From: an uncultured Verrucomicrobiota bacterium
Lineage (GTDB): Bacteria > Verrucomicrobiota > Verrucomicrobiia > Chthoniobacterales > JACTMZ01
Reading direction: 5' to 3'
Length of the DNA stretch: 64,000 nt
NCBI GenBank assembly: GCA_903953565.1
Contig: CAJBKE010000065.1
Span: 2,244-66,243 of the forward strand
In this document: piece after piece, positions 1-64,000 of the stretch
How the letters are laid out: every line of letters begins with the position of its first letter
How positions within the stretch are numbered: the stretch's first letter is position 1
Translations under genes and position numbers: made by a program
The notes under the pieces: generated by a model
What the model was told of the DNA's origin: nothing
Database searches by the model: none
What the model saw: only the letters and a program-made list of their open reading frames with translations

Positions 1-2052
1 GTGCTGACCGTCATCCTCCTTGTCATGGCGCAATATGTCGGCGCCCTACAGGAGAAGGCGTTCTTCCGCATGGTCGGCACGGTCGTCGGCGGCGTGCTGG
101 GCTACCTCGCCACCGGGGCGTGGCAACAGTCGCCATTGCTCTACTTGGCGACATCCTTCGTCATCGTGGCTTTTTGCGTGGCCATGTTCAGCCAATCGCG
201 CGCGCCTTACGCGTTTTTCCTGACCGGACTGACCTACATCGTCATCGCCTCGAGCGGCCAGGCGCGGCCCGACATGTCGTGGTCCTTCGCACTGGCCCGC
301 ATCGAGGAAGTGCTGCTCGGCGTGATCGCCAGCGTCGTTGTGCAAAGCCTCGTCTTCCCGCGCTACGCCAACCGCGATTTTGTCACCCAACTCCGGCTGT
401 GCTTCGGCGAACTGGCGGACGCCACCCGGCAAACCGGCGCGGTCTTTCGCGGCAACGACACCGGTCTGGCCGAAGCACTGCACGACTTCCCGACCCGCGC
501 GTCCCAAATGCGCACTCTCCTGCGCTTCGGCGCCCGCGAAAGCCGCTTCTTCCGCCGCGACATGGCGTCCTTCGCGCAAATTGTCAGCCACGTGGTGCGT
601 GCCGCGAATCTTTTGCGCTCGCTCGCATCCGTGCCTGCCGCCCCCGAGCCCTACCGCGACCGGATCGCCGGCCTGGTCGATGATCTCGCAAACCACCTCG
701 GCGACGGATGGGCCATCCTGCAGGAAGGCGGCACGCCGGATGAAGCCTGGAACCGCCACGCCCGCGAGTTGGACAAGAGCATCGATGAATCCGTGGCCTC
801 GCTGCGCGGCGATCCGGCCGCCGAGAGCATCGCACCGCAGGTCACCGGCAACCTGTCGACCCATCTTCTGACCTTGCGCGAACTGCAAGACACTCTGCGC
901 GAGGTCGCCCGGTTGTCCTCGGAAACTGCGGAGGAAACGGACCGCCCTACCAACCTGGCCCTCGCCCCGACGTGGCCCGATGGCATGTGGATCCGTCACG
1001 GACTGCGCGCTGCACTGGCCACCGTCATTGCCTTGGTGCTGGTCAATTGGCTCTCCCCGCCCGGCGGCAATCTCATGGTGCTCGGCGCGTTTGTTTTCAC
1101 CGCGATGAACGCGCTGAGTCCGGAAGGCTCCGGCGACCGCGGCGCGTTCCGTTATGTGGTTATCTTCACCCTCGCTCTCGCCGGGACCGCCCTGGCCCTT
1201 ATCGCCGGCACGCCGCTCCTCGCCAGCTACACCGTGCTCAACATCATGATGGCCACGTGGCTGTTCTTGCTTGGTTATTGGATGCACGACCGCGGAGGTG
1301 TCACCGTGCCCGTGCAGGTGTCTTTCCTGCTTCTGGTTTCCATCCTCAGCCTCAACGCGCAGGTGCCCGTGCCATTCCAAAAAATCACCGGCACGTTTTT
1401 CGGTTTGGTCAACGGACTGCTCCTCGCCGCCGTGGTACAGCGTCTGCTCTGGCCCGTGCTGCCGCAGCGGCAACTGCAGCGCCGCGTAGTCTTCGTCCTG
1501 CGCACCGTGGCCTCGAGCCTTCATGAAGGGTTCGATCACTTGCCGCTCTGGCAAAGGACGCGCCTCGGCCTCATGCCCTCGCAAGCCCGCGGCTACATCC
1601 GGGCCATGCAGGGTCCGACGTTGCCGCCCGCGCAAGCCGAGCGTCTCGGCAAGTTTGTCCTGACCCTGCAGCAACTCACCGGCGAAATCGCCCTCTGCAC
1701 CGCGCGATTGCGTCCGATTCTTCCGGACGACCTACGCGCTTCCATCGAGGCCCCGTTGTCCGCAGTGCAAAGCACGCTGGCCGACGGACTGGAAAATCTC
1801 GCGTCGTCCTTCGAAACGATGTCCATCCCCGCCGATCTGACCCCGCGCATCGACGCCACATTGGCCCGCTGGGACACCACCATCGTGCAACTCCGCGCCG
1901 ATCTGATCGCCCGCGGCAAAGATCCCGCGGAACTCATCCGACCCTTGGGCCAAGCGGCCCGCTACCGCGCCGCCCTCGTCCTTTTGGGCCGAGCCTTTGA
2001 TGAAGCGCGATCGCTGAAACTGTCCGACTACATGGGGGATGTGGCGTTGTAG
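1..2052 (+). CDS. FUSC / aromatic acid exporter family membrane protein (probably 5'-truncated by the window edge)
   Basis: Two hydrophobic helix clusters with FUSC-like motifs (RMVGTVVGGVLG, ARIEEVLLGV...VFP, RHGLRAALA, RLLWP) separated by soluble helical regions. Confidence 0.75.
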   Translation: MLTVILLVMAQYVGALQEKAFFRMVGTVVGGVLGYLATGAWQQSPLLYLATSFVIVAFCVAMFSQSRAPYAFFLTGLTYIVIASSGQARPDMSWSFALARIEEVLLGVIASVVVQSLVFPRYANRDFVTQLRLCFGELADATRQTGAVFRGNDTGLAEALHDFPTRASQMRTLLRFGARESRFFRRDMASFAQIVSHVVRAANLLRSLASVPAAPEPYRDRIAGLVDDLANHLGDGWAILQEGGTPDEAWNRHARELDKSIDESVASLRGDPAAESIAPQVTGNLSTHLLTLRELQDTLREVARLSSETAEETDRPTNLALAPTWPDGMWIRHGLRAALATVIALVLVNWLSPPGGNLMVLGAFVFTAMNALSPEGSGDRGAFRYVVIFTLALAGTALALIAGTPLLASYTVLNIMMATWLFLLGYWMHDRGGVTVPVQVSFLLLVSILSLNAQVPVPFQKITGTFFGLVNGLLLAAVVQRLLWPVLPQRQLQRRVVFVLRTVASSLHEGFDHLPLWQRTRLGLMPSQARGYIRAMQGPTLPPAQAERLGKFVLTLQQLTGEIALCTARLRPILPDDLRASIEAPLSAVQSTLADGLENLASSFETMSIPADLTPRIDATLARWDTTIVQLRADLIARGKDPAELIRPLGQAARYRAALVLLGRAFDEARSLKLSDYMGDVAL

Positions 2053-2076
2053 TGGCGGTTCGGACTTTGATCGTGG

Positions 2077-2143
2077 GGTGGATCGCGATGTCCTCATCGC
2101 GATTTCCTCAATGAATAATCGCGCCGGGACGGCGCGATCCACC
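2077..2143. repeat. REPIN-like element, GTGG family, copy 1
   Basis: GGTGG-ATCGCGATG-tcct-CATCGCGAT, spacer, ATCGCGCC-gggac-GGCGCGAT-CCACC: two inverted GTGG-tagged hairpins; five copies in the window. Confidence 0.9.
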
Positions 2144-2160
2144 TGCACAGCTTTTTGAGG

Positions 2161-2185
2161 TTGTAGCGGCGGTCTGTGACCGTCG
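2161..2185 (+). repeat. GTAG-type REP hairpin
   Basis: GTAG-CGGCGGTC-tgt-GACCGTCG; the first 14 nt (ttgtagcggcggtc) recur at 48691. Confidence 0.6.
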
Positions 2186-2223
2186 GTGCCTTTATGAATT
2201 TGTGGTCCGACGCATACAAAAGA

Positions 2224-2248
2224 AAATCGCGCCGGGATGGCGCGATTT
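2224..2248. repeat. Solo half-copy of the GTGG-family hairpin; may act as the terminator downstream of rpsD
   Basis: AAATCGCGCC-gggat-GGCGCGATTT, 25 nt beyond the rpsD stop; on the minus strand it is followed by a U-rich tract. Confidence 0.6.
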
Positions 2249-2273
2249 GCTTTGGTGACTGCGGAAGTTTTCT

Positions 2274-2885
2274 TTAGCGCGAGTAGAGTTCGACGACGAG
2301 CTGCTCGTTGACCACCGGGGCGATTTCCTCGCGGGTCGGGATGCGGCTGACGGTGCCGCTGAAGTTGTCGCGGTCCACCACGAGCCAATCGGGCACGGAG
2401 CGGATTTGCGTGGCTTCCATCTGGCGGGCAGCCAAGGCACGGGGCTTGGGCGAATCCTTGATCGTGATCACATCGCCGGGTTTGACGTTGGCCGAGGAGA
2501 TGTCGTTTTTGCGTCCGTTGATCTGCACGTGTCCGTGCGCCACCATCTGACGGGCGGCGGTGCGGGTGCGGGCGAAGCCGAGGCGGTAGACGACATTGTC
2601 CAGACGGGTTTCGAGCAATTGGAGCAGGGTCACGCCGGTGATGCCGCGGCGGGAAAGCGCGGTTTCGAAGTAGCGGCGGAACTGGCGCTCAAGCACTCCG
2701 TATTGCGCTTTGAGCTTCTGCTTCTCGAGGAGGGCGAGGCCGTATTCCGAGGTCTTGCGGCGCATGCCTTTTTGTCCGTGCATGCCCGGCGGGTAGCTGC
2801 GGCGCTCGAAATGCTTGGGCGAGCCGACGAGGAAAATGCCGAAGCGGCGGCTCAGTTTGGTTTTGGGTCCGGTGTAACGTGCCAT
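2274..2885 (-). CDS. rpsD: 30S ribosomal protein S4
   Basis: MARYTGPK, PPGMHG, LETRLDNVVYRLG, VVELYSR. Confidence 0.98.
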   Translation of the reverse strand: MARYTGPKTKLSRRFGIFLVGSPKHFERRSYPPGMHGQKGMRRKTSEYGLALLEKQKLKAQYGVLERQFRRYFETALSRRGITGVTLLQLLETRLDNVVYRLGFARTRTAARQMVAHGHVQINGRKNDISSANVKPGDVITIKDSPKPRALAARQMEATQIRSVPDWLVVDRDNFSGTVSRIPTREEIAPVVNEQLVVELYSR

Positions 2886-2930
2886 GGGAAAAGTTTACAG
2901 TGGTTCAGTTTTCAGTTTTCAGCCGGAGCA

Positions 2931-3608
2931 TTACACGCGGCGGGCTTTGGGTGGACGGCAGCCGTTGTGGGGGACGGGGGTGACGTCTTTTATGACAGTG
3001 ATTTCGAGGCCGATGGCTTGGAGGGCGCGGATGGCGGATTCGCGTCCGGCACCCGGACCTTTGACGCGGACTTCGACTTCTTTGAGTCCGTGTCCCATGG
3101 CTTGGCGGGCGGCGTCCTGCGCCACGAGCTGGGCGGCGTAGGCCGTGCTTTTGCGCGAGCCTTTGAAGCCGACTTTGCCGGCACTGGAGGCACCGAGGAC
3201 GGCGCCACGTTGGTCGGTGATACTGACGATGGTGTTGTTGAACGTGGCGAGCACGTGGGCGATGCCCTGCAGGATGTTTTTGCTGCCCTTCGCTTTGACC
3301 ACTTTGGCCGGGGCGATCGGGGCGTCGAGCGAGAGCATGTCGTCGACCGGCGCCGCGGTGGCTTCGGCCGCTTTGGCTTCGCCTTCTTTTTTCTTGGCCG
3401 TTTTACCCTTGGCCGCTTTGGGCTTGGCCGCTTTTTTCTCGGCGGCGGGTTTCGCTTCGGCGGTGCCTTCGGCTTTCACTTCAGCGGCAACCTCCTCCTT
3501 GGCCTCGACCGCTTTGGTCTCGGCGGCCTCGGGGTGGTGGGCGGCAGTTTCCTCTTTGCGGCGTGCGTCCTGGGATTCGCCGAGAGTTTCTTTTTTTTCG
3601 TCGCTCAT
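2931..3608 (-). CDS. rpsK: 30S ribosomal protein S11 with long N-terminal extension
   Basis: [40 protein letters not shown]. Confidence 0.97.
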
Positions 3609-3620
3609 ACTTCGTAGGGA

Positions 3621-4016
3621 TTAGACTTTGCCGGCTTTGGCGTCGGGGTTTTTCTGCACGCCGACTGTCTTGCGCGGACCCTTGCGGGTGCGGGCGTTGG
3701 TGGAGGTGCGCTGTCCGCGCACGGGGAGTCCGCGGCGGTGACGGATGCCGCGGTAGCAATTGATGGCCTGGAGGCGCTTGAGGTTGCCCTGCAACTCGCG
3801 GCGCAGGTCGCCTTCGATGAGGACGCCGTTGTTGCCGATGATGTGGACGATCTGCGAGATCTGCTCGGGCGAGAGGTCCTTGGCGCGGGTGTTCGGATCG
3901 ATGGAAGCTTCGGCCAAGACACGTTTGGCGATGGTCGGCCCGATGCCGTAGATATACGGCAGGGATGCTTCGATGCGTTTGTTGGGCGGGATTTCAACCC
4001 CGAGGAGGCGTGGCAT
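3621..4016 (-). CDS. rpsM: 30S ribosomal protein S13
   Basis: [37 protein letters not shown]; start moved to the ATG at 4016. Confidence 0.97.
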
Positions 4017-4023
4017 AAGCGTG

Positions 4024-4137
4024 TTATCCTTGTCTTTGTTTGTGGCGCGGGTTTTTGCAAACCACACGAACGACGTTGTTGCGCCGGATGATCCGGCATC
4101 CTTCGCAAAGGCGTTTGACTGAAGCTCTGACTTTCAT
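4024..4137 (-). CDS. rpmJ: 50S ribosomal protein L36 (37 aa, Zn-ribbon form; absent from the ORF track)
   Basis: Manual translation: [37 protein letters not shown]. Confidence 0.97.
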
Positions 4138-4149
4138 GGTTTGGTTCTT

Positions 4150-4368
4150 CTATTTCTTTCGGAAGGTGATGCGTCCTTTGCTCAAGTCGTATGGAGACAA
4201 CTCGAGCATGACCTTGTCACCCGGCAAAATGCGAATGAAGTGCAGGCGCATCTTGCCCGAGATGTGCGCGAGAATGCGGTGTCCGTTGGGCAATTCCACG
4301 CGGAACATCGTATTCGGCAACAACTCGACAACCTTGCCTTCTACTTCAATAGCGTCTTTTTTCGCCAT
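4150..4368 (-). CDS. infA: Translation initiation factor IF-1
   Basis: [11 protein letters not shown]...[10 protein letters not shown]...SGKMR...SPYDL. Confidence 0.98.
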
Positions 4369-5105
4369 GTCAAAACTTCTGGTTCATCTTTTGTAACCAG
4401 CACGGTGTGTTCAAAATGCGCCGATGGGAGGCCGTCGGCCGTGACCACGGTCCATTTGTCGTCCAGGACCCGGACGCCGCTGGCCCCCATATTGATCATC
4501 GGCTCGATGGCCAGGGTCATGCCGGCCTTCAGTTTCGGACCCCGGCCGGGCTTGCCGTAATTCGGAATTTGAGGGTCCTCATGCAATTTGCGCCCCACCC
4601 CGTGGCCGACAAATTCACGGACCACCGAATACCCCCGGGCCAGGGCGGCCTGTTCGATGAACGAAGAAATGTCCCCCACCCGGCGGCCTTGGGTCACGTG
4701 CGGGATGACATCGCGCAGGATGCGGGCGGTGTCCTCGACGAGGCGGTCCACTTTGGGCGGAACCACGCCGATGCGGATGGTCGTGGCATTGTCGCCGATC
4801 CAGCCGTTTTTGTTCACCCCGACGTCGAGTTTGACGATGTCGCCGTAAGCGAGACGGCGGTCGCCGCCGATGCCGTGGACAACTTCCTCGTTCACGGAGA
4901 TGCAGAGTTGTCCGGGAAATTTGCGGTAGCCGAGGAAGGCGCTCTTCGCTCCGGCCTCGGCGATGAACTGCGCGCAGGCATCGTCGATATCGCGCGTGCT
5001 CATGCCCGGCGTGACCAGATTTTCCAACTTGTCGAGAACCTCGGCGGCCACGCGGCAGGCCGTCCTCATCGCGTCGATCTCACGCTCGTTCTTGATCGGG
5101 ATCAT
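4341..5105 (-). CDS. map: Methionine aminopeptidase type I
   Basis: [38 protein letters not shown]; start at MIPIKNERE. Confidence 0.95.
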
Positions 5106-5151
5106 CGACGACAGGAAAGGAATACTGCGGAACACGCGACGAAGGGGCGGA

Positions 5152-6654
5152 CTATTTGCCGCTGGCGAGGTAAGCGGCCGTGCCACCGATGACGAGGATG
5201 CCGAGGGCCACCCAGAGCCAGACGAGCGCGTTCGAGGAAATGACGTTTCCGGCACCACCTGCGGTGCGCTCGAATCGTCCGCGGATTTTCCCGCGGCGCA
5301 AGAAGCCATCATAGTGACGCTGGAGCAGATACGTTTCCACTTGGCGCATGGTGTCGAGCGTGACGCCGACAATGATGAGCAGACCCGTGCCGCCGAAGAA
5401 CTGCGCGGTCATGTAGGGGACATTCATGCTCTCGGTGAGCATCTGCGGCAGGATGGCGATGACAGTGAGGAAGATGGCGCCGGCGAAGGTCAGGCGCGTC
5501 ATGGTGTAGTCGAGGAAATCGGCCGTCGGTTTGCCGGGACGCACGCCGGGAATGAACCCGCCGTATTTCTTGAGATCGTCGGCGATTTGCGCGGGCTGGA
5601 ATTGCGTGGCCACCCAGAAATAGCTGAAGAAGAAAATCATCGCGCCGAAGAGCGTGTAGTAGAGCCAGCCGCTGGCCAGCATGGCGGACAACTCGTTGGC
5701 CCAGCGCTGCGTGGGGAAGGCCATGCTGAGGATGGTCGAGGGGAAGAGAAGAATGGCCTGCGCAAAGATGATCGGCATGACGCCCGCGTAGTTGACCTTG
5801 AGCGGCATGTATTGCGTCTGTCCGCCGTAGACTTTGCGACCTACGACACGCTTGGCGTATTGCACGCTGATACGGCGGGTGGCTTGGGTCACGGCAATGA
5901 CCGCGGCGATGACAATGATGAGGAAAGCAATAAGGAGAACGAGGACGACCGGGCTGACCGGGGCCGCTTCGCCGCCGGACGGCACGAAGGTGCGCCAGGC
6001 TTGGATCAAACCGGCGGGCAACTGGGCGAGGATGCCGACGGTGATGATGATGGAAATGCCGTTGCCGATGCCGCGCTCGGTGATTTGGTCACCGAGCCAG
6101 ACGAGGAACATGGTTCCCGCGGTGAGCGTGATGACGGTGAGCAGACGGAAGCCGAGACCCGGATCGGAAACGAGCGGCATGCCGAGCCGGTTGATCGTGT
6201 CCATGATCCCCGGCAGGAAAGGATTCGACTCGGGGCTCTCGAAGGAGAGCGCGAGCAGATAGCCCTGGAACAAGCAGAGAATGATGGTGACGTAGCGGGT
6301 GTATTGGGAAATTTTCTGGCGTCCGCCGTCCTCACGGGAGAGGCGTCCGAGTTTCGGGATGACCGCAGTCATGAGCTGCATCATGATCGATGCGCTGATG
6401 AAAGGCATGATGCCGAGGGCAAAGATGGCGCAGTTGCCGAGCGCGCCGCCGCTGAAAAGGTTGAAGAGAGCCGCCACACCGCCGCCGGCTTGGGCGTCGG
6501 CCACATTGAGGAACCACTGGCGCAGGACTTCCGCGTTGATGCCCGGGGTCGAGATGACCGAGCCGGCACGCACGATGACGATCATGGCCAGCACGAAGAG
6601 CACGCGCTGGCGCAGTTCCGGGATTTTGAAGATGTTGGTGAAGGCGGAGATCAT
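5152..6654 (-). CDS. secY: Preprotein translocase SecY
   Basis: FALGIMPFISASI, ITERGIGNGIS, PLKVNYAGVMPIIFA, FIPGVRPG, GGTGLLIIVGV. Confidence 0.98.
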   Translation of the reverse strand: MISAFTNIFKIPELRQRVLFVLAMIVIVRAGSVISTPGINAEVLRQWFLNVADAQAGGGVAALFNLFSGGALGNCAIFALGIMPFISASIMMQLMTAVIPKLGRLSREDGGRQKISQYTRYVTIILCLFQGYLLALSFESPESNPFLPGIMDTINRLGMPLVSDPGLGFRLLTVITLTAGTMFLVWLGDQITERGIGNGISIIITVGILAQLPAGLIQAWRTFVPSGGEAAPVSPVVLVLLIAFLIIVIAAVIAVTQATRRISVQYAKRVVGRKVYGGQTQYMPLKVNYAGVMPIIFAQAILLFPSTILSMAFPTQRWANELSAMLASGWLYYTLFGAMIFFFSYFWVATQFQPAQIADDLKKYGGFIPGVRPGKPTADFLDYTMTRLTFAGAIFLTVIAILPQMLTESMNVPYMTAQFFGGTGLLIIVGVTLDTMRQVETYLLQRHYDGFLRRGKIRGRFERTAGGAGNVISSNALVWLWVALGILVIGGTAAYLASGK

Positions 6655-6718
6655 GGGCAGCTGATCAGAATCGATTCGTCGCCGGGTGTTCCGCCTTTTC
6701 CACCGCGCTCATTCTCGC

Positions 6719-7159
6719 TCAGGAAATCGTGCCGCCGGCGGCTTCGATCTTGCGTTTGGCCGCTTCGCTGAACTTCGCACCGGTGATGGTGACTTTCTTG
6801 GTCAACTCGCCACGGGCGAGGATTTTCACGCCGTCGATCGTGCCGCGCACGAGGCCTGCTTTGCGCAGGGCGTTCTCATCGACCGTCGCGCCGTCGGCAA
6901 ACTCGTCGTTGAGATCGTGGAGATTGACGACCGCGATGCGGAGCTTGAAGGCCGCGTTGTTGAATCCGCGCTTGGGCAAGCGGCGGATGAGCGGCATCTG
7001 TCCGCCCTCAAAGCCGAGACGGATGCTGCCGCCGGAGCGGGCCTTCTGTCCCTTGTGTCCCTTGCCGCTGGTTTTTCCGGTGCCCGAGCTTTCGCCGGAG
7101 CCGAGACGTTTGCGGCGTTTTTTGGCGCCGGGCCGGGGTGAGAGATTGTGCAGTCGCAT
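6719..7159 (-). CDS. rplO: 50S ribosomal protein L15
   Basis: [33 protein letters not shown]. Confidence 0.98.
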
Positions 7160-7164
7160 GGTCG

Positions 7165-7734
7165 TCAGGCAGTGGCCACTTCAAGAGCGGCTTCCGCTTT
7201 GGTGGGCTTGGTTTTGATGCCGCGCACGCGGAAGATTTCTTCGCGCGGACGGAGTTTGGAAAGAGCTTCGAGGGTGGCCTTGACCACGTTGGCGTGGTTG
7301 TTCGAGCCGAGCGATTTGGCCAGCACGTCGCGGATACCGACCGCTTCGCACACGGCACGCACGCCGCCGCCGGCGATGATGCCGGTGCCGGGCGAGGCCG
7401 GACGGAGCAGGACGCGGCCGCCGCCGAATTCGCCGGTCACTTCGTGCGGAATGGTATTCTGCGCGAGCGAGAAATTTTTCATCGCCTTGCGCGCGGAGTC
7501 GGAGGCTTTGCGGATGGCCTCGCTCACTTCCTTGGCTTTGCCGAAACCGCAACCGACGCGGCCCTTGTGATCGCCGGTGACGATAAGCGCGCTGAAGCTG
7601 AAGCGGCGTCCGCCCTTCACGACTTTGGCGCAGCGGTTGATGAAGACGACTTTCTCGACCGTATCGGACGGTTCTTTCGGTTCTTTGGGTCCGCGATTGT
7701 CGCGGCGTCCGGTGTTGCGTGCGTTAGGAGGCAT
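7165..7734 (-). CDS. rpsE: 30S ribosomal protein S5
   Basis: [28 protein letters not shown]; start at MPPNARN. Confidence 0.97.
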
Positions 7735-7741
7735 GATGTTT

Positions 7742-8086
7742 TTAGAATTCGAGGCCGGCTTCGCGCGCGGCATCGGCAAGGGCTTTGACTTTGCCCATGT
7801 ATTGGAAGCCGCCACGGTCGAAGACGACTTTGGAAATGGATTTCTTTTTGGCGCGGTCGGCCACCAGTTTGCCCACGGTCTGGGCGTTGGCCACGTTGGC
7901 CCCGGCTTTGGCCGCTTTTTCCTGCGTGCTGGCCGCGGCGATGGTCACGCCTTTGGCGTCGTCGATGACCTGCGCGCGGATGTGGCGGCCGGAGAAGTTG
8001 ACCGCAAGGCGCGGACGTTCGGCGGTGCCGGCGACTTTTTTCCGGATACGCGTGTGGCGGATTTTGATGCTGTCGTGGCGTGTCAT
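7742..8086 (-). CDS. rplR: 50S ribosomal protein L18
   Basis: [35 protein letters not shown]. Confidence 0.98.
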
Positions 8087-8091
8087 GGCGA

Positions 8092-8631
8092 TTACTGGAC
8101 GGTTTTGCCTTCCTTGCGGCGGACTTGCTCGTCGGAGTAGCGCACGCCTTTGCCCTTGTAGGGTTCCGGCGGGTAGTAGGCGCGGATATTGGCCGCGACT
8201 TGACCGACCAATTGGCGGTCGATGCCCTCGATGACGAGTTTGGTGTTCTCGTTGACCGTGATCTTGATGTCCTTCGGGATGTCGAAGACAACGGGGTGCG
8301 AGAAACCGAGCGAAAGATTGAGTTTTTGTCCCTGCACGGCGGCCTTGAAGCCGACGCCCTGGATTTCGAGGTTGCGGGTGAAGCCGGTGTTCACGCCGGT
8401 CACCATGTTGTTGAGGAGGGCGCGGGCCAGACCGTGCAAGGCGCGGACTTGGCGGTTCTCGGACTTGCGCTCGAGCGTGAGCGTTTCGCCTTCGACTTTG
8501 CCCTCGATGCCCTCGGGCAATTGCCAGGAAAGTTTGCCTTTCGGTCCTTCGACCTGCACGGAGCGGTCGGGCGAAAGATTGACCTTCACCTTGGCGGGAA
8601 GCGTGACGGGTTTGTTGCCGATGCGTGACAT
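8092..8631 (-). CDS. rplF: 50S ribosomal protein L6
   Basis: [20 protein letters not shown]; AGGAGG Shine-Dalgarno upstream. Confidence 0.98.
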
Positions 8632-8644
8632 GATGCGTTCCTCC

Positions 8645-9037
8645 TTACCAAACAAAGGCGAGTAATTCGCCGCCGACTTTCTGGCGGCGCGCTTCGCGTC
8701 CGCTGAGCACGCCGCGAGGCGTGGAAATGATGGAAATGCCCATGCCGCCGAGGACGCGCGGAATTTCTTCGGCCCCGACATAACGGCGCAGGCCGGGACG
8801 GCTGACGCGCTTGAGTCCGGTGATGGCCGGGGTTTTGTCGGCGTATTTGTTGACGATGCGCAGTTGCGGTTTGCCTTCCGACTTCACTTCGAAATCGGTG
8901 ATGTAGCCTTCCTTTTTGAGGATGGCGGCGAGGTCGGCCTTGATGCGCGAGTAGGGCACGAGCAACTCGGCCTTGCGGGCGCGGCTGGCGTTGCGCAGGC
9001 GGGTGAGAAGGTCGGCGATGGGATCGTTGGAGGTCAT
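8645..9037 (-). CDS. rpsH: 30S ribosomal protein S8
   Basis: [29 protein letters not shown]. Confidence 0.98.
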
Positions 9038-9606
9038 CAGGATGCTTTGGCGGCGGGTTTGGCGCGGTCGGTGAACGGCATGCCGAGTTCGCCGAGGAGC
9101 GACTTGGCCTCCTCGTCGGTGCTGGCCGTGGTGACAATGGTCACATCGAAGCCGATGTTGCGCTTGATTTTATCGAGTTCGATCTCGGGGAAAATGCTCT
9201 GGTCGGGCACGCCGAGGGTGTAGTTGCCGTTGCCGTCGAAGGCTTTCGGGGAGATGCCCCGGAAGTCGCGGATTTTCGGCAGCGCGGTTTTGATCAGGCG
9301 CTCGAGGAATTCGTACATGATGCGTCCGCGCAGGGTGACCTTGGCGCCGATCGGTTGCTCTTTGCGTAGCTTGAAGTTCGAAATGGCCTTCTTCGATTTG
9401 GTGCGCACGGGCGTCTGGCCGGTGATGGTTTTAAGTTCGGTCACCGCTATTTCCAGCGCTTCTTTGGTGTCCGGCGACGAACCGATCGACGTGTTGATCA
9501 CGACTTTCGAGACGCGGGGGATCTGGTGCAGGTTGGTGTAGCCGTGCTTGGTCTTGAGCGCGGGCACCACCTTGGCGGTGTATTCTTTGTAGAGTTCGAC
9601 TTCCAT
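9037..9606 (-). CDS. rplE: 50S ribosomal protein L5
   Basis: [30 protein letters not shown]. Confidence 0.98.
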
Positions 9607-9609
9607 GGG

Positions 9610-9891
9610 TTACTTCGCCTTGGCCTTGGTTTTCGGCTTGGCGTCCTCCTTCTTGGCGGCTTCGACCCGCTTGACGTTGGAAATGTGGACCGGGCCCTCT
9701 TTCTGCACGATGGCACCGTTGGGGTGCTCCTGCGATTTGCGGGTGTGCTTCTTGATCATGCGCACGCCCTCGATGAGGACCTGGTTTTTGCCGCGGATGA
9801 CCTGCAGGACCTTGCCTTCGGCGCCCCGGTGGTTGCCGGTGACGACGCGGACGATGTCGTTCTTATTGACGTGGGTTTTCGCGCGACTCAT
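9610..9891 (-). CDS. rplX: 50S ribosomal protein L24
   Basis: KOW-like start, [16 protein letters not shown]. Confidence 0.96.
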
Positions 9892-10253
9892 AGGACCTCC
9901 GGAGCGAGGGAAACGATCTTCATGAAATTTTTCTCGCGCAGTTCGCGGGCCACGGGGCCGAAGATACGGGTGCCGCGCGGGTTGAGATCCTTGTCGATGA
10001 TGACAATGGCGTTGGTGTCGAAGCGCAAGGCGGAGCCGTCGGGCCGCTTGAGCGGCTGGCGGGTGCGGACGATGACGGCGCGGACGACCTCGCCTTTTTT
10101 CACCGTGCCGCCGGGGGATGCTTCTTTCACGTTGGCCGTGATGACATCGCCGACGCGGGCGAAGGCAGATTTTTTGCCGATGACGCCGATCATGGTGGCC
10201 ATGCGGGCGCCGGTGTTGTCGGCGACGTCGAGACGGGAGCGGAGCTGGATCAT
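9888..10253 (-). CDS. rplN: 50S ribosomal protein L14
   Basis: MIQ...[27 protein letters not shown]. Confidence 0.98.
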
Positions 10254-10260
10254 GGCGTGC

Positions 10261-10542
10261 TTAGTGTTTGAGGACTTCGACGAGGCGCCAGCGCTTGGTC
10301 TTGCTCAGCGGGCGGGTTTCGGTGATGCGGACTTTGTCGCCGGTCTTGGCCTCGTTCTTTTCGTCGTGGGCGTGGAATTTGGCGGTGTGCTTGACGATCT
10401 TGCCGAAGCGCGGGTGCGGAACGCGGCTGACCGTGCGGACGACGACGGTTTTGTCCATCTTGTCCGAGACGACCTCGCCCACGAGGGTTTTGCGGATCCC
10501 GCGCGATGCGGCGGGGGCGGTGGTGGTGGCGGTGTCGCTCAT
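10261..10542 (-). CDS. rpsQ: 30S ribosomal protein S17
   Basis: [25 protein letters not shown]. Confidence 0.98.
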
Positions 10543-10745
10543 GATTTGGCTGCTGCTGCTTTGATTTTCTGCGAGAGGAAGGTTTCCACCCGCGCGGCCT
10601 CGCGGCGCAGGGTGCGGATGAGGGACGGCTTTTCCAGCTGTCCGCTCTGCTGCTGCAAACGGAGGTTGAAAATTTCGTGGCGCAGCTCGCGTTTGCGGCT
10701 GCGGAGTTCATCCGCGCTGAGTTCGGCGATTTCCTTGGTCTTCAT
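10539..10745 (-). CDS. rpmC: 50S ribosomal protein L29
   Basis: EIFNLRLQ...[16 protein letters not shown]; position in the operon. Confidence 0.95.
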
Positions 10746-10749
10746 GGCG

Positions 10750-11169
10750 TCAGGAGGCGTGGTGGCGGGTGATGAATTTGGTGCGCACCGGCAATTTGTT
10801 GGCGGCGAGGCGCAGGGACTCGCGGGCCACGCTCTCGGGCACGCCGTCCAATTCGAAAAGGATGTTACCCGGGCGCACCACGGCGACCCAGTATTCCGGG
10901 GCGCCTTTGCCCTTGCCCATTCGGGTTTCCGGCGGGCGGGCGGTGACGGATTTGTCGGGGAAGATACGGATCCAGAGTTTGCCTTTGCGCTTCATGTTGC
11001 GCGTGAGGGCGACGCGGGCCGCCTCGATCTGCACGTTGGTGATCCAGGCGCGGTCGAGGGTCTGCAGACCGAATTCGCCGAAGTCGATGTTGGTGTTGCG
11101 CGAAGCGGTTCCCTTGCGGCTTCCCCGCTGGGATTTCCGGAACTTCACACGTTTGGGCATCAAGGGCAT
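10750..11169 (-). CDS. rplP: 50S ribosomal protein L16
   Basis: [23 protein letters not shown]. Confidence 0.98.
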
Positions 11170-11189
11170 GGCACGTTCTCCTCGTTAAA

Positions 11190-11903
11190 TCATTCGGCGA
11201 CTGCTGTGGCGGCCACGGCGGGCGACGGCACAACTTCGGTGGCGGGTTTGTCTTCGCGCACCGAGACTTTCGGAGCGGCTTCCTCGCCTTTGCAAATCCA
11301 GCATTTGATCCCGATCTTGCCGGCCGTGGTGTTGGCCTCGGCGAAGCCGTAATCAATCGGCGCGCGCATGGTGTGGAGCGGCACTTTGCCTTCGCGATAC
11401 TGTTCGGTGCGGGCGATTTCCGATCCGCCGAGGCGGCCGGAACAACGGACTTTGATGCCGAGCGCGCCCTGTTCCATGGCGATCTGCACGGATTTCTTCA
11501 TGGCGCGGCGGAAACCGATGCGGCGCTCGAGCTGTCCGGCTATGCTCTCGGCGACGAGTTGCGCGTCGGTCTCGGGCGAGCGGATTTCCTGGATATCGAT
11601 TTTGACCTGCTTGTCGCCGCTGATCGCGGAGACTTCTCTGGTCATGTTTTCGATTTCCGAGCCTTTGCGGCCGATGACGAGCCCCGGGCGGGCGGTGAAA
11701 ATGGTGACGCGCAGGCTGTTCCAAGCGCGCTCGATAACGATCTTCGAGACGGCCGCCTGGCGGAGTTTGCCTTTGAGGTATTCGCGGATTTTGAGGTCGG
11801 CGTGCAGGTGGTCGGCGAACTCGCGGCGCGGGGCATACCACTTCGATCCCCAGTCGCGGGAGATGGGGAGGCGGAAGCCGATCGGGTGAACTTTTTGTCC
11901 CAT
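11190..11903 (-). CDS. rpsC: 30S ribosomal protein S3
   Basis: [41 protein letters not shown]. Confidence 0.98.
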
Positions 11904-11907
11904 GGTG

Positions 11908-12387
11908 TTATTCGGCTTTCTCCGCGGCCGGCGCGGCGGCCTCGGCGGCCGGTTTGGTCTCTTCTTTTTTCACCGCGGTTTTCTTTTTGGCGGCGGGTTT
12001 TTTGGAAGCGGTCTTTTTCTTGGCGGCCCTGCGGGTCTCGCGCGTTTCGATTTCGATTTCGTCGGTCAGGATGATGCGGATGTGGCTGGTGCGCTTGCGG
12101 ATCGGGCCGGCGCTGCCACGGGCTTTCGGGATGAAACGTTGGAAGGTCGGTCCCTCGCCCACCACGGCTTCGCGCACGACGAGGGCTTCGGCGCGGGCTT
12201 GGTGGTTGTTTTCGGCATTGGCCACGGCGCTTTTCAGCGTCTTGGCCACGAGACCGGCGGCCTTCTTCGGGGTGAAGGCCAGCAGATCGAGGGCCTGCTG
12301 CACGGGCAGTCCCTGGATCTCGCGCGTCACCTCGCGCGCCTTGAACGGCGAGATGCGGGCGAATCTGTAGATCGACCTGGTTTCCAT
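11908..12387 (-). CDS. rplV: 50S ribosomal protein L22 with Lys/Ala-rich C-terminal tail
   Basis: [33 protein letters not shown]. Confidence 0.97.
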
Positions 12388-12418
12388 TTTATTAAAATTT
12401 TCTTTGTGTTTGTTGTTC

Positions 12419-13300
12419 CTAGCGGCGGGCGTCCACCCGGAGGCGGTCGCCCGTTTTTATCGAGTCCTCTTCGGACACGAGATTCTGGATGACGGCGCCG
12501 CTAATGCGGTCGCGCACGTCGATGACGCGGACTTCCCCCACGCGGCGGTTATCGCGCCACACTTGGAAAGGCATCCCGACTTTCACGCCCGCGTTGCGGC
12601 CGATGTTGGCCACGACGAGTGCGAACTCCGATTTGACTTCCACCACGGAGGCGTCGGTCAGCGTCGGTCCCGCCGCTTGCGCGTCGAGCGTGTCGGCCCC
12701 GCCGACTCCCAGCATGCGGTCGGCGGCGCGGAGTTCCATCTCGAGCGTCGCGCGGGCTTCGGCCTGCGCGGTGCGGGAGCGGGTCATGGCATCGAGCAGC
12801 GTCTTCGCCTCGGCTTGCGTCGCGGAGTCGGAAGTATTGGCGGCTTTCGTTTGCATTTCTTTTTCGAAAGCCTCGCGCTCTTCATTGTCCGCGGTTTCCA
12901 CGGTCTTGAGGAAAATTTGCACTCCCTCGGCGAGGGCGAGCAGTCGCTCGAGCAGCATGGCGTTTTCTTTCTGCTGGCGCGTGAGTTCGTTGACGGTGGA
13001 AAGGAGGCGTTCCTCGATTTCTCCGCCGCCATCGGCCCCCGGCGCGAGAGCGTCGAATTTGGCCTGCAAATCCTCGGCTTGTCGTTTGAAGGCCTCGTTC
13101 TCGCCGTTGGCGAGAGCAAGACTTTCGGTCAGGCTGCGGATGGACTCGCGCGCGAGCAAAAGTTGCTCGTTGAGGCGCGCCACTTTCGCGGCGTCCCCAG
13201 AATCCCGGTCTGTCAAAGAACTGCGGCTTTGTGCGGAGGCACTTCCCGCCAGGGTGATCAGAAGACACCCGGCCAGGAAAAACCTGCCGCTTGCGGCCAC
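12419..13300 (-). CDS. Hypothetical exported coiled-coil protein inside the S10 operon
   Basis: Signal peptide ending ASA-Q, long heptad-like helical region, ~70-aa C-terminal beta domain; fills the gap between rpsS and rplV. Confidence 0.8.
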   Translation of the reverse strand: MAASGRFFLAGCLLITLAGSASAQSRSSLTDRDSGDAAKVARLNEQLLLARESIRSLTESLALANGENEAFKRQAEDLQAKFDALAPGADGGGEIEERLLSTVNELTRQQKENAMLLERLLALAEGVQIFLKTVETADNEEREAFEKEMQTKAANTSDSATQAEAKTLLDAMTRSRTAQAEARATLEMELRAADRMLGVGGADTLDAQAAGPTLTDASVVEVKSEFALVVANIGRNAGVKVGMPFQVWRDNRRVGEVRVIDVRDRISGAVIQNLVSEEDSIKTGDRLRVDARR

Positions 13301-13302
13301 GT

Positions 13303-13581
13303 TTATTTCGTCACTTTCGCCGTATGCGATCCGTGTTTCTTGAAGATACGCGTGGGCGAGAATTCGCCGAGCTTGTGCCCGACCATGTTCTCAGTGACGA
13401 AAACTGAATTGAAAATTTTCCCGTTGTGCACGAGGAAGGTGTGCCCGACGAAGTCGGGTGTGATCATCGAACGTCGCGACCATGTTTTGATGGGTTTCTT
13501 CGCGCCGCCTTCGTTGATGCGGTCGATTTTTTCGAGCAGGTGGGCCTCGACGAACGGACCCTTTTTGAGCGATCTGGACAT
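13303..13581 (-). CDS. rpsS: 30S ribosomal protein S19
   Basis: [31 protein letters not shown]. Confidence 0.98.
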
Positions 13582-13584
13582 GGC

Positions 13585-14433
13585 TTAGTTCTTCTTCTTG
13601 CTCTTGCGGCGCTCGACGATGAAGCGGTCCGACGGTTTGTGTTTTTTGCGGGTTTTGAAACCTTTGCTCAGCTGGCCCCACGGGCTGACCGGGTGCTGGC
13701 GTCCGCCGCCGCCCTTCGATTTGCCGTTGCCGCCACCGTTCGGGTGGTCGATCGGGTTCATGACCATGCCGCGGACGGTGGGACGCACGCCGAGCCAGCG
13801 GGAACGTCCGGCTTTGCCGCTCGAGACATTCATGTGCTCGGAATTGCCGACTTGACCCATGGTGGCGTGGCATTTGCCGTTGAGTTTGCGGATTTCGCCC
13901 GAGGGCATTTTGACCAGCGCGTAGCCGGCCTCGAAGTTATTGAGCACGGCCTGCTGGCCGGCGCTGCGCGCCACTTGTCCGCCACGGCCGGGGATGAGTT
14001 CGATATTGTGGATGGCCGATCCGGGCGGGATGCGCTCGAGGGGCAGCGAATTGCCCACTTCGGGGGCGGCCGCGGGGCCGGAGGAAACTTTCATCCCGAC
14101 CTTCAAACCGTCGGGAGCGAGGATGTAAGTTTTCTCGCCGTCGGCGTATTGCAGCAAGGCGATGCGCGCGGTGCGGTTCGGGTCGTATTCGATGGCGATG
14201 ACCTCGGCGGCGATCCCGTGCTTGCGGCGTTTGAAGTCGATGAGGCGCAGCTTGCGCTTGTGTCCGCCGCCGATGTGACGGCAGGTCAGGCGGCCCTGGT
14301 TGTTGCGGCCGCCGGTGCGCTTGCGTGTGCTGACGAGGCTCTTCTCCGGCTTCTTCTTGGTGATCTCCTCGAAAGACGGGAGGGCCTTGAAGCGCGCGGA
14401 CGGCGTGAGCGGACGGAAAGTTTTGAGTGCCAT
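13585..14433 (-). CDS. rplB: 50S ribosomal protein L2
   Basis: [35 protein letters not shown]. Confidence 0.98.
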
Positions 14434-14447
14434 GGCGTGTGGTGCGG

Positions 14448-14732
14448 TTAGACGAGGTCGAGTTTTTCGCCCTCTTTGAGCGTGACGATGGCTTTCTTCC
14501 AGTGCGGACGGCGTCCGAAATCGGCGCGGCGTTCGCGCTTTTTCTTGCCGGCGTAGTTGGCCGTGTTGACCGAAACCACTTTCTTCTGGAAGAGGCTTTC
14601 CACCGCCGCCTTGATCTCGAGTTTGTTGGCCGCGGGATTGACCTCGAAGACGTATTTGTTCCCCTTGTCCGTGAGGATGGTGGACTTCTCGGTCAGGCGG
14701 ATGGTGCGGATGATGTCGAAGGGCTCTTTCAT
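14448..14732 (-). CDS. rplW: 50S ribosomal protein L23
   Basis: [23 protein letters not shown]. Confidence 0.97.
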
Positions 14733-15343
14733 GCTGCCGTCCTTTCCGAAATTTTGGCGAGGGCGTCGCCGGTCAGGAGAATTTTGTCATAGCGGAGCAG
14801 ATGCTCCGGATTCACGTCGGACGCGCTGATGAGAAGGACGTTGCCGACATTGCGCGCGGCGCGGAAGGTGGTTTCCTCGAAGGCGGGCGAAACGAGGAGG
14901 ACATTGCGCGCGTCCTTCGCATTGCTTTTCACGTAGGAAAGGAACTTCGCCGTCTTACCGTCCGGGATGGCCGGGGCTTCGACGAGGAGGACATCGCCGG
15001 CGAGAATGCGCGCGCTGAGCGCTTTGCGCAGGGCGAGTTTGCGCACCGACTTGGGTGTTTTCTTCGAGTAGTCGCGGGGCTTGGGTCCGAAGACCACGCC
15101 GCCGCCACGCCAGATCGGCGAGGATTTGTAACCGGCGCGGGCGCGGCCCGTGCCTTTCTGGCGCCAGGGTTTGGCCCCTGAGAGATTGACTTCCGCTTTG
15201 GTCTTGGTGTTGGCCGAGCCGGTGCGGCGGTTGGCGCGCAGGGCGGTGACCACATCGTGGACGGCCTGCGTGCCCTTGCCATTTTCGATGATGGCGATGT
15301 TGGCCTTCTTGGCCTCGGCGGCGGTGAGAACTTTGGCGCTCAT
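14729..15343 (-). CDS. rplD: 50S ribosomal protein L4
   Basis: [27 protein letters not shown]. Confidence 0.98.
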
Positions 15344-15346
15344 GGA

Positions 15347-15982
15347 TTACTTCTTCTTGGCAGATTTCTTTTTCGACGGGCGGACGACCACGTAGGTGCC
15401 CTTCGCGCCGGGGATGGCTCCGCTGACCAGGATGACGCCGTCTTCTTCGCGGACTTGGACCACTTGGAGATTCTGCACGGTGACGCGCTCGTCGCCCATG
15501 TGGCCGGGCATGCCCATGTTTTTCCAGACGCGGCCGGGCGTGGAGCGGTTGCCGATGGCGCCGGTGCGGCGGTGCATCATGGAACCGTGGCTGGCCGGCT
15601 GGCCTTGGTAATTGTGCTTCTTCATCGCGCCCTGGAAGCCTTTGCCTTTGGACTGTCCGATGACGTCGACGAATTGGCCGACTTCGAAAGTGGTGACCGA
15701 CAGGTCGGCGCCCGCTTCGGCCGCACCGTTGCGGAATTCGCGAATGAAACGTTTCGGCGTGGCCGAGGTTTTGGCGAAGTGTCCGGTCTGTGCTTTGGAA
15801 ACACGCGAGGGTTTCTGGTCGTCGAAGCCGACCTGCACCGCGGCATAGCCGTCGGTGTCGGCGGTCTTGACCTGCAGGACCTTGTTGCCCGCGGCGGCGA
15901 TGACCGTGACCGGCGTGGACACGCCCTTGTCGTCATAGACGCGGGTCATGCCGAGTTTTTTACCGAGTAATCCGAGGCTCAT
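15347..15982 (-). CDS. rplC: 50S ribosomal protein L3
   Basis: GKKLGMTRV, SKGKGFQG, PGRVWK..GMPGHMG. Confidence 0.98.
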   Translation of the reverse strand: MSLGLLGKKLGMTRVYDDKGVSTPVTVIAAAGNKVLQVKTADTDGYAAVQVGFDDQKPSRVSKAQTGHFAKTSATPKRFIREFRNGAAEAGADLSVTTFEVGQFVDVIGQSKGKGFQGAMKKHNYQGQPASHGSMMHRRTGAIGNRSTPGRVWKNMGMPGHMGDERVTVQNLQVVQVREEDGVILVSGAIPGAKGTYVVVRPSKKKSAKKK

Positions 15983-15990
15983 GGCGTGAA

Positions 15991-16299
15991 CTAAATTTGA
16001 ATGTTGATGTCCACCCCGGCCGGAAGGTTGAGGCGGCGGAGTTCATCCACCGTTTTGGCCGTGGGATCGATGATATCGAGGAGGCGCTTGTGCGTGCGGC
16101 GCTCGAATTGGTCCATGGACTTTTTGTCCACGTGGGGGGAGCGGTTGACCGTCCAGCGCTCGATTTTGGTCGGGAGCGGCACGGGGCCGGCGACGGCGGA
16201 ACCGCTGCGTTTGGCCGTCTCGACGATTTCGAGGACGGAGCGGTCGAGCAGCATGTGATCGAATGCTTTGAGACGGATGCGTATGCGCGGTGCGGCCAT
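15991..16299 (-). CDS. rpsJ: 30S ribosomal protein S10
   Basis: [34 protein letters not shown]; start at the ATG at 16299. Confidence 0.97.
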
Positions 16300-16304
16300 G
16301 GTCG

Positions 16305-18473
16305 TTATTTCTTTTGGCTGTCGAGAACGGCGGCAAGCACCTGCGAGGGCACTTGTTCGAAGTGGGACGGCTCCATCGAGTAGGAGGAGCGGCCTTTGGA
16401 AAGCGAGCGGATGGCGGTGGCGTAGCCGAACATTTCGGCCAGCGGCACATCGGCGGCAACGGTGCAAAGGTTGCCTTTGGTCTCGATGCCCTGAATTTTG
16501 GCGCGGCGGCGGTTGAGGTCGCCCATGATGTCGCCTTGGAATTCGTCGGGCGTGATATTTTCCACCTTCATGATGGGCTCGAGAAGGATGGCTTTGGCTT
16601 TCTTCAGCGCGTCCTTGAGCGAGAAAATCGCGGCGAGCTTGAACGCCATTTCGTTGGAATCCACGTCGTGGAACGAGCCGTCGACGATGTCGACGTTGAT
16701 ATCGATGACCGGGTAGCCGCCGATGATGCCGTTGAGCACGCCTTCCTCGATGCCCTTGATGCAGGCCGGGATGTATTCCTTCGGGATACTTCCGCCCACG
16801 ATCTTGTTCTCGACGGTGAGACCCTTGCCGCGCTCGTTGGGCTGGACCTTGATGATGACGTGGCCGTATTGACCGCGGCCGCCGGACTGCTTGATGAGTT
16901 TTCCTTCGCCGTCGGCCGGGGCGAGGATCGTTTCCTTGTAGGCGATCTGCGGTTTGCCGGCGTTCGCCTCGACCTTGAACTCGCGCATCATGCGATCGCG
17001 GATAATTTCGAGGTGCAACTCGCCCATGCCCGCGATGATCGTCTGGCCGGTTTCCTCGTGGGTGAAGACGCGGAAAGTCGGGTCTTCCTCGGCGAGGCGC
17101 TGCAGTGCGATACCCATCTTTTCCTGGTCGACTTTGGTCTTCGGCTCGATGGCCATGGAAATGACCGGCTCGGGGAAGGACGGCGGCTCGAGAAGGATCG
17201 GATGGTCTTCGTCGCAGAGCGTGTCGCCCGTGGTGATGTTCTTGATGCCGACGATGGCCGCGATGTCACCCGAATAGCACGTGTCGATGTCCTCGCGCTT
17301 GTCGGCCTGGATCTGGATGAGGCGGCTGATGCGCTCGCGTTTGCGGGTGCGCGGATTGTAGACGTTGTCGCCTTTGGAAAGTTTGCCCGAGTAGACGCGG
17401 AAGAAAACGAGTTTGCCGACGAACGGATCGCTCCAGAGCTTGAAAGCGAGCGAAGAGAAATTGCCGCTGTCATTGGCCGAGACTTCGATCGGCGTGGCGT
17501 CATCGGGGTCCTGACCGCGGACCGCCGGGATGTCCAGCGGGCTCGGGAGGTAATCGACGACGGCGTCGACGAGATACTGCACGCCCTTGTTTTTGAAAGC
17601 GGAACCGCCGGCGACGGGGACGAATTTGTTGGCGATGGTCTGGCGGCGGATGGCGGACTTGAGGTCCTGCTTGGAGATCGGTTTTTCCTCGAGGAACATC
17701 ATGCCGATTTCCTCGTCGAGATCGGTCATCTGGGTGACGAGGTCATCGTAAGCTTTGCGGGCGAGTTCCTTGTGATCCTCGGGAATTTCCGCCACCTCGT
17801 AGGTCGAGCCCATCACGTCATTGTCCGAATAAAGGACGGCCTTCTGGTTGATGACGTCGATTTGTCCGCGCAGGTTGTCCTCTTTGCCGAGCGGAATAAG
17901 GATCGGCCAGACATTGGCGCCGAGCTTGGTGCGCATGCTATCGACTGCGGCGTCGAAGTCCGCGCCGGTGCGGTCCATCTTGTTGACGAAAGCGATGCGC
18001 GGGACGTTGTATTTGGTCGCCTGGCGCCAGACGGTTTCGGACTGCGGTTGCACGCCGGCCACGCCGCAGAATACGGCGATGGCGCCGTCGAGCACACGGA
18101 GCGAACGCTCCACCTCGGCCGTGAAGTCCACGTGGCCCGGGGTGTCGATGATGTTGACGCGCTGGTTGATGTTCTCGAACAGCTTGAAGATGTCTTTCTC
18201 CGGCTTCTGCAACCAGGCACAGGTGGTGGCGGCGGAGGTGATGGTGATGCCGCGCTCGCGCTCCTGCTCCATCCAGTCGGTAACCGTCGTGCCCTCGTGC
18301 ACCTCGCCGATTTTGTGAATCATGCCGGTGTAAAAAAGGATACGCTCGGTCAGCGTGGTCTTGCCCGCGTCGATATGCGCGCAGATGCCGATATTGCGCG
18401 TGCGCTCGAGCGGGAACGCTCGGTCGGGCGAATTCGGGTTCGCGGTGGCGGGTGCGGTGGCAGTGGCGGACAT
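16305..18473 (-). CDS. fusA: Elongation factor G
   Basis: [45 protein letters not shown]. Confidence 0.99.
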
Positions 18474-18496
18474 GAGAAAGAGCGAGTTACAGCAGT

Positions 18497-18970
18497 TTAC
18501 CAGCGGAAGTGGGCGAAGGCCCGGTTGGCTTGGGCCATCTTGTGCATTTCGTCGCGTTTTTTGATGGCGTTGCCTTGGCCGGCGGCGGCGTCTTTGAGTT
18601 CGATGGCCAGCGCTTCCTTCATCGGGACGGCCTTACGTTTGGCGGCGAAGGTGACGAGCCAGCGCATGGCCAGCGCGTATTGGCGCTCGGCCGGAACTTC
18701 CATCGGAACCTGATAGGTGGCGCCGCCGACACGACGTGACTTCACCTCGAGACGCGGGCGCACATTGTCGAGAGCCTTGGTCAGCACATCGAGCGGGTCA
18801 ACCGATTCGCTGCCTTCGCGCGATTTCTCGATCGCGGTGTAGACGATGCCTTCGGCGATGGATTTTTTGCCCGCGCGCATCACGGTGTTGATCAGGCGCG
18901 TGACCATCGGGCTGCCGTAGCGGCTGTCACCGAGGGTCGTGCGTTTTGTTGCTCTGCGTCTGCGTGCCAT
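18497..18970 (-). CDS. rpsG: 30S ribosomal protein S7
   Basis: [33 protein letters not shown]. Confidence 0.98.
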
Positions 18971-18988
18971 GGTTGGAAAAGATCGGGT

Positions 18989-19390
18989 TTACTTCTTCTT
19001 GGCGGTGGCTTCAGCGCCGGCCTTCGGACGCTTGGCCCCGTATTTGGAGCGCCCGCGACGACGTCCGTCCACGCCGAGCGTGTCGAGCGAGCCGCGCACG
19101 ATATGGTAGCGCACGCCGGGCAAATCCTTCACGCGGCCGCCGCGCACGAGCACGATCGAGTGCTCCTGCAGGTTGTGGCCCTCGCCCGGAATGTAGGCGA
19201 TGACTTCTTGGCCGTTGGTCAGGCGGACCTTGGCCACTTTGCGAAGGGCGGAGTTGGGTTTCTTCGGCGTGCGGGTCATGACCTGCACGCACACGCCGCG
19301 GCGCTGCGCGCAATTGACGAGCGCGGGTCACTAGGATTTCATAGTCACTTTGCTGCGTCCTTTGCGGACAAGGTGCTAAGTCGTAGGCAT
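18989..19390 (-). pseudogene. rpsL: 30S ribosomal protein S12, reading frame interrupted by three in-frame stops near the 5' end (pseudogene or sequence error)
   Basis: From the ATG at 19390: [48 protein letters not shown]...[10 protein letters not shown]; stops at 19376-19378, 19331-19333 and 19328-19330. Confidence 0.85.
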
Positions 19391-19425
19391 TGCTAGGTGA
19401 AAGTTTCGCGCCGCTTTCAGGCGAC

Positions 19426-19449
19426 AAAAAAACCACGCGAACGTGGTTT
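19426..19449 (-). terminator. Terminator-like hairpin in the rpsL leader
   Basis: Minus strand AAACCACG-TTCG-CGTGGTTT followed by TTTT, about 35 nt upstream of the rpsL ATG. Confidence 0.5.
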
Positions 19450-19483
19450 CTTCGCGAACCCCCGACAGTGTGCGGGACGGAAG

Positions 19484-19511
19484 AGACTAGCGGAACGAAT
19501 CACTGCGGCAA
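19484..19511 (-). promoter_or_regulatory. Candidate sigma70 promoter of the str operon
   Basis: TTGCCG-16 nt-TAGTCT on the minus strand, with an A/T-rich tract upstream. Confidence 0.45.
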
Positions 19512-19651
19512 GAGATTTTCTGAAATTTTTTTCAGAAGCGCGCTTCTGGGAACGGCTGATCAGGATTTCCACGCCCGAAACTTTCGCAAAATGAGACGGT
19601 GACGGCCTGTTCGCCCGTGTGCGGATCCACGTCGCCGAGCCTTCCTTCATT

Positions 19652-19675
19652 CGTCGCCGGGGACGGCGACGCTAC
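19652..19675 (-). repeat. GTAG-type REP hairpin overlapping the aminotransferase stop codon
   Basis: Minus strand GTAG-CGTCGCCG-TCCC-CGGCGACG. Confidence 0.6.
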
Positions 19676-20862
19676 GTTAGCGCCTTGGCCAAAGCTCCTG
19701 CGACTTCGCGGATTTGGTCCGCAGTCAGCTCTGGGTAGATAGGCAGGGCCAGAGATTCGCGGGCCGCTTTTTCGGACTCGGGGAAATCGCCGGCCGAATG
19801 ACCGAGCGAAGCGAAACATTCCTGCAGGTGGAGCGGGATCGGATAATAAACGGCGCAGCCGATGCCGGCGGCGGTGAGCTTCTCGCGCACTTTGTCGCGG
19901 TCGGGCACGCGGACCACGTATTGGTGGTAGATGTGGTGGTTTTTCACGCCGGAGGCGGCGTAGGGCTCGACGGGCAAGGTGATGCGGTCGAGCAGCCCGA
20001 GCTTGGTGAATTCCTCACGGTAGAGCGCGGCATTGCGACGGCGCGCGGCATGCCAGGCGTCGAGATGGGGCAACTTGGCGGAAAGAACAACAGCCTGCAG
20101 CGCGTCGATGCGGAAATTGCCGCCGACTTTTTCGTGATGGTATTGCGCGCCCATTCCGTGGTTGCGCATGAGTTTGATTTGCGCGGCGAGGTCGGCCTCG
20201 CGGCACGTGGCCATGCCCGCGTCGCCGAAGGCGCCGAGATTTTTCGAGGGGAAGAAACTGAAATAGCTCGCCTCCCCGATCGCACCGGCGCGCAGTCTTT
20301 TGCCGCTGCTTGAAGGATAATCCGCACCGATGGCCTGCGCGGCATCTTCGATAACGGGCAAGTCGAACTCCGAGGCCAACGCTCCGATGCGGTCCATGTC
20401 GCAGACGCAGCCGAACAAATGCACGGGCATGATGGCGCGCACGCGATTGCCCGCCGCGGTGAGGAGACGTCCGTCCGGACCGGCGTGACATTTTTTCCGC
20501 AGGTATTCCCCGAGCTTCACCGGATCCATATTGTAGGTCGCGGCGTCGATATCGACGAAGACGGGTTCCGCGCCGACGCGCTGAATGCAACCCGCGGTGG
20601 CGAAAAAGGTGTAGGGCGTGGTGATGACCGCATCGCCGCGGCCGATACCCATGGCCATGAGGATGGCAAGCAGGGCATCGGTGCCGGAGGAAGCACCGAT
20701 GGCGTGTCCGCACCCGGTGTAATCGCGGACCGCCGTCTCGAGCTCCTCGACCGGCGGGCCGAGGATGAAGTGCTGACTCTCGCACAGCGCGTTCATGCGG
20801 CGCTGCACGTCGTCTTTCACCTGCGCATATTGCAGGCGCAAATCCAGCAGAGGAACCGCCAC
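19672..20862 (-). CDS. DegT/DnrJ/EryC1/StrS family sugar aminotransferase
   Basis: SSGTDAL, IEDAAQAIG, SFFPSKNLGAFGDAG, LALPIYPEL. Confidence 0.95.
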   Translation of the reverse strand: MAVPLLDLRLQYAQVKDDVQRRMNALCESQHFILGPPVEELETAVRDYTGCGHAIGASSGTDALLAILMAMGIGRGDAVITTPYTFFATAGCIQRVGAEPVFVDIDAATYNMDPVKLGEYLRKKCHAGPDGRLLTAAGNRVRAIMPVHLFGCVCDMDRIGALASEFDLPVIEDAAQAIGADYPSSSGKRLRAGAIGEASYFSFFPSKNLGAFGDAGMATCREADLAAQIKLMRNHGMGAQYHHEKVGGNFRIDALQAVVLSAKLPHLDAWHAARRRNAALYREEFTKLGLLDRITLPVEPYAASGVKNHHIYHQYVVRVPDRDKVREKLTAAGIGCAVYYPIPLHLQECFASLGHSAGDFPESEKAARESLALPIYPELTADQIREVAGALAKALT

Positions 20863-20875
20863 GAAGAAAAAAGGA

Positions 20876-21373
20876 TTAGCGGACCACGCCGAACTCGGCG
20901 CGCCGGTTGGCCGCCCAGGCCGCTTCGCCGCCGCCGGAAGCGGCTGGCATTTCCTCGCCGAAGCTGACGGTTTGGACGTGTCCGCCGCTGACGCCGAGGC
21001 CGATGAGTTTTTCCCGCACCGCCAAGGCGCGGCGTTCGCCGAGTCCGCGGTTGTATTCCTCGGTGCCGCGCTCGTCGGTGAAGCCGGCGATGATCATGTT
21101 TTGTTTCGAAGAGCGCATGAAGTCAGCCACGGCCTGCACTTTTCCCATCTCGGAACCGCTGACCTCGAAGCTGTCGAACCCGAATTGCACCGGTGAAAAT
21201 TGTCCTTTGGAAACCCCGCCCCCCAGATAAGAGGAGCCATCCGTGCGCTCGGGCAAGGGAACACCGTCGACAAAATCACCGTCCATTCCGGTGGCATAGG
21301 AATCCTTGGTTTTGCAAGAGGGCAGGAGGAAGGCCAGGCCCAGTGCAACGGCAAGGAGAAGTGGTCTTTTCAT
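20876..21373 (-). CDS. pal: Peptidoglycan-associated lipoprotein (OmpA family)
   Basis: Lipobox LPSC; G.TDERGTEEYNRGLGERRA, TVSFGEE.P, NRRAEF; directly follows tolB. Confidence 0.92.
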   Translation of the reverse strand: MKRPLLLAVALGLAFLLPSCKTKDSYATGMDGDFVDGVPLPERTDGSSYLGGGVSKGQFSPVQFGFDSFEVSGSEMGKVQAVADFMRSSKQNMIIAGFTDERGTEEYNRGLGERRALAVREKLIGLGVSGGHVQTVSFGEEMPAASGGGEAAWAANRRAEFGVVR

Positions 21374-21391
21374 AAGTGGTATGGCGGGAAG

Positions 21392-22534
21392 TCAGAACGA
21401 CCAGGTGGGCTCGCTCACTTTGCCCAGCCCGCTGACGATAGTTGTGGTCCGGCCACTCTGGACGTCAAGGAGATTGAGGTTCGAACCGGAGCTGTAGATC
21501 AGATGGCGCGAATTGCGGCCCCAGACGGGATTCTGTCCGGAGGCCAGGACGCGCGCGCCACCGGCCCCGAGTTCCATCACAGCGACGGAAAAGCCCCCGC
21601 CGGAGCGGACGGTGAAAGCCACTTTCTTGCCATCAGGCGACCAACTCGGATCGGTGCAATAGCCGAAGCCGGTGGAGATCATGCTCCCCGCTCCCCCACC
21701 CGCCCCGATGCGGTAAAGCTGGGGGCTCCCGCCGTTGTCCGAGGAATAGATCAACTCGCTGCCGTTCGGCGACCAGGTCGGCGAGGATTCGACCCCGCGT
21801 GTGCGGGTCAGTCGCCGCGCCATGCCACCGCGCAGGCCGGTGATGTAGATCTCCGGGTTTCCATCCTTGCTCATGGTGAGCGCCATCTTGCCGCCATCCG
21901 GCGAAATGGCCGCACCCGAGTTGGTGCCCGGTGCCTTGACCACGCGCTGGCGCGCGCCCGAAGCCACGTCTATGACATACACATCCGGATAGCCCTCGTG
22001 GTAACCCGTATAGGCAAGGTTGCGCGCCCCGGGTCCGAGCGACGGCGCCACACTGATGCTGCGGTCGCTGGTCAGACGGCGCGAATTATTGCCGTCATAA
22101 TCCGCGAGGTAGATTTCCTTCGGCCCGCTGGCCGTGCCGACGAAGGCAATCTTCGTCGTGGCAATCCCCGGATTTCCCGTGATGGTTTCCACGATATCGT
22201 CGGCGAACTGGTGCGCCACGTCGCGGTCACTGCCGCTGTAGGTTTTGGACAAAACGGTCGCACCCGAGTTGTCGGTCACCTTTCCCTGCAAGGTCCCGCC
22301 TCCCGCCGTGCCGCCGACCGTGAAGGAGGCGCGGGCATCGGAGACGAGTTCGAACCAACCCGAAAGATCGAGGTCGTTTTGCAGGACCTTGGTCACGCCG
22401 GGGCCGGAACCTCCGCCGATCGGCGAGACCGCGAGGGAAACACGGTCGCTTTTACGCACCGTGATGGTCGGCGCGTCCTGTGCCAACGCCACGGCGGAAA
22501 TAAGGAAGAGGAAACAAAACGCTCGAATCATCAT
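21392..22534 (-). CDS. tolB: Tol-Pal beta-propeller protein TolB
   Basis: Signal peptide, NDLDLSG, IYLADYDG, PD40 repeats (SPDG, WSPNG, WSPDG). Confidence 0.9.
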   Translation of the reverse strand: MMIRAFCFLFLISAVALAQDAPTITVRKSDRVSLAVSPIGGGSGPGVTKVLQNDLDLSGWFELVSDARASFTVGGTAGGGTLQGKVTDNSGATVLSKTYSGSDRDVAHQFADDIVETITGNPGIATTKIAFVGTASGPKEIYLADYDGNNSRRLTSDRSISVAPSLGPGARNLAYTGYHEGYPDVYVIDVASGARQRVVKAPGTNSGAAISPDGGKMALTMSKDGNPEIYITGLRGGMARRLTRTRGVESSPTWSPNGSELIYSSDNGGSPQLYRIGAGGGAGSMISTGFGYCTDPSWSPDGKKVAFTVRSGGGFSVAVMELGAGGARVLASGQNPVWGRNSRHLIYSSGSNLNLLDVQSGRTTTIVSGLGKVSEPTWSF

Positions 22535-22571
22535 GCGCCTCGTATAACTTGCCCCACGGACCGCGTCGAGA

Positions 22572-22805
22572 TCAGTGGCAGGCGCATCCGCCGCCGCAGG
22601 ACTGTCCGCCCGAAGCGGGCCGCGGAGCCGGGCCGCCCTTCGTCGATGTCATGATGCCCAAACCGCCGGTGATGACGCGCCGGATCGGGGCGCCCGTCTC
22701 GGGATGCTTGCTCAGCGCCGCGTCTTTCATGCTTTGCCGGATTTCATAGGTCTGCACCGCATCGCCTTCGCGACCGGGAATGGTTTCATAAACGTAGACA
22801 GCCAT
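22572..22805 (-). CDS. FmdB-like small protein
   Basis: MAVYVYE...YEIRQSMKD..L.KHPETG.PIRRVITGG...CGGGCACH. Confidence 0.7.
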   Translation of the reverse strand: MAVYVYETIPGREGDAVQTYEIRQSMKDAALSKHPETGAPIRRVITGGLGIMTSTKGGPAPRPASGGQSCGGGCACH

Positions 22806-22857
22806 GGGGAAAAAGTCCGCCCGACCGGGCGAAGGCGCAAGCGATTTTATGCCAAGC

Positions 22858-23784
22858 TCAGGCCGGTTCCTCGATGACCGGCGGGCGCGCGGACAAAGCG
22901 AGGAAGGCTCCGAGCAGCAGCACCGCGCCGGCGAAGATTTGTTCGAAGCGGAAGGTCTCACCGAACAAAGCCGAGGACAGCAGCATCGTGCCGAGCGGAC
23001 AAAGCAGCAGTGCGGCCTGCGAGGGGGCCGCCCCGATATCGCGGATCCCAATGTAATAAAGCCAGTGCCCAAGCCCGATGGAGATGACGCCGGATGCGAA
23101 GAGAACAAAGTTGGCCCACGCACCGACGCGGAGCAACGCGGTTGCATCACCAAACAGGAGCATCCCGGGCAGCAGGAGTAGCGTGGTCAAGAAGCTGACC
23201 ACCCCGAACCCCAAGGTGGGCCCGGAGCGAAGGGTGAATTTTTTGACGAGGACACCGTAGAGCGCCCAGGCCAGGGCCGCGGCGAGCGCGAGCAGGAGTC
23301 CGATCCAGGGTTCCGCGCCGGACATTCCCCGCCCCGGCGCCCAGACCAATCCAGCCACGCCGATCAGGGCGAACACGGTTCCCGCTTGGAATTTCCAACT
23401 GCGTGCGATCCATCGCTCGTCGGCAAAAAAGATCATGGCCAGCACGGCGGTGAAAACGACCGACAGCCGTCCGAGGAGCGCGTAAACGCCGGGCCAGAGA
23501 AGGACGACGGCCATGGTTTGCGCAATCTGGTGCACCACATTGGGCAAGGCCGCCAAGGCGCACCCGGCCCAGTCAGCCGCCGGAATCCGCCGCGGCGCAC
23601 GCCATGCCATCCAGAGCAAAAAGGGCGCCATGACGAAAAACCCGGCGAGGGAGCGGTAGAAATTTTGCGTCCAGGCATCAAACGATGCGGCCAGCCAATA
23701 TTGGAAAATCGGCGGACTCGACCAAATGATGACCGTGGCGAACAGCGCGAGGCGACCGCGCCAGAGCGATCGGGATGCGGTCAT
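22858..23784 (-). CDS. EamA/DMT family transporter
   Basis: About ten hydrophobic segments in two repeats; LFGETF near the C-terminus. Confidence 0.88.
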   Translation of the reverse strand: MTASRSLWRGRLALFATVIIWSSPPIFQYWLAASFDAWTQNFYRSLAGFFVMAPFLLWMAWRAPRRIPAADWAGCALAALPNVVHQIAQTMAVVLLWPGVYALLGRLSVVFTAVLAMIFFADERWIARSWKFQAGTVFALIGVAGLVWAPGRGMSGAEPWIGLLLALAAALAWALYGVLVKKFTLRSGPTLGFGVVSFLTTLLLLPGMLLFGDATALLRVGAWANFVLFASGVISIGLGHWLYYIGIRDIGAAPSQAALLLCPLGTMLLSSALFGETFRFEQIFAGAVLLLGAFLALSARPPVIEEPA

Positions 23785-23791
23785 GCCGCCC

Positions 23792-24235
23792 TCAAGAAAC
23801 GGCACCCGCACCACGGGGCGGACGCCCCTCATCCACTTCGAGCAGATCGAACATGGTAAGCACGTCCGCGCGTCCCGCCATACCGAGTCCTTCGAGCCTC
23901 GATTTCAGCCTCTCCGCAAATTCGTCATTCCATCCGCGCTTGCGCATATATTCGTTCCAAACATGGATCTCGTGCGCATCGGGTTGGCGCCCTTGCCGGC
24001 AACACCACGCAAAAACCTCCGCGTCGCTGAGCCCCGCTTCCACTTGCGCGACGACATCGGCATAACCGACGTGGAAAAATTCGCAGCAACTTTGATCGAA
24101 ACCTTTTCCGAGATTTGCCTGGTAGTCCGGCGCGAGTTCGCCCCGCTGCCGCAGACGGATCTTCCCGAGCATGCGCGGAAAATAAAAAAGCCCCTGCTCG
24201 CACTGGTAAGGACTGCACGGAAACGGCTGCGCCAT
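23792..24235 (-). CDS. DUF5069-like protein
   Basis: SPY....GLFYFPRMLGKIRL...GEL..DY..NLGKGFD, FDLLEVDEGR. Confidence 0.75.
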   Translation of the reverse strand: MAQPFPCSPYQCEQGLFYFPRMLGKIRLRQRGELAPDYQANLGKGFDQSCCEFFHVGYADVVAQVEAGLSDAEVFAWCCRQGRQPDAHEIHVWNEYMRKRGWNDEFAERLKSRLEGLGMAGRADVLTMFDLLEVDEGRPPRGAGAVS

Positions 24236-24305
24236 GCACGGATGATGCGGCCGCCGGACAACGAAGTCCATCGCCATGAAGGCCCTGTGCAGGCATGATC
24301 GCGCC

Positions 24306-25406
24306 ATGCGCAAAGGATCGGAGCTGACGCTGGCGATCGATACCGTGGCCTACGGCGGCGACGGCATCGGGCGGCACGAAGGGTGCGTCGTCTTCGTGCC
24401 TTTCACCATTCCCGGGGAAACGGTTCGGGTCCGTGTGGTCAAATCGCAACGCCAGTGGGCTCGGGCGGAGGTGGTTGAATTGGTCACCGCATCTCCCGAC
24501 CGCGTTGCCCCGCCCTGCCCGTGGTTCACCCGCTGCGGCGGATGCGCCTACCAGCATATCGCCTACGCGCGCCAACTCACCATCAAGACCGCCCAGGTCG
24601 AAGAAGCACTCCGGCGGATCGGGAAATTTCCCACCCCGCCGGTCGAGCCGGCCCGTCCCTCGCCACACGACTACGGCTACCGCAATCGCATCACCGTGCA
24701 TGTTGATCCGCCGGCCATCGGTTTTCGCGGCACGGATCCGCGTCAGGTGGTGGACATTACCCACTGCCTGCTCGCCGACGATGCGGTCAACAACGCGCTG
24801 GAACGTCTCCGGACCAAGCGACATCCGCGCCCCGGCCCGGCCACGCTACGCGCCGATCCGGAAACGCGCGGATTCCGCCAGGTCAACGACGGCGCCGCGG
24901 AAACGCTCGGCGCCCTCGTCGCAGACATGGCCGGAACCGGTGAACTTCTTGTCGATGCGTATTGCGGCGCGGGATTCTTCGCCAAGCGCCTCGCTGGAAA
25001 TTTCACCCGGATCATCGGTCTGGATTGGGATGCGCGTTCCATCGAAGTGGCAAACAACGAAGCCGGACCGCACGAGGAATACCGGGCTGGCGACACGGCG
25101 GAACTTCTGCCCTCCGTCCTTGGCGCACCCGAGACCACGGTTGTCTTGCTCGATCCTCCCGCGCAAGGCTTGGCGCCGGCCGTGATCGATACGCTGCTCA
25201 CCGCGCGTCCGTTCCGGGTGGTCTACGTCTCGTGCGACCCGGCGACGCTGGCCCGCGACTTGTTGCGTTTGTCCGCCGGGTATGACCTTGTCCGCGCCAC
25301 GCCGGTCGACATGTTTCCGCAGACCGCCTCGATCGAAACCGCCTGTCTGCTCGCGGCAAAACCGGCCCCCGCGCAGACATCGGAGCCGGCACCTGCAACG
25401 CCGTGA
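24306..25406 (+). CDS. TRAM-domain RNA m5U methyltransferase (RlmD/TrmA family)
   Basis: GGDGIGR, CPWFTRCGGC, DAYCGAG, LDPP, YVSCDPATLARD, DMFPQT. Confidence 0.92.
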   Translation: MRKGSELTLAIDTVAYGGDGIGRHEGCVVFVPFTIPGETVRVRVVKSQRQWARAEVVELVTASPDRVAPPCPWFTRCGGCAYQHIAYARQLTIKTAQVEEALRRIGKFPTPPVEPARPSPHDYGYRNRITVHVDPPAIGFRGTDPRQVVDITHCLLADDAVNNALERLRTKRHPRPGPATLRADPETRGFRQVNDGAAETLGALVADMAGTGELLVDAYCGAGFFAKRLAGNFTRIIGLDWDARSIEVANNEAGPHEEYRAGDTAELLPSVLGAPETTVVLLDPPAQGLAPAVIDTLLTARPFRVVYVSCDPATLARDLLRLSAGYDLVRATPVDMFPQTASIETACLLAAKPAPAQTSEPAPATP

Positions 25407-26518
25407 TCTTACTGCAAGCCAGGGACGCGCTGTTCTCCCGGCTCGGCCAGCCGAATGCCTGCCGCATTCTGCTCGCGATTGTCGCCGCTATCTCCTGCCT
25501 CGCGGTTTACGTGCCGTTCTGGGCCGGCGATCCGAGCATTCCGGTGCGGTATTGGGACGGCCCGAATTACCTTTATGTGGCCAAGACGCTTTATGACATT
25601 CCCACGGACCATCCGCTCCGGGCCTACGGGAACCCGCCTGCTTACTTCGCCTGCCACCTGCCCCTTTATCCGGCGGCCATCCGCTTGCTTTCCTTCGTCG
25701 GGTATCCCGCGGGCATGCTGGCGGCCACGATACTCTTCACCGTTCTGGCCACGCTGGCCTTCTACCAGTTGCTGATCGAGAGCAAGGCGGTTGCGCATCC
25801 TCTGTGGTCGGCGGTGATTTCGCTTTTCTTGCCGGCGCGCTGGCTCCTCTACCACAGCGTTGGGGCAACCGAGGCGCCATTCCTGCTGCTCGTCTTTCTC
25901 TCCATGCTGGCGTATTTGCGAGGGCACTACGCCGCGGCTTTCCTGCTGGCGGGACTGTCGGGCATCACGCGAATCACCGGTCTTTTCCTCGGCCTTGTCT
26001 ATCTGGTCATGCTGCTGCGGGAGAAAAAGTGGAGCAAAGTTCCATTGCTTGCCCTTGTTGCCACTCCTGTCCTCCTGCTTTTCACTTTCTACCACCACCA
26101 GTTCGGCGACTTCTTCGCTTATTTCTCGGAAAACGCGCGGTTGCTGCGGTGGCGGCCGGCGGACGTCTACTTCGCCATCCTCGGGATGGGCGATGCGCAG
26201 AGTTCGGAATTCCATTTGGCGATCTACGCGATCTACGGCATCGGGGTGCTCTTGCTTTGGCGCTTCCCTCTCTTTTTCGCCTACAGCGCCGTCTTCTACG
26301 CATTCAATCTGTTCCTTTTTCACGAGGACGTGAGCCGCATGATGATTCCCATCGCGCCGTTTGCTCTGATCGTCGCCTATGACCCGATCATCCGCACCCG
26401 TGCCTTCGCCGTCGCTGCGGTGGGCCTCGTCGTGTTGGCCTACATCTACGTGTGGGGCCTACTCCCGCACAATGTCGTGACCGAGGAATCTTGGCGAAAG
26501 CTGCTCGAGGTTTTGTAG
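25403..26518 (+). CDS. GT-C-like membrane glycosyltransferase (PIG-V/mannosyltransferase-like)
   Basis: WDGPNY after the first TM helix, PLYP, TEAPF, TRITG; many TM segments. Confidence 0.6.
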   Translation: MILLQARDALFSRLGQPNACRILLAIVAAISCLAVYVPFWAGDPSIPVRYWDGPNYLYVAKTLYDIPTDHPLRAYGNPPAYFACHLPLYPAAIRLLSFVGYPAGMLAATILFTVLATLAFYQLLIESKAVAHPLWSAVISLFLPARWLLYHSVGATEAPFLLLVFLSMLAYLRGHYAAAFLLAGLSGITRITGLFLGLVYLVMLLREKKWSKVPLLALVATPVLLLFTFYHHQFGDFFAYFSENARLLRWRPADVYFAILGMGDAQSSEFHLAIYAIYGIGVLLLWRFPLFFAYSAVFYAFNLFLFHEDVSRMMIPIAPFALIVAYDPIIRTRAFAVAAVGLVVLAYIYVWGLLPHNVVTEESWRKLLEVL

Positions 26519-26528
26519 GCACAGCGGC

Positions 26529-27446
26529 TCAGGCCGCGGGTGGCAATACTTGCAGGGAGCGATTGACCAGCTTGTCCGGCCAGTGAGGCATGGCCCCGGC
26601 TTGCGAGACAACGAACGACGCCACTTCGGCGCCGAGCGGAGCCGCTTCACGCAAAGGCACCCCGAGCGCCAGCGCCGCCGACAAAATAGCCGTCATGGCA
26701 TCACCCGCGCCCACCGTATCGCATAGCCCTGTCGCGACAGCCGGTTGCCGCCAACTGCGGCCGCGGTCGAAAATGTGCGAACCATCTTCACCGCAAGTCA
26801 GGACGACGCGCGGAAGCCGGAATTCGCGAACGAGACCATCGAGAAGCGCCGCGGCATCGCCCCGCGCCCCGAGCAAACCCGAAACCAGCTGCAGTTCCTC
26901 GATATTCAGCTTGAGCAAGTCGCAATTGCGGAGCGTCCAGAGCACGATCTCCCCGTCGAAGAAAGGTTCCCGCAGATTGAGATCGGCCACAGCCAAGGCG
27001 CCGGCTGCGCGGGCCGTCGCGACCGCGGCACGGATGGAGGATCGCGAGACCGGGTGACGTTGCGACAGGGTTCCGTAAACCACCACGGCCGCCGGAACTG
27101 CCATCGCGGAAGCCTGCGCTGTTTCTTCGATGAAATCCCACGCCGCGGGGGCAGCTATGTCATAGACCGGACCGCGGGCGCCCGCGCGAACGTGGACCAC
27201 GCCCGTAGGACGTGCTGCGTCCCATTGCACCTGACTGGTGTCGACGCCAGCTTCCGCGAGTTGGCGGCACAAATCGTGCCCGCGGGCATCGCGACCGACG
27301 CGCGAAAGAAGCGAGACCGCAACGGCGCGCGAATTGGCCAAATGAAAAGCAACATTGGCCGGCGCACCTCCCGCGCATTCACCCGACGGAAGCAGGTCGA
27401 TCAAACACTCACCGACGCAAAGGACAAGATTCCCGGAAGTCTCCAA
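26529..27446 (-). CDS. PfkB family carbohydrate kinase
   Basis: GGAPANVA, DLNLR, KLNIEE, DTVGAGDA. Confidence 0.93.
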   Translation of the reverse strand: METSGNLVLCVGECLIDLLPSGECAGGAPANVAFHLANSRAVAVSLLSRVGRDARGHDLCRQLAEAGVDTSQVQWDAARPTGVVHVRAGARGPVYDIAAPAAWDFIEETAQASAMAVPAAVVVYGTLSQRHPVSRSSIRAAVATARAAGALAVADLNLREPFFDGEIVLWTLRNCDLLKLNIEELQLVSGLLGARGDAAALLDGLVREFRLPRVVLTCGEDGSHIFDRGRSWRQPAVATGLCDTVGAGDAMTAILSAALALGVPLREAAPLGAEVASFVVSQAGAMPHWPDKLVNRSLQVLPPAA

Positions 27447-27457
27447 AGAGAGCAGCT

Positions 27458-28462
27458 TTACGGACTGACGGGAGTCGGGCGCGGCGTGATCGTCGGACTG
27501 GGCGTGGGCGTGGGACGTGGCGTGATCGTCGGGCTGGGCACGGGCGTCGGGCGTGGCGTGATCGTCGGGCTGGGCACGGGCGTGGGGCGCGGCGTGATCG
27601 TCGGGCTGGGCACGGGCGTGGGGCGCGGCGTGATCGTCGGGCTGGGCACGGGCGTGGGGCGTGGCGTGATCGTCGGGCTGGGCGCTGCGGCAGGGGCGAT
27701 GATGGGGAGCGGCCCGGGCTCGACAAAGGAAGTGGTCGCTGTCGTCGGGGCGGGAGCAATCGAAGGGATGGCGCCCATCGGGGAGAGGGGAAGACTCGCG
27801 ATGCGCGTTGTGGAAGCTTGGCTGATCTCGGTGATTTGGGTTCCGCCCGTCGAACTGGAAATGGTTGTGGCGCCTTTGTTGACCGCGCCATCGAGCACAA
27901 CCATCAATCCGTCGCCAAGCGTCAAAGGATCACCTTCGGTCGTCGTGACGATCCCCGAACCCGCAACGGAAGCAACTGTCACATTGCCCCCGGGAAGCGT
28001 GGCGGAAGATGCACTCACATAGGTGACGCCCGAGGTCACGGGACTGAAGCTACCTTTCGGAGTAACAACGACCACTGCCGCGGCGTCTGAACTTGTTCCG
28101 GTAGCGTGAACAACCAGACCACCCGAAATGAGATTCAACGATACGCGTGGGATGGTGTTTCCGTCGGAGTCGAGGCCACCGCTCGGATCGATCGCTCCGA
28201 TCGTGACCTGAGCATCGGGCTGTAATTCAATGAAGAGACCGGGCGCAATTTCCATGACGATGAAGCCGTCATTTCCGGTTGTCACGGACGCACCTTCAGG
28301 CAATGGCTCGCCGACTTTGGCGTCTGCGTTGCTCGAGACTCCCTCAACGACAATGTCCGCCGTTCCCTCGGCCTGACGCACGGTGCCAGCATGAACCAGA
28401 GCAGGCCCGCAAAACAGGGCGGCAAGGGCAATAATCAGCCTTGAACAAGACGTAGTTCGCAC
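27458..28462 (-). CDS. Secreted FecR-like beta-domain protein with Pro/Thr tandem-repeat tail
   Basis: Signal peptide; G..L.EG.SVTTG.DG pattern; six PSPTITPRPTP[VT] repeats. Confidence 0.65.
   Translation of the reverse strand: MRTTSCSRLIIALAALFCGPALVHAGTVRQAEGTADIVVEGVSSNADAKVGEPLPEGASVTTGNDGFIVMEIAPGLFIELQPDAQVTIGAIDPSGGLDSDGNTIPRVSLNLISGGLVVHATGTSSDAAAVVVVTPKGSFSPVTSGVTYVSASSATLPGGNVTVASVAGSGIVTTTEGDPLTLGDGLMVVLDGAVNKGATTISSSTGGTQITEISQASTTRIASLPLSPMGAIPSIAPAPTTATTSFVEPGPLPIIAPAAAPSPTITPRPTPVPSPTITPRPTPVPSPTITPRPTPVPSPTITPRPTPVPSPTITPRPTPTPSPTITPRPTPVSP
27465..27683. repeat. Coding tandem repeat, 36-bp unit, about six copies
   Basis: ggcgtgatcgtcgggctgggcacgggcgtggggcgc repeated head to tail with no spacers. 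Confidence 0.95.
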
Positions 28463-28578
28463 CGCATTAGTGACGCTCCAAGACTCCGTGAAGTCAAACT
28501 GTTTCCGAAGGAATTTTCCCCGGACTGCGCAGTGGGCTGCCTCCCGAGTAAGTCGAAGTCTTATGCTTCACGTGTTCT

Positions 28579-28695
28579 CGGGTAGGGCGGGGCCTTTGCC
28601 TATGGGCCATCTCCACTGCGTTCCGGTTGGACCCGCCGCGTTCCCCCAGAGAAGGGCGATTATCCCGGCGCGCCGAGGATGTCGCGCCCTACCCG
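28579..28695. repeat. GTAGGGCG-family REPIN carrying a 34-bp loop insert
   Basis: Terminal inverted repeats CGGGTAGGGCG...CGCCCTACCCG; internal hairpins GGCGGGGCC/GGACCCGCC and GGCGCG/CGCGCC. Confidence 0.7.
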
Positions 28696-28758
28696 TCTGG
28701 CTCACGTTGACCCCCTGGTTTCTCCCGCCACACACGCGCCAGCGTGCGAATGCAGGGA

Positions 28759-29424
28759 CTAGGGGGCAGGCGGAGGGGATGGTGGCATTGCGGCTGCAGG
28801 CCGGAGGCGGGCCAGTTCCGCCGCCGCAATCATGGCTGCAGGGGTTTCACTATGCAATGTACCCACCGACTCCAGAACGGCACGGGCCTCTCCTTGCGAA
28901 CCCATTTGGCCAAGCAGCTTGGCTTCGGCGAGCAAAGCCAGCGGAGCGGCATAGGAAGCAGCGTATTGCGAGGAAGCCACGCGGTAGGCCTCGAGAGCCC
29001 CGTTATTCTCAGCCTGCATTTGCCGCAGTTCGCCGAGCGTCAACCAAGCCGCGCCGGCCAGGGGATGCTGTGGCTGCGCCTTGAGGAAGTTCTCCAACTC
29101 CCCCGCAGCACCCGCGAGATCGCCGGACGCACGAAGGGATTCGGCCACTTGCAACTGCGCGTTGCCCGCCGGGACCGTGCCCGGATACTTCGCCACCACC
29201 TCGCGCCAAGCCGCGGCATCGCCCGCCGTGCCATAAAGCGCCTCGGCCGCGGCAAGATGCCGAGCCGACCAGAACTTCCAAACCCCCACCGCGAGAATGA
29301 GCGCGACCACACCGGCCAAACCCCACGCGAATTTTTTCCAATGCTCCTGCCAAAAAAGGTCGCTGTCGGAAAACTCCACCACCGGCTCGAGCGCCGGACG
29401 CAAAACGGATCTTGGCTCTTCCAT
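28759..29424 (-). CDS. YfgM-like membrane-anchored TPR protein
   Basis: FWQEHWKK then a TM helix, then TPR-like repeats (YPGT, HPLAG.AWL). Confidence 0.75.
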   Translation of the reverse strand: MEEPRSVLRPALEPVVEFSDSDLFWQEHWKKFAWGLAGVVALILAVGVWKFWSARHLAAAEALYGTAGDAAAWREVVAKYPGTVPAGNAQLQVAESLRASGDLAGAAGELENFLKAQPQHPLAGAAWLTLGELRQMQAENNGALEAYRVASSQYAASYAAPLALLAEAKLLGQMGSQGEARAVLESVGTLHSETPAAMIAAAELARLRPAAAMPPSPPPAP

Positions 29425-29434
29425 AAGATCGTGG

Positions 29435-30400
29435 TCAGGAATTCGCGGCCGCACGCGCCTCGTCGGCCAGCGCGGTGCTGAGGTAACGCTCGCCGGTCGA
29501 ACAGGCCACGGTGACGATGAGCTTGCCTTTGTTCTCGGGGCGCTTGGCCAGTTCCATCGCCGCGTGCACATTGGCGCCGGAGCTGATGCCTCCGAGGATC
29601 CCCTCTTCCTTGGCCAAACGACGCGCCATGGCAAAGGCGTCATCGTTCGAAACGGTCAGAACTTCGTCGACCACGTCGAGATGCAAATTGTCCGGAACGA
29701 ACCCTGCACCCGTGCCTTGGATTTTGTGCGGACCGGGTTTGACCGGCTCGCCGGCGCGCGTCTGTGAAATAACCGGCGAATCCTTTGGTTCGACCGCAAC
29801 AATCTTAACGCCGGATTTCCGCTTCTTGAGCACTTCGCCCACGCCGGTGCAGGTGCCTCCGGTGCCGACCGCGGAGACGAAGATGTCGATCTTGCCATCC
29901 GTGTCATCCCAAACCTCTTCCGCCGTGGTCTTGGCATGCACGTCGGGGTTGGCCGGATTTTTGAACTGCTGCGGCATCCAACCGTTCGGCGTGTTTTTCA
30001 AAATCTCCTCCGCCTTGGCAATCGCGCCCTTCATGCCTTCGGCGCCGGGCGTGAGCACGAGCTGCGCTCCGAGCATGGCGAGCAACGTGCGACGCTCGAC
30101 GCTCATCGTCTCGGGCATGGTGAGGATAAGCTTGTAGCCCTTGGCTGCCGCAACAAAGGCCAGCGCAATGCCCGTGTTGCCGCTCGTCGGCTCGATGATG
30201 ATGGTCTCCTTTTTAAGGACGCCCTTCTTCTCGGCATCTTCGATCATGGCCATGCCGATGCGGTCCTTCACGCTGCCGAGCGGATTGAAAAATTCGCATT
30301 TCACCGCGATGGTCGCGCCCGCGCCTTCGCTGATTCGGTTGAGTTTGACCAGCGGCGTGCGGCCGACGGTTTCGACGATATTGTTGTAAAGTTTACCCAT
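29435..30400 (-). CDS. cysK: Cysteine synthase A
   Basis: [35 protein letters not shown]. Confidence 0.97.
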
Positions 30401-30678
30401 GGTTGGTCCGCCCGTTTCCGGGGAATCACGTTGCATAGATTCAACCGGGCGACAGATCAATGTTCGATTTCGGAGCGCCGACACCGGCAAGACCGGCTTG
30501 ATAGCAAGATCCCGGATCTTGGGATGCCTGACGTCCCAAGTAAATCACTGTCGCTGAAAGCGTTGAGCGTCATCGCTTGCAGCACGTAACCACGCGCTTG
30601 CGATGTCGGCAGTTTTCCGTGCGAAGAATGTGGGATTTTCCTTGCACCAAGCAGCTTTCCGCGTAGAGTTTTTCCACC

Positions 30679-31359
30679 ATGAAAAGAACGTTCCTCACCT
30701 TGGCGACTGTCGTCATCACAGCCTGCGCAGCGACTTATGACGCAGAGGCCCAACCAAATACTTACACCAACAGCTCTGCCTTTTTCGCGGCGATTAGCGC
30801 GAGCAATTATACAGAAACCTTCAACAGCATTCCGGGTGCGAATTTTGTCACCACGCCGACCAACTTCAGCGGCAACGGGTTCAGCTTCACGGCGACCACG
30901 GATACCAACGGCCCCCTTCCTCCTCCGGACAACAATCGGCTCTGGGGCCTGACCAACGGCGGCGGCGGCGACCGCTGGTTGACCATGTTTTACCCCAATT
31001 ACGGTTTGGTCTTCACCAACTTCAGCCTCAACGTCTCGGCCATCGGCGGCAACTTCTTCGCCACCGATGACCTCGGCTTCTTCACCAATTCTCCGATCAA
31101 TGTGAGCATCCTGCTTTCGGACTCCAGCACTTTCAGCACCAACTTCACGGCTTCTTCGGTCTCGAGCTTCCTCGGCGTGACCTTTAACACCAATGTTTCG
31201 ATCTCGTCACTAGTCATCTCCAATCTCAACGTTCAACCGCAGTTTCCCACGGCCAACAATCTCATCATCGGCGTGGTGCCCGAACCTTCGACCTACGCAT
31301 TGCTCGGATTGGCTGCGGCGGGATTTGCCGGCTACGTCATTCGTCGCCGACGCGCTTGA
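30679..31359 (+). CDS. PEP-CTERM sorted surface protein
   Basis: Signal peptide; C-terminal VPEPSTYALLGLAAAGFAGYVIRRRRA. Confidence 0.93.
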   Translation: MKRTFLTLATVVITACAATYDAEAQPNTYTNSSAFFAAISASNYTETFNSIPGANFVTTPTNFSGNGFSFTATTDTNGPLPPPDNNRLWGLTNGGGGDRWLTMFYPNYGLVFTNFSLNVSAIGGNFFATDDLGFFTNSPINVSILLSDSSTFSTNFTASSVSSFLGVTFNTNVSISSLVISNLNVQPQFPTANNLIIGVVPEPSTYALLGLAAAGFAGYVIRRRRA

Positions 31360-31392
31360 TTTCGCGCGCGGTCTAATATTCCGATCCGCCGG

Positions 31393-32355
31393 TTACTGCG
31401 CCGGCGGCAAACTCTTCAGCGCCGCGGCGGCTTGTTCATGGCCGCCCTTCGCGGCCATCTCCAGATAGTCGCGCGCCAAGGCACGGCGCTCGGCGAGCTT
31501 GTCGGAGAACATGTAGAGCCACGCTATGACAAACTGCGCCTCGTGGTCGCCCCGTTCCGCGAGAGGTTTGAGCAGGGCCTCGGCCGCGACTTCGTCCTTG
31601 GCCAAACGGTATTCGCCGCGGGCCAGGGCAGCGGCGAGAAAGAGCGCGGCCTGACGGCTCCCGGCCTCCGCGGCGCGCTTGAGCCAGTTCACGCCCTCGG
31701 CCTTTTGCGCCGCGTCGTCCGACTCGACGAGCAGGCATCCAAGAGAAAATTGCGCCGGAATGTGGCTCTGTGCGGCGGCCCGCCGTCCCCACTCGGTCGC
31801 GGCCTTTTTGTCCGCCGTCGTGCCGCGGCCAGCGGCATACATGGCGGCCAGCTGATATTGCGCGTCGGCCATGCCGCGGGCGGCCGCTTCCTTCATGTAG
31901 GCAAAAGCCTCCACGTCCGAGGCCGGCATGCCGCGGCCGGCCGCAGCCATGCCGGCGAGCTCATACTGCGCCTCGCCATCACCTTGTCCCGCCACCAATT
32001 GCAACAAGCGGACGGCCTTTTGCCAGCGTTCGGGATCGTTTTCGGCCCGCGCGTAAAGCACTCCCAGGCGCGTCTGCGCCCAGACCTGACCCTCATCAGC
32101 AGCTGCCGAATACTGCGCCTCGAGGATGCTTGGGTCGGTCAGAGTGGCTCCCTGCGCCGAAGTCAACGAATCAGCTACCGCCTCATCCGGCGCCGCCATC
32201 ACTTGCTCCCAAACAACGCGCCCGGCCGGCTTGGGCATGAGGCCGGGGTTGCGCTCGCTCTCCGGCCAAGCCGGCTGCTCGGGGGAACGCGGGCAGCCCG
32301 CCAGCAAAGCGGCCAAGGAAACAAAAATAGATATCCTTAGAGCCTTCGCCACCAT
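31393..32355 (-). CDS. Sel1-repeat lipoprotein
   Basis: Lipobox LAGC; repeats AQTRLGVLY, AQYELAGM, AQYQLAAMY, AQFSLG. Confidence 0.88.
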   Translation of the reverse strand: MVAKALRISIFVSLAALLAGCPRSPEQPAWPESERNPGLMPKPAGRVVWEQVMAAPDEAVADSLTSAQGATLTDPSILEAQYSAAADEGQVWAQTRLGVLYARAENDPERWQKAVRLLQLVAGQGDGEAQYELAGMAAAGRGMPASDVEAFAYMKEAAARGMADAQYQLAAMYAAGRGTTADKKAATEWGRRAAAQSHIPAQFSLGCLLVESDDAAQKAEGVNWLKRAAEAGSRQAALFLAAALARGEYRLAKDEVAAEALLKPLAERGDHEAQFVIAWLYMFSDKLAERRALARDYLEMAAKGGHEQAAAALKSLPPAQ

Positions 32356-32514
32356 TGCGGGGCTCAACGTAGGGGCACACTCACCGGAACTCAATCCCGT
32401 TGCATGGCGCATTCTCCCCGGAAACCTCGGGCCAGAATAAAAGTTCCGGTTGTCAACAGAAGGTCCAGATGCTACCGGTGCTTGCGAAAAGGCCCCAAAG
32501 ACGAAACTCGGACC

Positions 32515-33246
32515 GTGAATCAAAAATTTCATGTCATTTTGCTTGCGGCTTTCGCTGGTAGCGCGCTGCACGCCGCACAGGTGACCAACGTCATCGACGA
32601 CCTGACCACGGCGCAGACCCTGCAGGCTGAAAACGCGACCTCGACCAATACGGCGACCGCAGCCGGAGCAATCGGCGGGTTTCGCACCACCATCCTTAAT
32701 TCGGCCGGCAACAATGAAGGAGAACCGACGGGTATCGCGGTGAATGCCGGGACCCAAAGAATGTCCCTCGCTACTCCCGAAGGAGCCACTTCAACTTTCC
32801 AACTGCTCTGGGGCGGTGCCAACGGGACGGCGGGACTCGGCGGCGTCGACTTCGGCGCCGGCCAGCCGCTGGACCTCTTCACCAGCGTGCTGTCCTTCTC
32901 GCTCCGCTCCACCGATCAAGCGAGCAACTTCACGTGGACCTTCACGGACACGCTGGGCAACAGCGCCTCGTACACCGGCAACTTTACCGTGCATTCGTCG
33001 GCCAGTCCCCCGCTCGGCTACAACATCCTCTTGAGTTCCTTCTCCAATTCCCCGGCAGTCAACTGGAACGCTATCGACTTCATCGCCTTCTCCGGCGGCG
33101 GCGTCGACAGTCTGGACATGAGTATTCCCGCGCCATTCGCAGTCGTGGCCAGCACCGTGCCGGAACCGGGCACTTGGATGCTCTTCGCTTCGGGATTGGT
33201 CCTCGCAATCATCATGGTTCGCAGACAGGCGACTCGCCGCAGCTGA
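32515..33246 (+). CDS. PEP-CTERM sorted surface protein (paralogue of 35195..35968)
   Basis: GTG start, signal peptide, VPEPGTWMLF...RRQATRRS. Confidence 0.9.
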   Translation: MNQKFHVILLAAFAGSALHAAQVTNVIDDLTTAQTLQAENATSTNTATAAGAIGGFRTTILNSAGNNEGEPTGIAVNAGTQRMSLATPEGATSTFQLLWGGANGTAGLGGVDFGAGQPLDLFTSVLSFSLRSTDQASNFTWTFTDTLGNSASYTGNFTVHSSASPPLGYNILLSSFSNSPAVNWNAIDFIAFSGGGVDSLDMSIPAPFAVVASTVPEPGTWMLFASGLVLAIIMVRRQATRRS

Positions 33247-33343
33247 GATCCCGCGTAATCACCCCGCCGACGACCCCGGCCCCTCAGGCCACAAAAGCTT
33301 TTTTTGCACCGCGGGGCCAAAGGGGATACTTGATTTGGCCGAC

Positions 33344-35092
33344 ATGCCGGAAACAACACCACGGAGGAGCAGACGCCGCAGCCGGAAAAGGCTGCTGCGC
33401 CGTCCGTGGTTCATTGTCCTTGTCGCGGGTCTCGTGCTCGCAGTCGGTTTCTATGTTTTCACCGGCTGGCGCGCGCGTGACCTTGCCGGCAAAGCGCGGG
33501 AAAATTTCGAGAAAGGTAACTACCGCATGGCTTGGCTGCAACTGGGCAGCGCGCGAGAGCTGAGAGCCGGAGATTCAGAAGTGCTTCGCACGGGCGCCTT
33601 GCTCGAGGCGAAATTCGGGCGCCCCGAAGCTCTGGCCGCCTGGCAAGAATTGGAAAGCAGGGGCGCGCTGCGCGACGAAGATCTCGACGACAAGGTCCAG
33701 CTGGCGATGCGATTCGGCAGCGAAGAGGATTTCGAAGAAGCCGTGCGCAAGCTCGAAGCTTCCGGCGCGGGCGACGAAGCGCTGAGCTTGCGCGCTTCAC
33801 GTGCCGCCCTGCGCGGCGATTTGGACCGGGCCATCGCCGAAGCGCGCCGGGCTGTTCGAATGACGGGAAAACCAGCAACTCAACTGGAACTCGCCCGCCT
33901 GCTGGGCCAACGCCACGGCCACGTGCTCCGCAATTACGGGAAGCCCGCGGCAGCGGATCTGCCGGCCCTGCAGGAAGTGGTCCTCATCATCGACGGATTG
34001 CAGGGCAGCGAACTTTCCGAGGCGGCCTTGGCCTTGGGTCTGGGTTCGGCCGCCGCCGACAACCGAACCAAAAAAAGATGGGCCGAGGCTGGCATGAAGA
34101 ACGTTGCACCGTCGAATCCTGCGCTGCTTCCCGCGGCGGAGTTCCTTGTGCGCAGCGGCGACGCATCGGCCAAAGAAATGCAGAGCCGCCTGCGGCCCGT
34201 CTATGACACAGCCACGGTGGCACAGCGCGCCGAACTCGCGCTCTGGCTTTCCCGCCAAGGCCTGCCCAAGGACGGTCTGAGCCTCGTCACGGCACAGGAA
34301 GCAGCGGATGACCTGCCCGCATTTTTGGCCCGCACGGATGCCATGGCCCGTCTGGCCAATTGGCGAGGCGTCCTCGAGGCGACCGAAACCGCCGAGAAGG
34401 TGCCTGACTCCATGCGCCAACTCACGCGCGTCTGGGCGCTGGTCAATCTGGATAACGGCGTGGCCATGGGCCCCTCGGTGACCCAGGCCGTGGAAGCAGC
34501 CGTCCAAGCCGCAGCAAGGGAAAAAAAGCTTCGCCCCATGCTGGAGTCTCTGGACGTGATCGGCGCAGGCACGGCAACCGACGGGAAACTGGCGCAGCTT
34601 TGCGCCGATCCCGAAGTGGCGGACATGGCTTTCTCCCTCTTGCGCGAACGTGTCGGTCGCACCGGCGGCACGGATGCTTTGGAAGCGGCCTACGCACGCG
34701 CCCTCAAGGCGGCGCCCGGCGGACACTCGGTGCAAGATCACGGCCGTTACCTCGAACTTTTCCGCAGCTTGCGTCTCGAATCAAAAGACACCGCGGCGGC
34801 CATAGTCAGCCGTCCGTCCGAGGTGTCCCCGCGCATCACGCACGCTCTCCTCATGTTGCGGCGCAATGATCCGGCGGCAGCCAAGGCAACGTTCGACGAT
34901 TTGACCGTGTTCTTTGACCAATTGCTCCCTTCGCAGCAGGTCGTGGTCGCGGCCTTCACCGCGGGCACGGGCGATGAAGTTCTGGCGCGTAAAATGCGGG
35001 GGGTCATCGATAAGAAGGTTCTCACACCGGGCGAAGCTGCCGTGCTCGAGCAATGGGTGCCTCTGGATGAGAATGCTGCACCCCGTCGGTGA
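33344..35092 (+). CDS. Membrane-anchored TPR-like helical protein
   Basis: Basic N-terminus, one TM helix, Ala/Leu-rich helical repeats. Confidence 0.7.
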   Translation: MPETTPRRSRRRSRKRLLRRPWFIVLVAGLVLAVGFYVFTGWRARDLAGKARENFEKGNYRMAWLQLGSARELRAGDSEVLRTGALLEAKFGRPEALAAWQELESRGALRDEDLDDKVQLAMRFGSEEDFEEAVRKLEASGAGDEALSLRASRAALRGDLDRAIAEARRAVRMTGKPATQLELARLLGQRHGHVLRNYGKPAAADLPALQEVVLIIDGLQGSELSEAALALGLGSAAADNRTKKRWAEAGMKNVAPSNPALLPAAEFLVRSGDASAKEMQSRLRPVYDTATVAQRAELALWLSRQGLPKDGLSLVTAQEAADDLPAFLARTDAMARLANWRGVLEATETAEKVPDSMRQLTRVWALVNLDNGVAMGPSVTQAVEAAVQAAAREKKLRPMLESLDVIGAGTATDGKLAQLCADPEVADMAFSLLRERVGRTGGTDALEAAYARALKAAPGGHSVQDHGRYLELFRSLRLESKDTAAAIVSRPSEVSPRITHALLMLRRNDPAAAKATFDDLTVFFDQLLPSQQVVVAAFTAGTGDEVLARKMRGVIDKKVLTPGEAAVLEQWVPLDENAAPRR

Positions 35093-35194
35093 TCCCAACT
35101 CTCTGGCCATCATAGGCTTATGAGAACGACTAAATTTCGCTTGTTGGGCGGAACAATCTACTTAGATTTACCGCAGGTATTTAAAGCCTTCGCC

Positions 35195-35968
35195 ATGAAA
35201 ACAATCCCTCTTCTTCCGACCTTCTTCGCCGTTTTTTGCCTGGCAACCGCAGCCAAAGCCTCGGTGATAACTTACATCGACGATTTCACCACTACACAAA
35301 CCGCGAATGCCCTTAACTCTACCGCGACGAACACCGTTGCCGCCACAGGTGCCGTCGGCGGGTTCCGCACGTTTACGTTGAACTCCGTCGACAACGATCC
35401 CGACTTGGGCAACACAATCATGCGCGTTTCGACCAACGCGCCGATCGGACCGCGCTTCAGCCTGAGCACGCCGACAGACGCGACCTCGTCCTTCGAAATC
35501 AAATGGGGTGGCAGTGGTGGCACGGCCGGGCTTGGGGGCATCGATTTTCGCGGAGGCATCGCAGCGACAAACTTCAGCCTGATTTCCAGCACGTTAAACT
35601 TCACCCTCCGCTCCGCCGACGTGGCCAGCGGTTACACCTGGTCATTCATCGACACAAACAGCAATGTCGCGACCTATTCTTCGACGTTCCCAAGTCACTC
35701 GTCCGTCAATCCTGCTATCTCCTACGCCATCAGTTTGGCCTCTTTCAGCGGATCAGGAATCGTCGACTGGTCTTCGATCAATTTTATCACGCTTTCCGGC
35801 GGCGGACTGGAATTGGATCTCAGCCTGCGTGCGCCCATTTCGGTGACAGCGACACCCGTCCCCGAGCCCGGCACGTGGGCCGTCGGCGCACTGCTGCTCG
35901 GAGGTGCGGCTTACACTTTCTGGCGCCGACGCCAAAACACGGTCGTCGCCTCATCGGCCGCGGCCTAA
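35195..35968 (+). CDS. PEP-CTERM sorted surface protein
   Basis: Signal peptide; VPEPGTWAVGALLLGGAAYTFWRRRQ. Confidence 0.92.
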   Translation: MKTIPLLPTFFAVFCLATAAKASVITYIDDFTTTQTANALNSTATNTVAATGAVGGFRTFTLNSVDNDPDLGNTIMRVSTNAPIGPRFSLSTPTDATSSFEIKWGGSGGTAGLGGIDFRGGIAATNFSLISSTLNFTLRSADVASGYTWSFIDTNSNVATYSSTFPSHSSVNPAISYAISLASFSGSGIVDWSSINFITLSGGGLELDLSLRAPISVTATPVPEPGTWAVGALLLGGAAYTFWRRRQNTVVASSAAA

Positions 35969-35984
35969 AACGGAAAATTCCTCG

Positions 35985-36023
35985 AAAAAACCCGCGCCTG
36001 CTCGGTGCGGGTTTTTCTTTTTT
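35985..36023. terminator. Bidirectional intrinsic terminator
   Basis: AAAAAA-CCCGCGCC-tgctc-GGTGCGGG-TTTTTCTTTTTT between convergent genes. Confidence 0.85.
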
Positions 36024-37971
36024 AGCGGACCACGCGGAAAATGTGGGCTACGCGGCTGGCCGGATTCAATTCGATGTAGTTGCGTGATCCGTGCCACGTC
36101 CACCGCTCGCCGGTGAGCAAATCCTCGACGGCGTAATCGGCATCCCAAGCCAATCCGTATTCCCAGAGCGGCCATTCGACGGCCGCGGCCTGCAGGTGGT
36201 GCGGGTCGAGGTTCACCGCGACGAGCAGGACGTTGTCCGCCGTCGCCTTGGCATAGAACAAGACCCGCTCGTTCTCGGCGACATGGAACCGCAGGTTGGT
36301 CAGGTGTTGCAGGGCAGGATTTTCGCGGCGGATCTTGTTCAGCTTGGTGATGAGCGGCTTGATGTTGCCCGGCGCATTCCAGTCGCGCTGCTTGAACTGG
36401 TATTTCTCGCTGTCCAGATACTCCTCGCGCCCCGGCAGGGCCGCGTTTTCGCACAGTTCGAATCCGCTGTAGATCCCGTAGAGCGGCGACAGGGTTGCGG
36501 CCAGCACGGCGCGGAGCATGAACGACACGCGCCCCTCCTGCTGGAGGAAAAATGGCAGGATGTCGGGCGTGTTAGTGAAAAAATTCGGACGGAAATAATC
36601 CGCCGACCACGGAGCGCTCACCTCGGACAAATATTCGGTCAACTCCTGCTTGGTGTTGCGCCAGGTGAAATAGGTGTAGCTCTGCGAGAAGCCGGCTTTG
36701 GCCAGCACGCGCATCATTTTCGGCTTGGTGAATGCTTCGCTGAGAAAAACCAAATCCGGAAACTTGGCCCGCGTCTCGGCGATGAGCCACTCCCACATCG
36801 CCACCGGTTTGGTGTGCGGATTGTCCACGCGGAAAGTGCGGACGCCTCGCTCAGCCCACCAGAGGATCACATCGCGCAACTCGTTCCACAGTTCCTGCCA
36901 TGAAGGATTGTGGTAATCGAGCGGGTAGACGTCCTCGTATTTCTTGGGCGGATTCTCCGCGTATTTGATCGTGCCGTCCGGACGGTGGAAGAACCACTCG
37001 GGATGGTCATGCACGTAAGGGTGATCCGGTGAGCAGTTGAGGGCGAAATCGAGGGCGATCTCGAGTCCGCGCTTTTTCGCTTCACCGACCAGCCACTCGA
37101 AATCCTCCATCGTGCCGAGTTCCGGCGCGACATCGCGGTGTCCGCCACCATGAGGACAGCCTTGGTGCCGGCTGCCTATGGCATAAGGAACACCGGGATC
37201 GTCCGGCCCGCATTCGAGCGCATTGTTGCGCCCCTTGCGCTTGGTCTTGCCGATCGGATGGATCGGAGGAAAATAAACCACGTCGAAGCCCATCGCTTTC
37301 GCATCATCAAGGCGCTCCAAACAATCACGGAAGCTCGAGCCACGATCACCGCGACCTTCGGCCGAGCGCGGAAAAAATTCATACCACGCGGCGAAGAGCG
37401 CCGCTTTGCGCTCGACCATGATGCGCCCATACGGACGGAACTCGCTGCCGACCGCACGATCGGGATATTTGGCCATGATGGCCGACACATCGGGACGCGA
37501 TGCGACTTTCATGGCACCCGCACGATCGGCTTCGCGGAGTTCGCCGGCCGCCGCGCGAAGGACGGAGGAATCGGCTTTCGTTGCGCGGGAAGCTCCTTGC
37601 TCGAGCAAATGCACCCCTTCCAAGGCCTCCGAGCGCAAATCGTCTTGTCCTCCGTCGTATTTCCGCCGGAATTCGTCAAGCCAAGTCCGGTAGGCATCGA
37701 GCCAAGCTTCGATCGTGTATTCGCAATCGCCGATCTCGGTGACGGTGAACGAACCGGACCACACATCATTGTCGCCCGGAGTCATCGGGACCTCCCGCCA
37801 CCTCTTTGTTCCCACCATGCGCCACTTGAGCGCCGCCGCAATCACATCATGCCCATCCTTGAAGATGTCTGCCGTGACCTGCACCGGATCGCCGACCAAG
37901 CGTTTGATTGCGTAGCGACCGCAATCGAGCAGGGGCTGCAGACTTTCAATGACGACCGCGGTCTTTTTCAT
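36022..37971 (-). CDS. glgE: Alpha-1,4-glucan:maltose-1-phosphate maltosyltransferase
   Basis: ADIFKDGHD, WYEFFPRS, YAENPPKKYED, FRVDNPHTKP, EAFT, NTPDILP. Confidence 0.96.
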   Translation of the reverse strand: MKKTAVVIESLQPLLDCGRYAIKRLVGDPVQVTADIFKDGHDVIAAALKWRMVGTKRWREVPMTPGDNDVWSGSFTVTEIGDCEYTIEAWLDAYRTWLDEFRRKYDGGQDDLRSEALEGVHLLEQGASRATKADSSVLRAAAGELREADRAGAMKVASRPDVSAIMAKYPDRAVGSEFRPYGRIMVERKAALFAAWYEFFPRSAEGRGDRGSSFRDCLERLDDAKAMGFDVVYFPPIHPIGKTKRKGRNNALECGPDDPGVPYAIGSRHQGCPHGGGHRDVAPELGTMEDFEWLVGEAKKRGLEIALDFALNCSPDHPYVHDHPEWFFHRPDGTIKYAENPPKKYEDVYPLDYHNPSWQELWNELRDVILWWAERGVRTFRVDNPHTKPVAMWEWLIAETRAKFPDLVFLSEAFTKPKMMRVLAKAGFSQSYTYFTWRNTKQELTEYLSEVSAPWSADYFRPNFFTNTPDILPFFLQQEGRVSFMLRAVLAATLSPLYGIYSGFELCENAALPGREEYLDSEKYQFKQRDWNAPGNIKPLITKLNKIRRENPALQHLTNLRFHVAENERVLFYAKATADNVLLVAVNLDPHHLQAAAVEWPLWEYGLAWDADYAVEDLLTGERWTWHGSRNYIELNPASRVAHIFRVVR

Positions 37972-38927
37972 GCCGTGAACCTCCGTGCCGCGGCTCGCAC
38001 CGGTCCGGATAGCGGTTGCCACAAGGGATCGCTCTCGCAGAGCGTCGCCAGACGCTCGGAGGCCACCGGGATGTGCCGCAAAAAGGGCGTCTTGCCTTTG
38101 ACCAAACCCAAGAATCCGTAAGCCCCCAGCGCCTGCATCAGGCGCTGCCGTGCGCATGCCTGCAGTTCCGCGCGCCACGCGTTGGCGTCCTTGCGTCCGG
38201 CCAACGATGCATAGAACGCGGAAAGCTCCTCCCGCTCGCCTTCGGTCATGGTCACATACGGATCATAGATCAAGGACGCGACATCGTATCCGGCTAAACC
38301 CGCCCGCATGCCTTGAAAGTCGATCAGGGTGACTTCGCCATCGCAAACCATGACATTCTGCGATTGGAAATCGCGATGGACGAGCACGCGCGGCTGCGCC
38401 GCAAGATCATGCGCCTGCGCATCCAGAGGCACGAGAGGCTTCGCTTGCTCCGCATTTTCGGCGCCGAAGAAATTATCGAAAAAATACTTCTGCTCCCAAC
38501 GGTAAAGATGTTCGTCGAAAGGCTCGCGCAAGACGTGTTCCGCTTCCGCCTCGTGCAAATCGAGGGAATGCAGCCTCACCGCCTCACGCAAGGTTTTCGC
38601 ATAGAGCTCGCGACGGACGGCCCAAGGTTCGTCACGGTGCGTCCAAAGATCATCGGCGCCCGCATCCTCCATGAGAATTCGCCGCCACGCCTCATCGTGC
38701 GCCAGCACGGCCGGAACGCGCACTCCGTGACGGTGCAAAAAATCGGCACAGTGCGCGTATCGGCCGTTCTCCGCCTTGTCCGGACCGTAATGCACCGCAA
38801 CCAGCCCTTCGGCCGCGCCGTGACCACGCCAGAATTGCCGGTCCGAACCACCGTGGTTGACCGGAGTCCACTCACCGCCGGCCGCACTGGGGCGCACGGA
38901 TTCGACCCATTGGAAAAGTTCCTTCAT
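37968..38927 (-). CDS. amgK: APH-family sugar kinase, AmgK-like
   Basis: GGSDRQFWR, HRDFQSQNVM, IDFQG, YDVASL..DPY, QRLMQALGAYG. Confidence 0.75.
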   Translation of the reverse strand: MKELFQWVESVRPSAAGGEWTPVNHGGSDRQFWRGHGAAEGLVAVHYGPDKAENGRYAHCADFLHRHGVRVPAVLAHDEAWRRILMEDAGADDLWTHRDEPWAVRRELYAKTLREAVRLHSLDLHEAEAEHVLREPFDEHLYRWEQKYFFDNFFGAENAEQAKPLVPLDAQAHDLAAQPRVLVHRDFQSQNVMVCDGEVTLIDFQGMRAGLAGYDVASLIYDPYVTMTEGEREELSAFYASLAGRKDANAWRAELQACARQRLMQALGAYGFLGLVKGKTPFLRHIPVASERLATLCESDPLWQPLSGPVRAAARRFTA

Positions 38928-39901
38928 ACCACGGTTCCTTTCACCTCGCCGGCCGCGATCATCCCTTCGCGTATAACAGAATTTGTCACGCTCGCCCCGG
39001 GCTCCACACGTGACCCCGCCCAGAGCACGGAATCAGCCACCCGCGCGCCCGCACCGATACGACAACCGGGTCCGCACCAGGTCCATCCGGTCAAACGTGC
39101 AGCGGGATCGATTTCGGCGTCCGGCGAACGCCAGACTGGCCAACCAGATGGCGCCGTCGCTGGAGGATCGACATGCACCGTCCCGGCGGCCAAGTCCGCA
39201 TGCACGCGCATGTATTCCCCGATGTTTCCGATATCCCTCCAGACACCACCGTCAAGCACCACACCGGCAATTCTCCCGCCGGCGCGCAGAACCTCGAGCC
39301 ACACCGGCACGAAAGAAACCGGTTGGCCGGAGGGAATGCGCGAAAGAAATTCCGGTGCGACGATGCAAACGCCGGTGTAGAGAAAACGCGGATCCGTGGT
39401 GCCTAACTTGCCGCGAAAGTCGGTGACCAAACCACTCGCCGCATCAAAGGCCACCCGCAGTTCGCCTCCCGAAGACCGCAGCGCCAGCGTGCACAGGGCA
39501 CCGCTCCTTGCGTGCGCGGCGATGAGCGCAGCAAGATCGACCTCGGCAAGAATATCGCCGTTATGCACAAGCACGGGGCCGGGCAGCAAGAGATCCTCCA
39601 CGTTTTTCAGTCCGCCCGCCGTTTCAAGCAGCACTTCCTCGTGGCGGAAGAAAACCGGGACGCCCGCATAGCGGGACGGTTCCGGGTATTCCGGGAAAAG
39701 CCGGATGAATTCGCCCGGAAGACGGTGCGTGTTGATCACGATCCGCTCGACGCCGGCCGCGGCAATCCGCGCCAGCGCGAACTCGCAGAGCGGCACACCG
39801 CAGATCGGGACCAGTGGTTTGGGGATTTGGTTGGTCAGCGGTTGCAAACGCTCACCCCACCCCGCGCAGAGCACGAAGGCTGTCCGTGGCACCGTGCTCA
39901 C
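38924..39901 (-). CDS. murU: Sugar-1-phosphate nucleotidyltransferase, MurU-like, with C-terminal beta-helix
   Basis: AGWGERLQPLT..IPKPL, LETAGG, NGD, WRDIG. Confidence 0.7.
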   Translation of the reverse strand: MSTVPRTAFVLCAGWGERLQPLTNQIPKPLVPICGVPLCEFALARIAAAGVERIVINTHRLPGEFIRLFPEYPEPSRYAGVPVFFRHEEVLLETAGGLKNVEDLLLPGPVLVHNGDILAEVDLAALIAAHARSGALCTLALRSSGGELRVAFDAASGLVTDFRGKLGTTDPRFLYTGVCIVAPEFLSRIPSGQPVSFVPVWLEVLRAGGRIAGVVLDGGVWRDIGNIGEYMRVHADLAAGTVHVDPPATAPSGWPVWRSPDAEIDPAARLTGWTWCGPGCRIGAGARVADSVLWAGSRVEPGASVTNSVIREGMIAAGEVKGTVV

Positions 39902-40374
39902 TTGGCTGCACCGCTCCCGGAAGTGAGCAGCAGGCGCATCGTCACCATCTCAGATTCGAAGAAACCGTGCTTGCGGTAAAACTCCACCAACCGCCCCTCC
40001 TCGCGATGTGTCAGCAGGGTGATGCGCAGGAACTGCTTTTCCTTGGCGAAGGCGATCGCGTGGTTGAGCAACCGGCCGCCGTGGCCCTGGCCGCGGTGGT
40101 CGGCGTGCACCACCAGATCCTCGAGGACTATGACAAATCCGCCCTCCGCCGTGCTGATGGTGAAAAGCAGGTTGATCATGCCGATGATGCGCAGGTTATT
40201 GCGCAGGACGAAAATCCGCCCGCGGCTCGGCTGTTCGAGGATCAACTCAAGACCGCGCATTTGCTTGGCTTGGTCCGGATGAAAATCAGGTTCGTGGGCG
40301 AAGAGATCGGCCAGCAAGTCGGCCAGCAAGGGCAGATCTTCCAGTGTGGCCGGCTCGATACGAAGATCGGACAT
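39898..40374 (-). CDS. GNAT family N-acetyltransferase
   Basis: HRGQGHG acetyl-CoA motif; FYRKHGF. Confidence 0.9.
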   Translation of the reverse strand: MSDLRIEPATLEDLPLLADLLADLFAHEPDFHPDQAKQMRGLELILEQPSRGRIFVLRNNLRIIGMINLLFTISTAEGGFVIVLEDLVVHADHRGQGHGGRLLNHAIAFAKEKQFLRITLLTHREEGRLVEFYRKHGFFESEMVTMRLLLTSGSGAAK

Positions 40375-40421
40375 GCCGGATTTGTAGCGGGGTTACGCCC
40401 CCCCGCGCAAGGCAGCGCGGC

Positions 40422-42188
40422 TCAGGTGCGTCCGAATTTTCGGTCCAAATCGCGCCAGGAGAACTGGAGCATGACCGGCCTTCCTTCGGGATCGCAATAA
40501 GGCAAATCGCAGGCCAGCAATTGCGTGACCAAAGCACGCTGCTCGCGCTCGTCGCGCGCGCCCTCGATGTCGACAGCCAGACGCGTTACCGCCCGACGCA
40601 CCGCATCATCCGCCCCGACGCCATGCACCCGCGGCCCGGTCTCGGCGCAGGCCGCCGCAAAATCCTCAAGCACGCGGCGCGGGTCCCGGCCGGCCAGAAA
40701 ATCCGGCAATGCCTCGACCTTGAGCGAGTGCCCCCCGAAGACCTCAACACCGAAACCGGCAGAGGCAAGCACGTCAAGGTTACCGGCGACCGTTTCATGC
40801 GCCCGCGCGGGCAATTCAAAAACCTCCGGGGCGAGCAGTCGCTGCGAGGCCACAGCGCCACCCGCCACGCCGCGCTGCAAGCGCTCGAAAAGAATGCGCT
40901 GATGTGCCGCCCGCTGGTCGAGGAGCACAAGACCTTCGGACCCTTCGAGCAGGAGATAGCGGCGCGACAGCGCGCCGACCAGGCGGAATTCCTCCGGGAC
41001 AGCTCGGGTTGCCGCTTGCGCTGTGCCGACGGCCTTGGAAGCCGGAGCAGTTGGCTCCAAGGCGGGTGCGGGCAGAACAGGACGCGGCAATTCAGGCTGG
41101 TGCGCCGTCCGAATGACCGCAGGGGATGAGTCCGCCTCGGACCGCGGTTCGAGGCGCGCCGTCACATGGGCCTGCACCGGACGCAACCAAGCCGCCCTGG
41201 CTTCACGGAGAGCCGCCTCGATCGAGGCGCGCAAGGCATCGCGCACCGCAGCGCCATGACGGAAGCGGACCTCGCGCTTGGCCGGATGCACATTGCAATC
41301 CACAGCACGCGGGTCCATGACCAAGTGCACGAACACCGCGGGATGCCGTCCGGGCTCGAGCATCTGGCGGTAGGCATCGCGGACCGCCGTCGAGAGAAAC
41401 ACATTCTCCACCGCTCGTCCGTTGACGAAAAAGAATTGCCGCGCCCGGTCGCTTCGCGTTGCGCCCGGACGGGAGACCAGTCCGCTGATCCGGATGCCTC
41501 CGGTCTCGGCTTCAGCCATGTCGAGCAGGGCATCACTTTCCTCCGCACCGAAAAGATCCCTCACGCGGCCCGCGAGGGTTGGCGACGAAGCCGCGCGATA
41601 AATCGTCCTCCCGTCGCGCTGGTAATGCAGCCCGACGGCGGGAAAAGCCAGCGCCACCGTCTCGACCGCGCGGTCGAGATGGGATGTTTCGGTCGCATCG
41701 CTGCGCAGAAATTTGCGCCGTGCCGGCACATTGTAGAAAAGCGATTTCACCTCGATTGTGGTGCCTGTTGCGCAACCGGCATCGCGCACGGCGACAAGTT
41801 TTCCCCCTTTGACCAATGTTTCCGTCCCGGCGGCGGCAGCTTGGGGCCGGGTCCGCAGGGTGAATTCCGACACGCTGGCAATGCTGGGCAGCGCCTCGCC
41901 GCGGAAGCCCATGGTCAACACGGACGACAAATCGGCAGCCGTAGCGATCTTGCTCGTGGCGTGCCGCTCGAGCGCCATGAGAGCGTCCTCGCGATCCATA
42001 CCCGAACCATCATCGGTCACTCGAAGCAGACCGGTCCCCGCCCCGCGCACTTCGATCTCAAGCGAGCGCGCCCCGGCATCGAGGCTATTTTCCATCAACT
42101 CTTTGATCACCGAGGCCGGACGCTCGACCACTTCGCCAGCCGCGACCTGGCTGGCCACGACCTCGGTCAGCACGCGTATTTTACCCAC
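40422..42188 (-). CDS. mutL: DNA mismatch repair endonuclease MutL
   Basis: AAGEVVERPASVIKEL.ENSLDAG, GFRGEAL, NVHPAKREV, DQRAAHQR, CDPEGRP. Confidence 0.96.
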   Translation of the reverse strand: MGKIRVLTEVVASQVAAGEVVERPASVIKELMENSLDAGARSLEIEVRGAGTGLLRVTDDGSGMDREDALMALERHATSKIATAADLSSVLTMGFRGEALPSIASVSEFTLRTRPQAAAAGTETLVKGGKLVAVRDAGCATGTTIEVKSLFYNVPARRKFLRSDATETSHLDRAVETVALAFPAVGLHYQRDGRTIYRAASSPTLAGRVRDLFGAEESDALLDMAEAETGGIRISGLVSRPGATRSDRARQFFFVNGRAVENVFLSTAVRDAYRQMLEPGRHPAVFVHLVMDPRAVDCNVHPAKREVRFRHGAAVRDALRASIEAALREARAAWLRPVQAHVTARLEPRSEADSSPAVIRTAHQPELPRPVLPAPALEPTAPASKAVGTAQAATRAVPEEFRLVGALSRRYLLLEGSEGLVLLDQRAAHQRILFERLQRGVAGGAVASQRLLAPEVFELPARAHETVAGNLDVLASAGFGVEVFGGHSLKVEALPDFLAGRDPRRVLEDFAAACAETGPRVHGVGADDAVRRAVTRLAVDIEGARDEREQRALVTQLLACDLPYCDPEGRPVMLQFSWRDLDRKFGRT

Positions 42189-42294
42189 GGCGCACCTCTG
42201 TCGTTTGACTTGGCTGCACAAGGTGATTTAGAGACACTGTCTCCTCATACATGGCCCGCCCGCTCGACTCAACGCCCGGCTCTCCCTCACTGCC

Positions 42295-43389
42295 ATGATT
42301 AAAAACAGATCACACCGGCAACGCGGCGGTCAGGACAATCTCCTGGGATGGACGATCTTCCTTCTCCTCCTCGCGGGATTCGCCGTCTTCTCGTGGGTCG
42401 GCAGCTTCTACATCTTCGGGCACCCGGAAAGGTCTTTCAGCTACGCCGTTTTGCGCACGCTCGGCAAAATCGATTCGCCCAAACGTTTCGAACTGACCAA
42501 AGCGCCACGCGGACAATTCCTCGACGCCAACAAACTCTTCGAGCGCTACGGCAAAATGCCCGCGGGCGAACTCCGGGAAGAAAACGAGCGATTGCTCCGC
42601 AATTACCTCCGCAACTACGAACGGACGAAGGATCTTGTTCCCTATGTCATAGGCGAATTCACGGTGATGGGCGCTTTCCGGCTCGGGCCGAACAACTTTT
42701 TCACCGATGGCGTTGTCGCGCTGGCCCGCGCGAAGGAGAATCCATCAGTCCTCCTCGAACTCGTCTTTCCCTCCGCGGAAGCCGATGCCGGACAACTCGA
42801 ACGCATGCTTCGCATGGGGCTCGACCTCAAACTCGCCCGCACCCTCGACCTGAGCGCACTGATCAATGCGCGGATCATGCCCGACGGCCGGCTCAACCTC
42901 ACGGCCGTTCCCCTGCTCTACGGGAGCTACACTTCCACCGATGCGTCCGGAACCCTCAATCTCGAGCCTCCCTCCAGTCTGAAAATTTCCGCCGGCCTCC
43001 CGATCCTCAACCAAGCCGCAGTCGACGAGGCTGACCAACGCTACGCCGCGTATGTCGAACGCAACGGACAACCCGTCCACTCCCCCGCTCTCATGCGCGT
43101 GCAGCGAACCGAAGCGGTCGAGGAGAGCACGATCCCCGTGGCCCGAGCCGTGCCGGTCAACCGCAACGGGGCCGCTTCCTCCGCGACCGCGGAAGGCAAC
43201 GTTCCCGTGGCCCGCGCTTTGCCCGTCGATGCCGACGCGGAGAACATTCCGGTGCGTCGCGCCGAACCGGTCCGACCGACGGCAGGCGCTCCCGAATCAC
43301 CAGCCGAGGATGCTCCCGTGCGCCGGGCCGAGCCGGTCGTCCCGCTGCAACCCTTCGACGCGGCGGGCGACGCATCCGCCGGCGAGTGA
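42295..43389 (+). CDS. Hypothetical membrane-anchored protein with repeated PV(A/R)RA.PV motifs
   Basis: N-terminal TM helix, globular middle region, four copies of the motif in the C-terminal tail. Confidence 0.75.
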   Translation: MIKNRSHRQRGGQDNLLGWTIFLLLLAGFAVFSWVGSFYIFGHPERSFSYAVLRTLGKIDSPKRFELTKAPRGQFLDANKLFERYGKMPAGELREENERLLRNYLRNYERTKDLVPYVIGEFTVMGAFRLGPNNFFTDGVVALARAKENPSVLLELVFPSAEADAGQLERMLRMGLDLKLARTLDLSALINARIMPDGRLNLTAVPLLYGSYTSTDASGTLNLEPPSSLKISAGLPILNQAAVDEADQRYAAYVERNGQPVHSPALMRVQRTEAVEESTIPVARAVPVNRNGAASSATAEGNVPVARALPVDADAENIPVRRAEPVRPTAGAPESPAEDAPVRRAEPVVPLQPFDAAGDASAGE

Positions 43390-44507
43390 CCGCTCAACCG
43401 GAAGCGTCCGGCGGACCCGCGGAGGAACTCCGCCGCCGCATCACGCAGCACGGCCCGGTCGGTTTCGACGAATTCATGGCCGTCGCGCTGTATCATCCGC
43501 AGGGTGGATACTACGCATCACAAGACAATCGCACCGGACGTCGCGGTGATTTCTTCACCAGCGTCAACGTCGGTCCGGTTTTCGGAAAACTTCTCGCTGC
43601 GCAATTCGTGGAAATGCGGCAACTTCTGGGCGAACCGGAGGACTTCACCCTTGTCGAGCAGGGCGCGAATGACGGGCAACTCCTGGCCGACATTCTCGCC
43701 GCATGGCCGGGGCCGGCACCGCGCGTGATCATTGTCGAACCCCTCGAACAACGCCGCGCAGCGCAGCGCAAAACTCTCGCGCCGTGGATCGACTGCGTGC
43801 AGCACGTCACGTGCGAAGACGAACTACCGAACTTCACGGGTGTCTTTTTCGCCAATGAATTGCTCGACGCTTTTCCGGTGAAATTGATCGTGCGCGAGGA
43901 CGGGCGTTGGTTCGAACGCCGCGTCGGCAACGAGGACGGGCGTTTTGTTTTCGTCGATGCTCCATTCACCGGAGAAGCGCCTGCCGTGGCTGAGGATATC
44001 CGCCGTTTTTCCACGGAGATTTGTCCTTCGCTCACGCCATGGATTCGGACCGTGGCCGGCAAGTTGACGCGTGGATGGATTCTCCTCATCGACTACGGAC
44101 ATCCCTCCGCCATCCGCCATCAACTCGCCCGCGCGGCCGGAACCCTCGCCGCTTACCGCGAGCACCAACGCCTCGATGATCCTCTGGCCGATCCCGGTGC
44201 GCAGGACCTGACCGCGCACGTCGACTTCACCGCAGTGGCCCGCGCGGCAGAGCAGGCCGGGCTCTCCCTCGCCGGATTCACCGACCAGCACCACGCTCTC
44301 ACCGCCCTCGCCGCGCGGATCTTTCCGTCCATGCCCGATGCGCAACTCACCGACGAAGAAGCCCGGGAAATGCGCGCCCTGCGCCAGCTCCTCCACCCCG
44401 AGAGCATGGGAACTTCCTTCAAATTTCTCGGCTTGGCCAAAAACTCCAACGCACCCATCACCGCTTTCCGCTTCGCCCGCGATGCGCGGCGCGAGCTCTT
44501 CGCATGA
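43386..44507 (+). CDS. SAM-dependent methyltransferase, MidA/NDUFAF7 family
   Basis: FM..ALY.P..GYY, GDFFTS, ANELLDAFPV, IDYG, QDLTAHVDF. Confidence 0.92.
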   Translation: MTAQPEASGGPAEELRRRITQHGPVGFDEFMAVALYHPQGGYYASQDNRTGRRGDFFTSVNVGPVFGKLLAAQFVEMRQLLGEPEDFTLVEQGANDGQLLADILAAWPGPAPRVIIVEPLEQRRAAQRKTLAPWIDCVQHVTCEDELPNFTGVFFANELLDAFPVKLIVREDGRWFERRVGNEDGRFVFVDAPFTGEAPAVAEDIRRFSTEICPSLTPWIRTVAGKLTRGWILLIDYGHPSAIRHQLARAAGTLAAYREHQRLDDPLADPGAQDLTAHVDFTAVARAAEQAGLSLAGFTDQHHALTALAARIFPSMPDAQLTDEEAREMRALRQLLHPESMGTSFKFLGLAKNSNAPITAFRFARDARRELFA

Positions 44508-45244
44508 CACAACCGACCCCGGAGCAACGCGAAGCCGCCCGGCATCCCGCACCGGCCCGGCGCGCCGTCATGCACCAGCGCTGGGAAAATCTTCTCTTCC
44601 TTCATTGGTCTCTCGAGCCCGACCTTGTCCAGCGAACACTCCCACCCGGACTCCACGCCGATACTTTTGCCGGCGATGCTTGGCTAGGAATCGTTCCCTT
44701 CGCCATGCGTGCCGTGCGACCCGCCGGACTGCCCGCAGTAGGACCACTCTCGAATTTTCTCGAACTCAACGTCCGCACCTACGTTCACGACGACCGCGGC
44801 GTCCCCGGTGTCTGGTTTTACTCGCTCGACTGCAATCAACCCCTCGCTGTCCTCATCGCGCAAAAAATTTTCCGCCTCCCCTACCGCCACGCGACGATGC
44901 GGGCCGAATTCGGGCACACCATCGACTATAGCTCCACCCGGCGCGGCACCGGCGCGGAAGCAAGATACCTCTGGAGCCCGCACGGCGAGGGGCGCACGGC
45001 AGCGCCGGACAGCTTGGAGTTTTTCCTCCTCGAGCGCTACCACCTCTACGCGGCTCGCGGCAATCGCCTCTACCGCGGCACCGTTGCCCACCCGCCCTAC
45101 GAATTTCGTGAGGCCGGAGTCCGTGAACTCTCCACGACCCCGGCGGACCTCGACGGTTTTTCCGGTTTGGACCCTCAACCCCGGCACATCTGCCACGCCG
45201 ACGGCGTCGATGTTCGCATCCTCAGTCTGGAACAAGTCTCATGA
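44504..45244 (+). CDS. YqjF/DUF2071 family protein
   Basis: MHQRWENLLFLHW, FLELNVRTYV, GVWFYSLD, FLLERY. Confidence 0.9.
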   Translation: MTQPTPEQREAARHPAPARRAVMHQRWENLLFLHWSLEPDLVQRTLPPGLHADTFAGDAWLGIVPFAMRAVRPAGLPAVGPLSNFLELNVRTYVHDDRGVPGVWFYSLDCNQPLAVLIAQKIFRLPYRHATMRAEFGHTIDYSSTRRGTGAEARYLWSPHGEGRTAAPDSLEFFLLERYHLYAARGNRLYRGTVAHPPYEFREAGVRELSTTPADLDGFSGLDPQPRHICHADGVDVRILSLEQVS

Positions 45245-46167
45245 AACTCCACGGCCTCCATCACGTCACCGCGATCACCGCGCACGCACGCGACAACCAT
45301 GATTTCTACACCCGCACGCTCGGCCTGCGCTTGGTGAAAAAAACGGTCAACCAAGATGACGTCTCGGCCTACCACCTGTTCTACGCCGATGGCGCCGGCA
45401 CGCCGGGAACAGATCTGACTTTTTTCGATTGGCCCACGGCACCCGAACGCCGCGGCACACGCAGCGTGACGCGAACAGGTCTGCGCGTTGGCAGCACCAC
45501 CTCGCTCGAATGGTGGCGCGATCGACTGGGCTTGAAAGATTCCATCACCGAACGTAACGGAAGGCCGGTGTTGGATTTTGAGGATCCCGAAGGACAACGC
45601 TTGAGCCTCGTCGTCGACGACGAACCGCCTGCCGCCGTCTGGGAACACGGCCCCGTTCCCGCCGGGCACCAGATCCGCGGCTTGGGTCCTTTGCTCCTCA
45701 GTGTGCCAACCTTCGAACCGACCGACCGCGCCTTCCGTGAACTGCTGCACCTGCAAAACATCGGAACTTACCCGATGGACGGACGCGATGTGCACGTCTA
45801 CCAAATCGGCTCGAACCCTGGAGCTGCACGCGAACTCCATCTGCGGGTCGATCCGGACGTTCCCGCCTCACGCCAAGGTGCCGGCGGCGTCCATCATCTG
45901 GCCCTCCGCACCACGCAGGCGGACTACCACGCGTGGGCACGGCATTTGGCCGAGTCTGGCATGCCCAACAGCGGGCCAGTCGACCGCCACTGGTTCCGCA
46001 GCCTCTACTTCCGCGAACCCAACGGCATCCTTATCGAAATTGCCACCGACGAGCCGGGTTTCACCACCGACGAAACGCTCGACAGGCTCGGCGAAACACT
46101 TTCCCTGCCACCCTTCCTCGAGACGCGCCGCCGCGATATCGAGGCCGGACTAAAACCTCTGGCGTGA
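45241..46167 (+). CDS. Ring-cleaving dioxygenase (VOC superfamily, MhqO-like)
   Basis: GLHHVTAI, KKTVNQDD..AYHLFY, HHLA, DRHWFRSLYFREPNGILIEIAT. Confidence 0.92.
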   Translation: MKLHGLHHVTAITAHARDNHDFYTRTLGLRLVKKTVNQDDVSAYHLFYADGAGTPGTDLTFFDWPTAPERRGTRSVTRTGLRVGSTTSLEWWRDRLGLKDSITERNGRPVLDFEDPEGQRLSLVVDDEPPAAVWEHGPVPAGHQIRGLGPLLLSVPTFEPTDRAFRELLHLQNIGTYPMDGRDVHVYQIGSNPGAARELHLRVDPDVPASRQGAGGVHHLALRTTQADYHAWARHLAESGMPNSGPVDRHWFRSLYFREPNGILIEIATDEPGFTTDETLDRLGETLSLPPFLETRRRDIEAGLKPLA

Positions 46168-46201
46168 CGCGCGGCGTCCACACCGCTACGATTTGCGCCT
46201 C

Positions 46202-48004
46202 ATGTCCAAGGAAGCCCAACAGCGCATGGAGAAAATCGTCAGCCTCTGCAAGAGGCGCGGTTTCATTTTCCAGTCCTCCGAAATCTACGGCGGCCTCAAC
46301 GGCTTCTGGGACTACGGCCCGATGGGCGCAGAGCTGAAGCGCAACCTTCGCGACACATGGTGGCAAACGATGACGCGCGACCGCGACGATGTCGTCGGCC
46401 TGGATGCCAGCATCATCATGCATCCGACCGTTTGGACGGCCAGCGGCCACGTTGACACCTTCAGCGACCCGATGAGCACCTGCAAACACTGCAAGAAGCT
46501 GGTGCGGTCCGACCAATGGTGGGCCATGATGGCCGAGCAGAAGTGGACGCAATCCGTCGCGGAGTTGGTAGAATCGGGCACCAACCGCTTCCAGCCGGCT
46601 GACTTGCTCAAGTGGGGCAAGGGCAAAGGCAAGCAGCTCGCCCCCAACCTCGCGCTGGTCCGCAATCCGGATGTGACCATTTCCTGGCTCGCGGAGGAAA
46701 TCGAGAAGGGCCGCGGTCCGGCTGATGCCACCGAGCTCTACAAATTTCTTGCCACCGAACAGATGGCCATCACGGGTCTGGTCACGCCGTGCCCGCACTG
46801 CGGCGGCGAACTGACCGCACCGCGGCCGTTCAACCTGATGTTCCGCTCCCACTACGGTCCCGTCGAGAGCGAGGACAACATTTGCTACCTCCGCCCCGAG
46901 ACGGCGCAGGCCATTTTCGTGCAGTTCAAGAACGTCCTCGATTCCTCGCGGGTCAAAGTCCCCTTCGGCATCGCGCAAATCGGCAAAGCCTTCCGCAACG
47001 AAATCACCCCGCGCAATTACACGTTCCGCTCCCGCGAGTTCGAGCAGATGGAATTGGAGTTCTTCATCCGCCCCGATGACGCCGTGCGCCTCATCCACGG
47101 ACACGTCGAAAAATGGAGGGATGGCGCCGATCTTTCCGCCCCGAGCCCCACGTGGGGCTGGGAGATGTGGCACCGCTATTGGGTCGACCAGCGCACCAAA
47201 TACTACGACTCCGTCGGATTGGGCACCGACGTGCTCGATTACCACTGGCAAAAGCCGGAGGAACTCGCCCACTACGCACGCGCCACGGTGGACATCCTTT
47301 TCAAGTTCCCCTTCGGCACCGAGGAACTGGAAGGCATCGCCGCCCGCGGCGACTTCGATCTCTCGCAGCACCAGAAATTCTCCGGCAAACAGCTGGAAGT
47401 CTTCGACGAGGAACTCAAGGCTGCCACCGACAAACTGAGCGACGAGCAGAAAAAAGAATTCATCGACGAACTTTTCGAGGGCCGCAAATGCGCGGACACC
47501 ACCCGGGAGGAAATCTCAGTTTATGCGGACAAGCTTTTCAAGGGATTTTACCTACCCCATGTGATCGAGCCGTCCGCCGGACTCGACCGCATGGCCCTCG
47601 CCGTGCTGGCCGCGGCTTTCGACGAGGAGACCGTGACCGACGAGAAAGGCAAGGCCGAGACGCGCACCGTCCTGCGCCTCCATCCACGCATCGCCCCGGT
47701 CAAATGCGCCATTTTCCCGCTGCTCAAAAACCGGCCCGAACTCGTGGCCAAAGCCCGCGAAGTCGAAGCCTCGCTGCGTCGCCACATGAACGTCTTTTAT
47801 GACGAAGCCGGCGCCATCGGACGCCGCTACCGCCGGCAGGACGAGATCGGCACGCCGTTTTGCGTCACCGTCGACTTCGACACCATCGGCGAAAACGGCC
47901 CCGAAAAGCTCGACACCGTTACCTTGCGCCACCGCGACTCGATGCAGCAGGAGCGCATTCCCATCGCCGAACTCCGCGCGCGCCTCGAAGCGGCCATTCT
48001 TTGA
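46202..48004 (+). CDS. glyQS: Glycine--tRNA ligase, alpha2 type
   Basis: LRPETAQ, GKAFRNEITP, REFEQME, VIEPSAGLDR, IGRRYRRQDEIGTP. Confidence 0.96.
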   Translation: MSKEAQQRMEKIVSLCKRRGFIFQSSEIYGGLNGFWDYGPMGAELKRNLRDTWWQTMTRDRDDVVGLDASIIMHPTVWTASGHVDTFSDPMSTCKHCKKLVRSDQWWAMMAEQKWTQSVAELVESGTNRFQPADLLKWGKGKGKQLAPNLALVRNPDVTISWLAEEIEKGRGPADATELYKFLATEQMAITGLVTPCPHCGGELTAPRPFNLMFRSHYGPVESEDNICYLRPETAQAIFVQFKNVLDSSRVKVPFGIAQIGKAFRNEITPRNYTFRSREFEQMELEFFIRPDDAVRLIHGHVEKWRDGADLSAPSPTWGWEMWHRYWVDQRTKYYDSVGLGTDVLDYHWQKPEELAHYARATVDILFKFPFGTEELEGIAARGDFDLSQHQKFSGKQLEVFDEELKAATDKLSDEQKKEFIDELFEGRKCADTTREEISVYADKLFKGFYLPHVIEPSAGLDRMALAVLAAAFDEETVTDEKGKAETRTVLRLHPRIAPVKCAIFPLLKNRPELVAKAREVEASLRRHMNVFYDEAGAIGRRYRRQDEIGTPFCVTVDFDTIGENGPEKLDTVTLRHRDSMQQERIPIAELRARLEAAIL

Positions 48005-48008
48005 CCCC

Positions 48009-48683
48009 ATGGCGGACAACGTCCACCTGCACGCGCGCGGACTGCGCAAATCGTTCCGATTGGGCAACACAACCCTCGACATCCTCCGCGGACTCGACCT
48101 CACCGTCCTCCGCGGCGAAACCGTTTTCCTCTGCGGCGCATCCGGTGCGGGCAAGAGCACGCTTCTTTACACGCTGGCCGGACTCGAACGCCCGACTTCC
48201 GGCGACGTCCATTTCGAAAACGAGGATCTCTACGGCATCTCCGCCCGGCGTCAGGCCGAATTACGCAACACGCGGATGGGTTTTGTTTTCCAAAGCTACA
48301 TGCTCCTGCCCGAGTTGACCGCGTTGGAAAACGTTGCCCTGCCGGGAATGATCGGCGGAAAACCCGACCGCGAACGCGCGGCGGAACTTCTCGCCAAGGT
48401 CGGGCTCGGTCCCCGCACCGGTCACTTGCCCTCCGAACTCTCCGGCGGCGAGCAGCAGCGCGTGGCCATTGCCCGCGCTTTGGCCAATCGCCCGTCGATG
48501 CTCTTCGCCGACGAACCCACCGGAAACCTCGATTCCAGAACCGGCGGCGAAGTCATCGACCTCCTCCTCGGCCTCGCCCGCGAAAACGGCACCACCCTCC
48601 TCGCCGTGACTCACGACGCCAACCTCGCCGCCCGCGGCGACCGCGTCCTCCATATCCGCGACGGTCAACTCGAAGAATCCTAA
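48009..48683 (+). CDS. ABC transporter ATP-binding protein, LolD-like
   Basis: [32 protein letters not shown]. Confidence 0.88.
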
Positions 48684-48690
48684 CCCCCGC

Positions 48691-48750
48691 TTGTAGCGGC
48701 GGTCAGCCGAGCAAAGCGAGACAGGTTGAAGCGCAGCGAGGCCAACTGAT
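48691..48750 (+). repeat. GTAG-type REP remnant with expanded loop
   Basis: ttgtagcggcggtc identical to 2161-2174, followed by GC-AAA-GC and GC-GCA-GC mini-hairpins. Confidence 0.45.
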
Positions 48751-48861
48751 ATGGCCTCCGGGGCCCGTCCTCCTCCGTTCCCTCTGCGCCCATGGGGGTT
48801 TCCCCGCAACCCCGCGCGCTTGCCGCGGGTCATCCGGACGGATAAAGTAACTATCCGAATT

Positions 48862-49491
48862 ATGGCATACGAACTACCTCCTCTGACCTACGCGAACAAC
48901 GCCCTCGAACCGAACATCGATGCGCGCACGATGGAAATCCATCACGACAAGCACCATCAGGCCTACATCACCAACGCGAACAACGCGCTGAAAGACCACG
49001 CAGACCTCTTGGCCAAGCCGGTCACCGAACTCATCGCCGACCTCACCGTCGTCCCCGAGGCCATCCGCACCGCCGTCCGCAACAATGCCGGCGGCCACGC
49101 CAATCACACCTTTTTCTGGACCATCATGGGCCCGAACGGTGGCGGCGCGCCGAAAGGTAAATTGGCCGAGGCGATCAACGCGAAATTCGGCAGCTTCGAT
49201 GCTTTCAAAGAAGCCTTCGAAAAAGCAGGCGCCACGCGCTTCGGTAGTGGCTGGGCTTGGCTCGTTGTGAACAAAGCCGGTGAACTCGAAGTTGTCTCCA
49301 CCGCCAACCAAGACAGCCCCCTCATGGGCAAAGCCGTCGCCGGCGTCGAAGGCACCCCGGTCATCGGCTGCGACGTCTGGGAGCACGCCTACTATATCAA
49401 TTACCAGAACCGCCGCCCCGATTACCTCAAGGCCTGGTGGAACACGGTCAACTGGGACCAAGCCGAGAAAAACTACCTCGCGGCTTTGTAG
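48862..49491 (+). CDS. sodA: Superoxide dismutase (Fe/Mn family, Mn-type signature)
   Basis: [27 protein letters not shown]. Confidence 0.93.
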
Positions 49492-49512
49492 CCCGCGCGC
49501 AGATCACTCACG

Positions 49513-49548
49513 ACAAAAAGCCCGGGGCCCAAACCCCGGGCTTTTTGT
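49513..49548 (+). terminator. Intrinsic terminator after sod
   Basis: ACAAAAAGCCCGGGG-cccaaa-CCCCGGGCTTTTTGT. Confidence 0.9.
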
Positions 49549-49563
49549 TATAAAAACTCTGCA

Positions 49564-49630
49564 GGTGGATCGCGATGTCCCCATCGCGATTTCAGCACAG
49601 GAATATCGCGCCGGGACGGCGCGATCCACC
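49564..49630. repeat. REPIN-like element, GTGG family, copy 2
   Basis: Same arms as 2077-2143 with a different spacer. Confidence 0.9.
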
Positions 49631-49805
49631 TTCCCAGACGTTCAGAGCCTTTTCGCCATCGGCATGACAGCGGTTTGGCCGAGCGGTTAACATCATCTGT
49701 AGCCGCGGCTACACCAAACGGCTTCATCGATTCGCACAGAAAAATCTGGGGTTCCACCCCGGACTTTTCCTTTGGCTGCCGCCGCGCCGCCCCTAGAATG
49801 CCGCC

Positions 49806-50654
49806 ATGATTCCTCCGCAAAAGCAAATGACCGGCATGCTCGGTCACCCCGTGGCCGAGAACCCGATCGACCGCATGTTCGACGCGGTCTACGCGCACTA
49901 CAATTTGCCCTGGCAATTTTGGAAAAGCGACCTCGCCTCGGAAGCTGATCTGGCCTTGGCCGTGCCCGCTTTGGCGCCGCTCGGCTACCGCGGCTTCACC
50001 ATCACGGTTCCCTACAAAGTAGCGGTGATGCCCCTGCTCAACGAACTCGACAGCGACGTCAAAGCCATCGGCGCAGCGAATTACGTGACCATCGAAAAAG
50101 GACGCCTGGTCGGACACAACAACGACGGCAAGGGCGTGGTCAAAGCGATCGACAAAGTGGTGCCTTTGCGCGGACAACACGTCGTCATGCTCGGCGCCGG
50201 CGGCGCGGGACGCGCCATGGCCGTGGAAATCGCCTGGGCCGGAGCGGCGAAGATGACCCTTGTAACGCGTCGCGAAGAGCAGGGCCGCGAGGTTGCCGCT
50301 CTGGTCACGAAAGCCAGCGGCGTGCCCTGTGATTGGCAAGCGTGGCAACGCGAAGTGGAAGTGCCAGCCGGCGCCACTTTGCTCATGAACGCCACCCATC
50401 TGGGCTGCGCGCCCGAACTGGAGCCGGTGCCGGTGCGTTGGGATACCGTGAGCAAGGACTGCACGGCCGTCGACGTGATCACCAACCCGCGCATCACCCC
50501 TTTTCTTGCCACGGCGCGCGACCACGGTTGCCGCATCGTCGACGGCGTGGAAATGCTCGTGCAGTTGGCCATGCAGATTTTCGAGCAATGGACCGGCATC
50601 GCACCCGGCGAAAAAGTCTTCCAGCGCGCCGTGGCCGAGGCTCTCGGCGAATAG
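49806..50654 (+). CDS. aroE: Shikimate dehydrogenase family protein
   Basis: TVPYK, IGAAN, N.DG.G, GAGGAGRA, DG..ML..LA..IFE.W. Confidence 0.85.
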   Translation: MIPPQKQMTGMLGHPVAENPIDRMFDAVYAHYNLPWQFWKSDLASEADLALAVPALAPLGYRGFTITVPYKVAVMPLLNELDSDVKAIGAANYVTIEKGRLVGHNNDGKGVVKAIDKVVPLRGQHVVMLGAGGAGRAMAVEIAWAGAAKMTLVTRREEQGREVAALVTKASGVPCDWQAWQREVEVPAGATLLMNATHLGCAPELEPVPVRWDTVSKDCTAVDVITNPRITPFLATARDHGCRIVDGVEMLVQLAMQIFEQWTGIAPGEKVFQRAVAEALGE

Positions 50655-50712
50655 GCGTCTGTCTGCGCTTTGACTTGATCCCACAAAAATCTAAGCTGCG
50701 AGCTTTCCGATC

Positions 50713-51963
50713 ATGGCCTACATCAACGAGAACTACTCCAAACTCAAAGCCGGCTACCTCTTTCCGGAGATTGCGCGGCGCGTCAAAGCTTTCAGCGAAG
50801 CGCATCCCGACGCAGCAGCGAAGATCATCCGGTGCGGCATCGGTGATGTGACCGAACCCCTCCCCGCGGCTTGCCTCGAGGCTTTGCACAAAGCGGTGGA
50901 CGAAATGGGCAGCCGCGAGACCTTCCGAGGATACGGTCCCGAGCAGGGCTATGACTTTCTCCGCCACGCCATCGCGCAGCATGATTTCCGCGATCGTGGA
51001 TTGGAGATCGAGGACGATGAAATCTTTGTCTCCGACGGCTCGAAGTGCGATTGCGGCAACATCCTCGACATCTTCGGCCCGGGCAACCGCGTGGCCATCA
51101 CCGACCCGGTCTATCCGGTTTACGTCGACACCAATGTCATGGTCGGCAACACGGGTGACGCCGACGAATCCGGCGCCTACGCCGGTTTGGTTTACCTGCC
51201 CTGCACCGCAGAGAACGGCTTTGTCCCGGCCATCCCGAAGGAAGCCGTCGATCTTATCTACCTCTGCTACCCGAATAACCCGACCGGCGCCGTCGCCACC
51301 CGCGACCAGCTCACCGCCTGGGTCGATTACGCGCGCAAGCACCACGCGATCATTCTCTTCGACGCGGCGTATGAGGCCTACGTCCGCACCCCGGGCATCC
51401 CGCATTCCATTTACGAAATCGATGGCGCCCGCGAGTGCGCCATCGAGTTCCGCAGCTTCTCCAAGAACGGCGGCTTCACCGGACTTCGTTGCGCTTTCAC
51501 CGTGGTGCCGAAATCACTCCACGCCAGCACCCGCGGCGGCGAAAGCAAACCGCTCTATCCCCTCTGGCTGCGCAACCACACGACGAAATTCAACGGTGTG
51601 TCGTATCCCGTCCAACGCGCGGCCGAGGCAATCTACTCGCCGAACGGACGCCAGCAGGTCGATACCTTGGTCGATTTCTATATGGAGAACGCCCGCATCC
51701 TGCGCGAGGCGGTGTCCGGCGCGGGGCTGAAAGTCTACGGCGGCATCGATGCCCCCTACATCTGGGTCCGCGGACCCGAGGGCGTCGCCAGTTGGACCAT
51801 GTTCGACTTCCTCCTGCGCGAGGCCAACATCGTCACCACACCGGGCAGCGGTTTCGGCGCGGCCGGCGAAGGCTACTTCCGCATCTCGGCCTTCAACAGC
51901 CGCGAACGCGTGCAGGAAGCAGCCAAGCGACTCGCTTCGCTGGACTTCACAAAGGCTGGTTGA
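50713..51963 (+). CDS. dapL: LL-diaminopimelate aminotransferase
   Basis: [40 protein letters not shown]. Confidence 0.96.
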
Positions 51964-51982
51964 GCCGCGTAGGCTTCATGCC

Positions 51983-52186
51983 ATGAAAGCGTTCCTCCTC
52001 GTGGCTCTCGCGGTCGGCTCGGTCGGCTGCGCCAACCAAGATCCTTACCAGGACCCGACCTACGTGCTGCAGCGCGACCTTTACCACCGCAACCAAAAAT
52101 GGAACCGGACGATGAATGACGTCTACCTGCGCAACCAGGCACGCGACCAGCGCTATGATTCGTGGTTCAACGCGGTGATGGAGTAA
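51983..52186 (+). CDS. Small hypothetical lipoprotein (67 aa)
   Basis: MKAFLLVALAVGSVGC lipobox. Confidence 0.7.
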   Translation: MKAFLLVALAVGSVGCANQDPYQDPTYVLQRDLYHRNQKWNRTMNDVYLRNQARDQRYDSWFNAVME

Positions 52187-52222
52187 TACCAACGTCCCGT
52201 TGCTTTTGGGTTTTGATCGTCA

Positions 52223-52320
52223 GGTGGATCGCGATGTTTGCCTTGGGGCCATCTGCGCTTCGCTCCGGTTCTATCGCGATTTACTGACTGAAATATCGCG
52301 CCGGGACGGCGCGATCCACC
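52223..52320. repeat. REPIN-like element, GTGG family, copy 3, with a 34-bp loop insert
   Basis: Arms conserved; 98 bp rather than 67 bp because 52237-52270 replaces the TCC loop. Confidence 0.9.
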
Positions 52321-52364
52321 ACGCCAGACATCGGGAGCCCTTGTGGCGTTTTGTATAAAGCGCG

Positions 52365-52817
52365 TCAGAACCCCTGCGCCACGCGCTGCAGTTCCTGTTG
52401 GAACGCGACAATGTCGGTCTGCGACGGACGGTAACCCGGCGTCGTCGGATTGAGTCCGAGGCGACCCGTTTGATCGAGCATCCATTCGGCGGTCTCGCCG
52501 TCGGAAAATGTCACCTTTCCGCTGGCCAGCGCATGAGGCTTGGTGATGGTGTCCATGACGACGACAACCCCGCCGGGCGAGGGCGCGGAACGGGCACTTT
52601 CCCCCTCCTGTTTCGCTGCGGCCAAACGCTCCACGGCTTCGCTCTGTTTCGGCTGCTCTTTGATTTGGAGTTGCAGATCGTCGACCAGGAAACGCACGTC
52701 CATGTAGGTGATGGAAACCGCACATTCCTCCTTCAGTCGGCGCTGCACGTCGGACAGCGACGCGCCCTCGGCCACCCACTGCGCAACCTGTTTCTTTTGG
52801 TCCTCTGTTAACTTCAC
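52365..52817 (-). CDS. Hypothetical cytoplasmic protein
   Basis: 150-aa ORF with natural composition and a TAAGAT -10 box just upstream. Confidence 0.75.
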   Translation of the reverse strand: MKLTEDQKKQVAQWVAEGASLSDVQRRLKEECAVSITYMDVRFLVDDLQLQIKEQPKQSEAVERLAAAKQEGESARSAPSPGGVVVVMDTITKPHALASGKVTFSDGETAEWMLDQTGRLGLNPTTPGYRPSQTDIVAFQQELQRVAQGF

Positions 52818-52908
52818 TTCGGGGTGATCTTAGCCTGTCCGGCGTCCGCTGCAAAGCCGGAGGCGGGTCCGGACTTGCACAATTCCCGGGATGCATTATG
52901 GAAAACGC

Positions 52909-53403
52909 ATGAAGCGCACTCTCCGCTTGGGCACGGCCTTGGCCGTTGCGGGTTCGATCGGCACTGCCGGTTGCGAAAATTTCAGCGCCACCGAGGCCGG
53001 GCTATTGGCCGCGGGTCTGGCCGGTGCGGCCACCGGCATCGCTCTCGGCACCACAGGTGTCCCCTCCAGTTCCTCAATTCCCATCGCGCTGGGTGCCGCC
53101 GCGGGCGCCGGAGCCCTCGCGGTCGCCGCGACCAATATGTCGGTCGGACGCGACCAGCGTTTGATGGCGGAGCAACGCGGACAAATGCTCGTCGAGCAAG
53201 CCCGTCAACGCGGCGCGCAAAATATTCCGCGCTATATCCTCGTCGACACCATCTCGTCTCGGCCCACGGGCGGCGGACGTCCGGTCATGATTTTCGATAC
53301 TGCCAGCGGCAAGGTCGCGAGCAACCGTCTTTATTATGTCGGCATGCCGGTCGGTCCCTACGGATTCACCGATGCGCCTCCCGGCATGATGAACATGCGC
53401 TAA
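52909..53403 (+). CDS. Glycine-zipper lipoprotein
   Basis: Lipobox TAGC followed by Gly/Ala zipper helices. Confidence 0.7.
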   Translation: MKRTLRLGTALAVAGSIGTAGCENFSATEAGLLAAGLAGAATGIALGTTGVPSSSSIPIALGAAAGAGALAVAATNMSVGRDQRLMAEQRGQMLVEQARQRGAQNIPRYILVDTISSRPTGGGRPVMIFDTASGKVASNRLYYVGMPVGPYGFTDAPPGMMNMR

Positions 53404-53411
53404 GCCGCATC

Positions 53412-54299
53412 ATGGCGGATCGCGCCACCATGGAGGAGCGTCCGCCATTCCAGATTCTGCCGCCCGGGCGCCGCGCACGCATCTTCGGCGTCGACTACGC
53501 CATCGTTTCGCAACCGGACGGGGGGGAACTCTACGTTTCCCGCATCGCCTGGCGGTGGCTCGATTGGCTGCAACCGGATCGCTGGTGGGACCGTGAGGCC
53601 GACGCCGTGCGCGGCGAAAGATTGCCGGGGAGCACCGGAACGGTTTACCGCGTACGCAGCGCGCCTCCCGGCATGCCGGCACGTGATCTCGTGGTGAAAT
53701 TCTCGCGCGTGGCGCAGGATGTGCCGCTCTTCATCCCGGACGAATTTCTCGACTCCTTGCCCCGCACGGCGGTGGCCGATGCGCGGTTTTTGGCGCCGTT
53801 CGCCGAATTCGGACTGTTGCATGAACTCCGCGGCAACATCCTCAACCACGGCCCCCACCGCCTGAGGACTAAAATGCCCCTGGCCATTTACTCCCCGCCC
53901 GGAAAATATCCGCTTTGGCAGACGGGACGGCATGCCGACATTTTCCGCTCGCACCAACAGGCCATGGCCCATGACCAGTTCGAAAACGGATTGGCTGAGG
54001 TGCAACTCGATATCGAACGCGACTATCTCGGTATCTTTGCCTGGATTGACGGCATCGACGCCGAGGAAGCTTTCAACCGCGGCCTCATCGACCAGGACCT
54101 TCTCGTCCTCCTGACGCGCTCAAGCAACCACGCCCTTTCACGCCTCGGCTACCGCATCCTCGACAACAAGCCGCGCCATCTCATCGTCCGACCGCGACCT
54201 GATGGAACGCTGCTGCAGCGCGACGGGAAGATCATCTACACGATGATCGACTTCGAGTTGCTGCAGCGTCACGAAGACGCGGCACGAGTGACGAGATGA
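53412..54299 (+). CDS. Hypothetical protein with kinase-like motifs
   Basis: GSTGTVYRV, LVVKFS, DNKPRH, IDFE. Confidence 0.6.
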   Translation: MADRATMEERPPFQILPPGRRARIFGVDYAIVSQPDGGELYVSRIAWRWLDWLQPDRWWDREADAVRGERLPGSTGTVYRVRSAPPGMPARDLVVKFSRVAQDVPLFIPDEFLDSLPRTAVADARFLAPFAEFGLLHELRGNILNHGPHRLRTKMPLAIYSPPGKYPLWQTGRHADIFRSHQQAMAHDQFENGLAEVQLDIERDYLGIFAWIDGIDAEEAFNRGLIDQDLLVLLTRSSNHALSRLGYRILDNKPRHLIVRPRPDGTLLQRDGKIIYTMIDFELLQRHEDAARVTR

Positions 54300-54312
54300 G
54301 CGAAACCGCCAA

Positions 54313-54380
54313 GGTGGATCGCGATGTCCCTATCGCGATCAATCCCCAAGACAAATCGCGCCGGGACGGCGCGATCCACC
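54313..54380. repeat. REPIN-like element, GTGG family, copy 4
   Basis: Same arms; lies between convergent genes. Confidence 0.9.
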
Positions 54381-54405
54381 TTACGGCGAAGAAACCGCTG
54401 CGGGC

Positions 54406-55095
54406 TCACCGCCGCGAGCCCATGAACATGCGCAGCACATACCAGAACATCATGGCAATGCCGGCGAAGAGCTGGATTGATGCGGCCACGTCGGCATTGG
54501 CGGGAAATCCACGCATGATGTTGGACGTGGTGTAGAGCACCGATCCGGAGGCCAAAACAATCATGGCCACGCTGAACCATGTGCCGGGGTCGAATTTGAA
54601 GATCACGGCGCACACTATGACAGCCAAGCCGAACAATCCGCCCCAGATCAAAAATGAGCGCAGGAAGGAAAAATCGCGACCTGTGGTCACAACCACCGCA
54701 GTAAGCAGAACGAAACCACCGATGGTCACTTGGGCGGCACTGGCAATGACCCCCGGGGCGGCGCTTTCCGCGGCGGCGAGGAGCGGGATGGTGATGAGCG
54801 CCTGGAGCAAAACGTAGAGGAAAAATCCGAGGTATTGCAGGGGACGCGACACCGACGGCACGGCGATCAGGGTGGCGACCCAGGAGAGCAGCATGAATCC
54901 GCCGAGGACCACGAGCCACGAGACGCCCGAAAAAACCCGCAACACGGTGTCCGCGATGCCGCTCTGGAAAAACCAGATTTCCAAACCGACAAAAAGCAGG
55001 ACGGCGAGGACGAGGTGCGCGTAGACGCGGGTGAGAAAAGATCCTTGCTCGCGCGCGGCGAGACCGGAGACAGGGACGGTGTAGGGGTTGGCCAT
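54406..55095 (-). CDS. Bax inhibitor-1/YccA family membrane protein
   Basis: FLTRVY.HL, seven TM helices, DFSFL, LY.TSNI, FWYVLR. Confidence 0.88.
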   Translation of the reverse strand: MANPYTVPVSGLAAREQGSFLTRVYAHLVLAVLLFVGLEIWFFQSGIADTVLRVFSGVSWLVVLGGFMLLSWVATLIAVPSVSRPLQYLGFFLYVLLQALITIPLLAAAESAAPGVIASAAQVTIGGFVLLTAVVVTTGRDFSFLRSFLIWGGLFGLAVIVCAVIFKFDPGTWFSVAMIVLASGSVLYTTSNIMRGFPANADVAASIQLFAGIAMMFWYVLRMFMGSRR

Positions 55096-55133
55096 GGATC
55101 AAAGATGCTAGAGCCGGCGCAGCTCGGCACGCT

Positions 55134-56030
55134 TTACTTTTTGGCCCGGGGATGGAATTGGCGGTGAGCTTTGTGCAGGCCGCGGGTGTCGACGTGGGTA
55201 TAAACCTGCGTGGTCGAAATGTCCGCGTGACCGAGCATTTCCTGGATGATGCGCAGGTCGGCCCCGCCTTGCAGCAGATGGGTGGCGAAAGAATGGCGGA
55301 GCATGTGCGGATGGACATCCTTGGAGAGCCCGGCCCGCCTAGCCAACTCGCCTAGCAGTTGCCAGATGCGCTGGTTGGTCAATTTGCGTCCGCGCACGGA
55401 GAGAAAAATCTCCCCGCCGGTTTTTTTGCCGACCAGCTCGGGACGGCCGGCTTGGAGATAACGTTGCAGCGCTTGGCGCGCGCCGGAGCCGACCGGGACC
55501 AAGCGCTGTTTGTTGCCTTTGCCGATCACGCGGATGAAACCCTGCTCGAGATCGAGATTTTCCAGCCGGGCTCCGCAGAGTTCGGAGACGCGCAGGCCGC
55601 TGGCGTAGAGCAATTCCACAATGGCCCGGTCGCGTATTTCCAGGGGAGTTTTGCCGCCGGCGGCATGGATCAGTCGGGCGACTTCCGGCTCGGAGAGCGT
55701 ATCGGGCAGGTAACGCTCGACTTTCGGCACGCCGAGGAATTCCGTCGGATCACGCTCGAGAATTTTGCGCTGCACGAGGAAACGGAAAAGAATGCGCAAG
55801 GCCACGGCATGAAGCTTGATCGTCGCCGCTGCGGCACCGCCTTTCTTCCGCCAACCGAGGAAGTCGCCGATTGCCTCGGGAGTGACCTCGGCCCACTCGG
55901 CAGCACGTTTTTGGTCCGCCGCCCACTTCGCGAAAAGCTCGAGCGAGGCACGCGTGCTCAGTTGGTAGTTGTCGGACAACCCACGCTCGGTGGCCAGATA
56001 CAGGATGAACTGGTCTGTCTCCGCGTTCAC
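55134..56030 (-). CDS. xerD: Chromosomal tyrosine recombinase
   Basis: ERGLS.N, RDRA..ELLYASGLRVSEL, GKGNKQRLVP, PHMLRHSFATHLL, LGHADISTTQVYTHV. Confidence 0.9.
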   Translation of the reverse strand: MNAETDQFILYLATERGLSDNYQLSTRASLELFAKWAADQKRAAEWAEVTPEAIGDFLGWRKKGGAAAATIKLHAVALRILFRFLVQRKILERDPTEFLGVPKVERYLPDTLSEPEVARLIHAAGGKTPLEIRDRAIVELLYASGLRVSELCGARLENLDLEQGFIRVIGKGNKQRLVPVGSGARQALQRYLQAGRPELVGKKTGGEIFLSVRGRKLTNQRIWQLLGELARRAGLSKDVHPHMLRHSFATHLLQGGADLRIIQEMLGHADISTTQVYTHVDTRGLHKAHRQFHPRAKK

Positions 56031-56905
56031 GCCGGACGCCGTGCAAGGGCGATCCGCTCGTACGCCTCGCGGTATTTCTCGGCGGTCTGGGCAATGATGT
56101 CCGGAGGCAAGTGCGGTGCGGGTGGCTGACGGTTCCAACCGGATTGGAGCAGCCAGTCGCGGACGAATTGTTTGTCGAAACTCGGCGGATGCGTGCCGGG
56201 CTCCCAAAGGTCGGCCGGCCAGAAACGCGAGGAATCGGGCGTGAGGCATTCGTCGATCAGCACGAGGTCGTCGTCGATCAGGCCGAATTCGAATTTCGTA
56301 TCGGCAATGATGACCCCGGCCCGCTCGGCCTGGATGCGTCCGTAATCGTAGACCTCGAAACTGGCCTCGCGCACGGCATGGGCCAGTTCATCGCCGAGCA
56401 AGCGGCGGCATTTTTCCCAGCTGATCGGTTCGTCATGGCCCTCTGTTGCTTTGGTTGTCGGGGTGAAAAGCGGTGCGGGCAATTTGGACGCTTCGCGCAG
56501 TCCGCGCGGGACCTCGTGTCCACCCACCGTTCCGCGGTCGCGGTATTCGTCCCACGCCGCACCGGCCAGATACCCACGGACCACGCACTCGACGGGCAGC
56601 GGTTTCGATTTGCGGCAAAGCATGCTGCGCCCGGCGAGCTGTTCAGCGAAAGGCTGCAACTCGGCGGGGAAAGTGGCGAAGTCCGCGGAAACAAAATGAT
56701 TCGGGACAAAATCCAGCCGCTGGAACCAGAAAGCGGAGAGTTGGGTCAGCACCTCGCCTTTTCCGGGGATCGGGTCGGGCAGAACGCAGTCGAAAGCGGA
56801 AAGGCGGTCGCTGGCCACCAAGAGCACGCGGTCGCCCGATGCGTAGACCTCGCGGACCTTGCCGCGGCGGACCAATTCCCAACCGGGGAGCTGCAGAATC
56901 GACAT
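56027..56905 (-). CDS. purC: SAICAR synthetase
   Basis: GKVREVY, SDRLSAFD, ECVVRGY, ADTKFEFG, TPDSSRFW, DKQFVRD. Confidence 0.97.
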   Translation of the reverse strand: MSILQLPGWELVRRGKVREVYASGDRVLLVASDRLSAFDCVLPDPIPGKGEVLTQLSAFWFQRLDFVPNHFVSADFATFPAELQPFAEQLAGRSMLCRKSKPLPVECVVRGYLAGAAWDEYRDRGTVGGHEVPRGLREASKLPAPLFTPTTKATEGHDEPISWEKCRRLLGDELAHAVREASFEVYDYGRIQAERAGVIIADTKFEFGLIDDDLVLIDECLTPDSSRFWPADLWEPGTHPPSFDKQFVRDWLLQSGWNRQPPAPHLPPDIIAQTAEKYREAYERIALARRPA

Positions 56906-57009
56906 GGGGCGGAGTTTACTACCGGGCACCCCCGCCCAGGCAAAGCCCAAAGAAGGAAACCGCAAATTCCTTGGATCCGCCCCGCCCCTCGCCTAGCCTG
57001 CGCGGTTCT

Positions 57010-57330
57010 ATGCAGATCCTGACTTTGCTCGCCCAAGCCGCACCCGGCGCCCCGGAACAACCACCGGTGCTCTTCCAGTTCCTGCCGCTCATTATCATTG
57101 CGGTCCTCTTTTACTTCCTGCTCATCCGCCCGCAGCAGAAAAAGCAGAAGGATCACCAGCAACTGGTCACGTCGGTCAAAACCGGGGACAAAGTGACCAC
57201 CGCCGGCGGCATCCATGGCATCGTCGCCAATGTCAAAGAAACGACGTTTCTGGTCAAAGTGGCCGACAACGTGAAAATCGAGTTCGACAAGAGCGCGATC
57301 ACTTCCGTGGGCAAGGCGGACGCCGCCTGA
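57010..57330 (+). CDS. yajC: Preprotein translocase subunit YajC
   Basis: FYFLLIRPQQKK, GDKV.T.GGIHG. Confidence 0.95.
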   Translation: MQILTLLAQAAPGAPEQPPVLFQFLPLIIIAVLFYFLLIRPQQKKQKDHQQLVTSVKTGDKVTTAGGIHGIVANVKETTFLVKVADNVKIEFDKSAITSVGKADAA

Positions 57331-57358
57331 TCCAGCGCCACCCGCGCCACGACCTGCC

Positions 57359-59677
57359 ATGAGCCCGACCTTCACTTTTGTTTTCGGCCTACTCCTTCTC
57401 GGGCTGTTCTTCTGGTATTTCATGACCGATGCGGCGAGACGCAAGCGCGCCATCGGGCTCGTGCTGACCGTGCTGCTCCTCGCGTTCTGCATCGAGGCAA
57501 TCGTCCCGCCGGAGAAGAAAATCCGCCTCGGCCTCGATCTGCAGGGTGGCACGTCTTTCCTTTTGCGACTGGTCGGTGAGGACGGCGAGCAAATCACGCC
57601 GACCACCCTCGACCAAGCCATCGAGGTCATCCGCAAACGCGTCGACCAGTTCGGCGTGAGCGAGCCGGTCATCGCCGCACAGGGTCGCGACCGCATTCTT
57701 GTGCAGATCCCCGGCCTCGATACGCAGCAGCTGGCGCAAACCAAGGAACAGCTCCAGCGCGTGGCCAAACTCGAATTCGCCCTCGTTCACCCGCAGAGCG
57801 ATTCCATCCTCGCCCAAGTCGAGGCCGGCGAAGGCGTTTTGCCGCCCGGTTTCGTGGTCAAGGAATACACCGATGTGATCGAGGGCAAGGAGCAGACCTT
57901 GCGCCTGCTCGTCAAACAACGCGCCGACCTGACCGGCGACCGGGTCACCTCGGCCAACCCGTTCTATGACGTTCAGGGCTACGGAGTGGCAATGAGGTTC
58001 GACGGCGATGGCGCCAAAATTTTCGGCGATCTCACCACCGCCCATGTCGGTAACCGTCTGGCCATCATGCTCGACGGTGATGTGCAGAGCGCCCCGAGCA
58101 TCCGCCAGCCCATCTACGGCGGCGAAGCCGTCATCACCGGGCGGTTCAGCGACGAGGAAGCCCGCAATCTGGCCAGCGTTCTCGAAAATCCGCTCAAGAC
58201 ACCGGTCGAAATCGAAGAGACGCGCAGCGTTTCCGCGTCGCTCGGCGCCGATTCCATCCGCAGCGGCGTCGGCGCAGGCTTGCTCGGTCTCGCCTTGACC
58301 CTGCTCTTCGTCCTTTTCTACTACCGGCTCGCGGGATTTGTCGCGTGCCTTGCCCTTGCGGTGAACCTCATCCTGCTCTTCGGCGCGATGTGCATGTTCA
58401 ACTTCGTGCTCACTCTGCCGGGTATCGCGGGCATCATCCTGACCATCGGCATGGCCATCGACGCCAACGTGCTCATTTATGAACGTCTTCGTGAGGAAAT
58501 GGCCGCCGGCAAATCACTCGGCGCCGCGGTCAATGCCGCCTACGAAAAGGCATTCTCGGCCATCTTCGACGCGAACCTCACGACACTCATCACCTCGGCT
58601 ATCCTCTTCTGGCAGGCCACCGGTCCGGTCAAGGGCTTCGCCATCACCCTGACCCTCGGCATCATCGCCTCGATGTTTTCCGCGCTGCTCTTCACGCGCA
58701 CCTGCTTCGGCTACATGCTGGAAAACTTCGGGCTGAAAAAACTGCGCATGCTCAACTGGATCCCGGCGCACAAGATCGACTTTCTCGGCAAACGTCATAT
58801 CGCCCTCGCGCTGTCGGCCATCCTTATCCTCGGCTCGATCGGATTCTTCGCTTGGAGAGGCGATAAAAACTTCGGTGTCGACTTCACCGGCGGCGACCTT
58901 GTTGTCCTCGGCTCGAAGGAACAGGTTCCCCTCGCCGACCTGCGCCGCAGCGTCGAAGCGGCCGGCATCGGCGAAACCACGCTGCAAACTTCAATCGAAG
59001 AAGGAAAGGAACTGGTCACCGTGCAGAGCAAATTCGGCACAGCCGACGCCGTCGTGGCCAAGCTGCAGCAGGATTTCCCGTCGGCCCAATGGACCATCGA
59101 GCAGACCGACACGGTCGGACCACGCGTCGGCCAGGAACTGGCCGGACGCTCCCTCTTCGCCCTCGCTCTCGGACTTCTCGGAATCCTCATCTACGTCACG
59201 CTCCGCTTCGAATTCTCCTTCGCCCTCGGCGCGCTCGTCGCGCTCTTGCATGACGTGATCATTACGGTCGGTGTTTTTTCCATACTCGGACGCGAGGTCT
59301 CGCTCGTCATGGTCGGCGCCGTGCTGACCATTGCCGGATACTCGATCAACGACACCATCGTCGTCTTCGACCGCGTGCGTGAAGGCTTGATGTCCGGGCG
59401 CCGCGGCACCGTCGCGCAAATCATGAACGAGTGCATCAACGAAACGCTCGGCCGCACCATCCTGACCGGCGGCACCACATTGCTCGCCACCGCCGCGCTC
59501 TTTTTCCTCGGCGGTCCGGTGCTGAGCGACTTCGCCTTGGCGATCTTGATCGGCATCCTCGTGGGAACGTATTCGTCGATCTTCGTCGCCGCGCCCATCG
59601 TCCTGTGGTGGGCCAAGCGCTCGGGCAAGAGCATCAAGCGCGAAGTGCTCGGCGATCTGCCGCAATCGGCGTCCTGA
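57359..59677 (+). CDS. secDF: Fused SecD-SecF translocase subunit
   Basis: LGLDLQGG, TIGMAIDANVLIYER, GVDFTGG, GYSINDTIVVFDR. Confidence 0.96.
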   Translation: MSPTFTFVFGLLLLGLFFWYFMTDAARRKRAIGLVLTVLLLAFCIEAIVPPEKKIRLGLDLQGGTSFLLRLVGEDGEQITPTTLDQAIEVIRKRVDQFGVSEPVIAAQGRDRILVQIPGLDTQQLAQTKEQLQRVAKLEFALVHPQSDSILAQVEAGEGVLPPGFVVKEYTDVIEGKEQTLRLLVKQRADLTGDRVTSANPFYDVQGYGVAMRFDGDGAKIFGDLTTAHVGNRLAIMLDGDVQSAPSIRQPIYGGEAVITGRFSDEEARNLASVLENPLKTPVEIEETRSVSASLGADSIRSGVGAGLLGLALTLLFVLFYYRLAGFVACLALAVNLILLFGAMCMFNFVLTLPGIAGIILTIGMAIDANVLIYERLREEMAAGKSLGAAVNAAYEKAFSAIFDANLTTLITSAILFWQATGPVKGFAITLTLGIIASMFSALLFTRTCFGYMLENFGLKKLRMLNWIPAHKIDFLGKRHIALALSAILILGSIGFFAWRGDKNFGVDFTGGDLVVLGSKEQVPLADLRRSVEAAGIGETTLQTSIEEGKELVTVQSKFGTADAVVAKLQQDFPSAQWTIEQTDTVGPRVGQELAGRSLFALALGLLGILIYVTLRFEFSFALGALVALLHDVIITVGVFSILGREVSLVMVGAVLTIAGYSINDTIVVFDRVREGLMSGRRGTVAQIMNECINETLGRTILTGGTTLLATAALFFLGGPVLSDFALAILIGILVGTYSSIFVAAPIVLWWAKRSGKSIKREVLGDLPQSAS

Positions 59678-59684
59678 TCCTGGG

Positions 59685-59751
59685 GGTGGATCGCGCCGTC
59701 CCGGCGCGATTTCCGCGGGTGCTTATCGCGATGGGGACATCGCGATCCACC
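59685..59751. repeat. REPIN-like element, GTGG family, copy 5 (inverted)
   Basis: GGTGGATCGCGCCGTCCCGGCGCGAT...ATCGCGATGGGGACATCGCGATCCACC. Confidence 0.9.
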
Positions 59752-59754
59752 GGA

Positions 59755-60612
59755 CTACTTCATCAACAACAAACTCAGCGCCATCACCAACATCCCGCCG
59801 ACGAGACCGAGGACACTGTCGTGTCCTTTGCCATAAGCGCGGCTGGTCGGGAGCAGTTCATCGAGGCTGATGTAAACCATGATGCCGGCCACGGCACCGA
59901 AGACGGGACCGACGAGGTCGCCCGGGATGACCGCGCCCCCTCCTCCGGCCAGGAGGACCAAAACCGCATAAGCCGCAATGGCCCCGACTGGTTCGGCCAG
60001 ACCACTCAGCGCCGAGTAGATGAAGGCTTTGCGCCGACTGCCCGTGGCGAAGTAGATCGGCACGGACACGCTCATGCCCTCGGGAATATTGTGCAGAGCG
60101 ATAGCCACAGCGATGGCCACACCGAGCCCCGGATCCTGCAGAGCGACAAGGAAAGTAGCCAAACCCTCCGGGAAATTGTGGATACCGATGGCCAACGCGG
60201 TGAACAACCCCATGCGCATCAGTTTGTGGTCGTGGCGGTGCGGTGCGGGCTCGTCCCGCGCATGGAGAAGTGTTTCAGCCTCCTCGTGGGTGCGCGCCTC
60301 GTGCGGATTCTCCGCCGCGGGAATGAGGTTGTCGATTAGCGCAATGACAAGAATGCCCGCGAAAAAGGACGCCGCGTTGATCCATGCGGCCATGACATCG
60401 CTGTAACCCGCGCCTGCCAGCGCCGCCTCGCCCTTGGGGAAAATTTCGACGAAAGAAACATAAAGCATCACACCCGCGGAAAATCCTGTGGTCACGGAAA
60501 GAAAACGGTGGTCGGTCCGTTTGGCCAAGAAGGCGATGCAGCTCCCCACCACCGTCCCGAGGCCGGCCAGCAAGGTCAGCATAAAGGCGGTCAGAAGATG
60601 TTCGTTCGTCAT
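59755..60612 (-). CDS. zupT: ZIP family metal transporter
   Basis: [32 protein letters not shown]. Confidence 0.94.
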
Positions 60613-60649
60613 TCGGTGATGCGGGGATTATCCGTGCGCGCAGCGGAAG

Positions 60650-61582
60650 TCAATGCGCGCGCTTGCGCTTGGCTGTTTCCGCCGGCGCGCCGGCAACCCG
60701 GGCCAAAACACGCACTCCCTCGTGCGCGAATTGCCGCTCGGCCGTGACAACGAAAAGTTCCTCGTGGATTCCCGTGCGCAATGGAAGCGTCCTGAGACCA
60801 TAGCGCTTGCCCGCCGAGGCCAGCATCGGCGCGGGCAAAGGCGCGGCGCCCGCACCGTCCGCCGCCATCTCGCACATGGCCGCCGCATCGTCGAATTCGG
60901 CACGAATGTCGGGACGGATTCCTTCGTCCGCCCACCAACGATCGAGTTCACGGCGGAGCGGCGATTCGCGAGTCGGCACAAGGACAGGGAATCCATCGAG
61001 TCCGGAACGCGGACGGAATCTTTTCGCCAGTGCCGGCGCGGCAACGAACGAGACACCGAACCTTCCCGCACGGCGGCTGAAGAGTGCTGTTTTCAGCGAG
61101 GCAGGCGGCGGCTCATTGGCCACGACAAGATCGATCTGGTGCGCCATGAGCGCCGGATAAAGTTCCCCGGGCAGCCCCTCCCTCACCACGACACGCAAAT
61201 CAGGAGCTTCGTGGCGGGCGCGGATGACGATGGACGAGACGAGCAGCTTCGGCACGGCATCGCCGATCCCGAGGTGCACCGTTTGCGGTCCGATGGGCGC
61301 GCCCCGCCGCACCACCTCGATCATTTCATCACCCAAATCGAACACGCGCTCCGCGTAGCGCCGCACGACCCGGCCCGCGTCGGTCGGGATGAGCTTGCGC
61401 CCCTCGCGGAGGAAAAGCGGCGTCGCCAAGAATTCCTCCAACTCGCGCACCTGCGCACTGAGAGTCGGCGGGGAAACACGGAGAGCCCGGGACGCCGCCG
61501 TGACTCCGCCCTCCGCCGCCACGGCGAGAAAGTAGCGGAGGTGGTGGTAATTGAGCTGGAGATGTATTCGGTTTTTCCGCAT
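60650..61582 (-). CDS. nhaR: LysR-type regulator, NhaR-like (start codon uncertain)
   Basis: LNYHHLRYF, LSAQVRELE, D.VPKL, AEFDD. Confidence 0.82.
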   Translation of the reverse strand: MRKNRIHLQLNYHHLRYFLAVAAEGGVTAASRALRVSPPTLSAQVRELEEFLATPLFLREGRKLIPTDAGRVVRRYAERVFDLGDEMIEVVRRGAPIGPQTVHLGIGDAVPKLLVSSIVIRARHEAPDLRVVVREGLPGELYPALMAHQIDLVVANEPPPASLKTALFSRRAGRFGVSFVAAPALAKRFRPRSGLDGFPVLVPTRESPLRRELDRWWADEGIRPDIRAEFDDAAAMCEMAADGAGAAPLPAPMLASAGKRYGLRTLPLRTGIHEELFVVTAERQFAHEGVRVLARVAGAPAETAKRKRAH

Positions 61583-61612
61583 GTTGTGTACGTTTATTCG
61601 TAATATCCGCAT
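61565..61612. promoter_or_regulatory. Candidate LysR operator pair in the divergent nhaR/terC control region
   Basis: TATTCG-N6-CCGCAT at 61565-61582 and again at 61595-61612, 30 bp apart. Confidence 0.5.
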
Positions 61613-61666
61613 TGTTTGCCACGGGTCAACCTCTCCCTTTTGCCGCAACCAACCGCAATACATCTT

Positions 61667-62593
61667 ATGCCCGAAATTCCTCTGACCTGGTGGGTGGCGT
61701 TCAACGCCTTCGTCATCACCATGCTCGCCCTCGACCTGGGCGTGTTCCACCGCAAGGCGCACGCCGTTTCCATGAAGGAGGCGCTCGGTTGGTCGGCCGT
61801 GTGGATTGCCATGGCCCTCGCTTTCAACGTGTGGGTCTGGTTCCAACTCGGACCGCAAAAGGGCACGGAATTTCTCACCGGCTACCTCATCGAGAAATCG
61901 CTTTCCGTCGACAACGTCTTTGTTTTCGCCGTTCTCTTCACTTTCTTCGGGATTCCGGCGCAATACCAGCACCGCGTGCTCTTCTGGGGGATCTTCGGCG
62001 CGCTGGTCCTGCGCGCGGCCATGATTTTTGCCGGCGCGGCCCTGATCAGCAACTTCACCTGGATCATCTACGTCTTCGCCGCGCTACTTGTCTTCACCGG
62101 CATCAAGATGCTCATGGGCCAGCACGAAGCGATCGATCCCGAGAAAAACTTCGCCATCCGGCTGCTGCGCCGCTTCATGCCCGTGACCAAGGAGTTCCAC
62201 GGCCAGAAGTTCTTCGTCCGCCAGAACGGCGTCCTCGCCGCCACCCCGCTTTTCGCCGTCCTCCTCTGCATCGAGGTGACCGACGTGATCTTCGCGGTCG
62301 ATTCCATCCCGGCGATCTTCGCCATCACGCAGGACACCTTCATCGTCTACACTTCGAACGTCTTCGCCATCCTCGGCCTGCGCGCCCTTTACTTCGCGCT
62401 CTCGGGAATCCTGCCCTACTTCCACTTCCTCAAATACGGGCTCGGCATCATCCTTGTCTTCGTCGGCGTCAAGATGTCTCTGGCCCACAGCGCCTTCAAA
62501 ATCGACACCATGGTGTCCCTCGTCGTCGTCGCCTCGATCCTTGCTTTGTCGGTCATCACCTCGGTGGTTCACCGACGGATGAGTGAAAAATAG
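61667..62593 (+). CDS. TerC/Alx family membrane protein
   Basis: LALDLG, GYLIEKSLSVDNVFVF, QHRVLFWGI, D.IFAVDSIPA, SNVFAILGLRALYF. Confidence 0.95.
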   Translation: MPEIPLTWWVAFNAFVITMLALDLGVFHRKAHAVSMKEALGWSAVWIAMALAFNVWVWFQLGPQKGTEFLTGYLIEKSLSVDNVFVFAVLFTFFGIPAQYQHRVLFWGIFGALVLRAAMIFAGAALISNFTWIIYVFAALLVFTGIKMLMGQHEAIDPEKNFAIRLLRRFMPVTKEFHGQKFFVRQNGVLAATPLFAVLLCIEVTDVIFAVDSIPAIFAITQDTFIVYTSNVFAILGLRALYFALSGILPYFHFLKYGLGIILVFVGVKMSLAHSAFKIDTMVSLVVVASILALSVITSVVHRRMSEK

Positions 62594-62684
62594 ATTCGCG
62601 ACTCAATAATCTTTCAGCTTTACACGGCCGGACGGGGAGGATTGATTCGGCGCCTGCCAGCGGGTAGATAATGCGCCTGACTTC

Positions 62685-62861
62685 ATGAATTCACCCAGAC
62701 CCGCGCGGCGGGTTCTCCTTCAGCCGGCGGTCATCGTCGGTGTCCCCGGCTCCTTCGCCGACCTCTTCGGCCTTCTTCAGCCACTGATCCGGGCGGTCGC
62801 CCTGATCCTTCGCGGGTCTCGGCGGCACCCCAACGGCGGGGACCTCGACCTCACGAGGTGA
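62685..62861 (+). CDS. Possible small protein (58 aa)
   Basis: Open frame MNSPRPARRVLLQPAVIVGVPGSFADLFGLLQPLIRAVALILRGSRRHPNGGDLDLTR* just upstream of the second terC. Confidence 0.3.
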   Translation: MNSPRPARRVLLQPAVIVGVPGSFADLFGLLQPLIRAVALILRGSRRHPNGGDLDLTR

Positions 62862-62887
62862 TCTGACGCCCGAGGCTTTAGAACTGC

Positions 62888-64000
62888 ATGGACATCAATT
62901 TGCTGCTTTGGGGCGGATTTGTTTTCTTCATCCTCGCCCTGCTCGCGCTGGACCTCGGGATCCTGCAGCGCAAACCGCGCGTGCTCGACACGCGCGAGGC
63001 CTTCATCCTCTACGGATCGTGGACCAGTCTGGCGCTCCTCTTCGGCGCGGGCATTTTCTTTTTCCACGAGCGCGGCACGCAGGCCGCGTTGGAATTCTTC
63101 ACCGGATTCCTCGTCGAGCAATCGCTGAGCATCGACAACATTTTTGTTTTTGTCCTCATCTTCAATTACTTCCGCGTTCCGCCGCTCTTCCAGCACAAGG
63201 TCCTCTTCTGGGGCATTCTCGGGGCGATCATCCTGCGGGCCGCGTTCATCCTCGGGGGACTCGCCCTGCTCGAGCGCTTCCACTGGATGATGTACGTCTT
63301 CGGCGCGCTCCTTGTCTTCACCGGCATCAGCATGATGTGGAACAAGGACAAGAAGACCGACCCGGAGAAAAACTGGGTCATCCGCCTGTTCCGTCGCTGG
63401 TTTCCGGTGAGCAAGGAATACGACGAGGGCAAATTCTTCACGCGCCGCTGGGGCGCGCTGACCGCGACACCGCTCTTCGTCGCCCTACTGGCCATCGAAT
63501 CCACGGACATCGTCTTCGCCGTCGACTCCATCCCGGCCATTTTCGCCATCACCCGCGATCCCTTCATCGTCTTCACCTCGAACATCTTCGCCATGATGGG
63601 GCTGCGGTCCCTTTATTTCGCCGTTTCGGGTGTGATGCGCATGTTCCATGCGCTGCACTACGGGTTCGCGTCGATCATCCTCATCCTCGGCGTGAAGATG
63701 CTGGTCAGCGACTTCTACGAGATCCCGGTCGCTGCCTCGCTCATCCTCATTCTCGTCATCCTTCTCGTCTGCATCATCGTCTCACTTCTGCGCCCCCGCG
63801 AGGAGGAGCTCAAGATGCATTTCGAACGGCCCGAGAAACTCGGGCTCATGCCCTTCCGCCGGCTACTGCTCATCGAGAACGTGGTCGATATGGCGGAAAT
63901 CACGGTGCGCGATTCCATGCGGCGCTGCAGCGGAGTCAAATACCTGCGCTTGGATTGGCCGTGGTCGTACAACCTCGCTGCCATCAGTGAGTCGCGCTAT
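62888..64000 (+). CDS. TerC/Alx family protein with C-terminal CBS-like extension (runs off the window; absent from the ORF track)
   Basis: Manual translation: MDINLLLWGGFVFFILALLALDLG...EQSLSIDNIFVF...DIVFAVDSIPAIFAIT...LIENVVDMAEITVRDSM...ISESRY. Confidence 0.88.
   Translation, partial: MDINLLLWGGFVFFILALLALDLGILQRKPRVLDTREAFILYGSWTSLALLFGAGIFFFHERGTQAALEFFTGFLVEQSLSIDNIFVFVLIFNYFRVPPLFQHKVLFWGILGAIILRAAFILGGLALLERFHWMMYVFGALLVFTGISMMWNKDKKTDPEKNWVIRLFRRWFPVSKEYDEGKFFTRRWGALTATPLFVALLAIESTDIVFAVDSIPAIFAITRDPFIVFTSNIFAMMGLRSLYFAVSGVMRMFHALHYGFASIILILGVKMLVSDFYEIPVAASLILILVILLVCIIVSLLRPREEELKMHFERPEKLGLMPFRRLLLIENVVDMAEITVRDSMRRCSGVKYLRLDWPWSYNLAAISESRY

Follow-up and report, generated by a model that had tools for sequence, protein, structure and literature searches.

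Few gene adjacencies in bacteria are better conserved than the junction between rpsS and rplV, the genes for ribosomal proteins S19 and L22, and the locus described here raises the question of what a gene for an apparently exported, non-ribosomal protein is doing inside it. The gene, here called X, lies in a stretch of 64,000 nucleotides (hereafter the window) from contig CAJBKE010000065.1 of an uncultured member of the Verrucomicrobiota. A preliminary description of the DNA had reported a 293-aa ORF 2 nt past the rpsS stop and 31 nt ahead of rplV on the same strand, and the ORF list and the sequence bear out this arrangement on the minus strand (Table 1). The rpsS stop TAA is followed by AC and then by the GTG of X, while rplV begins with ATG and encodes an L22 with a Lys/Ala-rich C-terminal tail. 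We give a probability of about 0.55 to the reading in which X is an exported envelope protein that uses a C-terminal barrel as its docking end and whose gene is inherited with rplV.

Table 1. Features of the rpsS–X–rplV region, with positions in the window
Feature	Position	Strand	Remarks
rpsS (ribosomal protein S19)	13303..13581	-	92 aa; Pfam Ribosomal_S19 E 7.5e-37; TAA stop
Gene X	12419..13300	-	293-aa ORF; GTG start; TAG stop at 12419-12421
Signal-peptide-like N-terminus, residues 1-23	13232..13300	-	MAASGR / FFLAGCLLITLAG / SASA, then Q
Helical coiled-coil region, residues 35-197	12710..13198	-	AF2 model; parallel in-register homodimer in complex prediction
41-aa helical insertion, residues 139-179	12764..12886	-	Alignment A1 columns 242-282; only three genus rows
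Six-stranded beta-barrel, residues 216-293	12422..12655	-	FlgT-C / ATPase-N-terminal type; AF2 domain model pLDDT 90.9
X–rplV spacer	12388..12418	-	31 nt, A/T-rich
rplV (ribosomal protein L22)	11908..12387	-	159 aa; Pfam Ribosomal_L22 E 4.7e-37, residues 8-108

The same order of genes, L2-S19-X-L22-S3, was found in 12/12 loci of the genus from separate assemblies, and misassembly is therefore excluded. A consensus scan of positions 11800-13700 found no promoter-like site and no minus-strand terminator; the four terminator-like sites that it returned are all on the plus strand, against 5.2 expected in shuffles. No repeats bracket X, the only repeats seen being short, imperfect and two-copy, so that the reported absence of a terminator, promoter or mobile-element scar is confirmed within that region. 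Positions 9000-20000 gave no Rfam match. The GUG start of X falls within a small hairpin, although the 120-nt fold is not significant (z -1.65, matched by 13/200 shuffles).

X has the layout of a passenger cistron: it shares the strand of the operon, is separated from its neighbours by 2 and 31 nt, has no terminator of its own and holds a position conserved in 76 genomes. Other non-ribosomal cistrons, such as adk, map and rpoA, are also fixed inside ribosomal-protein operons, and the superoperon in the window contains secY (5152-6654) and infA (4150-4368). X resembles these two in strand, in its tiny intergenic gaps and in its stable inheritance. Passengers of the secY/infA type are, however, near-universal and of known function, whereas X is, as far as searched, found in one phylum and at the rpsS–rplV junction.

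A synteny search in Verrucomicrobiota, which the preliminary description had proposed, placed X between S19 and L22 in 24/24 loci of the order Chthoniobacterales, in 30/30 of the best loci of the phylum search and in 18/20 of the weaker matches, one further locus showing X-L22-S3 only. Across the phylum, 76 genomes from 31 families carry an X-type gene as the immediate 5' neighbour of rplV, the two being separated by -10 to 124 nt. Of ten genomes whose operon is interrupted behind rpsS, eight still have an X-like ORF just ahead of rplV. The conserved linkage is that of X to rplV, rather than to rpsS. The insert is a phylum-wide feature of the junction, and its range, its linkage to rplV and the barrel as the core of the protein had all escaped the preliminary description. 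In a tree built from 51 of 75 distinct barrel sequences, the eight split-operon copies form a single clade (support 100/96). The tree as a whole follows kinship: it needs 3 label changes, whereas shuffled labels need 24.3 on average and none of 200 shuffles came as low. Homologues of X number 375, and none of the 120 matches listed carries a functional name. Carriers include Akkermansia, in which the counterpart by locus-tag order is Amuc_0299 (B2UMT5).

X is missing from 31 of the genomes examined and is therefore dispensable in many lineages. In 25 genomes rpsS and rplV are adjacent without it, and the gaps that remain measure -1 to 137 nt. Because such clean losses show that X is easily removed, its retention elsewhere implies that it is of use. 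A six-frame search with an HMM found no remnant of X in the 555-nt and 150-nt spacers of two genomes of the order without the gene (G029 and G033). Outside the phylum, the rpsS and rplV tags of Planctopirus limnophila, Plim_0481 and Plim_0482, are adjacent (PMC12283558). Paralogues also occur away from rplV: in one Akkermansia genome the neighbour is pnp, and in two Chthoniobacterales genomes it is a YacP-like NYN gene. Their wider neighbourhoods hold pnp, nth and exbB/exbD in Akkermansia and glgC, YacP-NYN, a response regulator and lpxD in Chthoniobacterales, and give no consistent functional hint.

Within the genus, the dN/dS of X has a median of 0.141 over 66 pairs. Its parts differ: the barrel stands at 0.042, close to the 0.048 of S19, the coil at 0.171 and the signal peptide at 0.386. 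Purifying selection and phylum-wide conservation together put X far beyond a chance ORF; it is a real, conserved gene linked to rplV. The conserved core of the family is the barrel, not the coiled coil.

The N-terminus of X has the features of a Sec signal by heuristic inspection, namely a basic n-region, a hydrophobic h-region and a small-x-small site, and cleavage would probably fall after ASA. By a heuristic threshold (hydropathy of at least 1.6 over 12 aa), 72/75 distinct orthologues have a hydrophobic segment near the N-terminus, which favours the cleavable-looking signal peptide of the earlier account. In the two genomes of one family (f2), no ATG, GTG or TTG start accompanies the signal-peptide-like stretch, and in some deep-branching forms Arg flanks the hydrophobic segment on both sides. 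On these sequence features X is probably exported.

The C-terminal barrel occupies residues 217-289 of the full-length AF2 model, about 75 aa, and the motifs quoted from this domain by the preliminary description (VVANIGRNAGVKVGMPFQVWR, GEVRVIDV and IKTGDRL) are all found in the X translation. The likeness to the C-terminal domain of FlgT that had been read from these motifs holds at the level of structure: the best match is FlgT 8z5n_5 (VIA Z 10.9, rmsd 2.7, 81 aligned, 22% identity), and Foldseek, likewise proposed at the outset, matched the FlgT structures 8z5n_0 and 3w1e (TMq 0.65-0.67). It does not hold at the level of a Pfam assignment, where FlgT_C scored 18.8 bits on the whole of X (E 0.0022, residues 229-251) against a cut-off of 27. 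On isolated barrels, 6/25 diverse members matched FlgT_C (E <= 0.1), the best with 22.7 bits against the same cut-off of 27. Pfam and NCBIfam gave no family covering X, only the sub-threshold FlgT_C and coiled-coil noise; PF26666 is precomputed for two relatives, while our Pfam search gave no match to it. A profile of the barrel had one sequence-level match in the PDB, TsaP (E 8.9e-4), which also resembles it in structure (VIA Z 7.1 for 3jc8_Ta, 24% identity, and 5.9). The six-stranded barrel superposes on FlgT-C and so belongs to the FlgT-C-like beta-roll class. The same fold is, however, common in cytoplasmic ATPases, HerA and Gar1 (Z 7-9.4), and because cytoplasmic proteins share it, the fold alone places X in no compartment and names no partner. 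Individual comparisons gave VIA Z values of 7.9-9.4 for ATPase N-terminal barrels, 6.9-8.0 for MreC (6zlv_A, 7eft_B, 2j5u_B, 2qf4_A), 7.0 for Gar1 and 5.6-5.7 for translation-factor barrels.

FlgT, a protein of the Vibrio flagellar H-ring (PF16538; PDB 3w1e, 8z5n), thus supplies the best structural match of the X barrel, and its C-terminal family FlgT_C is the only Pfam family that recurs on X barrels, below threshold. Both proteins are periplasmic with a signal peptide, as predicted in the case of X. The X barrel is a bare beta-roll, whereas the FlgT match covers chain residues 160-377; FlgT-N and FlgT-M are absent, the N-terminal 200 residues of X forming a helical coiled coil instead, and the genomic context of FlgT is flagellar while that of X is ribosomal. 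A search of the window's genome (95.7% complete) for the P-ring protein FlgI (PF02119) found none, with controls matching in three genomes, although absence from an incomplete genome is no proof; with FlgT_C below its cut-off and without FlgT-N or FlgT-M, X was rejected as a FlgT. In the accessible text of PMC13626733, FlgT-C in the LPHT ring contacts the P ring (FlgI) and MotY. TsaP, the secretin-associated ring protein of type IV pili (PDB 3jc8, 6ve2), uses its FlgT-C-like domains as a heptameric belt around PilQ, according to the accessible part of a preprint (bioRxiv 10.1101/2020.05.29.123786). Four secretin genes are present in the window's genome. TsaP resembles X in both the sequence profile and the structure of the barrel but has two tandem domains where the X model has one, a disordered linker where X has a coiled coil, and a LysM domain that gave no Pfam match in X (E <= 1); X was rejected as a TsaP on the lack of LysM and the single barrel.

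MreC shares with X an N-terminal membrane segment, a coiled coil that dimerises and, at the C-terminus, a barrel of related fold, although X has a single small barrel in place of the beta-barrel domains of MreC. X gave no match to Pfam MreC (PF04085), and the gene for a true MreC lies at another locus of the genome (G000:C58:42276-42725, E 9.4e-36), so X was not assigned to this family either. Lpp and CpoB are periplasmic proteins in which a signal peptide is followed by an oligomeric coiled coil, as in the layout of X. X, modelled as a dimer, lacks the lipobox and C-terminal Lys of Lpp and the TPR domain of CpoB, and Pfam and NCBIfam searches found no sequence relation to either.

The coiled coil of about 190 aa in the preliminary description was upheld as a coil, with a homodimer in the model, but not in its length, since the AF2 helices (residues 35-85, 92-154 and 159-197) cover about 160 aa. 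The oligomer modelling proposed there returned a parallel homodimer with an ipSAE of 0.42 against 0.00 for the best control and i-to-i contacts at residues 36-145 and 168-197. Between runs the contacts agreed to at least 83%, and the partner pLDDT was at least 65. The score equals the mark without exceeding it, and coiled coils pose little difficulty to such models. In calibration the mark was reached by 20/30 solved homo-pairs and 1/23 single chains, counts that apply only roughly to X because an alignment of our own was used. The model suggests that X dimerises. Coil length varies across lineages from 0 to about 200 aa, and short forms of 114-123 aa consist of signal peptide and barrel only.

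Expression in step with ribosome synthesis, as initially suggested, is supported in part. In its favour are the operon strand, the tiny gaps and one metatranscriptome contig that bridges the X–rplV junction (record 10, 12152-12711). Contigs from four RNA-library runs of four studies cover parts of X, evidence that neither proves a single transcript nor excludes DNA carry-over, and none of those listed spans the rpsS–X junction with 31 nt on each side. Evidence against tight coupling comes from the GTG start and from a codon adaptation index of 0.548, against a mean of 0.70 for ribosomal-protein genes and 0.52 for ordinary genes. In Akkermansia, sense-strand RNA-seq reads are reported for Amuc_0299, the tag between S19 and L22. 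Its RNA rose 2.0-fold while that of ten flanking ribosomal-protein genes rose 7.4- to 41-fold (PMC6538878); the direction of change is the same but the change in Amuc_0299 is much smaller. The accessible Akkermansia proteome tables of PMC4960237 and PMC7459334 list neither S19 nor L22.

In Verrucomicrobium spinosum, the tag between rplV and rpsS, VSP_RS22560, is scored as essential by TraDIS (PMC12283558): its insertion index is 0.00127, compared with 0.0108 and 0.0154 for the adjacent genes. This call may reflect polarity on rplV and on the genes downstream of it. VSP_RS22560 and Amuc_0299 are taken as X orthologues from tag order, index-implied gene length (1/785) and synteny in related genomes, not from their own sequences. 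If the call were no polar artefact, X could be a truly essential, phylum-specific envelope protein whose barrel sits on a periplasmic machine, and a growth-coupling device, tied to rplV by the need for its supply to keep pace with the output of the operon's second half. We consider this stronger version rather unlikely. Were it true, growth coupling would be directly testable through Amuc_0299 in Akkermansia muciniphila.

The reading that we prefer, an exported envelope protein inherited with rplV, can be set out in four steps. X would cross the inner membrane by a Sec-type signal peptide, or be held there by an uncleaved N-terminal anchor in some lineages. The helical region would then join two chains in a parallel coiled coil of lineage-dependent length, from none to about 200 residues. 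The C-terminal barrel of about 75 residues would be the working end and would dock, as an adaptor or spacer, onto another envelope assembly; docking is the most likely use because FlgT and TsaP employ the same kind of barrel on large periplasmic rings. Finally, X would have become established just ahead of rplV in one of the phylum's early members, with vertical inheritance thereafter. Inherited on the rplV side, it would therefore be transcribed from the ribosomal-protein operon, or head the rplV half after a split, and it would be translated and regulated less strongly than its operon neighbours. The most likely function on this analysis would be that of a periplasmic scaffold or adaptor, and the docking role and the existence of a partner are likewise inferred. 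As to the claim from which the work started, that of an exported envelope-type protein with a FlgT-C-like barrel, it finds support in the hydrophobic segment of 72/75 orthologues, in FlgT as the best match and in the modelled homodimer.

A special case of this reading would make X an abundant, Lpp-like strut: a periplasmic coiled coil would link the outer membrane to the cell wall or hold the two apart, the barrel end would bind the wall or the membrane, and the lineage-specific coil length would set the width of the periplasm. The predicted export, the parallel coil of the model, the range of coil lengths and the position in a highly expressed operon are consistent with it, and one relative bears the automatic JGI name 'outer membrane murein-binding lipoprotein Lpp', which is likely a coiled-coil artefact. 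The Lpp signatures, a lipobox Cys at the end of the signal peptide and a C-terminal Lys, are nevertheless absent: the LAGC of X (residues 9-12) sits too near the N-terminus to serve as a lipobox and lacks conservation between families, and the final residue varies among R, Q, K, N, F and S. The coil is absent from the short forms, ordinary codon adaptation and a GTG start do not suit a very abundant protein, and a dimer rather than a trimer was modelled, so that we regard such a strut as distinctly unlikely. Improbable, too, is a membrane-anchored factor that faces the cytoplasm, with the N-terminus as anchor and the barrel binding RNA or a ribosomal component. Such a barrel would explain the linkage to rplV, which survives the loss of rpsS, and would accord with the likeness to Gar1 and translation-factor barrels, with the paralogues beside pnp and the YacP-like NYN gene, and with the Arg on both flanks of the hydrophobic segment in some deep-branching forms. 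Most orthologues, however, show the pattern of a cleaved Sec signal (short basic N-terminus, hydrophobic core, small-x-small site) that would leave the rest outside, the top structural and only sequence-level matches are the periplasmic FlgT and TsaP, and the barrel is not notably basic.

SecM, MifM and VemP tune the translation of their own downstream genes, and X might by analogy work chiefly in cis, as a leader for secretion monitoring or coupling whose translation and export would tune the translation of the ribosomal genes that follow. X does lie directly 5' of rplV in every case, even as the first gene of a unit, and as a probably exported protein it precedes genes for exit-tunnel proteins. 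Its strongly conserved folded domain, its paralogues elsewhere without rplV, the non-significant RNA structure at the start together with the lack of an Rfam element, and the 25 genomes with rpsS and rplV adjacent without X speak against this, as does alignment A2, in which no C-terminal arrest-like motif is conserved beyond the fold residues; we hold a leader function to be very improbable. The least probable reading is that of a neutral passenger, an ancient chance insertion without an important role that was kept since its deletion endangers the adjoining essential genes. Loss in many lineages, ordinary codon usage and the lack of a known function would fit such a passenger, but a barrel under purifying selection as strong as that on S19, a domain architecture conserved across 31 families and the very low TraDIS index do not.

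Our literature search found no description of the X insert and no paper naming its locus tags, and the accessible portions of PMC2474590 and PMC3444138 do not describe an insert between rpsS and rplV. What the locus offers is a whole phylum with a stable, non-ribosomal and probably exported passenger at a conserved junction, one that stays beside rplV after the operon has split. Although neither Pfam nor NCBIfam has a model for the family, a member occurs in the intensively studied gut bacterium Akkermansia muciniphila, for which genetic tools exist, and the counterpart tag in V. spinosum was scored essential by TraDIS. If X is a real envelope component, it would open a way into the little-known cell envelope of the Verrucomicrobiota and provide a natural system for studying how the syntheses of envelope and ribosome are coordinated. 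As a gene-order character, X could serve to mark the phylum and the split-operon clade. Searches of the ESM-Atlas returned small proteins of similar appearance in clusters of Planctomycetota and Omnitrophota (scores 0.91 and 0.80), which serve as leads only.

Gene X is a 293-aa ORF embedded in the str-S10-spc-alpha ribosomal superoperon on the minus strand of the window; the superoperon runs from rpsL, rpsG, fusA and rpsJ through to secY, infA, rpsM, rpsK and rpsD. The rpsS gene ends in AAA TAA, followed by AC and then the GTG of X, so X starts 2 nt past the rpsS stop, and 31 nt of A/T-rich spacer lie between its TAG stop and the ATG of rplV. The ORF list, the sequence and the Pfam matches of both flanks (E about 1e-37 each) thus confirm the insert reported in the preliminary description. 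Its claim that terminator, promoter and mobile-element scar are lacking also held: a consensus scan around X returned no promoter-like site and four terminator-like sites, all on the opposite strand, and neither bracketing repeats nor an Rfam element were found at the X region. Misassembly, raised there as a possible objection, is ruled out because the order L2-S19-X-L22-S3 recurs in 12/12 separately assembled loci of the genus. A naive longest-ORF caller picks a 394-aa antisense ORF over X. This ORF has a gene-like GC3 pattern (0.66/0.46/0.70) but overlaps all of X and rpsS, and was rejected as a shadow frame of a GC-rich genome.

Features of the X locus and related loci (window coordinates unless a fetched locus, L, of a sampled genome, G, is given)
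Feature	Position	Strand	Remark
X	12419..13300	-	293-aa ORF, GTG start, TAG stop
rpsS	13303..13581	-	S19
rplV	11908..12387	-	L22; Lys/Ala-rich C-terminal tail, roughly 50 aa
Antisense ORF	12404-13588	+	394 aa
S11 ORF	2931-3608	-	225 aa
S10 ORF	15991-16467	-	158 residues
rpsL	18989-19294	-	
DegT-type aminotransferase	19672-20862	-	upstream of rpsL
OmpA-family, Pal-like protein	20876-21373	-	upstream of rpsL; signal peptide
PD40-repeat, TolB-like protein	21392-22534	-	upstream of rpsL
Tyrosine recombinase	55134-56249	-	Phage_integrase + SAM-like N-terminal domain, XerC/D-like
SecDF, fused	57359-59677	+	
X N-terminus, family f2	L014:1817-1910; L024:1725-1800		G025, G040
rpsS-rplV spacer, no X	L026:1777-2335		G029
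X paralogues	L130:3934-5685; L131:4044-4862; L132:3632-4540; L133:4162-6047		L130, Akkermansia-genus genome G081
Split operons (15)	L087-L089, L094-L096, L099-L101, L103, L104, L106, L107, L112, L118		broken after rpsS

The search for homologues between rpsS and rplV that had been proposed for Verrucomicrobiota located X there phylum-wide. Within the order, X was matched in 34/41 sampled genomes, and all 24 fetched loci (12 from the genus, 12 from other families) carry it between S19 and L22. Three genus genomes without a match represent assembly gaps; of four others, two have adjacent rpsS and rplV. One 0.9-Mb genome of the order without X has a 150-nt spacer at this position. The corresponding spacer of genome G029, from the same order, is 555 nt long with 61% GC and no convincing ORF, and no X remnant was recognisable in it in any frame. 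Across the phylum, 97/301 sampled genomes gave a match to a profile built from the order's proteins (E up to 1e-5). The best 30 of these 97 loci were all syntenic, and include 22 Akkermansia-genus genomes, one Verrucomicrobium sp. and Phragmitibacter flavus. Twenty weaker matches comprised 18 with S19-X-L22, one with X-L22-S3 and S19 about 570 kb away, and one paralogue elsewhere.

For 40 genomes that gave no syntenic match, we inspected the region 3′ of S19. In 25, rpsS and rplV are adjacent (gaps of -1 to 137 nt); in the other 15, the S10 operon stops exactly after rpsS, and unrelated genes come next. An X-like ORF lies immediately 5′ of rplV in 8/10 split genomes where rplV was located, which identifies X-rplV as the conserved linkage. 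These ORFs (241-312 aa; HMM E 1.7e-15 to 2.9e-7) combine an anchor or signal peptide with a coiled coil and a C-terminal barrel. In total, X was seen immediately 5′ of rplV in 76 genomes from 31 families and was absent from 31 genomes, counts that do not give a prevalence because sampling was guided by hits.

A tree of the conserved C-terminal barrel, built from 51/75 distinct sequences (near-identical genus and Akkermansia rows were left out), grouped each family together. It required three kinship-label changes (minimum 2) against a shuffled mean of 24.3, and 0/200 shuffles were as low. Its deep forks are weak because the alignment has only 97 columns. The X copies of the eight checked split genomes form one clade (support 100/96), which suggests a single ancient operon split after rpsS. 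This phylogeny fits a single ancient insertion that was inherited vertically, with one split of the operon and several losses. Paralogues outside the ribosomal operon share the layout of N-terminal membrane segment, coiled coil and C-terminal barrel. One site holds a tandem pair 3′ of pnp and 5′ of nth and exbB/exbD, while single copies adjoin glgC, a YacP-like NYN gene, a response regulator and lpxD.

X residues 1-23 (MAASGR, hydrophobic core, SASA, then Q) resemble a Sec signal peptide, and 72/75 distinct sequences have a hydrophobic segment at the N-terminus. In an AlphaFold2 model from a 21-row alignment, three helices (35-85, 92-154, 159-197) precede a six-stranded barrel that spans 217-289 (pLDDT above 90; 90.9 when the barrel was modelled alone). 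A 41-aa helical insertion (residues 139-179) is present in the genus and missing from other families. Syntenic matches range from 114 to 340 aa across the phylum. The forms of families f18 (Opitutales), f19 and f28 consist of signal peptide and barrel only, which marks the barrel as the core of X. Two copies of residues 24-293 were modelled as a parallel, in-register dimer joined via the helices, with ipSAE 0.42 vs 0.00 for the best control, contact agreement of at least 83% between runs and partner pLDDT of at least 65. The ipSAE mark was reached by 20/30 solved homo-pairs and 1/23 single chains, a calibration that holds only roughly because we used our own alignment. These models support dimerisation through the helices but do not prove it.

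By structural Z score, the barrel matched FlgT of the Vibrio LPHT ring best (8z5n_5; Z 10.9, rmsd 2.7, 81 aligned, 22% identity), followed by the barrels at the N-termini of V1, F1 and type III ATPases (Z 7.9-9.4), HerA (7.7-8.8), MreC (6.9-8.0) and TsaP (7.1 and 5.9). FlgT also came first in Foldseek. The barrel profile matched TsaP among PDB sequences at E 8.9e-4. Pfam FlgT_C gave nothing above cut-off (best 22.7 bits vs 27), and 6/25 diverse barrels match it. Although the barrel superposes on FlgT, X lacks FlgT-N and FlgT-M and is not a member of that family, nor of TsaP, as it has no LysM. The FlgT C-terminal domain is reported to touch the P ring and MotY (PMC13626733), and two FlgT-C-like domains of TsaP to belt the PilQ secretin (bioRxiv 10.1101/2020.05.29.123786). 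The window's genome (95.7% complete) yielded four secretins and no FlgI, and its genuine MreC is encoded elsewhere than X.

A signal peptide, a coiled coil of variable length modelled as a dimer and a conserved barrel like those of FlgT-C and TsaP together suggest that X is a periplasmic adaptor or spacer and would dock through the barrel on another envelope assembly; partner and role are inferred. We give an envelope scaffold as a whole, with an Lpp-like strut as a sub-variant, a probability of roughly 0.55. A cytoplasm-facing ribosome or RNA factor would suit the neighbouring genes, and is unlikely given the exported-type N-terminus. Still less probable is a cis-acting, secretion-monitoring leader for rplV, the gene to which X stays linked. 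Across 12 genus orthologues (66 pairs), median pairwise dN/dS was 0.141 for X, with 0.042 in the barrel, 0.171 in the coiled coil and 0.386 in the signal peptide, compared with 0.048 for S19. X is a real, conserved, uncharacterised gene under selection, and a neutral passenger is very improbable. A word-indexed protein search returned 375 homologues, the 120 matches listed being named 'hypothetical protein' or not at all. An exhaustive profile search matched 2157 cluster representatives with a threshold of E 1e-3, 622 with 1e-10 and 246 with 1e-30; coiled coils unrelated to X are probably among the weakest of these matches.

Parts of X are covered by metatranscriptome contigs (four runs, four studies). 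The spacer between X and rplV is crossed by a contig of 560 nt (12152-12711), which does not by itself prove a single transcript or the absence of DNA; among the contigs listed, none extends across the rpsS-X junction by 31 nt each way. For Akkermansia muciniphila (PMC6538878), gene-wise read counts from the sense strand were analysed with DESeq2. According to its supplementary table 2, Amuc_0299 ('Uncharacterized protein', B2UMT5) rises from 98 with mucin to 196 without (2.0-fold, padj 5e-7), Amuc_0300 (S19) from 32.4 to 241 (7.4-fold) and Amuc_0298 (L22) from 32.5 to 369 (11.4-fold). Amuc_0299 is thus transcribed, but at a level partly uncoupled from its neighbours, as the ten flanking ribosomal-protein genes looked up change 7.4- to 41-fold. 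Codon adaptation of X to the ribosomal-protein set is 0.548, against a mean of 0.70 (minimum 0.547) for ribosomal proteins and 0.52 for 22 other genes in the window; this value and the GTG start speak for moderate, not ribosome-like, output. The preliminary description's envelope protein expressed in step with ribosome synthesis therefore survives in part: exported-type anatomy, an FlgT-C-like barrel and transcription are borne out, but strict co-expression is not.

In the Verrucomicrobium spinosum TraDIS supplements (PMC12283558), VSP_RS22560 lies between rplV (VSP_RS22555) and rpsS (VSP_RS22565) and is called essential with an insertion index of 0.00127, compared with 0.0108 for rpsS and 0.0154 for rplV. 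This index equals 1/785, which implies about 261 codons. The call could also stem from polarity on rplV and the genes that follow it. Gene order, length and related genomes, rather than their own sequences, lead us to infer that Amuc_0299 and VSP_RS22560 are X orthologues. Neither locus, under these names or as B2UMT5 or AMUC_RS01705, was mentioned in the paper texts searched, and we found no description of the insert in the literature on the operon or on PVC signatures. Ribosomal operons are known to hold non-ribosomal cistrons, such as secY and infA in the same superoperon. X extends this known kind with an exported protein that occurs phylum-wide, belongs to an unannotated family, sits at the rpsS-rplV junction and follows rplV upon operon split. 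Its role is directly testable in Akkermansia.

In family f2 of the order, the signal-peptide-like ..WRLIAGFLIFCLAPAAA and then QNRSSLTN.. come directly past the rpsS stop, in the +1 frame relative to rpsS. No ATG, GTG or TTG precedes the mature N-terminus in this frame, just ATC, CTG or ATT, which suggests a non-canonical start for f2 X, or else that the rpsS stop is a site of re-initiation or recoding.

The tyrosine recombinase and SecDF genes of the window have no evident link to X. Of the three genes just upstream of rpsL (19672-22534), two encode Tol-Pal-like envelope proteins, so that envelope genes abut the ribosomal superoperon. Several ribosomal-protein ORFs, among them those for S11, S10 and L22, exceed their domains. 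The S11 domain begins only at residue 115 and the S10 domain at residue 63; these N-terminal extensions may simply arise because the mechanical ORF call took start codons further upstream.

Follow-up and report, generated by a model that had tools for sequence, protein, structure and literature searches.

A two-hairpin element of 22 to 45 nt in REP loops and other sites of Verrucomicrobia, very probably mobile and resembling small dispersed repeats

Introduction

Two REP hairpins of different families in the 64,000-nt stretch of DNA analyzed here (the window) contain versions of the same short module. What is this module, and how could it have come to lie in both hosts? How elements of 20 to 30 nt move has been a long-standing question since small dispersed repeats (SDRs) were described in the Nostocaceae, reportedly by Elhai et al. 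(2008, Genome Res 18:1484).

Results

The 34-mers at 28595 to 28628 and at 52237 to 52270 align without a gap and share 28 of 34 positions, which bears out the match claimed in a preliminary description of this DNA: the shared module in two REP hairpins is real. That description took the module to be 34 bp long and to replace the host loop. However, the first T, at 28595 and at 52237, is a host base, which leaves a module of 33 nt, and this module replaces CC rather than the whole loop. Copy 1 (28596 to 28628, GNA-loop strand minus) stands for the CC in the loop of a GTAGGGCGG REP arm, where 11 of the 13 other arm copies have a TCCG loop. Its host is a plus-strand, GTAG-tagged REP doublet (28582 to 28692) borne by a composite repeat of ~220 bp (28538 to 28760, no strand assigned). 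Copy 2 (52238 to 52270, also minus) occupies the first arm of a plus-strand, GTGG-tagged doublet (52224 to 52319) inside a MITE-like unit with TACCAA-type ends (52186 to 52356, no strand assigned). The four other GTGG doublets of the window (2077 to 2143, 49564 to 49630, and 54313 to 54380 on the plus strand and 59685 to 59751 on the minus strand) are empty, as had been stated. The minus-strand reading of the variable part as AC-GCA-GT in copy 1 (28615 to 28621, with an A.G mismatch alongside) and GC-GAA-GC in copy 2 (52257 to 52263) is also correct, and, judged from these letters and from family statistics, both are predicted mini-hairpins. When scanned with the grammar pattern of the family described below, the window contains these two sites only (0 in 100 shuffles), and at the Rfam gathering score it has no match to a curated RNA family.

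The same family extends well beyond the window, with 58 matches in the source genome and 0 in a reversed-sequence control. Its layout is TT-hairpin-YRTCT-hairpin-CGGYT, with fixed ends (TT and YT), a conserved core, and a length of 22 to 45 nt; most copies are 29 to 45 nt long, and the minimal form is 22 to 23 nt. In the 57 modules whose middle is 11 nt long, the outer mini-hairpin pair is G-C in 30, A-T in 22, and something else in 5, so the compensatory change seen between the two window copies is a property of the family. The core pair covaries as well (125 of 125 in one set and 199 of 222 in another). The second stem combines an expandable tip with a mismatch that is fixed. Read from the minus strand, the fixed core mismatch is C.A; read from the plus strand, it is a T.G (G.U) wobble. 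GNA triloops are found on the minus strand in 120 of 196 distinct modules, versus 17 on the plus strand. The stem covariation and the one-strand GNA triloops favor a single-stranded DNA fold, and they support the view that this is a tiny structured element; we consider it probable that the element is handled by a single-stranded DNA route. Bare modules do not fold better than shuffles in ViennaRNA (z of −0.4 to 0.5), whose parameters give GNA loops and sheared pairs no special weight. According to passages of PMC13037366, mini-hairpins of this type, for example the GAAA form, have greater stability in DNA than in RNA. The bias in replication strand is not significant (31:21; P = 0.21).

We compared 194 unique sites, 156 of which have no empty counterpart in the sequences searched. 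At 32 of the 38 sites that have one, exactly 2 nt are lost (CC, 15; CT, 8; TA, 3; TT, 3; CA, TG, and TC, 1 each), and shuffled flank pairs give no comparable 2-nt peak. The copies are related, and P values therefore overstate. The C-first targets and the GNA fold are on opposite strands. Unlike a MITE, the element has no TIR, and its CC and CT targets are lost rather than duplicated. Three other accounts of the junctions gained no support. Only AA targets are compatible with a 2-bp target duplication; a UV-type CC-to-TT conversion is formally the same as replacement, yet TA and CA loops are also filled; a serine-recombinase core was considered as well.

Filled and empty alleles, which the preliminary description had proposed to look for, do exist, including at site 2, which varies in wild populations: it is empty in contigs from two studies (runs X3 and X7) and filled in those from a third (X5). 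The empty allele in X3 has 447 nt of flank with zero differences. Between the joints the empty allele reads CCC, one base off the family consensus, and the module may have been either gained or lost at this site. The MITE-like unit of site 2 is absent from its locus in most congeners, and congener G007 has a similar unit carrying a different REP cargo. At other loci, the ~220-bp composite of site 1 is filled in G003, G005, and G007 and empty in G006, G012, G041, and G042 (all congeners); beside the orthologous TPR gene, it is missing in the 14 congener loci checked.

The preliminary description also proposed that the module targets or hitchhikes on REP loops. It does ride on REPs, but REP-loop specificity is rejected, with only 12 of the 58 matches in the source genome lying in REP loops. 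Others are hosted by heptamer-type arrays, by tRNA-end duplicates, or by further copies of the element, and 51 of the 58 matches fall outside predicted genes in a genome that is ~89% coding. In other Verrucomicrobia, the element also occupies domain V of group II introns and lies in frame within genes. Its hosts (REPs, ATCCGTG arrays, intron domain V, IS5 genes, and sulfatase genes) have no sequence in common. A single small element thus reshapes REPs, tRNA-end duplicates, introns, and proteins. At five sulfatase and two IS5 transposase loci, 32-nt copies keep the frame open, since 32 nt minus the 2 nt lost is a net gain of 30; this fixed junction rule makes a 32-nt copy selectable as an in-frame +30. 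Paralogous sites (C6, C33, and C14) display progressive nesting.

The element is present in 26 of 30 congeners, with counts within the genus that span 0 to 49, and is patchy elsewhere in the phylum, the majority of 300 phylum genomes being without it. The viral contigs searched have no match, and the plasmids searched have no informative one. A loose search pattern matched at background level only, and a generic hairpin grammar (120 hits versus 90 to 100 in shuffles) was dropped in favor of the more specific pattern. The source genome shows no excess of a generic two-TNC-hairpin motif (7 versus 12 in the control), so the enrichment is limited to the specific family. A search of mostly open-access literature found no description of the element.

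It might be asked whether the element serves its host, for example as an SSB-resistant landmark used by primase or some other single-strand binding protein, its spread being incidental. GNA mini-hairpins are found at N4 promoters and at the priming sites of phages and plasmids, according to the same source (PMC13037366, in part), and the strong conservation of the core would fit such a role. However, a count that ranges so widely within one genus, the absence from most of the phylum genomes, and landing sites that include transposase genes, intron domain V, and the element itself make this very improbable. Instead, the fixed ends, conserved core, 2-nt loss, many unrelated hosts, nesting, and presence or absence at one locus lead us to conclude that this is very probably a mobile, SDR-like element.

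Discussion

SDRs reside in heptamer repeats and in minitransposons, nest in themselves, and have a conserved fold with compensatory changes. The element described here shares each of these traits, along with the size of ~20 nt, the dispersed occurrence in many copies of ~20 to 30 nt, and the precise filled and empty sites. We know of no enzyme for SDRs. The closest likeness is to SDR5, one of the SDRs of Nostocaceae discussed in parts of PMC5861425, PMC4390886, PMC2884548, and PMC3116915. A passage of PMC4390886 places the SDR5 insertion between nt 3 and 4 of HIP1, and we recovered HIP1-interrupting inserts of 21 nt from the N. punctiforme plasmid NC_010631 (none in its first 50 kb), which on that account are probably SDR5. 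Each consists of T, a 3-bp stem with a TNC loop, one base, a second 3-bp stem with a TNC loop, and T. The two adjacent TNC/GNA triloop hairpins and the general layout are common to these inserts and the minimal Verrucomicrobia module, and the first hairpin is nearly identical, by either homology or convergence; the SDR5 layout is thereby extended to a second phylum. In contrast to the Nostoc inserts, which keep every HIP1 base and target HIP1, the element causes a net loss of 2 nt at CC, CT, TA, or TT in varied contexts, and its second stem has the fixed mismatch and expandable tip. It is a doubtful but conceivable extension that both belong to one cross-phylum class of ~22-nt double GNA mini-hairpins that are still active in lake populations and whose movement as single-stranded DNA depends on an unrecognized dinucleotide-swapping enzyme with chemistry unlike that of HUH enzymes, IS110, or reverse transcriptase.

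Overall, we lean toward a two-hairpin, noncoding element of the SDR type that replaces a host dinucleotide, likely as folded single-stranded DNA and with an enzyme acting in trans. The minus strand would fold into two GNA-capped mini-hairpins, with the fixed C.A mismatch read by a protein; the target would be cut and lose two bases, for which the element's own TT and YT ends would substitute. After landing in a REP, MITE, or tRNA-end duplicate, the element could multiply together with its host, and longer forms may arise by the landing of extra mini-hairpins or whole modules inside it.

As to the enzyme, the single-stranded DNA (HUH) nuclease suggested in the preliminary description is plausible, and a HUH/RAYT-type nick-and-join in trans is our best guess, held tentatively. 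In parts of PMC8266576, TnpA-REP is described as cleaving single-stranded DNA at C|T and C|A, and at C|C given a GTGG guide, and the E. coli enzyme as requiring a stem mismatch. The replaced dinucleotides overlap these cut sites, and small hairpins, single-stranded DNA logic, and a stem mismatch are common to the element and the REP/REPINs with RAYT covered in passages of PMC8266576, PMC3733652, and PMC3116915. REPs, moreover, serve as its hosts. Against a HUH/RAYT enzyme, the module has no GTAG guide. It differs from REPs in lacking a GTAG or GTGG tag (its ends are TT and YT), in having two hairpins rather than one, in its 2-nt replacement, and in that no transposase gene flanked by it was found. 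A single HUH cut-and-join also leaves the 2-nt loss unexplained, because both target bases would be kept.

The source assembly, which is 95.7% complete, has no match to Y1_Tnp, NF047646, RVT_1, or IS110, and none by tblastn to four congener Y1 proteins. The expectation that copies flank a RAYT or other nuclease gene fails here: no RAYT was found in the assembly, and open reading frame clusters at 120 loci yield only sulfatases and small sets, with no common nuclease or transposase neighbor, so that a dedicated neighboring gene is rejected. Module load does not follow Y1 count (rho = 0.30; P = 0.32; n = 13), and the flanks of 12 Y1 loci contain no canonical module.

The failure to find a RAYT, IS110, or reverse transcriptase fits a model in which no dedicated enzyme is involved, and the module passes between hairpin-rich repeats through template switching or gene conversion in replication or repair and then hitchhikes with amplifying hosts. 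G007 has identical copies carried by one REP family, one copy (L148) is joined on its left to two different REP families, and the site 1 composite reappears prefilled in other species, all of which fit this explanation. On the other hand, identical ends and the 2-nt loss recur in hosts of unrelated sequence, while micro-homology switching would be expected to leave variable junctions, and we regard an enzyme-free origin as unlikely. Less likely still is an RNA route, in which a short plus-strand transcript is reverse transcribed at staggered nicks 2 nt apart so that two target bases are lost. An R2-like geometry is the model for such nicks, and the SDR authors are said to have preferred RNA intermediates. 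Primed synthesis at offset nicks would account for the fixed loss, the core mismatch is a wobble on the plus strand, and group II introns are present in some relatives. However, RVT_1 is unmatched in the source assembly, the GNA triloops are on the opposite strand, the stable RNA loop UNCG is rare in hairpin 1 tetraloops (~10 of the T-N-N-G loops), and orientation is unbiased relative to transcription (22:22).

A folded single-stranded DNA moved in trans remains our preferred reading, for a test of which the family offers exact ends, a very short minimal form, and a defined folded strand, and for which related genomes of such different copy number permit gene profiling. Among the 31 genomes compared, the number of four-helix-bundle genes correlates with that of modules (rho = 0.56). 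Kinship, assembly quality, and overall repeat load all confound this relation, and in G026 modules are absent although four such genes are present. The source assembly has seven of them, as well as a GxxExxY gene, two GIY-YIG genes (a small one with an internal stop and a long one), and four tyrosine recombinase matches, all unlinked to the element. A search of G031, which has 10 modules, found no GxxExxY gene.

IS1397 and the IS110 family are IS elements that target REPs. Insertion into REP hairpins, as treated in part in PMC3733652, is common to them and the element, but these IS are coding, kilobase-sized, and target-specific. Passages of the same article cover Rickettsia palindromic elements and intragenic REPs of Opitutus terrae, which resemble the element in residing in frame in genes; their structure differs, and the element is mostly intergenic. 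In G007, one module copy lies ~740 bp from a broken Y1 gene, and in a congener a RAYT-like gene (L166) is flanked by one host REP family of the element. Judged by eye, the neighbors of the element in the source genome are housekeeping, glycan, pilin-like, and toxin-antitoxin genes.

Module copies in the window

The module, a two-hairpin DNA element of 22 to 45 nt, is present in the window at 28596-28628 (site 1) and 52238-52270 (site 2), with the GNA-loop strand on the minus strand at both. The likeness pointed out in the preliminary description is borne out, in that the 34-mers starting at 28595 and 52237 are identical at 28 of 34 positions. The family pattern matches the window at these two sites alone (shuffled controls, 0/100). 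Site 1 lies in the arm of a GTAG-tagged REP (a hairpin repeat with a GTAG- or GTGG-type tag), an arm type with a TCCG loop in 11 of 13 copies. Site 2 occupies a GTGG REP arm, for which 76 of 101 matches have a TCC or TCCC loop. The window's four remaining GTGG doublets are indeed empty. Both copies are thus in REP arms as described, but alignment of filled and empty sequences shows a module of 33 nt that replaces CC, the first T being host derived.

Both window sites are layered insertions. At site 1, the REP is inside a 220-bp composite that is present, filled or empty, at other congener loci and is absent beside the orthologous TPR gene at all 14 congener loci checked. At site 2, the REP is inside a MITE-like unit that is missing from the locus in most congeners. 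MITE-like units with TACCAA-type ends (window 52186-52356; locus L376) are found at the same site in the genome under study and in congener G007, with different REP doublets. The window also contains a tandem repeat with an 18-bp period (27432-27719) within an ORF (27458-28462) that has no Pfam match, and a tyrosine recombinase domain at about 55188-55697 (minus strand) that we infer is probably Xer-like.

Filled and empty sites

Among the sequences compared, empty counterparts were found for 38 of 194 unique filled flank pairs. The gap at the empty counterpart is 2 nt in 32 of the 38, several of which have a single empty match each and several of which trace to one shared ancestral event; it is 0 nt in 1, 1 nt in 2, 3 nt in 1, and 4 nt in 2. 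When the flank pairing was shuffled five times, 32 hits resulted, of which 8 had a 2-nt gap. The 32 dinucleotides are CC (15), CT (8), TA (3), TT (3, for which replacement and plain insertion are indistinguishable), CA (1), TG (1), and TC (1). Copies of 32 nt in open frames independently support the 2-nt loss, because the net gain must be a multiple of three.

Contigs from sequencing runs of four separate studies (X3, X4, X5, and X7) were placed on window positions 49000-60200; the habitats of the runs containing this genome suggest a freshwater bacterium. A 478-nt X3 contig is identical to the window over 51790-52236, has CCC in place of 52237-52270, and continues beyond it; X7 has the same empty joint, while an X5 contig is filled and gap-free over 51731-52315. 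No empty site 2 joint is listed for the X4 contigs over 49000-60200. The 28 nt to the right of the site 2 module have an exact match in the genome only at their own locus, with two other copies differing by two letters. Based on the empty X3 and X7 joints, the filled X5 contig, and this locus-unique flank, we conclude that site 2 varies among very close relatives, and the filled and empty alleles that the preliminary description proposed to look for both exist. The empty allele is one base off the family consensus, and this variation fits gain and loss by conversion alike, the two being indistinguishable.

Family size, distribution, and hosts

The curated pattern has 58 matches in the genome under study and none in the reversed-sequence control, so the possibility that only the two window copies exist falls away. 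One match, located in a gene, is probably due to chance; 51 of the 58 are outside predicted genes in a genome that is about 89% coding (simple gene caller). With a stricter pattern, 26 of 30 congeners are positive, and counts across the congeners run from 0 to 49 copies (controls, 0 to 1). A scan of species-representative genomes gave at least 120 matches, and almost all of the 80 titled among the matches listed belong to Verrucomicrobiota (Chthoniobacterales, Prosthecobacter, Luteolibacter, Akkermansiaceae, and one Kiritimatiellia); one Enterobacteriaceae-labelled genome row is also among the matches listed. In a draw of 300 genomes from the phylum, 12 have a module match versus 13 with a control match, and among those 12 the only convincing ones are G283 (5 copies) and G234. 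The module thus has a patchy distribution. The viral contigs searched gave 0 matches.

Confinement to REP loops, as first proposed, does not hold: only 12 of the 58 matches are in REP loops (6 GTAGCGG, 5 GTGG, and 1 GTAGGG). By the flank rules used to assign hosts, 14 are nested with another module, 9 are at ATCCGTG-type array ends, 5 are in T-loops of tRNA-end duplicates, 2 are in clear heptamer arrays, and 16 have no host class, many of these being degenerate heptamer tracts by eye. Nesting layers are added stepwise at paralogous sites on contigs C6, C33, and C14. In other genomes, hosts include additional REP families, a group II intron domain V loop (L044 and L056; RF00029 score slightly below the gathering score), an IS5-type transposase gene that carries the module in frame (L025 and L129), and sulfatase genes with an in-frame module 3' of the signal peptide (five loci, two different frames). 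Both arms of one REP family in G007 carry an identical module sequence, which means that hitchhiking explains some of the copies. The phenomenon is real, and the module is more widespread and more promiscuous than the preliminary description supposed.

Several other arrangements were observed. At L148 (G007:C23:142880-143210), a module lies at the joint of one REP family's left arm and another's right arm, and at C59:86000-91500 of the genome under study, small cassettes of toxin-antitoxin and nucleotidyltransferase-like genes have at least 8 modules around them. Five of its 44 tRNA/tmRNA genes, at C33:161017 (Ala), C34:660 (Ser), C52:55235 (Asn), C52:56663 (Ser), and C68:46325 (Ser), have one or more ~100-nt copies of their own 3' end downstream; all of these copies have an invariant GNA-loop leader and, at the T-loop, a module or a variant of it. 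A second loop-filling insert, starting CTCTCCGAG and unrelated to the module, occupies GTGG REP loops at C2:10525, C6:306, C55:125485, C59:100538, and C60:32016, and is also self-nesting. A third, of ~21 nt, occupies the GTAGGGCG doublet, in its second arm, at L172, L177, L203, and three places in the genome under study.

Structure of the module

The plus-strand order is TT, hairpin 1, YRTCT, a variable middle, and CGGYT. The YRTCT purine pairs with the CGGYT pyrimidine in 125/125 copies (64 A-T and 61 G-C), and in 199/222 when the pattern left hairpin 2 free, with some chance hits and misparsed nests in the latter set. The hairpin 1 loop is TNC in 106/125 copies. In the 57 modules with the window-type 11-nt middle, the proposed covariation of the triloop stem is confirmed: 30 have G-C and 22 have A-T as the outer pair. 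Of the same 57, 46 have a TNC loop and 52 retain the flanking C...T, which is A.G on the minus strand. In the minimal module the middle is reduced to a single base, so its minus strand can be read as two short hairpins, one GNA capped with a fixed C.A mismatch. Longer forms contain additional G.A pairs, commonly arranged in a GNA/GNA stack, a DNA-specific motif. According to PMC13037366, mini-hairpins of the module's type have greater stability as DNA than as RNA. ViennaRNA did not rank bare modules above shuffles. The module probably acts as folded single-stranded DNA, and an RNA route seems improbable. Module orientation has no relation to transcription (22:22), and its bias relative to the replication strand (31:21) is not significant.

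Candidate movers

The neighbouring genes of module loci share no common nuclease or transposase, and no Y1/RAYT (an HUH-type transposase linked to REPs), reverse transcriptase, or IS110 was found in the assembly under study (95.7% complete), so the suggestion that modules flank a RAYT or other nuclease gene is not supported. This genome has about 200 GTGG REP arms and GTAG families although no RAYT gene was found in the assembly, and Y1 matches were obtained in 7 of 12 congeners. Movement by an HUH-type enzyme is a tentative possibility, in which a RAYT-like enzyme supplied in trans would act on the module. Such a mover is favoured because the RAYT cut sites reported in PMC8266576 (C|T, C|A, and C|C with a GTGG guide) correspond to 24 of the 32 dinucleotides replaced, because the E. 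coli RAYT-type enzyme requires a stem mismatch (also PMC8266576), and because in G007 a RAYT-like gene has one of the host REP families at its flanks. It is disfavoured because the module has no guide tag, because module load does not correlate with Y1 count, and because a single cut-and-join would not cost the target two bases. Spread by enzyme-free switching is somewhat less probable than an HUH-type mover, that the module is kept for a host function is very unlikely, and the probability that remains falls to an enzyme of a kind not recognised. At C64:280-650 of the genome under study, a small GIY-YIG gene interrupted by a stop lies 3' of a tRNA-like end (3') and of hairpins similar to variants of module hairpin 2.

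Relation to known elements

Very small mobile repeats are a kind already known though unexplained, and the module is a variant of this kind; our literature search found no published description of it. The covered parts of a REP survey (PMC3733652) treat GTGG-tagged and intragenic REPs of Opitutus and contain no description of a module-type insert. Classification of the module as a REP or a MITE was rejected by membership tests for each class. Its closest known relatives in kind are the small dispersed repeats (SDRs) of cyanobacteria, of which SDR5 targets the HIP1 repeat, entering between its bases 3 and 4, according to PMC4390886. Interrupted HIP1 copies were sought in Nostoc plasmid NC_010631, with 101 matches versus 27 in the control. 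Of 12 hand-picked matches, 5 can be read as inserts of 21 nt with two 3-bp hairpins one base apart, and 4 of these have TNC loops in both hairpins. These SDR5-like inserts have the same layout as the minimal module and a near-identical first hairpin; in contrast, the HIP1 inserts keep all host bases, while the module loses 2 nt. The module is thus SDR-like in its working and SDR5-like in layout. By target it is not SDR5, with which homology is unproven. Two-hairpin inserts longer than the 21-nt type also lie between HIP1 halves at NC_010631 positions 107556, 123228, 235412, 262811, and 346327.
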